From Candidatus Bipolaricaulia bacterium (GTDB lineage Bacteria; Bipolaricaulota; Bipolaricaulia; JBHIAT01), in NCBI GenBank assembly GCA_046758705.1, contig JBHIAT010000027.1, positions 1 through 29,161 on the forward strand: a stretch of 29,161 bases of DNA, in the 5' to 3' direction. Below the pieces are notes generated by a model. That model was not told where the DNA came from and ran no database searches. It saw only the letters and a list, made by a program, of their open reading frames with translations. A program made the translations under genes and the position numbers. Positions 1-29,161 of the stretch are shown here, in pieces; positions within the stretch are counted from its first letter, which is position 1; the number at the start of each line of letters is the position of its first letter.

Positions 1-501
1 TTATGCTTTTTCGCCGATATGAACGGTTCGACCGCTGGTTGCACAAACGCTACGCGAGTTCCTGTCAATCTCTTCCACATTCGGATTTTTTGGAATCGGG
101 TTTGGATTGAATCTGTGACCGTAGAAGTCGCTTAGTGTATCAATGTCTGCCACCAACCATGCTTCCATTATCTGTACCATCAGGTGGCAGTGTGCGTCGT
201 CGACGCCGGGCAAGCTCCAACCATCCCTAATTTCCAAATGCTTACAAGGGCTGGTATCTACTGGGCCTTCCGAATCAACGAGTAGAACGTTGAAGGCATC
301 TGGATGGGTTTCCAGCGCCATTAGGAAGTTATTATGAGCATCATTTCGTGGTCCACATGCGATGATCTGCCATCTGATTCTCCTGCTTCGAGCTATGTGA
401 CGAAGATCTTCAAGAAAATTGCCAAAGCCTTGCCGCATCCGAGCTTTCGTATCCTTATAGTCACCACCGCCTTCGATGTAAATTCGGATCTCACTTATCA
501 T
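1..501 (-). CDS. DUF4276 family protein (TOPRIM-like), C-terminus probably truncated or replaced
   Basis: N-terminal IYIEGGGD motif, LLVDSEGP and MVQIMEAWLVAD motifs typical of DUF4276. ATGA overlap with the upstream ATPase. The last ~20 aa after NVEEIDR do not resemble the family as I recall it. Confidence 0.75.
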   Translation of the reverse strand: MISEIRIYIEGGGDYKDTKARMRQGFGNFLEDLRHIARSRRIRWQIIACGPRNDAHNNFLMALETHPDAFNVLLVDSEGPVDTSPCKHLEIRDGWSLPGVDDAHCHLMVQIMEAWLVADIDTLSDFYGHRFNPNPIPKNPNVEEIDRNSRSVCATSGRTVHIGEKA

Positions 502-1739
502 CGCGTTCCCCCGATCTCACCCATCCGCCAGAGCTCGCCGAGAGAATACTTCTCAAGCCACTGCTTGAGTTGTTCGGCTTCGAGACGGCGCAAGCGACTT
601 CCTGTGCCATCATGCTCACACACCAGAACTGACTCAGGAATTTCCGTAAGTGCGGAAACTAGAATGTCAGAATGTGTGGTGACAATCAATTGGGTGCGCT
701 GCGATGCCTCGATTAGCAATTCAGCGATAGTGGGCAGTATGTCAGGATGTAACCCAAGCTCCGGCTCTTCGATGCACAAAAGAGGCGGTGGTGTCGGGTG
801 GCAGAGTAGGGTCAGCAAGCTGAGATAACGAAGTGTACCATCTGACAGACGGGTCGCAGGAATAGGCTGATGAAGGCCTTTTTCATGGATAAATATCTGT
901 ACTGTGCCACCTTGAATCTTGGTGGCAATGTCATCTGCTGCATCGTAAAACTTCTTTAGCTTTTCTATGATCAGCTTTTTAACCTTTGGTCGGTTTTGCA
1001 AATCGTTTAGAACAAGCCCGAGGTTGCTCGTGTCTTCCAAGAGAAAATCCTCGGGTAAGTCCGCTTTCTGTGGCATTCTCGGTGCCGTGTAGCGTCCTAA
1101 GTTCCACTCCCTGTATAGCTGTATCTTGGCAAACTGGTTTCCCAAGTACGTGATCTCCGGATACTGATCCGGATCTTTTCGCTGAGATAACACAGATTGC
1201 TCCAGACTGAGGTCTTCCCGGCGAAGATCTCGCCGAGTTCTTCCCTCAGCCGTTCCAGCGCGAGCTTGTTCTCCTTGATCTCCAACCACAGTTTTTACGT
1301 TTAAAACGGGGTTACCCTGCTGATAGCGGTAAAAGAAATAGACATCAGTTTCATTTGGTCCACTTGGACGTTCGTTCTCAATAACTTCGTCTACAAGCTC
1401 CAGCCTTTGACCGACCATCGTAAAACAAAGTCGATAGCGTAGTGGCATGATTCCATCAGGGTAATTGACAATCGCCTCGATCTCAGCTGTCGGAACTTTC
1501 GGATTGGATTTCTCACCTTTCCAAAGCCACTCCGCAATCCCGCCTCCTTCGCGAATTGGAGCGGTCAGGTCTTTTGGTGTTGCGCGTAGCAGTCCAATAG
1601 CTTCGATCAGGTTCGACTTACCAGATACGTTCGGACCGATAAGAACATTGAGCGGTAGAAGTTCAATTTCTTCGCTTTCACTTCCGTAGGAAAGAAAATT
1701 CTTTATTCGAAGGGTTCGGATAAGCCTTTTACCTTCCAT
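498..1739 (-). CDS. ABC-type AAA ATPase (AAA_21/AAA_15 defence-associated family)
   Basis: Walker A GPNVSGKS, signature LSDGT, Walker B LLCIEEPE, H-loop TTHS; C-terminal SLGELWRMGEIGG. Paired with DUF4276. Confidence 0.88.
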   Translation of the reverse strand: MEGKRLIRTLRIKNFLSYGSESEEIELLPLNVLIGPNVSGKSNLIEAIGLLRATPKDLTAPIREGGGIAEWLWKGEKSNPKVPTAEIEAIVNYPDGIMPLRYRLCFTMVGQRLELVDEVIENERPSGPNETDVYFFYRYQQGNPVLNVKTVVGDQGEQARAGTAEGRTRRDLRREDLSLEQSVLSQRKDPDQYPEITYLGNQFAKIQLYREWNLGRYTAPRMPQKADLPEDFLLEDTSNLGLVLNDLQNRPKVKKLIIEKLKKFYDAADDIATKIQGGTVQIFIHEKGLHQPIPATRLSDGTLRYLSLLTLLCHPTPPPLLCIEEPELGLHPDILPTIAELLIEASQRTQLIVTTHSDILVSALTEIPESVLVCEHDGTGSRLRRLEAEQLKQWLEKYSLGELWRMGEIGGTR

Positions 1740-4700
1740 TTATTCCTCTCTTCCTAATTCCAAGACAATTCTAACTTTGTCCGAATCCTTACCCTTCACC
1801 AGATCACTGAGATAGCCCTCGAAACGTCTCTTCATCTCATCCAGGGTGACCGGCAAGCCGCCCTTAAGAAGCGCAGCTTGTAGCTCTTCCATTCTGATCA
1901 CTACTTTAGTGAGGTCTGAGAGCACCTCTTGTATCGCTTGGATGAAATCTTGCTCAAGATCATCTGGCAAATGGCGTTCCTCGACAAAAATATCCACCAG
2001 CTCTTTATCTTCAGGCTTAAGCAGGTCGAGATTCTCTCGAACCAAGGGATCTTCCAAGTTTGTCAGCAAGGTCTGTGTCCAGGTAGAAACGAGTTGATCC
2101 AGTTCGTCGTCGAGTCCGGAGAGGACGTGTTTTGCAGGCGCACTGATGTACTCTGTGCTCGGTTTGAACGAGCAGTGTGGACAAACAGGAGAGGCATCAA
2201 GGTCTTGTTCTGTCAAGGCAAAGCAGATCTTGAGTTCTGTTAGGCGGTTCTGAAAATCGGTCAATTGCTCGGTTGACATAAGGTCGATGGTTGCAAGCTG
2301 TTTAAGTTTTTCCAAACGCTCGTCGTGCAGCAGTTCGATCTTGCGTTTGTCCTCGTTGGCGCCGAGGCGGGCCCTGGCGTGCAGATCTAGGTATGCCTTC
2401 ACATAGTCTTTCTTGAGTTTCGTGAGCTTTTGGGACGTCTGCTGGCGGAACGAGGCAGCAGTTCGCTGAGCAGGATCTACGATCTGGGCGAGAACCTCAC
2501 CCTGAACCTGTATCATCTGATTGACCCAGGGATGATCGTCAGGAAGCACGTGCTCTGCTTGAGACAAATACGATGCAATGGGACCTAAATCGTTCACCAA
2601 TTCACGCAGGGTCTCTATCTTCTCCAATGTTTGTAACCCTGTTTCTTGAGCTTTTACTTCTTGCATGTCGTAGCGAAAGTTCTTGAGCTTCCCTGGCGTG
2701 TTGAAGGCCTGTAGTGATTCCAAGAATTCTTTAGTCCGGTCCAAGCGGGAGCGAAATTCGTTGGTTTCCTCTTCGGTCAACATGCTTCGCCCCCAGAAGC
2801 TAGGTCCATCTTGAAGATACCGTTGGGCGTGAACCAGTTTTTCCACGGCTTGACCAACGGCTTTCTGGAGTTCCTGAACCGGCTCCCCTTGGCCCTGTGT
2901 AACAAGCTGCGCCATACCCGGTGTAAGATTTAAGAGCTCGAAAAGAGCCTTTAGCACAGGTAGATTCCATTCCTTGGGTTGCTCGATATGTTTGAAATGG
3001 ATGAGATCCTCAAAGGGTGTGATGGCAAGATCAGCAAGATTCGTGGCATCGAACTTCTTGCCCGGAATGGCCAAGACTAGGTCGCCTGAATAAACCAAGG
3101 CTGCCAGCAGGACAACCACCCATTCGGGCTCCAGGCGGTAACTCTCCGGTGCCATGTACTCAGCGTCAAGGACGTCCTCGATGAGTTCAGCTCGATTGAC
3201 CACCTGCCCGTGCCCTTTCTTGCGGAGCAGGATGTGGTTTGCGTACTTGGAGCGGTATGGATTGAGCTGCTCGCCGTCGAGCAGTTCGAGCGCATCCAGC
3301 ACAGCAGTGGCCTGTTGGGTCTTGGTGCTTCCTGCAATCCAGCGTAGAGCGGCCTGAGCTGTCTGAACTCGGTTGGTTCTGGTAATCAGCACGGAGAAAA
3401 CGGGGTATCCTGGGGCTTGCTCTTCAAAATGGAGTGCTAAACAGACCGATCCAACTGTATTAACGATGTCGCGAACATTGGCCCGCACGCTCCCAGTAGG
3501 GGAGAGCCTGCCTTTCACCCAGCCCAGCAGAGGTTCGCGTTTGCCCTGATAGGTTACCTCAAACGCATTAGTTATATGCTCCTGGAGCCACTTGGCTAGG
3601 CCGCGTAAGAAACTAATTGCTTTCGATTCGTAAGTGGACTTAGCATGTCCGGAAGATGTCGAGGCCAAGTCTATAGCCGCCGCGTAGCTTCGGAGAGTTT
3701 GGTTGAATTCATCGTCAGCTCCGGTGAGATGAAAGAAGACCTCGTCAGCCTTCTTCTCGTCCTTGTAAGGTGGTGGATCGTGGGGTTGGATGAAGTAAAG
3801 ATAAAAGTCCCGTGGCGGAACAGCTGTGGATCGTTCGTTGGGAGCTCCGAAGAATAGGTAGCCTTGACGTGCTGCCTTACGTTCACGCCATTCCAGCTCG
3901 TGTTCCCAGATACGGTAACCGGTGACGTAGGTTTGATCAGTACACTCCATCACCTGCTTAAGAGTTTCGTAGTAGTAGCGGTCGAGCTGTGCCAAATCGA
4001 GGCTTTCTGCCCGCTTCTCAATGAGTGCGTCGAAGTCCTCGGTCTTTTTGAGATCCAGGTAGTACTGGCGATTGTCCAGATTGAAAGAAATAAACTGACC
4101 GCTCACGGTGTTGTGAATCTCTCGGAGTACTGTTTCTACCTGGGATAGGAGGTCATCTGCCGGTTCGCCGCCGAGATCCTCGATGCCAGGTTGATAAAGA
4201 CACAGGGTGTCCCGCAACTCCTTCGCGGTAGCACCCAGAGACGCATAAGTGTCCCCGGTGGTCAGCCGGTGAACTGACAGAGCGTGAATGATCTGGAGGG
4301 CCATGGGTTTGTATGGTGGCCGAGTGAAAGCCTGCTGGATACTGGCTTCAAGAACCTGGCTGCAATTGATTACCTCTTTAATCTCGGGCACCGCGCGAAA
4401 AGCAGGATTTTCCTTCAATGTGATCCAGTAGCTGTCATAAGCGATGAGGCCTGGTTGGTCTTCTGGAACGTCTTTTTCAAGCCGATCCTTCATAGCTTGA
4501 GACAGAGTTCTAAGAACCTCTCGTTTTTCTGCGAACGTGATCCGCTCGAAGGTGTCGATATAATTCGGATGGACAGGGAACAGACGGACGAACTCATCCA
4601 TCCGTTCATTCATATCACCATAGAACTTGGCAAATGGAGTGAGGTGTTCCCGGATCTTAGCTTGTTGCTCAGCGATCTTCTTGAGCAGACGCTCAGCAAC

Positions 4701-5462
4701 AACGAACTTCACATCTCTACGGGCAATGAGAATCTGCTCAAATCGATCCTTGACCCGGCGAAGGCTGTCGGCAACAAACTGGAATCGGGGGCTATCGAAG
4801 ATGGCCTCTTGAACACCAGCTATGAAGCGAAACCGCAAGTTCTTACACACCTCGCCGACTTCGCGCAGGAAGTTCAGATCGAGGATGAGTTCCTGATCCT
4901 TCCGGGTGCGTAGATAGTCGAGCAACTCGTCCACTACCAAGAGCAGACCGTGATCGGGATACCGCTGGTGGAACGCGTTCATCATCTCCTCGAAGGCGCG
5001 CTTGGTGTTTGGAGCTTCGCTAGCGGCCGGGAAGGTGTAGTGCACCCCAATGGCGGCCAGATGTTCCTCGAGTTCTTTCACCACGATGTCTCGGAGTGAC
5101 ATCGTAGTGAAGCCAATCTCAGTACGGATCACTTCGAACTTTCCAGCAATCTGGGCTGCTGCGTCCTCGACCTCGGTGTTGGTGAGAGCAGAGGTGAGAT
5201 CGGTATGTTCGGCGATGCTTGAGATCACCGCCATGAGGTGTGACTTGCCGGTGCCATAGTTTCCAACAACCAGGATGCCTTTGTTGTCAGCGGGTTGGTC
5301 AAATTGAAGGTGGGGAAAAACGATGTCAGTAAGCCTCTCGGCCATCTCATCCGAGATAACATACGTGGATACATGTTGTCGAGCGGCATCCGCCTTATCA
5401 GCATCAAGGAGCTGGATTGCAGTCACAATAGGCTCGAATTGAATCAACTCACCGTATTTCAT
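1740..5462 (-). CDS. brxC: BREX type 3 large ATPase (DUF6079; BrxC/PglY equivalent)
   Basis: Start [12 protein letters not shown] at 5462 with GGAGGT SD and ATGA overlap with the brxF stop. Walker A GNYGTGKS, Walker B LLVVDE, C-terminal CPHC motif, ~1240 aa, directly downstream of brxF. Confidence 0.82.
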
Positions 5463-5932
5463 GTCGTTACCTCCGCACCTGCCACCAGGAAATCGCGAAC
5501 TGGGTACCGTCGATATTCCGGATGATCGGGTGTGGCGTATGTCAGGTAGTCCTTCTCTATCGAGCCGTTCCAAGCAGCGATCACTGTCTTGTTACGAGAA
5601 ATCTCTTGTAGAAGACGAAGAGGGTCTTGTTTAAGCGAGACATCAAAGAGCATTTCAAGATTGTCTAAGATAACCGCCTTGCTATACCCCTCAACGATCT
5701 CACTGAGCAGTCGAAATACTCTCAGAAGGCGTTGTCGCTCAGTTAAAGGGAGCAAGCGCTGGCTAAGTTCTAGATTCACGTTGATATAAGGGAATTTAGT
5801 ACGCCTGGCCACCTCTCGTAACGCTGTTGTCTTGCCAGATCCAGAGGGAGCTACAACCAAGACCAGTCGATAGAAAAGTTTGTCAGCTTGGTCAATCTTG
5901 AGAACAATCTCGTCAACAAGCGGCTCAGGCAA
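5459..5932 (-). CDS. brxF: BREX-3 P-loop protein BrxF
   Basis: P-loop [29 protein letters not shown] and [14 protein letters not shown] motifs. TTG start at 5932 preceded by GGAGG. Confidence 0.88.
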
Positions 5933-6009
5933 CTTGTTCCTCCATGCAGTATTCTCCAAAGATCACGATCTCAACTCAACCGTCTTTTCTGCATTCAGAA
6001 TCCTAGATT

Positions 6010-6696
6010 TCAGACGACCTGGTTGGCACGTTCCAACACCAGCCTGTTTTGATCCGGATCATCGGTGTAAACAGTGATCGAACCGACCTCTATCGTCTCG
6101 TCGAACGCCAGAGCCTCCTCCGGACTCAACCGCTCGATCAGCTTGCGGGCCATTGCGATCACCGCCGCATGGGTCACGACCAGCAGGCGCTCGCCGTCGT
6201 GCTCATCGACCAGGGTTTCGAGGAAGCTGTGGATCCGCAGTCCGACATCAGAGAAGTTCTCGCCTCCCGGCGGTCGGTAGTAATAGCGACCTTCCCACTC
6301 CCGGCGTCGGGACTCTCCGGGCAGGATCCGGGCCAACTCCGTCTCCGCCCTGACCATGCCCTCGGGAACGCCCGGGTCCCGCTCCCGGATTCGATCTTCG
6401 ACGATCGGCTCGGGCCGGGGATCGAAGTGACGCAGGATCGCATCCGCCGTTTCGCGGGCTCGCCGCATCGGAGAGGTGAAGGCACGATCGAACTGCCCGA
6501 ATTCAGCGCTCAAGTGGCGTCCAATCCGATCTGCCTGCGCCCTCCCCTGTTCACTGAGCGGGTAGGTGAAGTTATGGTAACGGCGCAGTTCGTCGCTGGG
6601 AGCGTCGAGCTCACCGCGCGCGATCGCCTTTCGCTCCGCGTTGAAGATCGATTCACCGTGGCGCACCCACACCAACAGCGCCGGCCGGTCACCCAT
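6010..6696 (-). CDS. Histidine phosphatase (phosphoglycerate mutase-like) family protein
   Basis: RHGES motif, SPMRRARETA, PPGGE, LVVTH. ATG at 6696 with GAGGAG SD. Confidence 0.9.
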   Translation of the reverse strand: MGDRPALLVWVRHGESIFNAERKAIARGELDAPSDELRRYHNFTYPLSEQGRAQADRIGRHLSAEFGQFDRAFTSPMRRARETADAILRHFDPRPEPIVEDRIRERDPGVPEGMVRAETELARILPGESRRREWEGRYYYRPPGGENFSDVGLRIHSFLETLVDEHDGERLLVVTHAAVIAMARKLIERLSPEEALAFDETIEVGSITVYTDDPDQNRLVLERANQVV

Positions 6697-6717
6697 CGTC
6701 TCTCCTCGTCTCGTCAC

Positions 6718-7134
6718 TCAACCCACCTTCAGACCGAGGACAAATCCCGGGATCGCCCCGCCGAACGCGGGCAGGTTAGAGAACAGAATGGCCCGCAGTG
6801 CCTCCCAGCGGCTCTGAAGCGTCTCCGGGTCAGTGAACCGTGCCCACCAGTCCGCGATCGGATTCCAGTCAATGGTGATGAGTCCGTAGTAGGCGAGCAC
6901 CTGGAGCAGAATGAAGAACAGGCCGAAGGCGATCGCAATCAGCTTGCCCACCTTCTTCAGGGTGAAGCCGACGACGAGGCCAACGACACCTCCGAACCCG
7001 AGCTGCGAGACGAGCGGGATCACGGTGCTGCTGACAGCGTCCGGGTCATCCTGTAGCTGGGCAACGGTCCATAGGGCCGGAAAGATCAGCAGGATTGGGA
7101 TCAAGGCGAATCGCAACATGGAGCGGCTGGACAT
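6718..7134 (-). CDS. FUN14 family small membrane protein
   Basis: QLGFGGVVGLVVGFTLKKVGKL...LQVLAYYGLITIDW...GFVLGLK pattern. Start uncertain (7134 chosen). Confidence 0.8.
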   Translation of the reverse strand: MSSRSMLRFALIPILLIFPALWTVAQLQDDPDAVSSTVIPLVSQLGFGGVVGLVVGFTLKKVGKLIAIAFGLFFILLQVLAYYGLITIDWNPIADWWARFTDPETLQSRWEALRAILFSNLPAFGGAIPGFVLGLKVG

Positions 7135-7211
7135 CAGAATACCTTTCCTCTCAGATTCCAACCCGAACGTCCCCGTGCAGGTGGCACTCCTCGGTCACCA
7201 TCGTTACTATA

Positions 7212-7239
7212 ATAATACTGGCAGATGGTCCAAAGTCAA
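7212..7239 (-). promoter_or_regulatory. Sigma70-like promoter for the FUN14/phosphatase (and possibly BREX) transcript
   Basis: Minus strand TTGACT-16 bp-TATTAT in the divergent intergenic region. Confidence 0.55.
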
Positions 7240-7288
7240 GAGTTCAACGGGCTCATAGCCGATGAAGACGATGCGGAGGTGAGATCGG

Positions 7289-7705
7289 TTGGAAAACAGA
7301 CACCCGATCGTCGGGGTCGGTGCAGTGATCGTGAACGACGGGAAAGTGCTTCTGGTCCAGCGAGGCAAGCCACCCGGCCGAGGGATCTGGGCGATCCCAG
7401 GCGGCCGGTTGCGTTGGGGCGAACGGCTCGAGGAAGCGGTTCGGCGTGAGATCTGTGAGGAGACGGGCCTGGAGATCGAATTGGGCGAGATCGCCGGGGT
7501 AAAGGATCTGATCGAGCGAGACGGATCCGAGATCGCCTATCATTACGTTCTGATCGACTTTTATGCCAAGCCGATCGGCGGCCAGCTCGAACCGGGCTCC
7601 GACGCGCTCGACGCCCGCTGGGTGGTGCCCGATCTTGATCACCTCCAGGATTACGAGCTCAGCCGAACCACCACAGAGTTGCTGACGGAGCTGTTCGACC
7701 GCTGA
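7289..7705 (+). CDS. NUDIX hydrolase (MutT/ADP-ribose pyrophosphatase-like)
   Basis: Nudix box GGRLRWGERLEEAVRREICEETGL. TTG start after GGAGGTG. Confidence 0.92.
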   Translation: MENRHPIVGVGAVIVNDGKVLLVQRGKPPGRGIWAIPGGRLRWGERLEEAVRREICEETGLEIELGEIAGVKDLIERDGSEIAYHYVLIDFYAKPIGGQLEPGSDALDARWVVPDLDHLQDYELSRTTTELLTELFDR

Positions 7706-7722
7706 TCGCTGACGGCTGACGG

Positions 7723-8511
7723 CTAACTTGCCCGTTCAAGGAGCGCCTGGACCGCCTCGGAGACGCTTTCGACAGCGATCCCGATCCGCTCACCCCACTC
7801 GATGATCTCCGGCCGGCGCAGCCCGGCGCGTTCGAAGAGTGCCCGGTCCCGAACAATCTCCTGCGTCTTTCCAGCGGCGAGAAGTTTTCCATCCTGAAGC
7901 AGGATAAGCTGATCGGTGAATGTCATCGCCCAGTCGATGGCGTGGGTGGCGATCACGATCGTCTTATCCTCCAACCCTTGGATCAACTCAGCGACCCGAG
8001 CAGTCTGATCCGCGTCCAACCAACTGATCGGCTCATCGAGGCCGATCACCGGTGGATCACCGGCGAGGACCGCGGCGATGGCGACGCGTCGTTGCTCCCC
8101 CTGGCTCAACGCGAACGGGCTCTTATCCTTCAGTTCCCAGAGGTCCAGCTTACGCAGCAGCCGTTCCACGCGATCCTCAACGTCCGATAGCCCCAGGTTC
8201 TTCGGGTAGAATGCAACCTCCTTCCACACCGTCTCAGCAAAGAACATATGCTGGGGGTTCTGAAACACGAGCCCGACCCGTCTGACCGCTTGTGACGGTG
8301 GGGCGGCCGCCATGTCCAGACCGTCCACGACGACCCGACCGCGATCCGGTTTCAGGAGCCCGTTCAGGTGCCTGAGCAACGTCGTCTTCCCCGCGCCGTT
8401 GCTTCCCATTACCACAGCCGTCTCTCCCCGGGCGACACGGAAGCCGACGCCCGAAAGCGCCCGGATCCCGTCGTAGTTATGATGGAGGTTGTCAATCTCG
8501 ATCATCGCCAT
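7723..8511 (-). CDS. ECF transporter ATPase (CbiO/EcfA family)
   Basis: GSNGAGKT, VFQNP, LSQGE, LDEP, ATH motifs. Confidence 0.88.
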   Translation of the reverse strand: MAMIEIDNLHHNYDGIRALSGVGFRVARGETAVVMGSNGAGKTTLLRHLNGLLKPDRGRVVVDGLDMAAAPPSQAVRRVGLVFQNPQHMFFAETVWKEVAFYPKNLGLSDVEDRVERLLRKLDLWELKDKSPFALSQGEQRRVAIAAVLAGDPPVIGLDEPISWLDADQTARVAELIQGLEDKTIVIATHAIDWAMTFTDQLILLQDGKLLAAGKTQEIVRDRALFERAGLRRPEIIEWGERIGIAVESVSEAVQALLERAS

Positions 8512-9311
8512 GGCCGATCTCCAGGCTTGAGGATCTTCCCGGCCATCGCCACCGCCTCGTCCATCGACAGCGGGATCGCGACATCTGAGAGATGCTCGCT
8601 TAACTCGATCCCGAGCCGGGTGACATCGGGGATCCGGATCCCCGAGCTCCAGAACGCATCGGCGGCAACGATCTCGCGGGGGGGCCCCTGGACAGCGATC
8701 CGCCCCTCGTTGAGCAACACGACCCAGTCGGCCAGTTCGAGCAGGCCACGGATGTCCTGCTCAACCACGATCAGCGTCTGCCCTTCATGATGGAGCCTGG
8801 CCAGGAGCGTGATGATCTCCTCTCGAGAGATCGAATCGAGTTGGGAGGTCGGCTCATCGAGCAGCAGAATCTGCGCTTCCATAGCCAGAGATCCGGCGAT
8901 CGCCACCTTCTGAAGCTCCCCTCCCGACAACTCACTCACCGGCCGTTCAGCGAGATGGAGGATGTCCACGGTCTGCAGCGCGGTCATGACGCGGCGTCGG
9001 ATCTCCGCCGGTGGCATCCCCAGGTTCTCCGGTCCGAAGGCGACATCTAACTCGATGGTCCGCCCAACCATCTGCTCCTCAGGATTCTGGAACACTATGC
9101 CGATCTCGCCCGTATCGACCGTCAATCGGCCCTGCGGATCACCGCCCTCCAGAAGACCCCCCAACGCTTGGGCGAACGTCGTTTTGCCACTGCCGTTGGG
9201 GCCGCAGATGAGCACAAACTGGCCGCGTTCGATCGAAAGGGTGATCCCGTCAACGCCGAGGCGTCCGTCCGGGTAGCTGTAGCTGTAGGCGTCCAGCTCG
9301 ATGATCGCCAT
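8502..9311 (-). CDS. ECF transporter ATPase (CbiO/EcfA family)
   Basis: Start MAIIELD at 9311; GPNGSGKT, VFQNPEEQ, FGPENLG, LSGGE, LLLDEPT. Confidence 0.88.
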   Translation of the reverse strand: MAIIELDAYSYSYPDGRLGVDGITLSIERGQFVLICGPNGSGKTTFAQALGGLLEGGDPQGRLTVDTGEIGIVFQNPEEQMVGRTIELDVAFGPENLGMPPAEIRRRVMTALQTVDILHLAERPVSELSGGELQKVAIAGSLAMEAQILLLDEPTSQLDSISREEIITLLARLHHEGQTLIVVEQDIRGLLELADWVVLLNEGRIAVQGPPREIVAADAFWSSGIRIPDVTRLGIELSEHLSDVAIPLSMDEAVAMAGKILKPGDRPWR

Positions 9312-9690
9312 AAAGGAGTGGGCACCCTGCCCAAACACGTCTACACACGTCTGAAACAGGCCTTCAAGGCCCAACTTTCAGTTTACCGCTGGCGCAGCCT
9401 CGTGTCAATGATCCTCGGCTTGATGGTCCGAGACGGTCGAAAGACCCTGACGAAACTGGCCCGGTTGGTCAGCGTCTCCGCTCTATCGCGGGCGTTCGAA
9501 TCCGACGGTTGGCCCCAACCCCAGATCCGCTCCCTGCGGCGCAAACGCATCGGGGCGGCGAAGGTGGATCGAGGAGTTGATCAAGCAGCTGAAGCAGCGG
9601 TTTGGGCTGGAGGATTGCCAGTGTCGGGGGGAGGAGAGCTTGGACCGGTGGGTGGAGCTGGTGTGGTGGGCATATGTGCTGGCTGGGGAA
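9312..9690 (+). pseudogene. Internally deleted IS4/IS701-like DDE transposase remnant
   Basis: An N-terminal-like segment (LPKHVYTRL...GRKTLTKLARLVSVSALSRAF...W) is joined out of frame at ~9555 to a C-terminal segment (RRWIEELIKQLKQRFGLEDCQCR...WVELVWWAY). The catalytic core between them is absent. Confidence 0.6.
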
Positions 9691-9879
9691 GGGGGTAGAG
9701 ATGCGTCTCTACCTTTCGATATAGGTCAAAGGGAAAAGACCCGCTATTATCGTGGGCCCTTTATCTTCTGTCTATGCTTCAACAGCTATGTGTACTTTGG
9801 CGTCGTCCCAGTCCCAAACAACTCTTCGATGCCCCCCAGGCTTTGCCCTAAAAGTAGGTTTTGACTCAAAAGTCAGACC

Positions 9880-10407
9880 TCACTTGCTGAAAAGTTGTTC
9901 TATAGTCTTCATGGGCAGAAACAATCTATCTGGGCGATCCAGAAAGGGCTGGAATCCAAAATAGAGATAGAAGTTTCGTGCATTTTCATTGACGGCATCC
10001 ACTACAAGGGCAAAGGAAGCGATCTTGTTTGCCTGATTTAGGCTTCGGGACAACGCATCCATTAGCAGGAATTCTCCCAATCCCTTTCCTTGCCACTTCT
10101 GATCCACGGCCAGGCGCCCAAGCAGAGTGGCTGGCACATCAGGATAGTGAGGGAGTCTTTGGGCTAAGTCCACTGGGAGATCCTCAAGATAGATGCTGAA
10201 GGCAGACAGGGTGTAATACCCCAGCACATCAGGCTGGCCTTCTTTGACAAGCACGAAGGGTGCAGCTATTCTACGTTTACGATCCTGGCTAGCTTGCTTG
10301 TGCAAATAGCGGTCTAGTGACTCGATGCCACAAGAGAAATTGGATCGGTCATGCCGTTTTTTATCGAATGGTTCAATGAGGTATGGAGACTCATCGGTCT
10401 CAGACAT
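9880..10407 (-). CDS. GNAT acetyltransferase toxin (AtaT/TacT-like), type II TA
   Basis: FSCGIESLDRYL, LGYYTL, PATLLGRLAVD..QGKGLG, VDA..A..FY..FGF motifs; downstream of DUF1778. Confidence 0.9.
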   Translation of the reverse strand: MSETDESPYLIEPFDKKRHDRSNFSCGIESLDRYLHKQASQDRKRRIAAPFVLVKEGQPDVLGYYTLSAFSIYLEDLPVDLAQRLPHYPDVPATLLGRLAVDQKWQGKGLGEFLLMDALSRSLNQANKIASFALVVDAVNENARNFYLYFGFQPFLDRPDRLFLPMKTIEQLFSK

Positions 10408-10710
10408 TTAGCGGCCCATAGCTTTACTTGACTTGTATCGCCTTGCCGCCTCACGTAGACGAGTGCTAGGTGTAGGAGATTCAATGAGAGCCTGTACAAA
10501 GGCTTCGCGATCACGCTTAGTGAGGCTCATTGTCTCGTGTTCTTCCAAAGCAAGCTTTGCTGCTTCCCGGGCAGCACTAATCACGAAATCTGTCATTGAG
10601 CTACCATTGAAAGCGGCAGCTCGCTTAATCAGTTCTTTCTGGTCTGCTGTTATCCGCAGATCCAAGCGAGCCTTCTTTGCCGTATTGTCTTGTACTCTAG
10701 AGATGGACAT
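10408..10710 (-). CDS. DUF1778 RHH antitoxin (AtaR/TacA-like)
   Basis: ARLDLRIT..QKELIKRAAA..G.S.TDFV..AA motif. ATG at 10710 with AGGAG SD. Confidence 0.9.
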   Translation of the reverse strand: MSISRVQDNTAKKARLDLRITADQKELIKRAAAFNGSSMTDFVISAAREAAKLALEEHETMSLTKRDREAFVQALIESPTPSTRLREAARRYKSSKAMGR

Positions 10711-10738
10711 AATCAACTCCTTTCTGACCGTTGCTGAG

Positions 10739-10828
10739 TTGTACAGCAAGTCTCCGTACCTGTCAAATCCTCTACAAGTACAATTGTACAGCGAATCTCC
10801 GTACATGTCAAGTCCTCTACAAGTACAA
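10739..10828 (-). repeat. 45-bp tandem duplication (41/45 identical) containing the TA promoter and a probable operator in each copy
   Basis: Units 10739-10783 and 10784-10828. On the minus strand each gives TTGACA-17 bp-TACAA(T/C) with GTAC...GTAC half-sites in the spacer/-10. Confidence 0.85.
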
Positions 10829-10930
10829 TCTGGTCAACAGGAATCGGATATAAGCTCTAGGGCTGGGTTTTGGAGGGTTGATTTTTAGAAGTGGGTTGGT
10901 TCTTTATCTTGATTATCCTATGATTATCTT

Positions 10931-11797
10931 ATGATGATGGGCGCGATCAACAAGACGGACAAGCTCGATGCCCGGGGGATCAATCAACTGCAGCGCAGTG
11001 GAACCCTGCCCACCGTGTGGATTCCACCTGCAGAGATCCGCGATGCCCGAGACTTGCCCCGCACACGAATGGTGTTAACTCGGGAACGCACTCGGCTGAA
11101 GAATCGGATCCATGCCACGCTCGCCAAATACGCGCTCACGATTCGCGAGGTGAGCGATATCTTTGGAGTTCGGGGACGCGTTCTGCTTGCAGAACGAATC
11201 GAGCAGTTGCCGCCGCAGACTCAGTATGCCACCGAACGACTCCTGGAGCAACTACGAGCGGTGGATCAACAGATTCAGGCGTTTGAAGAACGGATGGAAG
11301 CGGTCTTCCACCAGACACCCACACCCCAGATCAAGTGGGTGATGAGCTTGCCGGGAGTCGGCTTCATCCTGGGGGTGGTGATCATCTCGGAGGTGGGAGA
11401 CGTCGATCGCTTCCCGAGCGCAGGCCACCTGGCCTCGTATGCGGGGACGACGCCCCGGGTACACGCCAGCGGAGGCAAGGTGCGCCATGGTCGCGTGCGC
11501 CAAGACGTGAACCGCTATCTGAAGTGGGCCTATGTGGAAACAGCGAATGCGGTCTGTCGCCATCGGAATCGGCCCGGTTGGCGACAGCGACATGTCAGTC
11601 AGTTGTATGAGCGAATCAAACGGCGCAAGGGGCATCTCAAGGCGATTGGAGCGGTATCACGGCATCTGGCGGAGGCGACGTACTGGATGCTGAAGAAGGA
11701 GGAAGGCTACCGAGATCCGATGAAGACGAGGACGAGCCAGGCGGTTTCGTCCACGGAGGCGCAAGCGCGGATGAGTCATGAGCCCAGACCCAACTGA
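10931..11797 (+). pseudogene. IS110 family transposase, 5'-truncated
   Basis: Begins at the KTDKLDA motif, so the first D/E of the DEDD domain are missing. [14 protein letters not shown]...SGG and LKWAYVE motifs are present. Confidence 0.85.
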
Positions 11798-11955
11798 ACT
11801 GAGGGGAGAGGCTCGGGTAATGATTGCGATCCGCCTCTGGGACAACCTGATGCTGCTGAGACAGCGAAGAGATGACTCAAAACACATCATCATCCGCGAA
11901 GAGCGCTGCCTGGGAACGAAGGTTACAAGACTTGACTTTGAGTCCCGCTTTATGG
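11798..11955 (+). mobile_element. Probable IS110/IS1111 3' non-coding end (candidate bridge/seek RNA region)
   Basis: ~160 bp non-coding stretch after the transposase with self-complementary segments, ending in CTTGACTTTGAGTCCCGCTTTATG before an AT-rich host promoter region. Exact end is uncertain. Confidence 0.5.
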
Positions 11956-11991
11956 TATATTGCTAAATTGTATATTGTTGACGGTATACAA
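11932..11991 (+). promoter_or_regulatory. Promoter and GntR-type operator of the catabolic cluster
   Basis: TTGACT-18 bp-TATATT with extended TG. Palindrome TTGTATA-N10-TATACAA at 11968-11991; three GTATA half-sites. Confidence 0.55.
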
Positions 11992-12033
11992 AAAATTTTT
12001 GCAAAAATCAGCATCAGAAATCCGAGATTATCT

Positions 12034-12123
12034 ATGGATAATCGCACTTTAAGTCAACAGACCTATGAATACCTGCGTCAGGATATCCTGTCCAATCGCC
12101 TGTAACCTAGCGAGGTCATCATC
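12034..12123 (+). pseudogene. GntR family regulator N-terminal remnant
   Basis: MDNRTLSQQTYEYLRQDILSNRL*PSEVI resembles GntR helix 1 ('L..Q.Y..LR..I....L.PG'). Internal TAA at 12103-12105, and the rest of the gene is missing. Confidence 0.7.
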
Positions 12124-13137
12124 ATGACTCAATTTGGCGTCAACTTGAACAACCGCGAACCGCTCCTGGCGGAAGCGTACCGTGTGGCAGACCTGCTCGA
12201 TCTGTCCGAGGTCGTTGAGCAATCGGGCTTCGACTCGGTCTGGGTCGGTGACAGTCTGTTTTCCAAACCGCGTTACGAACCGCTGCAATTGCTGGCAGCT
12301 ATTTCCCAGCGCACGTCACGGGTCCGTCTGGGCACGGCCTGTCTGGTCACCGCCACGCGCAATCCCCTGTATCTGGCATTGGAATGGGCGACGTTGGACG
12401 TCCTCTCCAACGGGCGCACGATCCTCGGCGCCTGCATGGGAAATCCTGAGGAAGGCGTACGCAGAGAATATCAAGCCCTCAGGCTTGACTTTGCCAAGCG
12501 GGCGAACATCTTCGAAGAGGGGTTGGCGGTGCTACGCGAACTCTGGACTCGCGGCAAGGTGAACTTTCAGGGTGAGTATTTTCAGTACGAGGACGTTCAG
12601 TTTTACTCGGGGACGGAGATGGGGCCGCTATCACCGGTTCAAAAGCCACCGCCCATCTGGGTGGTGAGCAACCCCCGGTTGATTCCGGGTAGCGTGACCG
12701 AGGAAGGCGTACAGCGCATCATTGACCGGGCATCGCGGCGCATCGCTCGATACGGTGACGGCTGGCTGACCTGTTGCCGCGCCCGTCATCCGGAAGAGTT
12801 TCAATCACAACGCAAGCGCATCGCTGAAGCCGTGGCCAAGATCGATCGCGACATCTCCGAGTATGCGATGGCCTACCAGGTGACCATGAACGTCGCAGAC
12901 AGCGAGGTGGAAGCTCAACGCAGCCTCGGGGAGTACATCAGCACCTATTATCCGGAACTCAGTCAGTCTATGGATCTGGGGGAGTGGGGACCCACGGGTA
13001 CGCCAGAACAGATCGCCCAGTGGATCCGCGACTTCCAAGACGCCGGGGTCAACTACTTCATCTGTCGCTTTGGCGCTTTGGATCAGTTCGGCCAGGTCGA
13101 ACGGTTCACAAACGAGGTTTTGCCGTTGGTGAGTTAA
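12124..13137 (+). CDS. LLM-class (luciferase-like) flavin/F420-dependent oxidoreductase
   Basis: GFDSVWVGDS, TSRVRLGT, ATLDVLSNGR, YGDGW, GTPEQ motifs. Confidence 0.9.
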   Translation: MTQFGVNLNNREPLLAEAYRVADLLDLSEVVEQSGFDSVWVGDSLFSKPRYEPLQLLAAISQRTSRVRLGTACLVTATRNPLYLALEWATLDVLSNGRTILGACMGNPEEGVRREYQALRLDFAKRANIFEEGLAVLRELWTRGKVNFQGEYFQYEDVQFYSGTEMGPLSPVQKPPPIWVVSNPRLIPGSVTEEGVQRIIDRASRRIARYGDGWLTCCRARHPEEFQSQRKRIAEAVAKIDRDISEYAMAYQVTMNVADSEVEAQRSLGEYISTYYPELSQSMDLGEWGPTGTPEQIAQWIRDFQDAGVNYFICRFGALDQFGQVERFTNEVLPLVS

Positions 13138-13193
13138 ACTATTAAGAGACATAAAAAACAAAAAGGAGGAAGTCATCGTGAACTACCCACCCC

Positions 13194-14312
13194 CTAAAGG
13201 GGAGCGGGCTTCAACGGCGCAAGGCCGTGGGCTGGTTCCCAACCCGTAGCTTTAGACAGAATCACCAGAGCGGCGTTGAGGTCGCGATCACAGCGGAAGT
13301 CGCAATGAGGACAGTCATGCACACGCAAACTGAGCATCTTAGGAACAAGCTGACCGCACGATGCGCACTGTTGGCTTGTGTAGGCGGGGTTGACCTTTAC
13401 GAGCTTGGACCCGGTTCTCTCTACCTTGTATCCAAGCATCGGTACGAAGGTTCCCCAACCTGCATCGTAGATCGACTTGTTCAGTCCGTTGTGACCGTTG
13501 GCTGTCATGTTCTTGATGTTCAGCTTTTCGACCGCGATCCGGCTAAACTCTTGAGTCAATCGGTGAGACAGCTTGTGCAAGAAGTCCTTGCGTTGACGCT
13601 GGACCTTGGCGTGAAGCTGAGACAGGCGGTTGCGCTGCCGCCGGGACTTACACTTGGAGTACCGTTGTTGGACTGCCTTAAGGCGTTCCTCAGACTGGCG
13701 ATACCAGCGCGGGTTAACGATCTTTTCACCCGTAGACAACGTGGCAAACGACTCCAGGCCCACGTCGATCCCTACAGCGGGACCGGTGTGAGCAGGCGGC
13801 GTTGGGTTGGGGAACTCAAAGCGAAAGGTGACAAACCACTTGCCATCAGCGTGGCGAGTCAGCACCAAGTCTTTGATCTTGGCACCGTCAGGCAAACCAC
13901 GATGCCAGCGAACCTTGATCTCGCCAGCATTTTGGATTCTCAGCCGGTGGTTCTTGGTCAGGCTGGTACCATCGCCAAAACGGAACTCCAGCGAGCGGAA
14001 GCGCGCCAGCGGTTTGAACCGTGGCCGACCCCGCTTGCCGTTGACGAACTCACGGTACACCTTATCCAGCCTGCGAAGCACCTGCTGGCATGCCGAGAAG
14101 TTGAGAACACCGATGTCGGGATGCTCGTTGCGGATCGCTTTGAGGTCCGAAGCCTGATCCAGATACCAGACTGGCTTGCGATACCATCTCCAACACAACA
14201 GACGATGTTCCAGACTGGCGTTGTAGAGCCGCTGGCCCGCCACAAGCAATTGCTCAAGCGCTTGTGCTTGCTTCTTGGTCGGATACAGGCGGTATTGGTA
14301 AGCGCGTTTCAA
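13194..14312 (-). CDS. tnpB: RNA-guided endonuclease TnpB
   Basis: AYQYRLYPT N-terminus, RuvC motifs GIDVG / AVEKL / DRDLNAA, zinc finger CASC..CPHC. Confidence 0.95.
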   Translation of the reverse strand: MKRAYQYRLYPTKKQAQALEQLLVAGQRLYNASLEHRLLCWRWYRKPVWYLDQASDLKAIRNEHPDIGVLNFSACQQVLRRLDKVYREFVNGKRGRPRFKPLARFRSLEFRFGDGTSLTKNHRLRIQNAGEIKVRWHRGLPDGAKIKDLVLTRHADGKWFVTFRFEFPNPTPPAHTGPAVGIDVGLESFATLSTGEKIVNPRWYRQSEERLKAVQQRYSKCKSRRQRNRLSQLHAKVQRQRKDFLHKLSHRLTQEFSRIAVEKLNIKNMTANGHNGLNKSIYDAGWGTFVPMLGYKVERTGSKLVKVNPAYTSQQCASCGQLVPKMLSLRVHDCPHCDFRCDRDLNAALVILSKATGWEPAHGLAPLKPAPL

Positions 14313-14708
14313 TTAAACCTCCGTCTGTTCTTCGATGTAACGTTTGATCGTTTCAGCGGATACGTGCCCAGCGGTTCCAACGTAATAGGTGCGCGTCCAA
14401 AGTTTGCCGCGAATCTGCTGTTCCAGTTGGGGGAATTCATGGCGAAGCCAGCGAGCGGTTGGTCCCTTAAATGCGTTGGCAATCCAAGCAGGAGAATGTC
14501 TTGGCGGTGCGGATACGAACAGGTGAACGTAGTCCGGCATCACTTGGGCTTCCAGAATCTCAAGCTCGTTATTGGCGGCAATGGTCTCGAACATCTCAAG
14601 CAAGCGGTTTTTCACCGAACCCACAAGAATAGGGCGGCGATACTTGGGTATCCACACCAGGTGATAGTTGATATTGTAAACCGTATAGCGTGTTTTCTTC
14701 GCTTGCAT
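14313..14708 (-). CDS. tnpA: IS200-type Y1 transposase TnpA (HUH motif altered to YVH)
   Basis: YHLVWIPKYRR, LWTRTYYVGT, IKRYIEEQ motifs; PDYVH instead of PDHVH. Confidence 0.92.
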   Translation of the reverse strand: MQAKKTRYTVYNINYHLVWIPKYRRPILVGSVKNRLLEMFETIAANNELEILEAQVMPDYVHLFVSAPPRHSPAWIANAFKGPTARWLRHEFPQLEQQIRGKLWTRTYYVGTAGHVSAETIKRYIEEQTEV

Positions 14709-14817
14709 GATCTAAGTATACACGAAACGGAGGTGAAGGTCAAGGGCTTCAGCGCTATCGCGCTGCGGTCAATTCCCCTCGCCCCCTGAACCGGGCGAAT
14801 CCCCTTGACCGTTTTCT

Positions 14818-15816
14818 ATGGATGAGTCTATGCGTAAAGATGCAGAGTTGATTGTGGACATCTGCATGTCCATCGGCAAAGACGAGGCGGTCACGATCAT
14901 CACCGACAATGACCACCTCAAAGAGGCGAATGCGCTGGCTGCGGTCGCGGTCGATCGAGGAGCGTTCCCAGTCATTGCCAACAACGATGCTCAGGTGAGC
15001 CGTGGTCTCAAGGACACGCACTTTCCCATGGCCCCTCCCAAGAACCTCCATCAAGCGATGGTTCACTCGGACACCATCCTGATCATCACCAACCTGGAGT
15101 GGGCCAATCGCTTTGCCCACATCAGCGCGGTCAAAGAGTCGTGTGCAAACAACGCCAAGATCGCGTCGGTGGAGGAGGGAATGGGCTCATGGAATTTGAT
15201 GCAGGAGGACATCCAACAGGCCGTGGACCGCGCGCATAAGGCAGCCGAGATCCTAAATCAGGCGAACCGTGTCCGGGTGACCTCGGCGGTGGGCACCGAC
15301 GTCGAGGTCTCCATCGAGAGACGCCCGGCGCTGGAAGTGATCCCGATCAAGAACCCAGGGGACATGATGGGCCCCCTGCCTCTGTGGACTGAGGTCGCTT
15401 TTGCCGCCGTGGAAGATCAGACCGAAGGCCGCATCGTGGTCGATGGCGTCATGTTGGGGATTGGGGTTCCGGGCGCGGTGAACACGCCGATCGTCTGGGA
15501 GGTCAAGGGAGGCAAAGCCGTGTCGATCGAAGGCGGAGAAGAGGCTGAACGCCTTAAGAACACGATCGAGGGCGTGGACGGCGCGGACATCATCGGTGAG
15601 TTTGCCTTCGGCACGAGCGAAAAAGCTCCGTTCGGCACACCCTCAGAAAAGGGTCGACGAGGAACGATTCACTTCGCCCTCGGCGACAACCACAACGCTT
15701 ACCCCGGTGGCCAAAACGTGAGCACGCTGCACCTCGATGGCGTTGTCCGCGACGGCACGCTCCAGGTCGTGGACACCGGGCAATATATCGTCAAAGATGG
15801 ACAGTGGATGATATGA
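14818..15816 (+). CDS. Peptidase M29-like / NicX-fold metalloenzyme
   Basis: VRVTSAVGTD, EV.FA, EG.IVVDG, IGEFAFGT, GTIHFALGDN, HLDG motifs. Confidence 0.75.
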   Translation: MDESMRKDAELIVDICMSIGKDEAVTIITDNDHLKEANALAAVAVDRGAFPVIANNDAQVSRGLKDTHFPMAPPKNLHQAMVHSDTILIITNLEWANRFAHISAVKESCANNAKIASVEEGMGSWNLMQEDIQQAVDRAHKAAEILNQANRVRVTSAVGTDVEVSIERRPALEVIPIKNPGDMMGPLPLWTEVAFAAVEDQTEGRIVVDGVMLGIGVPGAVNTPIVWEVKGGKAVSIEGGEEAERLKNTIEGVDGADIIGEFAFGTSEKAPFGTPSEKGRRGTIHFALGDNHNAYPGGQNVSTLHLDGVVRDGTLQVVDTGQYIVKDGQWMI

Positions 15817-16190
15817 GCTTGAATCCGAATGAAGTGCAGGTGGTTCGGCTGTCCGAGACGTCCAAAATCGAACTGCCTCAAGGAAGCTGGAGTGCGATGG
15901 TGATCTCCACGGAGCGGGTCTCAGGCAATCAAAGTTCGTTGGGATACTCGGTGTTCACGCCAGGGACGGCGTTGCCGACCGTGAAGCACGAGGTCGAAGA
16001 GGTGGCTATCGTGCTTCAGGGCAGGGGGGAACTGCGCATAGATGGGGATTCCATTCCATATCAGAAGGGCGATGCGCTGTTCATCCCGGCCGGCGTGTGG
16101 CATTCGGTGGTCAATACCGGATCGGAGGACGTCGTGATGGTGTTTGGCTTTCCTCATCCGGAGTATCCACCCACGAAAAGGCGAGAATAA
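15813..16190 (+). CDS. Cupin domain protein
   Basis: HEVEEVAIVLQGRG and GDALFIPAGVWH cupin motifs; ATGA overlap with the previous gene. Confidence 0.88.
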   Translation: MSLNPNEVQVVRLSETSKIELPQGSWSAMVISTERVSGNQSSLGYSVFTPGTALPTVKHEVEEVAIVLQGRGELRIDGDSIPYQKGDALFIPAGVWHSVVNTGSEDVVMVFGFPHPEYPPTKRRE

Positions 16191-16195
16191 CCCCT

Positions 16196-16912
16196 ATGAA
16201 GTCGACTCGGCAACTGCAAACAGAGGTGGCCTGGGCGTGTCGGATCTTGGCGATGGAAAACCAGGGGGATTTGAGCCTGGGACACGTCAGCGCGCGGTAT
16301 GACTCACGGACGGTGTACATGAAGCGGCGAGGGCTGGGACTGGGTGAGGTAACCGCAAACGACGTGATCCCCATAGATCTTCAGGGTCGGCAACTCGAGC
16401 CAGCGGAGAATGGACAGGGTGTACACCTGGAGTTCCCTTTGCATACCGAAGTGTACAAGCTGAGGCCCGATGTGGGGGCGGTGATCCATGCCCACCCCAT
16501 CCACGCGATCGCGTTGGGAGCTACCTCTGAGGAGCTCAAGATGATCAATCACGATGCCGTACTGTTCTATGACGGCTTGCCCCGCTTCAATGACTCACCC
16601 GACCTGATCACCGGTACCGAGCAGGGACAGGCCGTCGCCCGCGCGCTGGGCAGCGCTCGCGCCTTGCTGCTGTGCAACCACGGCACATTGGTTGTTGGCA
16701 AGGATGTGCGCTGGGCGATCGTCACCGCCCTGACCTTGGAAAGAGCGATACAACTGCAGCTGATCGCAACCCGCTTGGGAGATTTGACCCACGTGATCAG
16801 TGCGTCTGAGGCAGAAGCCCTGTTTCCGAAAAAGTACCAGGATGCGTTTATCGATGACTACTGGGAATATCTCATCCGCCGTGCTCGACGTGTGGGAGAG
16901 GATGTCTCATGA
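16196..16912 (+). CDS. Class II aldolase/adducin family protein; candidate 3-hydroxy-2-methylpyridine-4,5-dicarboxylate decarboxylase
   Basis: GHVSAR, E..LH..VY..RPDVGAVIHAH, NHG motifs. The specific function is inferred from context only. Confidence 0.8.
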   Translation: MKSTRQLQTEVAWACRILAMENQGDLSLGHVSARYDSRTVYMKRRGLGLGEVTANDVIPIDLQGRQLEPAENGQGVHLEFPLHTEVYKLRPDVGAVIHAHPIHAIALGATSEELKMINHDAVLFYDGLPRFNDSPDLITGTEQGQAVARALGSARALLLCNHGTLVVGKDVRWAIVTALTLERAIQLQLIATRLGDLTHVISASEAEALFPKKYQDAFIDDYWEYLIRRARRVGEDVS

Positions 16913-16928
16913 GTATGAGGAGGTGGAT

Positions 16929-19214
16929 GTGGATTCGCTGATTGGCAAGAGCATACCGCGGGTTGACGGTGTCGACAAGGTGACCGGGCAGGCGATCTAC
17001 ACCGCCGATCTCAGGTTGCCCAACATGCTCTACGGCAAGGTGCTGAGAAGTCCCTATCCCCACGCCCGCATCCGAAACATCGATGTAAGCGGCGTGCTCA
17101 AGATCCCAGGCGCCGTCGCGGTGCTGACCGGCAAAGATCTGACGGAGATCGATCCCTTCTATGGACATGCGATCAAGGACCGTCCGATCGTCGCAATCGA
17201 CCGGGTGCGGTTTATCGGCGAACCGGTCGCGGCCGTGGCTGCAGAAAGCGAGGCGATCGCCGCAGATGCCCTCGATGCGATTCACGTTGAGTATGAGGAG
17301 CTGCCGGTGGTGGCAGACATCGAAGCGGCCTTGAAGGAAGGGATGCCTGCACTGCATGAAGACACCCCGCGCCGCCTCGGACTGTTTCACGGCTTGGGAG
17401 ATCTAGGCCCTCTGGAAGGCAACGTCTGTTATCGCTATGGGTTCTCCACGGGCGATGTAGACGAACTCTTTGCCGAAGCCACTCACGTGGTCGAAGCGGA
17501 GTACACCTTCCCGGCCGTCTACCAATATGCCATGGAAACCCATGCCGCCTTGGGGCACTACACCAACGAGAAGGTGACGATCTGGGCGAACTGCCAGCAT
17601 CCCCATATCATCCGGGCGGAGATCGCTGACATTTTCTCAATTCCGCTCTCGATCGTGCGCGTCATCGTCCCGTACATCGGCGGGGGATTCGGCAGCAAAT
17701 CTTACACCCGTCTGGAACCGCTTGCCGTAGCGCTGTCGATGAAAGTGGGATATCCGGTCCTCATCGTGAACACGGTCGAGGAAGCGATGGCCACCTCGCG
17801 CCGTCACGGAATGCGCTGTTGGATGAAAACAGCGGCAGACGGACACGGCCGTCTGTTGGCTCGACAATGCCGGCTATGGCTGGATACGGGCGCCTATGCC
17901 GATAACGGTCCGCGGGTGGTCGCAACCGCCGGCGATGCAGCGCCAGGGCCCTATCGCTGGCAGGCGGTGTCGATCGAGGCCGCCGGGGTGTACACCAACA
18001 CCTCACCGGCGGGATCGTACCGCGCGTTAGGCAACGCGCAGCTGCAATGGATCGGGGAAAATCAGGTGGATACACTCGCACGTCGCATCGGCATCGATCC
18101 GGTGGAGATGCGCCGGCAAAATTTGCTCAAGCCCGGTGAGGAGGTGCGTCCAGGAGCCAAACCGTTGGACGCTGATCTGATCGGCGATGTGACGAAAGCA
18201 GCGGAAGCCCTGGGCTGGGACAGCTCCACCCCCAAATCACCCGGGGTGGGCCGAGCGGTCAGCGTGGGACTGCTGGCTGCCGGAGCACATCCTGTGTCTA
18301 CCGCGCTGGTCCACATGCTCGCCGACGGGAGCGTCCTGGTGTTAGTGAGCACGACCGAGGTGGGCCAAGGGGCTCAAACGGTGATGACCCAGATCGTTGC
18401 CTCTGAGTTAGCGATCTCGCCGTCGCGAGTCCGGGTCGTCAACCCAGACACCGAGTTCTCGCCCTTTGATCGCTCGACCGGAGCCAGTCGGTCCACCACC
18501 ATCGCTGGTAAAGCACTGCAAAATGCGGCGGTGGATTTGCGAAACAAGCTGGTGAGCATGGCAGCACGATCATGGGACCAGCCGGAGTCAGCCGCCGAAG
18601 TCAAGGACGGTGGCATCTCTTTCGGCAATGAAGTGATTCCTTACGAAAAAATCATCGAGCGTTACTTCGGGATGGTCGGCGGTCAGGTGGTCGGTTTCGG
18701 TGAGGTTCACCCGAAAAAGGGCGATGACGGTTCGTTTGCAAAAGGTCCCGTCTTTTGGGAGGTCTGCGTCGGCGCTGCTGAAGTCGAGGCGGATCCCGAA
18801 ACGGGGCGGGTGCGTTTGAAGAAGCTGGTTGCGGTGGCTGACCTCGGACGTGCCATGAACAAAGCGTTGATCGAGGGACAGGAGCAAGGAGGCAGCTTAC
18901 AGGGCATGGGGAATGCGCTGATCGAAGAGATGGTCTTCGAAAACGGTCAACTGCTCAACCCGTCACTGCTCGACTACCGGGTTCCTCGGTGGGAGGACAT
19001 TCCAGAACAGTTTGCGTCCGTCCTGGTTGAGAACGAAGACGGGCCCGGCCCGTATGGAGCGAAAGGTATAGGAGAGGGATCTCAAGCCGCAGCGATCGGC
19101 GCGGTGGCCGGTGCGGTGGCGGACCTCGGCATCGAGGTCCGCCAGCTGCCGCTCACACCGGCGATGGTCTGGGCAGCTATGCAGGATAGACAACAGACCA
19201 AGGAAAAAACCTGA
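16929..19214 (+). CDS. Xanthine dehydrogenase-family molybdopterin-binding large subunit
   Basis: IGKSIPRVDG..KVTG, RSPYPHARI, GGGFGSK, EVGQG, TGASR, GAKGIGE (catalytic Glu). GTG at 16929 with GAGGAGG SD; alternative ATG at 16902. Confidence 0.9.
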   Translation: MDSLIGKSIPRVDGVDKVTGQAIYTADLRLPNMLYGKVLRSPYPHARIRNIDVSGVLKIPGAVAVLTGKDLTEIDPFYGHAIKDRPIVAIDRVRFIGEPVAAVAAESEAIAADALDAIHVEYEELPVVADIEAALKEGMPALHEDTPRRLGLFHGLGDLGPLEGNVCYRYGFSTGDVDELFAEATHVVEAEYTFPAVYQYAMETHAALGHYTNEKVTIWANCQHPHIIRAEIADIFSIPLSIVRVIVPYIGGGFGSKSYTRLEPLAVALSMKVGYPVLIVNTVEEAMATSRRHGMRCWMKTAADGHGRLLARQCRLWLDTGAYADNGPRVVATAGDAAPGPYRWQAVSIEAAGVYTNTSPAGSYRALGNAQLQWIGENQVDTLARRIGIDPVEMRRQNLLKPGEEVRPGAKPLDADLIGDVTKAAEALGWDSSTPKSPGVGRAVSVGLLAAGAHPVSTALVHMLADGSVLVLVSTTEVGQGAQTVMTQIVASELAISPSRVRVVNPDTEFSPFDRSTGASRSTTIAGKALQNAAVDLRNKLVSMAARSWDQPESAAEVKDGGISFGNEVIPYEKIIERYFGMVGGQVVGFGEVHPKKGDDGSFAKGPVFWEVCVGAAEVEADPETGRVRLKKLVAVADLGRAMNKALIEGQEQGGSLQGMGNALIEEMVFENGQLLNPSLLDYRVPRWEDIPEQFASVLVENEDGPGPYGAKGIGEGSQAAAIGAVAGAVADLGIEVRQLPLTPAMVWAAMQDRQQTKEKT

Positions 19215-19224
19215 ACAACAGACG

Positions 19225-20778
19225 ATGAGCAATCGATTGAAGCAGGACCGTGATGCCCTGATCCAGATGCGTAGGATCACGAAGCGATTTCCCGGCGTCG
19301 TCGCCAATGACGAGATCGATTTGGATCTGTACTCCGGGGAGATTCACACGTTGCTCGGGGAGAACGGGGCGGGGAAGACGACGCTGCTGAATATCCTTTC
19401 CGGGATGCATCAGCCGGATGAAGGGACGATCACCATTCGGGACCGCGAGGTGCGGTTCAAATCGCCCCACGACGCCCTGAGCCACGGGATCGGCACCGTC
19501 TATCAGCACTTCACTCTCGTGCCCAATCTCTCTGTGATCGAGAATGTGATCCTGGGGGCCAACAACGGTTTCTTCCTCGATTTGCGCCGTGCGGAGGGAC
19601 AAATCCGAGAGATGCTGGAGAAACTCGACCTGGACATCGATCCCCAACTTCAGGTCCAGTATCTGTCCCTGGGACAACAGCAGCGGGTCGAGATCATCAA
19701 GGTGCTGTTCAGGGAGCCCGAGACCCTTCTGCTGGATGAACCGACTTCGGTCCTGACGCCCGGTGAGATTCGAGAACTGTTCAGAATGGTGAAGCAGCTG
19801 AAAGCCGAGGGGAAGAACGTGGTGTTCATTACACACAAGTTACAAGAAGCCCTGGAGATCAGCGACCGCATCACGATCCTGCGCAATGGCCGACACATCG
19901 AAACCTTGGGACCGGAGACACTGGCCACCGAAGACCGGGAGGCCGTTTCAAATCGGATCGTGAAGTTGATGTTTGGCGGGGTGCCCCCTCAGGAATCGTC
20001 ATCGCGCTCCCGAGAAGACAGCCGGGAGCCGGTCCTGTCGTTGGAGCACATCACCATCATCGGGTCGCGGGGCGTGCCAGCTGTGCGTGATCTCTCACTG
20101 GATCTGCATACTGGCGAGATCTTCGGGATCGCCGGCGTGGGAGGGAGCGGTCAAAAGGAGTTGGGCGAGGCCATCGCCGGCCAATCCCCGGTCATCAACG
20201 GGCGTGTGCGCATCGAGGAGGTCGACATCACCAATAAGGGCGTTCCCTTCGCTATGGATCGGAGGATCGCCTACATCACCGACGACCGTATCGAGGAAGG
20301 GACCGTCTCCGACCTGAGCGTGGCAGAGAACGCTGTCATGCGGATCATTGACCGGGAGCCGATGTCCCGTTGGTCCATATTAAACTGGCAGGCGATTTTG
20401 GATCACGCAATGCAGCTGATCCACGGATTTAACATCAAGGTCGGTGGACCCAAGGTGCGGACGGGCACGCTCTCCGGAGGGAACATCCAGAAATTGTTGC
20501 TGTCCCGAGAACTGTCCAGGAAGCCCAAAGTGCTCGTCTGCAATGAGCCCACCCATGGCCTCGATATCAAGACCGCTCATTTTGTCCGGCAAACGCTTCG
20601 GGAACAGGCCGATCGCGGAACGGCCATCCTGCTGATCTCCTCCGATCTCGATGAGATCCTCGAAATGAGCGACCGTATCGGGGTGATGTACAACGGTCAG
20701 TTGCTGGCCGTCCTCCCAGCGACTGAGGCCGATCGCGAGACCATCGGTCGCTTGATCCTGGGGAAACGGTCATCATGA
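19225..20778 (+). CDS. ABC transporter ATP-binding protein (nucleoside/CUT2 type; putative B6 uptake)
   Basis: FPGVVAND, GENGAGKT, two NBDs, LSGGNIQK. Confidence 0.92.
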   Translation: MSNRLKQDRDALIQMRRITKRFPGVVANDEIDLDLYSGEIHTLLGENGAGKTTLLNILSGMHQPDEGTITIRDREVRFKSPHDALSHGIGTVYQHFTLVPNLSVIENVILGANNGFFLDLRRAEGQIREMLEKLDLDIDPQLQVQYLSLGQQQRVEIIKVLFREPETLLLDEPTSVLTPGEIRELFRMVKQLKAEGKNVVFITHKLQEALEISDRITILRNGRHIETLGPETLATEDREAVSNRIVKLMFGGVPPQESSSRSREDSREPVLSLEHITIIGSRGVPAVRDLSLDLHTGEIFGIAGVGGSGQKELGEAIAGQSPVINGRVRIEEVDITNKGVPFAMDRRIAYITDDRIEEGTVSDLSVAENAVMRIIDREPMSRWSILNWQAILDHAMQLIHGFNIKVGGPKVRTGTLSGGNIQKLLLSRELSRKPKVLVCNEPTHGLDIKTAHFVRQTLREQADRGTAILLISSDLDEILEMSDRIGVMYNGQLLAVLPATEADRETIGRLILGKRSS

Positions 20779-21833
20779 GCACAAGCACGAGCGAAAAAAC
20801 CTGGGTAAGACACCTGAGGCCATCGGTCAACCTGGTGCTGACCATCTTCGGCGCGTTCGTGGTCGGTGGACTGCTGCTGTGGAGCTTAGGAATCGATCCG
20901 ATCGAAGCTTATCGGATGCTGTTTGTCAGAGGATTAGGGACCAATCTCGGTGTCACCGAGACCCTGATCAAGATGACGCCCTTGCTCATGGTGAGTGCCG
21001 GACTGCTGATCGCGTTGTCAGCCGGGGTGTGGAATATCGGCCTTGACGGTCAGTTTCTCATCGGTGCCATCTTCGTCGGGGTCACCGCCCCGGCGGTCAA
21101 TGCAGCTTTGCCCCTGGTCCCCTCGCTGCTGATCCTGGGGCTCATCGGCTTCTTGGGCGGTGCGACCTGGGCCATCATCCCGGCTGTACTTAAAATTCGC
21201 TACGGACTCAATGAGATCATCACCACCATTATGATGAACTTCGTCGCCATCAATCTCACCGCCTGGTTGGTGAAGGGGCCATTCAAGGATCGCTCGGTGA
21301 TCCCGCCACAGACGCCGGTGATCCCTCTGGAGGACCGTCTCCCGGCGGTTTGGGGCAGAGTCCACATCGGCCTGATCGTCGGTGCGGTCGTGGTGATCGC
21401 CGTCTACCTGCTGATGCGTAACACCACGGTGGGATGGAAGATGTCGGTCGTCGGCAAGAGCGTCAAAGCGGCCGTCCATGCCGGTATTCCTGTGGCACGC
21501 ATCACGACGATCGCTTTTCTGCTCAGCGCGGGTCTCGCCGGCCTGGCCGGTGCGAACGATGTCCTGAGTGTCAAAGGGATGTTCCAGGGTGAGTGGAACC
21601 CGGCATACGGCTTCACCGCGTTCGCTTTGGTCTTCTTGGCACGCTTTAATGCAGTTCTGATCATTGTGCTGGCTTACTTCTTCTCGTTCCTGATTCTCGG
21701 GGGTGAGTTGATATCGCGTCCACTGCGCATCCCCGTGTTCTTTGTCGAGGTCCTGGAGGGATTGATGCTGATCCTGTTTGCGGCCAGCGAGTACCTGGAG
21801 CGGAGGCGAACGCGGAGGCGGAGGCCGATCTGA
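20775..21833 (+). CDS. ABC transporter permease 1
   Basis: Hydrophobic; WNIGLDGQ, NEIITTIMMN motifs. Confidence 0.9.
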   Translation: MSTSTSEKTWVRHLRPSVNLVLTIFGAFVVGGLLLWSLGIDPIEAYRMLFVRGLGTNLGVTETLIKMTPLLMVSAGLLIALSAGVWNIGLDGQFLIGAIFVGVTAPAVNAALPLVPSLLILGLIGFLGGATWAIIPAVLKIRYGLNEIITTIMMNFVAINLTAWLVKGPFKDRSVIPPQTPVIPLEDRLPAVWGRVHIGLIVGAVVVIAVYLLMRNTTVGWKMSVVGKSVKAAVHAGIPVARITTIAFLLSAGLAGLAGANDVLSVKGMFQGEWNPAYGFTAFALVFLARFNAVLIIVLAYFFSFLILGGELISRPLRIPVFFVEVLEGLMLILFAASEYLERRRTRRRRPI

Positions 21834-21834
21834 T

Positions 21835-22758
21835 ATGGAAGTGTTTGTGACCGTGTTGTTAAGCTCAGGGTTGCGTTCTTCCATCACGTTGCTGCTTGCG
21901 GCGCTCGGCGAAACTTACAACGAGAAAGCCGGGCTCCTCAATCTGGGCATTGAGGGTATGATCCTGAACGGGGCGTTTGGTGGGTTCTACGTCGCATTCA
22001 ACACAGGAAGCGTCTTCTTGGGCTTTGTCGCCGGCTTGGTGGTGGGCATTATCTCCGGTCTGATCTTCGGTTACCTCGCGATTACGCTCAAGCTCAACCA
22101 GGTCGTCGTGGGAATTGGATTCACCATCTTCGCTACCGGGATTACCAGCTTCCTGTTTCGCTACTTCTACGGTCGACGCTTTCCCACGTTGGACCTGGGG
22201 AATAAAACGCTCGAAATCCCGCTACTCAGCAAGATTCCCGTCCTCGGTCCGATGCTGTTCGACCAGCATCTGGTCGTCTACTTGGCACTGTTGATGGTCC
22301 CCGTATTTCATCTGGTGATGACACGAACCTCCTTCGGGCTCAACGTCAAAGCCGTCGGCGAAAGCCCTGTCGCTGCCGACGCCTCCGGGGTCAACGTCGT
22401 TCGGATCCGATACGCGGTCAGCGCCATTGCGGGCGCGACGGCCGGTTTGGGCGGGGCATTTCTCTCTATCGGCGACCTGTCGTTCTTTTTGCCGGGGATG
22501 ACCCAGGGAATAGGTTTCATCGCCATTGCGATTGCCATGCTCGGCCGGTGGGCCCCGTATCGGGTTTTTATCGGAGCGTTTCTGTTCGGGTTGGTGCAAT
22601 CTCTCGATGCCGGATTGCAGACCCAAGGCATCCCCGTCCGACCGGAGTTCATTCATATGTTACCATACATCGGCGTTATCGTTGCCCTGGTGTTCCTGGC
22701 GCGCAACGCGAGATTGCCAGCAGCGCTGGCCCTGCCCTATGAACGGGGGAGGCAGTAA
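21835..22758 (+). CDS. ABC transporter permease 2
   Basis: LLAALGE...KAGLLNLGIEG, AVGESP.AADASGVNV, MLPY motifs. Confidence 0.9.
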   Translation: MEVFVTVLLSSGLRSSITLLLAALGETYNEKAGLLNLGIEGMILNGAFGGFYVAFNTGSVFLGFVAGLVVGIISGLIFGYLAITLKLNQVVVGIGFTIFATGITSFLFRYFYGRRFPTLDLGNKTLEIPLLSKIPVLGPMLFDQHLVVYLALLMVPVFHLVMTRTSFGLNVKAVGESPVAADASGVNVVRIRYAVSAIAGATAGLGGAFLSIGDLSFFLPGMTQGIGFIAIAIAMLGRWAPYRVFIGAFLFGLVQSLDAGLQTQGIPVRPEFIHMLPYIGVIVALVFLARNARLPAALALPYERGRQ

Positions 22759-22844
22759 TGCAGACAGAGACAGGCAAGGAGGTGATCACCGTTCACAGCA
22801 CCCGAGCTTAACAGGCTAAATCGAAACCCAAAAACTAAAGAGGG

Positions 22845-23918
22845 GTGTCAGTGATGAACAGATTCAAAGTCGGTCTGTTGGTGTTGCTAGGCGTATTTCT
22901 GCTTGGCCTGTTGCCCAACTTAGATCTAGCTGAGCAGCTGGTCTGGAGTCAACAGAAGCTAAAGGTCGGTGTGGTGGTACCGGCAAGCCGCTTCGATCAA
23001 GGCTGGAACCAGGCGGCTCCCGATTCGATAGAGAGCATTGCAGACGAGCTTGGCTTGGAGGTAGAGATCGCCGAGCAGGCCGGGTACGGCGACATCTCAC
23101 CGATCCTCAGAGATTGGGCGTTCCGAGGATTCGACATAGTCATCTGTCACGCCAGCGGTTACCAGACCGTCTGCCCCGAGGTGGCTCAACAAACGGGACT
23201 TAAGGTAGTGATCGTCGAGAACATGCCGGCGGTCACACCGAATCTGGTCGCAGACTATGAGACCCAGGCCCAGGAGGGCGCTTACCTGGCAGGCGTTCTG
23301 GCCGGTATGATCACCCGCACCAACACGGTCGGGGTGGTCGTCTCGGCAGAGCCCCCCACCTGGAACTTCATGACGGTGGGATTTGCCGAAGGAGTCCACT
23401 CGGTGAATCCGAGCGCCAGGCTCCTCTACAACGTCATCGGTGACGCGGCCTACGAAGATGCGGCGGGGGCCAAGCGCAATACCGAGGCTCAGATCGCCGC
23501 TGGGGCTGACGTCGTCTTCGGTCAAGGAGATGGAGCGACGTTTGGCATGCTGCAAGCCGTTCAGGAGAACGAGGCCACTGATGGTGGCAAGGTGTGGTTC
23601 ATCGACGTGATCGGAGACAAGCGGACCATCGATCCGACCAACTCGATCCTGACTTCGGTGCTGTTCGATTACTCAGGGATCTTCTCCGCAATGGTCAACA
23701 ACATTCGCGACGGCACCTTCGGAAAGATCCACACCATGACCGTCCAGAACGGTGGTGTGCGATTGCTTGCACCGCCTGCGACCATCTCCGTGGAGGCACG
23801 TACCGCGCTCGCTCAGGCGGAAGCAGATCTATTGACCGGTCGGGTCGTGGTCTCAGCGATCGGTAATGTGGCAGGTCTGAGAGCGCGGCTCGAGGAACTC
23901 TTCCCAGACTCATTCTAA
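22845..23918 (+). CDS. BMP-family ABC substrate-binding protein (putative B6 vitamer binding)
   Basis: Signal-like N-terminus; DQGWNQ, EGAYLAGVLAG, GADVVF motifs. Start is 22845 or 22854. Confidence 0.88.
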   Translation: MSVMNRFKVGLLVLLGVFLLGLLPNLDLAEQLVWSQQKLKVGVVVPASRFDQGWNQAAPDSIESIADELGLEVEIAEQAGYGDISPILRDWAFRGFDIVICHASGYQTVCPEVAQQTGLKVVIVENMPAVTPNLVADYETQAQEGAYLAGVLAGMITRTNTVGVVVSAEPPTWNFMTVGFAEGVHSVNPSARLLYNVIGDAAYEDAAGAKRNTEAQIAAGADVVFGQGDGATFGMLQAVQENEATDGGKVWFIDVIGDKRTIDPTNSILTSVLFDYSGIFSAMVNNIRDGTFGKIHTMTVQNGGVRLLAPPATISVEARTALAQAEADLLTGRVVVSAIGNVAGLRARLEELFPDSF

Positions 23919-23929
23919 CTAACTCGGAT

Positions 23930-23971
23930 GGGTCCCGTTTCTCCGGGATCGTCCCGGAGGAACGGGGACCC
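23930..23971 (+). other. Strong GC-rich intergenic hairpin without a U-tract
   Basis: GGGTCCCGTTTCTCCGGGA-TCG-TCCCGGAGGAACGGGGACCC (one bulge, one G-U pair). Confidence 0.75.
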
Positions 23972-23997
23972 TCACGGCAAAGGGGTGAGGTAAAACG

Positions 23998-25167
23998 ATG
24001 CAGTGGCCAATCATGAATTTCGCCGCGGGACCGGTCGCGGTGACGGAGCGCACACTGAGGGATCAAGCCCGCCCTGTTCTCTATCACTATGATCCGGCAT
24101 TTCTGGAGTTTTTTGAGAGGACGGCGTCCCTGCTGCAGCAGGTGTATCGCACCGAATACGACGTGGTCATCATGCAAGGAGAAGCGGTCCTGGGTCTGGA
24201 GGCGACAGCTGCCTCCCTCATCTCGCCCGGAGATAAGGTGCTGAATTTGGTCTCCGGTGTGTTCGGCAAGTGGTACGAGCTGTATATCACCAAATACGGC
24301 GGTGAGACGGTGGAACTGGCGGTTCCCTATAATGATGCGATCGATCCCGATGATGTTCGAGCCGCGCTGAAGCGTGACCCGGAGATCAAATATCTGTCGG
24401 TTGTCCATTCGGAGACTCCCTCCGGTACGATCAACCCGGTCAAAGAGATCGGTGCCATTGCCCGGGAACACGATGTGCTTACCATCGTGGACACCGTTTC
24501 CGGTCTAGGCGGAGAACTCCTCAGCCCTGAGGAATGGAACATCGATGTCGCCGTGGCCGGCCCGCAGAAATGCCTCGGAGGGCCACCGGGGCTGTCACTG
24601 ATGGCGATCAGCCCCACAGCGTGGAACGCCATGGAGTCGCGAGACGACCCGCTGCGCGGTTCGTATCTATCGATCCTCGATTGGAAAGCGGCATGGATCG
24701 AGGAGCATCGCTTCCCCTACACGCCGTCGGTGAGCGACATCTATGCACTAGAGTCTGTGCTTTCACAGGTTCTAGAGGTGGGTCTGGAGAGTTACGTGGC
24801 ACGACACGAGGCGATCGCTCAGGCCTGTCGTGAGGGAGTCAAGGCACTGGGTCTGGAACTGTGGGCGGCACGCGAGGAGATCGCCGGGACTGCGGTAACC
24901 GCGGTCAAAATACCCAATGAGCTGACCGATGAGCAACTGCGGGGTCATCTGCGCGAGCACTATGGCGTGATGGTCTCCGGTGGATACGGAGAATTGGCCG
25001 GCAAGCTGTTTCGCCTGGGACACATGGGGAAGGTGGCACACCCGACGTACTTGGCGGCTCAGCTAGGTGTGTTGGAACGGACGCTGGCCGACCTGGGCAT
25101 GCCCGTGGAGTTCGGCACAGGTGTGGGAACTGCCATGGCTGCGTTAAGCGACTGGAAAAATTTATGA
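23998..25167 (+). CDS. ppaT: Pyridoxamine-pyruvate aminotransferase (class V fold)
   Basis: AGPV, VLYHYDPAF, GE.VLGLEA.AASLISP, VPYNDAIDP, TPSGTINP, GPQKCLG.PPGL and FP.TPSVS closely match my recollection of Mesorhizobium loti PPAT. Confidence 0.85.
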   Translation: MQWPIMNFAAGPVAVTERTLRDQARPVLYHYDPAFLEFFERTASLLQQVYRTEYDVVIMQGEAVLGLEATAASLISPGDKVLNLVSGVFGKWYELYITKYGGETVELAVPYNDAIDPDDVRAALKRDPEIKYLSVVHSETPSGTINPVKEIGAIAREHDVLTIVDTVSGLGGELLSPEEWNIDVAVAGPQKCLGGPPGLSLMAISPTAWNAMESRDDPLRGSYLSILDWKAAWIEEHRFPYTPSVSDIYALESVLSQVLEVGLESYVARHEAIAQACREGVKALGLELWAAREEIAGTAVTAVKIPNELTDEQLRGHLREHYGVMVSGGYGELAGKLFRLGHMGKVAHPTYLAAQLGVLERTLADLGMPVEFGTGVGTAMAALSDWKNL

Positions 25168-25189
25168 GAAAGGAAGGAAAGCAAAAAAA

Positions 25190-25933
25190 ATGCCGATCAG
25201 TGTGAAGGATCGTGTTGTCATTGTCACCGGCGGGGTCGGCGAGTTGGGATCGGTCATCGCTCGGCGCCTCGTAGAAGAGGGAGCCAAGGTCGTACTCGCC
25301 GATATACAGGATGGAGCTGCCCTTGAAGCTGAGCTCCAGAAGATCGGCACGGCCAAGTACGTCGAAACGGACGTCGGTGACGAAGGATCCACCCTTAACA
25401 TGGCCGCGGTCACGCAGGAGACCTTCGGCCGGATCGACGTGCTGATCAACAACGCCGGGATCTACACCGGAAAGCCCTTCGAAGAGATTACGCTGGAAGA
25501 CTGGCGGGAACGAATGCGCGTCAACCTGGACGGGGCATTCCTGTGTGTCAAAGCCGTGCTTCCGGCGATGAAAGCGCAACAAGCCGGGCGCATCATCAAC
25601 ATTGGCTCGGACACCGTCTGGATGGGCACACCGGGGCTGGCCCACTATGTCGCCAGCAAAGGCGGATTGCTGGGATTGACCCGTGCCCTGGCTACCGAAC
25701 TGGGACCGCTGGGGATCAAGACCGTGTGGATCTCCCCGACGTTGTTCGACACGCCGGGAACCCGACAAGCCTTTCTTCAAGAACACTTCGACTACGTCCT
25801 CAGCCATACCCCGATTGGCAAGTTCGAAACACCCGAGGACGTAGCCGGACTGGTGACCTTCCTGTGCTCCGATGAAGCCGAGTTCATCAACGGCTCAGCC
25901 ATTAACATCGGCGGGGGGATCAGCATGCATTAA
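25190..25933 (+). CDS. SDR oxidoreductase, pyridoxal 4-dehydrogenase-like
   Basis: TGGxxxLG, NNAG, YVASK motifs. GTP..AHYVASKGG..G.TRALATELG resembles pyridoxal 4-dehydrogenase; adjacent to ppaT. Confidence 0.75.
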   Translation: MPISVKDRVVIVTGGVGELGSVIARRLVEEGAKVVLADIQDGAALEAELQKIGTAKYVETDVGDEGSTLNMAAVTQETFGRIDVLINNAGIYTGKPFEEITLEDWRERMRVNLDGAFLCVKAVLPAMKAQQAGRIINIGSDTVWMGTPGLAHYVASKGGLLGLTRALATELGPLGIKTVWISPTLFDTPGTRQAFLQEHFDYVLSHTPIGKFETPEDVAGLVTFLCSDEAEFINGSAINIGGGISMH

Positions 25934-25965
25934 CCCAAATCTAAATCTAAGGCAGGTGATCCATC

Positions 25966-26712
25966 ATATCTATCAAGGTCTATCTGTTGGACGGTGGAAG
26001 CCTATTGCTCGACCAGTCATTCCTCACTTGGAACCACGGGATAGGCACTGCAAAGCGCATTCCCGTCTTCTCCGTGTTCATCGACCATCCCGAGGCCAAG
26101 GTGCTGTTCGACACCGGATTTGACCTGGAGCAAACCCAGAAGGATCTACCGTTCGAAGAGCCGTTGCAGACGGAGGAACAGACGATCGCCGCCCAGTTGG
26201 ACAAGATCGGGGTGCAGTCAAGCGATATCGACATCCTGGTCAACAGCCACCTCCACTTCGACCACTGCGGCGCCAACAAGCTGTTCCCCGACGTTGAGAA
26301 CATCATTAACAAGTGGGAGCTTCGCGAAGCGTTTGTTCCAGAGCCTTTCGAGCGTCTCGGCTACAACCGCATACACTTTGACTTTCCGGATCGAAATTAC
26401 CGGCTGATCGAGGGAGACTACGGGGTGCTGCCTGGCATTCAGCTCATATTCACGCCTGGGCATACGGTGGGACACTACTCCTTGTTGGTGGAGCTCGACT
26501 CGGGACCGCTGCTTTATGTCTCAGACGCCGCATGGGGTCCGGAAAACCTCGAGCACAACCATCCGATGGGACTGCACCACGATCCGTTGGCGATGCTGAA
26601 GTCGTTCCAACGGTTGAGGCAGATCATCGCAACTCGCAAGCCGATCGTGCTCTATCCTCACGATTTCGAGCAGTACGAGACGTACAAGAAAACGCCGGAT
26701 TTCTATGAATAA
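25966..26712 (+). CDS. 4-pyridoxolactonase (metallo-beta-lactamase fold, AHL-lactonase-like)
   Basis: KVYLLDGGSL.LD, LPFE.P.Q, VNSHLHFDHCG.NK, PFE.LGY, TPGH..GHYSLLVE. The expected start position 25966 is ATA. Confidence 0.85.
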   Translation: MSIKVYLLDGGSLLLDQSFLTWNHGIGTAKRIPVFSVFIDHPEAKVLFDTGFDLEQTQKDLPFEEPLQTEEQTIAAQLDKIGVQSSDIDILVNSHLHFDHCGANKLFPDVENIINKWELREAFVPEPFERLGYNRIHFDFPDRNYRLIEGDYGVLPGIQLIFTPGHTVGHYSLLVELDSGPLLYVSDAAWGPENLEHNHPMGLHHDPLAMLKSFQRLRQIIATRKPIVLYPHDFEQYETYKKTPDFYE

Positions 26713-26732
26713 CCGCAGCAGAAAGGGGAAAC

Positions 26733-27683
26733 ATGGCCAATAACGTTCCAAAGACCGGTGCCGTGATCGGAGCGGGCACGATGGGGCCGGGCGTAGCGGT
26801 GATGATGGCCCGGGCAGGTACTACGGTGCACCTGATGGATATCGATGAGCAGGTGATCGAGCGCGCCAGCGAGGTCGCCCAAGTGGCAGCCAACGCCCTG
26901 AAGGAGGCCGGAGAGCTGACCGCTGAAGGCGTTGAACAAGCGCTGGGAAGGATTCACCGGACCACCTCGTTGGAGGAAGCCGTCAGAGACGCGGAGTTCG
27001 TCGTTGAGGCGGTTCCTGAAAAGTTGGAGATCAAGCAACAGGTCTTTGCCGAGATGGAAGCACTCGTCTCGCCGGAGACGATTCTCGCCAGCAATACCTC
27101 GGGAATTCCCATATCCAAGCTCCAGGAAGGGCGCAGCCGTGCGGAGTTGATGGTGGGGATGCACTGGTCGAACCCACCGCACATCATCGCGGTCATCGAA
27201 GTGATCCGTGGCAAGCACACCTCAGATGCGACCGTGGAAGCCACCCGCGATTACATCAAAGCGATGAACCAAATCCCCGTCATCGAGGGGGAGATCCCCG
27301 GCTTCGTAGAGAACCGCATCCTCTACGCGATCATGCGGGAGGCGCTGCATTTGGTGGAGCAGGGCGTGGCTTCGGTCGAGGACATCGATGCTACCGTGCG
27401 CTGGGGCATCGGCATGAAACTGGCGGTCATCGGTCCGTTGGCACTGCTCGATGTCGCAGGCTTGGATATCTATCACAGCGTCGCCTCGTATCTAAACCGC
27501 GATCTGAGCTCGGAGACAGGCATCAGCAAAACCATCGAGGACCGGGTGAACCGAGGCGACCTTGGGCTCAAGACCGGCAAAGGCCTGTTCGAGTATGCCC
27601 CAGGGGAGATTCCCAAACTGATGCAGGCCAGAGTCGCTACGATGCTGAAGTTGAGGCAAACATTGATGGAAGCCGAGGTTTGA
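26733..27683 (+). CDS. 5-formyl-3-hydroxy-2-methylpyridine-4-carboxylate (FHMPC) dehydrogenase-like, 3-hydroxyacyl-CoA DH fold
   Basis: G.GTMGPG, TSGIPISKLQ, VGMHWSNPPHII, PGFVENR.LYA, WGIG.K.AVIGP.ALLD.AGLDIY match the FHMPC dehydrogenase as recalled. Confidence 0.85.
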   Translation: MANNVPKTGAVIGAGTMGPGVAVMMARAGTTVHLMDIDEQVIERASEVAQVAANALKEAGELTAEGVEQALGRIHRTTSLEEAVRDAEFVVEAVPEKLEIKQQVFAEMEALVSPETILASNTSGIPISKLQEGRSRAELMVGMHWSNPPHIIAVIEVIRGKHTSDATVEATRDYIKAMNQIPVIEGEIPGFVENRILYAIMREALHLVEQGVASVEDIDATVRWGIGMKLAVIGPLALLDVAGLDIYHSVASYLNRDLSSETGISKTIEDRVNRGDLGLKTGKGLFEYAPGEIPKLMQARVATMLKLRQTLMEAEV

Positions 27684-27690
27684 GCCTGAA

Positions 27691-28170
27691 ATGGAGTTTC
27701 ATAAGTCTACGGTCATCCGTGCACCCCATCAACGGGTGTGGGATTTCCTCTGGGATATCGAGCAGATGATAGAGTGCATTCCGGGGTGTCAGTCAGCCAC
27801 GACAGTGGAACCGGAGAAGAACTACCAGGCCGAGGTGGTCCAGAAGGTCGGTCCGTTTAGGGTGCAATTTCCACTGGACATCGCGATCAGGGAGAAGCAA
27901 GCGCCACACCACCTGGTGGCCGTTGCATCCGGCCGGGATTCTCGGGTCGAGTCGAGTGTCAACGTCGAACTCGACCTCCACCTGAAAGAAAAGACGAGCC
28001 AGGAGACGGAGCTGTCGTTCACCGCAAATGTCAACCTGTTGGGGAAGCTGGTCACGCTGGGACATGGCCTGATCCAGCGCAAAACGGATGAGATCATGAC
28101 CCAGTTTGCCAACGCGCTCAAGGAGCGACTCGAGGGAGGCGGGGAGGGGGACGCAGTTGAAGCCGTTTGA
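27691..28170 (+). CDS. coxG: CoxG/SRPBCC accessory protein of Mo-hydroxylases
   Basis: RVWDFLWD....CIPGC, KVGP, GKL..LG..LI motifs. Confidence 0.85.
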   Translation: MEFHKSTVIRAPHQRVWDFLWDIEQMIECIPGCQSATTVEPEKNYQAEVVQKVGPFRVQFPLDIAIREKQAPHHLVAVASGRDSRVESSVNVELDLHLKEKTSQETELSFTANVNLLGKLVTLGHGLIQRKTDEIMTQFANALKERLEGGGEGDAVEAV

Positions 28171-29020
28171 GATCCACGACGTGCGCTCGGCCGGTGAAGC
28201 GTCGGAGCTGTTAGCCCATTACGGCGAGACCGCTAAGCCCTACGCAGGTGGCACTGAACTGCTGTTGGTGATGAAGGCTGGGCTGCTGCACTATGACCAC
28301 TTGATCAACATCAAGACGATTCCGGGGTTGAATGCCATTCGCTACGCTGAAGACCAATCGATGTTGAAAATCGGGGCTTTGGCCACTCACCGTGACATCG
28401 AGCGATCTCCGGTGGTTCAGAAGCACCTGTCCCTACTGGCTGAACTGGAGCGCTCGATCGCCAACGTCCGTGTGCGCAACGTGGGTACGATAGGCGGAAA
28501 CTTATCTTTTGCCGAACCGCACTCCGACCCGGCTACCCTGTTCATGGCCCTGGGTGCTCAGTTAAAGCTCGGTAGCAGCCGGGGAGACCGTACGCTTCCC
28601 ATCGATGAATTTATCGTCGATGCCTATGAAACGGCTCTAAACCAGGACGAACTGTTGACCGAAATACAGATCCCTCTCCCCTCGACCAGGACGGGTGGAG
28701 GGTACCAGCGGTTCCAGTTTTATGAACGCCCGGCAGTGAGCGTTGCGGTATGGCTGACCTTGGATAGGGCGAGAGAAGGTATGGAAGAGGTGCGGATTAC
28801 GGTGGGTTGTGTTGAGCCGAAGCCGGTTCGGGCTATAGAGGCCGAGGCCATATTGCAAGGAAAGGCCATTGACGAAGCCCGTTCACTGATAGTGGAGGCG
28901 GGGAGAAAGGCAGCAGCAGCGATGCATCCGATCGATGATCTCAATGGGTCAGGGGAATATAAAAAACACCTGGTTGAGGTGTTTGTGACGCGAGCATTTC
29001 ACCAAGCTTACAGAATTTAG
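28157..29020 (+). CDS. Xanthine dehydrogenase-family FAD-binding (CoxM-like) subunit
   Basis: TTG start (LKPF) with GGAGG SD; AGGTEL, IGALATH, VRNVGTIGGN, DDLNGSGEYK motifs. Confidence 0.9.
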   Translation: MKPFEIHDVRSAGEASELLAHYGETAKPYAGGTELLLVMKAGLLHYDHLINIKTIPGLNAIRYAEDQSMLKIGALATHRDIERSPVVQKHLSLLAELERSIANVRVRNVGTIGGNLSFAEPHSDPATLFMALGAQLKLGSSRGDRTLPIDEFIVDAYETALNQDELLTEIQIPLPSTRTGGGYQRFQFYERPAVSVAVWLTLDRAREGMEEVRITVGCVEPKPVRAIEAEAILQGKAIDEARSLIVEAGRKAAAAMHPIDDLNGSGEYKKHLVEVFVTRAFHQAYRI

Positions 29021-29161
29021 GCCGAGAAAGCCTCCTGCTTTAGCAGAGAGGCCAATCGGCTCTAAGCCTGCAAGGGCTTGATAAGATGAAGATGAAACTT
29101 CACAAGGTCTACCGCTTTCAGATGCGACCCACAGCGCGACAAGCACATGGGTTGCATTGCT
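29021..29161 (+). mobile_element. Left end of a second IS200/IS605 (tnpB-first, IS1341-like) element, running off the window
   Basis: Hairpin GAAAGCCTCCTGCTTTAGCAGAGAGG immediately after TTTAG, followed by a TnpB-like N-terminus. Confidence 0.7.
29086..29161 (+). CDS. tnpB: TnpB N-terminus (partial)
   Basis: MKMKLHKVYRFQMRPTARQAHGLHC matches the K.Y.F...PT..Q pattern of TnpB. Confidence 0.65.
   Translation, partial: MKMKLHKVYRFQMRPTARQAHGLHC

Follow-up and report, generated by a model that had tools for sequence, protein, structure and literature searches.

Gene content of the cluster

The analyzed window comprises positions 1-29,161 (29,161 nt, forward strand) of contig JBHIAT010000027.1 from the assembly GCA_046758705.1 of a Candidatus Bipolaricaulia bacterium (GTDB lineage Bacteria; Bipolaricaulota; Bipolaricaulia; JBHIAT01), a genome that is 93.9% complete in 319 contigs. 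Scans of 30 ORFs of the window against Pfam and of 10 against NCBIfam confirmed the plus-strand gene families named in a first-pass annotation. The cluster under study, at positions 12124-29020, combines an upper vitamin B6 set, consisting of a BMP/ABC importer and homologs of pyridoxamine-pyruvate transaminase, SDR pyridoxal dehydrogenase, 4-pyridoxolactonase, and FHMPC dehydrogenase (Pfam, NCBIfam), with genes for a class-II-aldolase-type decarboxylase candidate, an LLM oxidoreductase, a NicX/M29-fold protein, a small cupin, and XDH-family L/G/M subunits (Pfam). The features are as follows:

12034..12105 (+), remnant of a GntR/FCD regulator, 23 codons and then a stop (tblastn, query: regulator of the closest relative)
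12124..13137 (+), LLM oxidoreductase, probably F420-dependent (PF00296, 161.8 bits)
13138..14817 (-), IS200/IS605 insertion (Pfam OrfB_IS605, Cas12f1-like_TNB, Y1_Tnp)
14818..15816 (+), NicX-family/M29-fold metalloprotein, candidate ring-opening enzyme (PF02073, 47.3 bits)
15804..16190 (+), small monocupin with a His-Glu-His metal site (Cupin_2, 67.3 bits)
16196..16912 (+), class II aldolase/adducin-fold protein, candidate HMPDC-type decarboxylase (PF00596, 134 bits)
16902..19214 (+), molybdopterin-binding large subunit (Mo-L) of an XDH-family hydroxylase (Ald_Xan_dh_C, MoCoBD_1, MoCoBD_2)
19225..20778 (+), ABC importer ATPase with two ABC domains (PF00005, two stretches)
20775..21833 (+), ABC importer permease 1 (BPD_transp_2)
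21835..22758 (+), ABC importer permease 2 (BPD_transp_2)
22845..23918 (+), BMP-family substrate-binding protein, B6 type (PF02608; NF047927)
23998..25167 (+), pyridoxamine-pyruvate transaminase homolog (NF046070, 444.6 bits)
25190..25933 (+), SDR, candidate pyridoxal 4-dehydrogenase (NF047923, 221.6 bits)
25987..26712 (+), 4-pyridoxolactonase homolog, MBL fold (NF047925, 282.9 bits)
26733..27683 (+), FHMPC dehydrogenase homolog, 3-hydroxyacyl-CoA dehydrogenase fold (NF042925, 378.5 bits)
27691..28170 (+), CoxG-like (SRPBCC) accessory protein (PF06240)
28106..29020 (+), CoxM-type FAD-binding medium subunit of the Mo hydroxylase, with a true start probably later than 28106 (FAD_binding_5, CO_deh_flav_C)
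29086..29161 (+), initial 25 codons of a TnpB-like ORF that runs off the contig (N-terminus compared visually with that of the tnpB at 13194-14312)

Five of these proteins each have a B6-specific model as their top NCBIfam match, although all five scores sit under the curated cut-offs: the binding protein ("putative B6 ABC transporter SBP," 330 bits versus 400; sole NCBIfam match), the transaminase (cut-off 600; next family 212), the SDR (cut-off 325; next family, generic SDR, 207, a thin margin), the lactonase (cut-off 325; next family 158), and the FHMPC dehydrogenase homolog (cut-off 500; next family 230). Because five separate proteins match such models best, the best reading of the locus, judged by homology, is a widespread type of gene cluster for the catabolism of vitamin B6 (pyridoxamine/pyridoxal), with upper steps that follow pathway I of Mesorhizobium loti. 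The transaminase shares 48% identity with a Rhizobium plasmid protein annotated as PPAT, and identities of 45-48% connect the binding protein and transaminase with their counterparts in Rhizobium plasmid clusters that also hold a gene annotated as pyridoxine 4-oxidase. The aldolase-fold protein, whose NCBIfam matches include 3,4-dihydroxyphthalate decarboxylase, aligns over the full length with M. loti Mlr6791 (2z7b) at only rank 8 (65 bits); by sequence, this decarboxylase candidate is a distant relative of Mlr6791.

The first-pass annotation had described a single co-oriented, tightly packed cluster. The pathway genes do share the plus strand, but a minus-strand IS200/IS605 element of 1.68 kb (tnpB 13194-14312 and tnpA 14313-14708, both minus) splits the LLM and NicX-like genes. 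These two genes are 1 bp apart in the closest relative (L018) and less than 400 bp apart in 69 of 72 loci (about 600 bp in the other 3), no such insertion was found in 8 related loci inspected for gene order, and a partial copy of the element lies on contig C43 of the source genome. The GntR/FCD stub, which is preceded by an AT-rich promoter-like stretch with an inverted repeat, is the sole match on the contig in the tblastn search; in relatives, full-length GntR/FCD genes lie upstream of LLM at 55 loci (clustering, with Pfam checks). At the other end, the contig runs on for 141 bp beyond coxM and breaks off in the apparent beginning of another TnpB, and the gene for the [2Fe-2S] small subunit (coxS), which directly follows coxM in the closest relative, is missing. 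The cluster is thus damaged or rearranged in the source genome, with the repressor cut, an IS inside the operon, and the small-subunit gene missing from the assembly.

Conservation of the module and the canonical lower-pathway enzymes

Relatives of the NicX-like protein are found in 324 species genomes, and we examined the best 80 of the 324 loci. The hosts, soil and sediment bacteria, belong to four phyla: Chloroflexota, Actinomycetota, Armatimonadota, and Bacillota. Across these best 80 of 324, a fixed core consists of LLM, the NicX-like protein, the cupin, the aldolase-fold protein, (CoxM-CoxS), and Mo-L; LLM is present in 72 loci (in 69 of these it immediately precedes the NicX-like gene), the aldolase-fold gene in 73, CoxM in 52, and CoxS in 66, with CoxG (7 of 80, 23-30% identity) falling outside the core. 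Among the 41 of 80 loci with full 10-kb flanks, LLM occurs in 40, the cupin in 40, the aldolase-fold gene in 41, and Mo-L in 37, and every one of the 41 holds at least one upper B6 gene, which bears out the predicted linkage of LLM, the M29-like protein, the cupin, and Mo-L to B6 genes across genomes. Because the same arrangement recurs in 80 related loci, it is not due to chance. It is highly probable that the four extra genes serve the catabolism of a B6-type pyridine.

Consistent with the first-pass annotation, no GMC, FAD_binding_3 (class-A flavin monooxygenase), or alpha/beta-hydrolase protein was detected by Pfam among the 30 ORFs of the window, and GMC enzymes, HpaB-type monooxygenases, and amidase-signature amidases are found in 0 of the best 80 of 324 loci. 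Whole-genome scans with PF00732 and PF01494 gave no match on the contig of the cluster. The best PF01494 protein of the genome is a geranylgeranyl reductase, followed by 12 further matches, all short or weak; of the 4 inspected by eye at the N-terminus, 3 resemble FAD enzymes of other kinds and the fourth is a 199-aa remnant. Thus, the PF01494 scan of this 93.9% complete genome revealed no MHPC-oxygenase-like (MHPCO-like) or aromatic-hydroxylase-type flavoprotein. The PF00732 scan yielded one GMC oxidoreductase, unlinked on contig C34 and sharing 34% identity with an annotated pyridoxine 4-oxidase of a Rhizobium plasmid; judging from this similarity, it may supply the GMC step. Two observations had been named beforehand as counting against a replaced lower pathway, canonical genes elsewhere in the genome and no conserved linkage: the linkage is conserved, and the search for canonical genes turned up this GMC enzyme but no counterpart of MHPCO.

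Sequence and fold relationships of the module proteins

The nearest solved relatives of Mo-L are the alpha subunit of 4-hydroxybenzoyl-CoA reductase (324 bits), CoxL, and quinoline 2-oxidoreductase (Qor), Kdh, and nicotinate dehydrogenase (223-267 bits for these three), compared with at most 175 bits for aldehyde oxidoreductases. Because N-heterocycle hydroxylases rank above aldehyde oxidoreductases in this comparison, we read the enzyme as a ring hydroxylase.

The best NCBIfam match of the LLM protein is TIGR03619, an F420-dependent LLM family (132.7 bits versus a cut-off of 166.9), and its best relatives in the PDB are F420 enzymes, with RutA also among the matches (33 bits). It lacks the His, Trp, and Glu of F420 alcohol dehydrogenases, at the residue numbers that we take to be theirs, which favors a reductase over an alcohol oxidase. 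CofD is encoded in 30 of 33 module-bearing genomes (29 above the cut-off) versus 3 of 14 control genomes, an association confounded by phylogeny given that Actinomycetota and Chloroflexota supply most of the hosts. The cluster of the closest relative is followed immediately downstream by cofG, cofH, cofD, and cofC, and the source genome encodes CofE and NADPH:F420 reductase, both above the cut-off. From these sequence relationships, the LLM enzyme is probably F420-linked.

The homologs of the NicX-like protein carry precomputed PF26233, named "NicX" in the Atlas (the NicX family of Pfam 38.1). The best fold match of its AF2 model (pLDDT 88.9) is NicX (7cn3; TM 0.77/0.73, E 1.9e-21), above M29 peptidases (TM 0.62-0.70/0.52-0.59), and the profile-to-PDB match to NicX has E 3.2e-5. 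The alignment to annotated NicX, however, retains only two of the four iron ligands, with His305 and Asp307 matching NicX His318 and Asp320, whereas His265 is replaced by Glu261 and Ser302 by Gly/Asp289-290. According to the NicX study, the iron ligands include all four of these NicX residues, and substitution of His265 or Ser302 with Ala abolishes activity (PMC7910607). The NicX-like protein additionally contains Glu199 and, within an "HFALG" motif, His285; these two residues, Glu261, and Gly/Asp289-290 are invariant in 81 sequences. In the profile-to-PDB alignment, its "GEFAF" falls on "GECAL"/"GEVAL" of M29 peptidases. Because residues of the M29 hydrolase type, as we take them to be from partly assumed residue numbers, replace the NicX iron ligands, we read the protein as a hydrolase, although we know of no NicX/M29-fold member that hydrolyzes a lactam. 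A second NicX-like protein with the same ligand pattern is encoded in a paralogous cluster on contig C57, together with two Mo-L subunits, a CoA-transferase, reductases, and hydrolases; that cluster contains no recognizable oxygenase.

Four residues of the cupin, H62, E66, H100, and Y121, show no variation among 77 sequences; V60 stands where the usual motif has its first His. Its fold matches are generic, the closest being the lyase DddK (TM ~0.8), a hormone-binding protein, and oxalate oxidase, rather than ring-cleaving dioxygenases; gentisate 1,2-dioxygenases appear among the sequence matches. Any role of the cupin in the pathway is a guess.

A possible route for ring opening and its alternatives

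In the proposed pathway, the BMP/ABC system would import the vitamin, and pyridoxamine would be converted to pyridoxal by transamination, to 4-pyridoxolactone by oxidation, and to 4-pyridoxic acid by hydrolysis. The FHMPC dehydrogenase homolog would oxidize the side chain, and the aldolase-fold decarboxylase would remove one carboxylate to yield a 3-hydroxy-2-methylpyridine carboxylate. The fixed four-part module, a molybdenum hydroxylase plus three uncharacterized enzymes, would then stand in for the flavin oxygenase MHPCO and AAMS hydrolase: the XDH-family Mo hydroxylase would place a water-derived hydroxyl onto C6, the sole free carbon beside the ring nitrogen, giving a 2-pyridone; the F420-linked LLM enzyme would deliver a hydride to the now electron-poor ring; the NicX-family protein would hydrolyze the ring amide; and the cupin might complete the open-chain product by tautomerization, ammonia elimination, or decarboxylation. 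Gene content, conserved linkage, the lack of an MHPCO-like gene, the metal-ligand pattern, and the F420 association were computed directly; the assignment of each new enzyme to a step, all substrates, and the step order are what we infer. The same logic of hydroxylation, reduction, and hydrolysis applies to nicotinate in Eubacterium barkeri, Azorhizobium caulinodans, and Aspergillus nidulans, where the ring is described as becoming partly saturated before hydrolysis opens it at a C-N bond (PMC9304392). We hold this mechanism tentatively, at somewhat less than even chances. It has to contend with CofD, CofH, CofG, and CofC not being found in the source assembly.

The main rival, possible but less probable, is an O2-dependent route of the maleamate type, in which the Mo hydroxylase would form 6-hydroxy-MHPC and the NicX-like protein or the cupin would act as an Fe(II) dioxygenase, cleaving C2-C3 to give an N-acetyl maleamate derivative, followed by ene-reduction by LLM and hydrolysis or decarboxylation by the cupin or NicX-like protein. 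Several observations that weigh against the hydrolytic mechanism lie here: NicX, the best fold match and namesake of the Pfam family, is a dioxygenase; C6 hydroxylation of a 3-hydroxypyridine yields the 2,5-dihydroxypyridine pattern cleaved by NicX-type enzymes; two Rhizobium plasmids link annotated NicX genes to upper B6 genes; and the hosts are mostly aerobes, with haem-copper oxidase (COX1) encoded in 28 of 33 genomes. The retained His305/Asp307 pair, the gentisate 1,2-dioxygenase matches, and the invariant His-Glu-His triad of the cupin, a triad type that Fe(II) oxygenases employ, fit as well, and a multi-component dehydrogenase is reported to convert 3-hydroxypyridine in the first catabolic step (bioRxiv 10.1101/2020.01.08.898148). 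However, the two replaced iron ligands are those whose loss inactivates NicX, the positions of NicX Glu177/His189 are Val/Pro (the alignment being uncertain by 1-2 residues), the conserved core includes no deacylase or amidase for the imide product, and the closest folds of the cupin speak against ring cleavage.

A more conservative replacement is unlikely. Here, the Mo enzyme would be an aldehyde oxidoreductase acting on pyridoxal or FHMPC, the FHMPC dehydrogenase homolog would serve as 4-pyridoxate dehydrogenase, LLM would be an FMNH2/O2 ring-opening monooxygenase, and the NicX-like protein would be an amidohydrolase replacing AAMS hydrolase. XDH-family enzymes do oxidize aldehydes, mammalian aldehyde oxidase producing 4-pyridoxate, and ring opening by MHPCO, RutA, and pyridine monooxygenase provides flavin (FMNH2/O2)-type precedent for LLM, RutA itself being an LLM enzyme. 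The M29-type ligand set would suit an amidohydrolase, and the Mo-L and FHMPC dehydrogenase genes adjoin in 7 of 8 loci inspected for gene order. Nevertheless, aldehyde oxidoreductases are the more distant relatives of Mo-L, no flavin reductase is conserved across the 80 loci, and the best relatives of LLM are F420 rather than FMN enzymes, with the module tracking F420 biosynthesis.

Still less probable is that the B6-type genes are diverged paralogs with a shifted substrate, the cluster degrading a B6-like natural pyridine, such as a 4'-O-substituted pyridoxine or another 3-hydroxypyridine. The sub-cut-off scores, the thin SDR margin, and the lack of specific closeness of the aldolase-fold protein to Mlr6791 would allow this, but five independent best B6-model matches in one operon, a score for the rare pyridoxamine-pyruvate transaminase twice that of the next family, and the identity of the binding protein and transaminase to those of the Rhizobium clusters with annotated pyridoxine 4-oxidase argue otherwise. 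That the four extra genes are neighbors with an unrelated job, the canonical lower pathway being elsewhere or unassembled, is very improbable and largely refuted: the fragmented, incomplete assembly and the GMC enzyme on C34 leave some room for it, but the fixed linkage spans four phyla, the aldolase-fold gene, of B6 type, sits between the cupin and Mo hydroxylase genes, and the source genome yielded no MHPCO-like flavoprotein.

The hydroxylate-reduce-hydrolyze route would plausibly be less O2-dependent, which the ecology of the largely COX1-encoding hosts does not demand. The proposal of the first-pass annotation that the extra genes replace the missing steps in an undescribed route is supported by the linkage of the core to B6 genes and by the MHPCO search, and we found no publication describing this type of cluster. 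The presence of the same gene set in hundreds of bacterial species points to an undescribed route of vitamin B6 breakdown.

Gene content of the cluster and of the rest of the genome

The window represents the whole of contig C27, in an assembly of 3.70 Mb and 319 contigs that is 93.9% complete and 4.7% contaminated. Pfam and NCBIfam searches of its ORFs bore out the initial reading of a vitamin B6-type cluster that also carries genes for a Mo hydroxylase, a luciferase-like oxidoreductase (LLM), an M29-like protein and a cupin.

Genes of the putative B6 catabolic cluster, with the matches on which each assignment rests
12124-13137, + strand, LLM oxidoreductase (Pfam)
14818-15816, + strand, M29/NicX-fold protein (Pfam)
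15804-16190, + strand, cupin (Pfam)
16196-16912, + strand, class II aldolase-fold protein (Pfam)
16902-19214, + strand, Mo-binding large subunit, Mo-L (Pfam, all three domains)
19225-22758, + strand, ABC ATPase and two permeases (Pfam)
22845-23918, + strand, BMP binding protein (NCBIfam NF047927, 330 bits, best match)
23998-25167, + strand, class-V aminotransferase, homologue of pyridoxamine-pyruvate transaminase, PPAT (NF046070, 444.6 bits; cut-off 600; next family 212)
25190-25933, + strand, SDR, pyridoxal 4-dehydrogenase candidate (NF047923, 221.6 bits; cut-off 325)
25987-26712, + strand, MBL-fold 4-pyridoxolactonase homologue (NF047925, 282.9 bits; cut-off 325)
26733-27683, + strand, FHMPC dehydrogenase homologue with 3-hydroxyacyl-CoA-dehydrogenase fold (NF042925, 378.5 bits)
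27691-28170, + strand, CoxG (Pfam)
28106-29020, + strand, FAD subunit CoxM (Pfam)

For five window proteins the top match was a B6-specific NCBIfam model, with a wide margin over the next family in four cases and a thin one over generic SDR families for the SDR. All five scores are below the curated cut-offs, and we therefore regard these proteins as diverged relatives rather than equivalogs. The NCBI model name 'putative B6 ABC transporter substrate-binding protein' shows that curators had seen an association between the importer and B6 genes. The aldolase-fold protein gave a full-length match to the HMPDC decarboxylase of Mesorhizobium loti (2z7b, Mlr6791; rank 8, 65 bits, PDB search) and is a candidate for the same type of decarboxylase at the level of fold and family only.

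Pathway I of M. loti MAFF303099 and Pseudomonas MA-1 comprises PPAT, pyridoxal 4-dehydrogenase, 4-pyridoxolactonase, 4-pyridoxate dehydrogenase, FHMPC dehydrogenase, HMPDC decarboxylase, MHPC oxygenase and AAMS hydrolase. Of these, PPAT, the SDR dehydrogenase, the lactonase and FHMPC dehydrogenase have homologues in the window, which also encodes the decarboxylase-type aldolase-fold protein. Relatives of the cluster share the GntR-type regulator. The shared enzymes all score below the NCBIfam equivalog cut-offs. In contrast to pathway I, the cluster contains neither a GMC pyridoxine oxidase/4-pyridoxate dehydrogenase nor an alpha/beta hydrolase, and the genome contains no flavin MHPC oxygenase; in their place it encodes the Mo hydroxylase, an LLM that is probably linked to F420, a protein of the NicX family and a small cupin.

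The absence of GMC, class-A flavin monooxygenase and alpha/beta hydrolase proteins from the window, as claimed in the first-pass annotation, was upheld by Pfam (0 of 30 ORFs scanned), and a PF01494 profile scan of the whole genome likewise recovered no MHPC oxygenase. Of 13 matches, just one is substantial; encoded on contig C36, it belongs to the geranylgeranyl reductases (226 bits to TIGR02032, which exceeds the cut-off), and the remainder are short or weak. Judged by eye from the starts of four of these, three proteins resemble an electron-transfer flavoprotein oxidoreductase, glycerol-3-phosphate dehydrogenase and a D-amino-acid-oxidase-type enzyme. The fourth, a 199-aa ORF adjoining a CN-hydrolase gene (C144:6407-7006; L005:1192-1791), has the N-terminal dinucleotide-binding motif of a class-A flavin monooxygenase joined to a C-terminal portion that covers profile positions 260-323, with the middle of the fold gone, and looks like a remnant. 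The lack of a GMC enzyme held for the window and for 80 related loci but not for the genome, where one unlinked member is encoded on contig C34; it scores best, though under the cut-off, with the choline dehydrogenase family and is 34% identical to a plasmid protein annotated as pyridoxine 4-oxidase. A plasmid search with the FHMPC dehydrogenase returned only generic 3-hydroxyacyl-CoA dehydrogenases and no canonical M. loti-type cluster.

The cluster had been described as co-oriented and tightly packed. The listed genes are indeed all on the + strand, but an IS200/IS605 element (tnpA and tnpB, - strand, 1.68 kb, 13138-14817, Pfam) splits the LLM and NicX-like genes, which are 1 bp apart in the closest relative (locus L018; same gene order, 57-81% protein identity to the window). 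A partial copy of the element, 86-93% identical, opens contig C43 (C43:1-1040). The GntR/FCD regulator gene, found upstream of LLM in 55 of the 80 related loci by clustering and confirmed with Pfam where checked, is cut here to 23 codons and a stop (12034-12105, + strand). Upstream of this stub, an AT-rich, intact-looking promoter region (11900-12033) contains the inverted repeat TTGTATA...TATACAA; should the regulator act as a repressor, expression of the operon may be constitutive here. Further upstream lies a gene for an IS110 transposase that is truncated at its N-terminal end (10931-11797, + strand). At the other end, the contig terminates 141 bp past coxM, within the first 25 codons of an apparent second TnpB. 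The L and M subunits are intact in the window, and the S subunit gene, encoding the [2Fe-2S] subunit, is missing from it because the contig stops in this TnpB-like ORF; no close CoxS copy was found in the assembly, the best being 50% identical to the subunit of the closest relative (contig C153).

In the closest relative, the cluster runs on through coxG, coxM, coxS, an M20-family hydrolase, an unknown 316-aa gene, cofG, cofH, cofD, cofC and a second LLM, the stretch from coxS to the second LLM directly following the cluster on locus L107 (G001:C2:24000-39000, - strand). Apart from distant coxS and LLM paralogues, the genes from coxS onward are absent from the assembly of the window organism. 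Given the IS insertion, the loss of GntR and the missing downstream genes, we consider this copy of the cluster rearranged and its function putative.

The adjoining region (1-11797) is of defence and mobile character. It encodes DUF4276 and AAA_21 ATPase proteins (1-1739, - strand), a 1277-aa DUF6079 protein (1740-5573, - strand), a TacA-like antitoxin and GNAT toxin-like pair (9880-10806, - strand), a short STAND/AAA-like ORF, a histidine phosphatase, a FUN14 protein and two ABC ATPases. The GC content is 0.48-0.53 in positions 1-6000 vs 0.56-0.61 in the cluster.

Conservation of the module across genomes

More than 1,400 database sequences are related to the NicX-like protein at E <= 1e-5, and the best 120 are 67-77% identical to it. 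In a scan of one genome per species, 324 genomes were found to encode a relative, and the best 80 of the 324 loci were taken with flanks of up to 10 kb, which are complete in 41. All 80 hosts are MAGs, assigned by record titles to Chloroflexota (Thermomicrobiales, Anaerolineae, Caldilineaceae), Actinomycetota (Solirubrobacterales, Gaiellaceae, Thermoleophilaceae, Nitriliruptoraceae, Acidimicrobiia), Armatimonadota and Bacillota. Genes were counted by tblastn with 15 window proteins (E <= 1e-10, at least 60% query coverage).

Occurrence of cluster genes in the best 80 of 324 loci and in the 41 with full flanks
LLM, 72/80, 40/41
Cupin, 77/80, 40/41
Aldolase-fold protein, 73/80, 41/41
Mo-L, 56/80, 37/41
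CoxM, 52/80, 32/41
Lactonase, 44/80, 33/41
FHMPC dehydrogenase, 39/80, 26/41
PPAT, 26/80, 20/41
SDR (36-44% identity, may include generic SDRs), 27/80, 20/41
BMP protein, 28/80, 22/41
At least one upper B6 gene, 63/80, 41/41

CoxS was found in 66 of the 80 loci. Seven of the eight loci without LLM simply have no upstream sequence, and one (L093) has the full 10-kb upstream flank with no LLM found. Of the 72 loci with an LLM gene, 69 have it immediately in front of the gene for the NicX-like protein, and in eight loci inspected the core order is LLM, NicX-like protein, cupin, aldolase-fold protein and then the Mo-hydroxylase genes. The genes for FHMPC dehydrogenase, lactonase, SDR, PPAT and the importer lie near this core in varying arrangement, with GntR upstream where checked. 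Clustering of the remaining ORFs across the 80 loci recovered accessory genes only, namely a Zn-dependent alcohol dehydrogenase (28 loci), a glyoxalase/VOC protein (16), an M20 hydrolase (7-8) and an Amidohydro_2 protein (7). GMC enzymes, HpaB-type monooxygenases, Rhizobium-type NicX and amidase-signature amidases were each found in 0 of the 80.

Linkage of the extra genes to B6 genes, a check proposed in the first-pass annotation, is thus strongly conserved, with at least one upper B6 gene in every full-flank locus. That the four extra genes are unrelated neighbours is a lesser alternative, to be set against this linkage. Another lesser alternative is that the substrate is a B6-like compound other than the vitamin itself.

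A different B6-type cluster, also non-canonical, is carried by plasmids of Rhizobium daejeonense (NZ_CP048425, L098) and Rhizobium sp. ACO-34A (CP021372, L099), for which the literature searched yielded no published description. These share PPAT, the BMP/ABC importer, GntR, lactonase, SDR and a NicX-fold gene with the window cluster, but differ in that their NicX has the His ligand corresponding to His265, and in encoding a GMC 'pyridoxine 4-oxidase', two amidases, a PrpD-family protein and a two-component monooxygenase of the HpaB type, and no Mo hydroxylase, LLM or cupin. Their loci (positions ~7500-28700) also encode a flavin reductase alongside the HpaB-type enzyme and a carboxymuconolactone-decarboxylase-family protein.

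Metal sites and cofactors of the core enzymes

The AF2 model of the NicX-like protein (pLDDT 88.9) has NicX (7cn3) as its top Foldseek match (E 1.9e-21, TM 0.77/0.73); the M29 peptidases rank lower, with TM values of 0.62-0.70 when normalised to the query and 0.52-0.59 when normalised to the target. Its relatives carry the Pfam domain PF26233, named NicX, and PF02073 is matched with 47.3 bits over profile positions 186-406 only. The Fe(II) ligands of NicX are His265, Ser302, His318 and Asp320, and Ala at any one of these kills activity, according to PMC7910607. Alignment with the annotated Rhizobium NicX indicates that, of these four, the window protein retains the last two as H305 and D307, whereas His265 is replaced by Glu261 and Ser302 by Gly/Asp289-290; in addition, Glu199 and His285 (in an 'HFALG' motif) are gained. 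Across 81 orthologues there is no variation at E199, E261, H285, H305 and D307, nor in 'NLEWANRFAH', a motif peculiar to the family. Of the residues that position the substrate in NicX, Leu104/His105 lie in the region that this motif replaces, and the positions aligned with Glu177/His189 are Val/Pro, in an alignment of 18-21% identity that is possibly off by 1-2 residues. On these sequence grounds, the metal site of the NicX-like protein is judged not to be that of NicX.

The pattern E199/E261/H285/H305/D307 matches what we take to be the dinuclear site of M29 aminopeptidases, with the AmpS ligand numbering likewise assumed. AmpS, AmpT and PepS share the fold and, apparently, this Glu/Glu/His/His/Asp ligand set, and 'GEFAF' of the NicX-like protein aligns with 'GECAL'/'GEVAL' of PepS and AmpS, which makes the M29 ligand support partial. 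The window protein differs from these peptidases in length (~330 vs ~410 residues), in the low TM normalised to them and in its catabolic rather than proteolytic context. A PDB search with its C-terminal 93 residues returned chance matches only.

A second N-heterocycle-type cluster, on contig C57 of the same genome (L101, ~1965-15670, - strand), encodes a 28% identical NicX-like paralogue with the same Glu/His/His/Asp pattern, alongside XdhC, CoxS, CoxM, CoxG, a CoA-transferase, two Mo-L proteins, a cyclase/arylformamidase-like protein, an SDR, a CN-hydrolase and a Zn alcohol dehydrogenase. No recognisable oxygenase was found in it, and the set resembles what an isonicotinate/citrazinate route would presumably need, namely two hydroxylations, CoA activation, reduction and hydrolysis.

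The large Mo subunit has a 'GGGFGSK' motif and a C-terminal 'GIGEG' glutamate, both read from the sequence. In a PDB search it came closest to 4-hydroxybenzoyl-CoA reductase alpha (324 bits), a CoxL, quinoline 2-oxidoreductase, 6-hydroxypseudooxynicotine dehydrogenase and nicotinate dehydrogenase, with no aldehyde oxidoreductase above 175 bits. On this basis we favour a ring hydroxylase. In B6 intermediates, C6 is the only free carbon beside the ring N, and hydroxylation there would convert a 3-hydroxypyridine to a 2,5-dihydroxypyridine-type compound. Dehydroxylation of the 4-hydroxybenzoyl-CoA-reductase type requires a Cys-rich insertion, and this role was rejected since CoxM, from a reading of its sequence, has none.

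The LLM has TIGR03619 as its best NCBIfam match (132.7 bits, below the cut-off of 166.9), and its best PDB matches are F420 enzymes. The catalytic His/Trp/Glu of FGD, shared by F420 alcohol dehydrogenases and located here by residue numbers that we take to be correct, are not conserved. On this FGD/Adf-type criterion we ranked lower the possibility that the LLM stands in for the GMC enzyme by oxidising the alcohol group of 4-pyridoxate with F420. A conservative-replacement scheme for the pathway is a further lesser alternative. CofD was found in 30 of 33 module-bearing genomes sampled (29 above cut-off) vs 3 of 14 controls, all archaea, a comparison confounded by phylogeny. The cof genes cofG, cofH, cofD and cofC adjoin the cluster in the closest relative. 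The window genome encodes CofE and an NADPH:F420 reductase (Fno), adjacent at C54:2829-4246 and both above the NCBIfam cut-off; CofD, CofH, CofG and CofC were not found in its assembly, possibly because they lie beyond the contig break.

In the cupin, His62, Glu66 and His100 form a site that is invariant, as is Tyr121, and the position of the first His is occupied by Val. The nearest folds in a fold search are the lyase DddK, auxin-binding protein, oxalate oxidase and KdgF, which are generic small-cupin matches.

Possible routes of ring opening

The proposal that new enzymes replace the missing steps is backed by the conserved linkage and by the absence of MHPC oxygenase from the genome; which enzyme would serve which step is a prediction from sequence. 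In the scheme that we tentatively prefer, at somewhat less than an even chance, the Mo hydroxylase would add a water-derived hydroxyl at C6, the LLM would reduce the hydroxylated ring with F420H2, the NicX-fold metallohydrolase would hydrolyse the ring amide and the cupin would finish the open-chain product. The preference for hydroxylation, reduction and hydrolysis is due to the usual chemistry of each family, the need for no extra hydrolase, the ligand pattern, the link to F420, the context on contig C57 and the precedent of nicotinate, in which partial ring saturation precedes hydrolytic C-N opening (as outlined in PMC9304392). The same logic of Mo hydroxylation, ring saturation and C-N hydrolysis is described there for Eubacterium barkeri and Azorhizobium caulinodans (6-hydroxynicotinate reductase and enamidase) and for Aspergillus nidulans (HxnS, HxnT, HxnM). 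These routes differ in starting from nicotinate rather than a B6 catabolite, and in using a ferredoxin-dependent or OYE-type reductase and an amidohydrolase-superfamily enamidase or cyclic imidase, where an F420-type LLM and a NicX/M29 protein would act here.

In the main competing reading, which we rate as somewhat less likely than the preferred scheme, either the NicX-like protein or the cupin would use O2 to cleave an intermediate of the 2,5-dihydroxypyridine type. This reading is favoured by the NicX fold match and the chemical fit of the substrate, by the two Rhizobium plasmids with an annotated NicX among B6 genes, and by hosts that are mostly aerobes, with COX1 in 28 of 33 genomes, a survey that is indecisive between O2-dependent and O2-independent readings. 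The aerobic nic pathway of Pseudomonas putida KT2440 (NicAB and NicX, 7cn3) likewise places an XDH-family hydroxylase and a NicX-fold protein in a pyridine cluster, but its NicC-type monooxygenase, NicD deformylase and NicF amidase are absent here, the NicX ligands are conserved in part, and the predicted substrate here bears methyl and carboxyl groups.

If the hydroxylation, reduction and hydrolysis scheme is right, it would amount to a third route for vitamin B6 in bacteria, a 'pathway III' that opens the pyridine ring with no need for O2, with a hydroxyl from Mo and water, a hydride from F420H2 via LLM, and hydrolysis by a NicX-fold protein; we hold this to be possible rather than probable. 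F420 would then for the first time be the cofactor of a pyridine-ring reductase, the NicX family would gain its first hydrolase, and soil Actinomycetota and Chloroflexota could mineralise the vitamin under low or no O2.

Ring opening by MHPC oxygenase is the textbook flavoenzyme step, and to our knowledge the breakdown of B6 by bacteria has been worked out in detail for just a few Proteobacteria. Within the main texts of openly accessible literature, we found no paper linking B6 catabolic enzymes to a Mo hydroxylase, NicX, maleamate or LLM, and the accessible part of a 2026 preprint on B6 catabolites does not address an alternative lower pathway. What the pathway is for is already known, as is the general part that Mo hydroxylases and NicX-fold proteins play in breaking down pyridines; the enzyme set, its link to B6 and F420, and the predicted hydrolase-type NicX subfamily are, as far as that literature shows, new.

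A conserved lower-pathway candidate is present in at least 324 species-level genomes, and most of the 80 examined are from uncultured soil or sediment Chloroflexota and Actinomycetota. If confirmed, it would show what is done by four large families that are now called 'hypothetical' or carry the wrong name (annotated 'aminopeptidase', 'LLM class oxidoreductase', 'cupin' and 'xanthine dehydrogenase family'), extend the reach of cofactor F420 and provide a natural experiment on the switch between hydrolase and oxygenase in the NicX fold, and most environmental turnover of vitamin B6 may then use chemistry that has not been assayed.

Follow-up and report, generated by a model that had tools for sequence, protein, structure and literature searches.

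The window analysed here (29,161 nucleotides) is the entire contig C27 of this genome (G000), whose assembly is 93.9% complete. It carries a gene, L, for the large subunit of a molybdenum hydroxylase of the xanthine-oxidase family, and orthologues of L lie in a conserved neighbourhood of vitamin B6 genes in several phyla. The comparisons tip, by a modest amount, towards L being the Moco-binding subunit of an L-M-S hydroxylase fixed in an alternative B6 catabolic pathway, where it would hydroxylate C6 of a B6-derived pyridine carboxylate. The family of L, its orthology, the conserved neighbourhood and the set of subunits are established by the comparisons; we infer the substrate (MHPC, 4-pyridoxate or another compound), solely from the neighbouring genes, as well as the site of attack and the sequence of the steps.

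The + strand frame of L stops at 19,214, and its longest version opens at 16,800. A GTG at 16,929 is preceded by GAGGAGG with a 5-nt spacer, and the N-terminus of P0003, a protein 77% identical to L, agrees with a start there. This GTG is thus the most plausible start, as the preliminary description had proposed. The intact product of 761 aa contains the Pfam domains Ald_Xan_dh_C, MoCoBD_1 and MoCoBD_2 (E 5e-30 to 2e-68; PF01315 104 bits, PF02738 231 bits, PF20256 218 bits, all passing the cut-off). The catalytic Glu described earlier in AKGIGE is present as Glu716 in GAKGIGEG (the translation reads YGAKGIGEGS), and it aligns with the equivalent Glu of 1RM6, 8UEM, 1T3Q and 7DQX; the relatives of L keep the motif as GAKGCGEG. 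Residues 360-371 read PAGSYRALGNAQ and include the active-site loop G362-SYRALG-368. The AYxCSFR loop of form I CO dehydrogenases is absent from the translation, so the earlier reading of the loop also holds. Two substitutions in the loop, F367L and H371Q, are found in the window L only; elsewhere the loop is conserved, in 97% or more of the 80 relatives.

Table 1. Features of the window that bear on the L gene and its cluster.
Feature	Coordinates	Strand	Evidence or remark
IS110-family transposase	10931..11797	+	Pfam; occupies place of relatives' GntR/FCD regulator
Luciferase-like oxidoreductase (LLM)	12124..13137	+	PF00296; first gene of conserved block
IS200/IS605 element between LLM and M29-like genes	13194..14708	-	tnpB 13194-14312, tnpA 14313-14708; OrfB_IS605, Y1_Tnp
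M29-family / NicX-fold metalloprotein	14818..15816	+	Peptidase_M29, E 1.7e-12
Small single-domain cupin	15804..16190	+	Cupin_2, E 1e-18
Class II aldolase-like protein	16097..16912	+	Aldolase_II
Mo hydroxylase large (Moco-binding) subunit L	16929..19214	+	Pfam domain trio, translation, RBS, tree
ABC importer	19111..23918	+	Pfam; ATPase 19111-20778, permeases 20775-21833 and 21778-22758, BMP-family binding protein 22845-23918
Pyridoxamine-pyruvate transaminase-like	23998..25167	+	NF046070 444.6 bits (cut-off 600); next family 212
SDR, pyridoxal 4-dehydrogenase-like	25190..25933	+	NF047923 top, 221.6 bits (cut-off 325)
Metallo-beta-lactamase fold, 4-pyridoxolactonase-like	25987..26712	+	NF047925 282.9 bits (cut-off 325); next family 158
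FHMPC (5-formyl-3-hydroxy-2-methylpyridine-4-carboxylate) dehydrogenase-like	26733..27683	+	NF042925 378.5 bits (cut-off 500); next 230
CoxG-like SRPBCC accessory protein	27691..28170	+	PF06240, E 1.7e-21
FAD-binding medium subunit M (CoxM-like)	28106..29020	+	FAD_binding_5 + CO_deh_flav_C
First 25 codons of IS605 tnpB-like gene	29086..29161	+	contig ends here; S expected beyond

L missed the curated cut-offs of form I aerobic CO dehydrogenase, CoxL (TIGR02416, 298 vs 991; NF040766, 309 vs 950), and of the purine xanthine dehydrogenases XdhA, PucD and XdhB (NF043082, 481 vs 780; NF007426, 454 vs 916; TIGR03196, 406 vs 784; TIGR02965, 293 vs 850). A grouping with purine-specific enzymes, which had been named among the findings that would overturn the proposal, is not what these models give. 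The cut-offs of PaoC and glyceraldehyde dehydrogenase were not reached either. The top single PDB and NCBIfam matches of L are 4-hydroxybenzoyl-CoA reductase (4-HBCR) and XdhA and include no pyridine hydroxylase, and its best PDB matches include hydroxylases for nicotinate, quinoline and 6-hydroxypseudooxynicotine. In these three compounds the enzymes of this family hydroxylate the carbon adjacent to N. The nicotinate dehydrogenase of Eubacterium barkeri (3HRD) is likewise a xanthine-oxidase family enzyme that hydroxylates a pyridine carboxylate beside the ring N with water, and its two Moco chains give the highest summed PDB score with L (222.7 + 143.4 bits). However, L resembles these two chains only distantly (phmmer E 8.5e-65 and 8.2e-41), it is a single chain, and its context is one of B6 genes, with no selenium-related or nic genes seen. 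Another nicotinate hydroxylase of comparable type is NicAB of Pseudomonas. Quinoline 2-oxidoreductase (1T3Q) and 6-hydroxypseudooxynicotine dehydrogenase (7DQX) are L-M-S hydroxylases of N-heterocycles whose loops, GAYRGVG and GAYRAPG, are of the same type as GSYRALG; yet they score only 263-266 bits with L and belong to other substrates and other gene clusters.

The neighbours supply the link to vitamin B6. Curated B6 models were the top matches for five of them, all under the cut-off in the window itself; for the BMP-family binding protein the sole NCBIfam match was NF047927, 'putative B6 ABC transporter substrate-binding protein' (330 bits, cut-off 400). In the related locus L027 the SDR passes the cut-off for pyridoxal 4-dehydrogenase (356.5 vs 325), and the lactonase reaches 319 vs 325. 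The class II aldolase-like protein matched the NCBIfam 3,4-dihydroxyphthalate decarboxylase model below its cut-off (107 bits) and the PDB entry 2z7b of Mlr6791 (E 7.6e-17), and it is probably an aromatic decarboxylase like that of HMPDC. The LLM is probably F420-dependent, to judge from its best NCBIfam match (TIGR03619 F420 LLM, 132.7 bits, under the cut-off of 166.9) and its best PDB profile matches, the F420 enzymes Mer, FGD and Adf. The PF01933 (CofD) profile is unspecific and also matches the E. coli and B. subtilis controls, and we used PF01996 in its place. The cupin has an invariant H62, E66 and H100 in the alignment, and its fold search returned only the generic neighbours DddK, RemF and KdgF.

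We found L orthologues, 55-77% identical, in at least 81 other genomes. Eighty related loci carry orthologues of 55-65% identity, and by record title they comprise 63 Actinomycetota, 12 Chloroflexota, 3 Thermomicrobia, 1 Firmicutes and 1 Verrucomicrobiota. The order of the block is nearly invariant: LLM, M29-like protein, cupin, class II aldolase-like decarboxylase, S, L, FHMPC dehydrogenase, lactonase, SDR. Where the flank was long enough, S lay directly upstream of L in 77 of 78 relatives; on the 5' side we counted the aldolase-like gene in 72/72, the cupin in 70/70, the M29-like gene in 66/66 and the LLM in 62/64, and on the 3' side the FHMPC dehydrogenase in 70/73, the lactonase in 68/68 and the SDR in 64/67. 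In the tree, L groups with 27 orthologues from clusters or databases (SH-aLRT 100), and all 13 tested paralogues fall outside this clade. The five top models, together with the retention of the same B6 genes beside L across several phyla, strengthen the B6 connection that had been drawn from the window. Within its own phylum an L orthologue is present in only 2 of 184 genomes, and class-level relatives have only paralogues (34-38% identical). A plasmid search with L returned nothing above 40.5% identity, and one with the FHMPC dehydrogenase only generic matches (35-41%).

The sister genome G093 has the gene order of the window plus GntR and S. GntR stands upstream of the LLM there and in the relatives, and the window keeps a GntR-like remnant of 49 aa (11968-12114). 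At the site of the IS200/IS605 element G093 has only ~35 nt, and DNA collinearity breaks at 13106/14831. The CoxG and CoxM-like genes follow 8.5 kb after the L stop, close to the ~9 kb given before. M probably starts just after the CoxG stop. Its orthologue in G093 is at the same place (67% identical), and M orthologues adjoin the cluster in all five Actinomycetota genomes tested. CoxG is 59% identical to its G093 orthologue, and in L036 it adjoins CoxM. The splitting of the subunit genes across the operon, noted in the preliminary description, is common to G093 and hence inherited.

No gene for the 2Fe-2S small subunit was found on contig C27, in agreement with what had been said of the window. 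A search of the genome for Fer2_2 (PF01799) yielded three small-subunit genes, all on other contigs, in the orders M-S-L (C142), S-L-M (C153) and L-L-M-S (C57). As partners of L we rejected all three: in the tree the 64 cluster S genes (motif C-x3-Q-C-G) form a clade (98/92 support) that leaves them out, and they carry G where all 64 and the S of G093 carry Q. By profile search, tree and motif, the cognate S gene was not found in the G000 assembly. In G093, S follows CoxM directly, at the point where C27 breaks at the IS605-like start. The advice to look for S past the insertion sequence at 29,021 was therefore sound. The insertion sequence itself is plausible on thin evidence, a terminal frame of 25 codons for which Pfam gives just one match, the IS605 OrfB helix-turn-helix (E 0.059), and which shows a weak likeness (E 0.001) to the N-terminus of the TnpB encoded elsewhere in the window. 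The last 141 bases of C27 occur once in the assembly. Logan contigs continue beyond the end of the window for 351 to 1779 nt; thus S may simply be unassembled.

By homology, the following pathway may be proposed. Pyridoxamine or pyridoxal would be imported by the B6-type ABC system, and the transaminase, SDR and lactonase would lead to 4-pyridoxate. After oxidation of 4-pyridoxate, the FHMPC dehydrogenase and the class II aldolase-like decarboxylase would give HMPDC or MHPC, a 3-hydroxy-2-methylpyridine carboxylate. The Mo enzyme would then hydroxylate C6, the sole free carbon beside the ring N, with oxygen from water and Glu716 as the base, and the electrons would be passed on by way of S, with its two 2Fe-2S clusters, and the FAD of M. 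MHPC is a substituted nicotinate. Ring opening and hydrolysis of the product, which would be of 2-pyridone or 2,5-dihydroxypyridine type, may fall to the conserved LLM, cupin and M29-like proteins; these would stand in for the FAD-dependent MHPC oxygenase and the AAMS hydrolase known from Mesorhizobium. Roles could be assigned in more than one way, because both aldehyde steps are covered and the oxidation of 4-pyridoxate has no assigned enzyme.

The bacteria known to degrade B6 are a few Proteobacteria and one Arthrobacter, and in them a flavin oxygenase opens the ring. Mesorhizobium loti and Pseudomonas MA-1 carry pathway I, which shares with the window cluster a homologous transaminase, pyridoxal 4-dehydrogenase, 4-pyridoxolactonase and FHMPC dehydrogenase, as well as the decarboxylase represented by Mlr6791. 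However, the window cluster has neither an MHPC oxygenase-like flavoprotein nor a GMC-type 4-pyridoxate dehydrogenase, and unlike pathway I it has the Mo hydroxylase, the F420-type LLM, the M29-like protein and the cupin. A search with PF01494, the family to which we take MHPC oxygenase to belong, found no such flavoprotein in the window or in G000, where the best protein (68 bits) is a geranylgeranyl reductase homologue; strong matches were also absent from G032 and G033. GMC oxidoreductases gave 0 matches in G093. Because no MHPC-oxygenase-like flavoprotein was found in G000, C6 hydroxylation in place of the flavin oxygenase route is the best reading. Rhizobium plasmid clusters (NZ_CP048425.1, CP021372.1), whose product names are the annotators' and for which no published description was found, combine PPAT, lactonase, SDR, GntR and a BMP-type ABC transporter with a non-canonical lower pathway. 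They carry an HpaB-like two-component flavin monooxygenase, a genuine 2,5-dihydroxypyridine dioxygenase and amidases, and in contrast to the window cluster they have no Mo enzyme, FHMPC dehydrogenase or class II aldolase. A B6 cluster with a true NicX-type dioxygenase makes C6-oxygenated lower routes plausible. In the main texts of openly searchable papers we found no publication that connects a Mo enzyme with the degradation of B6 in bacteria, and a term search of one 2026 preprint gave neither 'molybd' nor 'xanthine dehydrogenase'.

A 2,5-dihydroxypyridine dioxygenase acting next would suit the product suggested earlier, and the M29-like protein was considered for this role. The closest fold to its predicted model (pLDDT 90.9) is NicX (TM 0.75-0.78). 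The iron motif of the NicX/Hpo 2,5-dihydroxypyridine dioxygenases is given as H-X52-H-X-D in PMC3831237. The protein has H305-L-D307; however, an invariant E261 replaces the first His of the motif in the alignment, and at the level of the motif we rejected it as a NicX-type dioxygenase. E192 and E261 align with E253 and E319 of PepS, positions which, according to PMC4661694, are metal ligands of M29 aminopeptidases. The protein is probably a hydrolase. Since this NicX-fold neighbour has no first motif His, the dioxygenase follow-up is weakened, and with a generic cupin fold besides, no dihydroxypyridine ring-cleaving dioxygenase is established in the cluster. A tentative extension, which we rate as a minority possibility, is that the conserved block forms an oxygenase-free lower B6 pathway, in which the Mo enzyme would hydroxylate C6 with oxygen from water, the LLM would carry out F420-linked redox chemistry and the M29-type protein would open the resulting pyridone (lactam) by hydrolysis. 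The nicotinate fermentation of E. barkeri follows the same hydroxylate-reduce-hydrolyse logic. Such a pathway, if real, would be widespread in soil Actinomycetota, Chloroflexota and this vent-associated lineage.

If a Mo hydroxylase does act in B6 clusters, the xanthine oxidase family would gain a new class of physiological substrate, and hydroxylation of the B6 ring with water-derived oxygen would be a step so far undescribed in bacteria. A second, possibly oxygenase-free, lower B6 pathway would be defined, and this would point to Actinomycetota and Chloroflexota as the main agents of B6 turnover in soil and sediment. Four families without an assigned function here would also acquire roles open to testing: the F420-type LLM, the NicX-fold M29 protein, the small cupin and CoxG.

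Other explanations were weighed against C6 hydroxylation. The enzyme could instead be an aldehyde oxidoreductase of the B6 pathway, converting pyridoxal to 4-pyridoxate, or FHMPC/isopyridoxal to the acid, with oxygen from water. Mammalian aldehyde oxidase converts pyridoxal to 4-pyridoxate, the family includes such enzymes, B6 catabolism has two aldehyde intermediates, and the S-L pair is conserved directly beside the FHMPC dehydrogenase-like gene. L also gives weak NCBIfam matches to the glyceraldehyde dehydrogenase alpha subunit (413.7 bits), PaoC and pterin aldehyde oxidoreductase; however, all these models score far under their cut-offs. The SDR, lactonase and FHMPC dehydrogenase-like genes are already present in the relatives' clusters at the frequencies given above. 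Because the aldehyde steps are thereby covered, an aldehyde oxidase would be redundant and the ring opening would have no candidate for an activating enzyme, and we consider this alternative unlikely. A reductive enzyme like 4-HBCR, removing a ring hydroxyl, is suggested by its alpha subunit (1RM6), which scores highest of all single PDB chains (323 bits, collinear over residues 4-750) and ties for the best NCBIfam model. Yet the latter score is less than half the cut-off (TIGR03194, 483 vs 995), the Glu motif of 1RM6 is GAKEASEG, and there is no benzoyl-CoA context. Moreover, M matches the 4-HBCR beta subunit weakly (TIGR03195, 83.5 vs 404.6) and ordinary FAD subunits better, and the two E. 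barkeri chains sum to 366 bits, above 4-HBCR. A reductive role is thus highly improbable.

The cluster might also degrade another N-heterocycle, such as a hydroxypyridine, a purine or a nucleoside-derived base, the B6 annotations being family-level look-alikes. Every B6 model score in the window is under its curated cut-off, BMP-family proteins commonly bind nucleosides (the Pfam name is PnrA-like), and XdhA is among the best NCBIfam matches of L. However, five independent B6 models lead widely (444 vs 212, 283 vs 158 and 378 vs 230 bits), one of them passes its cut-off in L027, and XdhA and PucD stay far below theirs (481 vs 780 and 406 vs 784). In addition, L and its family have a conserved Ser, in GGGFGSKS, at the position which we take to be that of the purine-binding Glu, presumably the Glu of GGGFGGKE. 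This explanation seems quite improbable. The window L could, finally, be a decaying or non-functional copy in a transferred cluster that met three insertion elements and lost its regulator and perhaps S. The scarcity of orthologues in the phylum, the IS110 at the place of GntR, the IS200/IS605 element that parts the LLM from the rest, the IS605-like start after CoxM, the missing cognate S and the two substitutions unique to the active-site loop all fit such decay. It nevertheless appears unlikely: the Logan contigs run on beyond the contig end in an assembly of high completeness, and none of the 15 ORFs of the cluster is truncated or interrupted by a stop. The window cupin differs at 0 of 24 conserved positions and the LLM at 2 of 127. 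Most of the 27 deviations of L from the family consensus are common to P0003 and P0004, and they are thus lineage traits rather than signs of decay.

Contig C27, the whole of which forms the window, belongs to an assembly (G000) of 3.70 Mb in 319 contigs that is 93.9% complete. The large molybdenum-cofactor subunit (L) has its reading frame on the + strand with a stop at 19214. GAGGAGG stands before the GTG at 16929 with a 5-nt spacer, and this start agrees with the N-terminus of P0003, the closest database protein, so 16929–19214 is likely the gene, as the preliminary description had placed it. Its translation bears out two further claims made there: the catalytic glutamate is kept (Glu716, in GAKGIGEG), and the active-site loop is GSYRALG rather than that of CO dehydrogenase (CODH). 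L and its relatives share the motif GGGFGSKS, the final serine of which we take to occupy the site of the substrate-binding Glu in purine xanthine dehydrogenases.

Curated NCBIfam equivalog cut-offs were applied to L, and it missed every model by a wide margin. It was therefore rejected as 4-HBCR alpha (483 bits, cut-off 995), XdhA (481, cut-off 780), PucD (406, cut-off 784), glyceraldehyde dehydrogenase alpha (414, cut-off 790), CODH (298, cut-off 991) and PaoC (244, cut-off 1180). The top PDB chain was 4-HBCR (323 bits), followed by mycobacterial CoxL (270), quinoline 2-oxidoreductase (266) and 6-hydroxypseudooxynicotine dehydrogenase (263); for nicotinate dehydrogenase of E. barkeri, both chains taken together reached 366 bits. 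A tree was built from 41 large subunits: the window protein, 23 cluster L proteins and 4 database orthologues formed one clade (SH-aLRT 100), with all 13 paralogues (4 from G000, 9 from class relatives) outside it. Within the clade, window L pairs with the orthologues P0003 and P0004 (support 100), adjoining P0005 and the L of relative locus L014 (support 98).

Vitamin B6 models rank first for all five genes scored in the table, each with a score short of the curated cut-off and four of them with a wide lead over the next family; the lead of the SDR is narrow (221.6 versus 206.6 bits). These genes lie downstream of L, where a four-gene ABC importer, a class V aminotransferase, the SDR, a metallo-beta-lactamase (MBL) fold protein and a 3-hydroxyacyl-CoA-dehydrogenase (3HCDH) fold protein are all on the + strand. 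Mlr6791, the HMPDC decarboxylase of M. loti, is a match for the aldolase-like protein (E 7.6e-17), which also hits models of aromatic decarboxylases.

Features of the window, with top NCBIfam model (score; cut-off above the score) and, where counted, loci of relatives carrying the gene
Feature	Position	Strand	Remark	Loci
HEC-01B/DUF4276	1–501	-	HEC-01 pair; interrupted by contig start	
HEC-01A	498–1739	-	HEC-01 pair, defence island	
BrxC/PglY	1740–5573	-	PADLOC 2007 bits; Pfam DUF6079	
BrxF	5459–5959	-	defence island	
GNAT acetyltransferase	9880–10407	-	after TacA-like antitoxin	
TacA-like antitoxin	10408–10806	-	followed by GNAT gene	
Luciferase-like oxidoreductase (LLM)	12124–13137	+	upstream of L	62/64
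IS200/IS605 element	13194–14708	-	upstream of L, between LLM and M29-like	
M29-like protein	14818–15816	+	upstream of L	66/66
Small cupin	15804–16190	+	upstream of L	70/70
Class II aldolase-like protein	16097–16912	+	directly before L	72/72
Mo hydroxylase L	16929–19214	+	761 aa; carries the Pfam domain trio of large subunits in the xanthine oxidase family	
ABC binding protein		+	putative B6 ABC transporter binding protein (330.2; 400)	
Aminotransferase		+	pyridoxamine-pyruvate transaminase (444.6; 600)	
SDR		+	pyridoxal 4-dehydrogenase, SDR-type (221.6; 325)	64/67
MBL-fold protein (lactonase)		+	4-pyridoxolactonase (282.9; 325)	68/68
3HCDH-fold protein (FHMPC-DH)		+	FHMPC dehydrogenase (378.5; 500)	70/73
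CoxG	27691–28170	+	downstream of L	
CoxM-type FAD subunit	28106–29020	+	after CoxG	

A scan of the genome collection gave 179 stretches encoding relatives, of which the best 80 loci were used (L identity 55–65%; by title count, 63 Actinomycetota, 12 Chloroflexota, 3 Thermomicrobia, 1 Firmicutes and 1 Verrucomicrobiota). Neighbours were counted by tblastn of the window proteins at loci with a long enough flank. A 2Fe-2S gene stands immediately upstream of L at 77 of 78 loci; LLM is preceded by a GntR/FCD regulator at 55, and the SDR is followed by a zinc alcohol dehydrogenase at 59. At locus L027 the SDR exceeds the pyridoxal 4-dehydrogenase cut-off (356.5 versus 325), the lactonase reaches 319 (cut-off 325) and the truncated FHMPC-DH 417. 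Among 184 genomes of the phylum, the L orthologue was found in only two, G000 itself and a sister genome, G093 (77% identical), whose contig is collinear with the window and without IS (GntR, LLM, M29-like, cupin, aldolase-like, L, four ABC genes, transaminase, SDR, lactonase, FHMPC-DH, CoxG, CoxM, 2Fe-2S subunit). In some Actinomycetota relatives, a further Mo enzyme frame follows the cluster L at a distance of about 7 kb; in L027 (16816–19374) it is a single stop-to-stop ORF with both Fer2/Fer2_2 and Moco domains, which may be an S-L fusion or two neighbouring genes.

The measured gap of 8.5 kb between L and CoxG, and the absence of a 2Fe-2S subunit (S) gene from contig C27, agree with what had been described. 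G000 has five L, four FAD-subunit (M) and three S genes, and all three S genes are parts of other operons (C142, M-S-L; C153, S-L-M; C57, L-L-M-S); a tblastn search with 86 S queries brought up no additional S copy in this assembly. In a tree of 69 S proteins, 64 cluster-adjacent ones fell on one side of a branch (support 98/92). The three G000 proteins lie outside it and have Gly in place of Gln in the C-x3-Q-C-G motif, and were rejected as cognate partners. Gln replaces the usual Gly of this first 2Fe-2S motif (C-x3-Q-C-G-x-C) in all 64 cluster S proteins (e.g., L016, 9507–9968) and in the 173-aa S of G093, and is a clade marker of cluster S. Because the G093 gene directly follows CoxM, the window S is expected right after 29020, where the contig breaks off just past the start of an IS605 tnpB-like frame. 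The earlier proposal to seek S past the IS at 29021 is thus encouraged by G093, but the G000 assembly holds no cognate S. Public contigs from runs labelled as hydrothermal vent metagenome extend 351 to 1779 nt beyond the window end. In run X4, a low-depth contig of a related strain departs from the window (29011 onward) just before the coxM stop, with a 56-letter loose end; the IS may be absent from that strain, or its 3′ end may differ.

CoxM was found within 10 kb of L at 19 of the 80 loci. In all five Actinomycetota genomes tested, one clear orthologue (43–47% identity, 229–246 bits; second-best copy at most 131 bits per genome) lies 0.4–1.3 kb past the 10-kb upstream flank, and in Thermomicrobia M-S-L are contiguous. 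Thus, the Mo enzyme is of the ordinary L-M-S type, with a gene arrangement varying by lineage. On C57 of G000 (about 2800–10000; L001, L005, L008, L010), two L genes precede one FAD and one 2Fe-2S gene, which suggests two Mo subunits with common electron-transfer partners.

Enzymes of this family hydroxylate an electron-poor carbon adjoining a ring nitrogen, or oxidise aldehydes. L would accordingly perform one of these reactions, taking oxygen from water, using Glu716 as the base and passing electrons out via S and M. Because C2 is methylated in all B6 intermediates, C6 is the only free carbon beside the nitrogen. Three tasks have no assigned enzyme, namely oxidation of the 4-pyridoxate 5′-alcohol, activation and opening of the ring, and hydrolysis of an amide; for these there are four conserved proteins of unassigned role (Mo enzyme, LLM, cupin, M29-like). 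In the most parsimonious division of labour, ring hydroxylation would fall to the Mo enzyme. Hydroxylated MHPC would be a 2,5-dihydroxypyridine, an aza-analogue of gentisate, which the cupin could cleave; an alternative would be its reduction and hydrolysis, after the pattern of nicotinate fermentation. No MHPC-oxygenase-like flavoprotein was found in the window. The best G000 protein of PF01494, the family of that oxygenase, is a homologue of geranylgeranyl reductase (68 bits). Among genomes of relatives, the PF01494 maxima are 55 bits in G032 and 78 bits in G033, and in G031 two strong PF01494 proteins lie some 0.7 Mb away from the cluster. For GMC oxidoreductases, G093 gave no hit and G000 a single one, on a contig other than the window.

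Another non-canonical B6 cluster was observed on Rhizobium plasmids (L125, NZ_CP048425.1, 7496–28675; L126, CP021372.1, 5493–26700). It combines a B6 part (pyridoxamine-pyruvate transaminase, lactonase, SDR, GntR, BMP ABC importer) with a GMC 'pyridoxine 4-oxidase', a NicX-type 2,5-dihydroxypyridine dioxygenase, an HpaB-like monooxygenase with flavin reductase, two amidases and an MmgE/PrpD protein. The cluster, with its genuinely NicX-type dioxygenase, shows that B6 routes via C6-oxygenated intermediates are plausible.

The M29-like protein gives a good model (pLDDT 90.9), the closest solved fold of which is the 2,5-dihydroxypyridine dioxygenase NicX (TM 0.75–0.78), with M29 aminopeptidases behind. 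The iron-binding motif of NicX/Hpo is H-X52-H-X-D (PMC3831237), and alignment to a PGAP-named NicX homologue puts an invariant glutamate, E261, at the first-His position, with H305-x-D307 retained. E192 and E261 align to PepS E253 and E319, and residues so numbered are metal ligands in AmpS (PMC4661694). With the invariant H285 and Y295 added, the residues match the M29 hydrolase set E-E-H-Y-H-D, of which the last four are placed by spacing only. We therefore read the protein as a hydrolase; less probably, it may be a dioxygenase. In the cupin, H62, E66 and H100 are invariant; by sequence it resembles gentisate and 5-nitrosalicylate dioxygenases, among others, whereas by fold its neighbours are only generic. 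LLM is closest to F420-dependent subfamilies and structures, and CofE (PF01996) is encoded in all five cluster genomes tested and, among 14 control genomes, only in three archaea.

Three IS elements flank or split the window cluster, and all that is left of its GntR gene is a 49-aa remnant. Of 270 L positions with at least 97% conservation, 27 differ in window L from the 80 relatives. Most of these deviations (CQHPHII, R462H, R483Q, P645K and others) are common to P0003 and P0004; F367L and H371Q, in the active-site loop, occur in the window only. The remaining cluster genes are near consensus. A defence island occupies 1–5959 on the - strand, with a GC content of about 49–52% versus 58–61% in the B6 cluster, and the genes at 9880–10806, adjoining an IS110, have the layout of a TacAT-type toxin-antitoxin pair.
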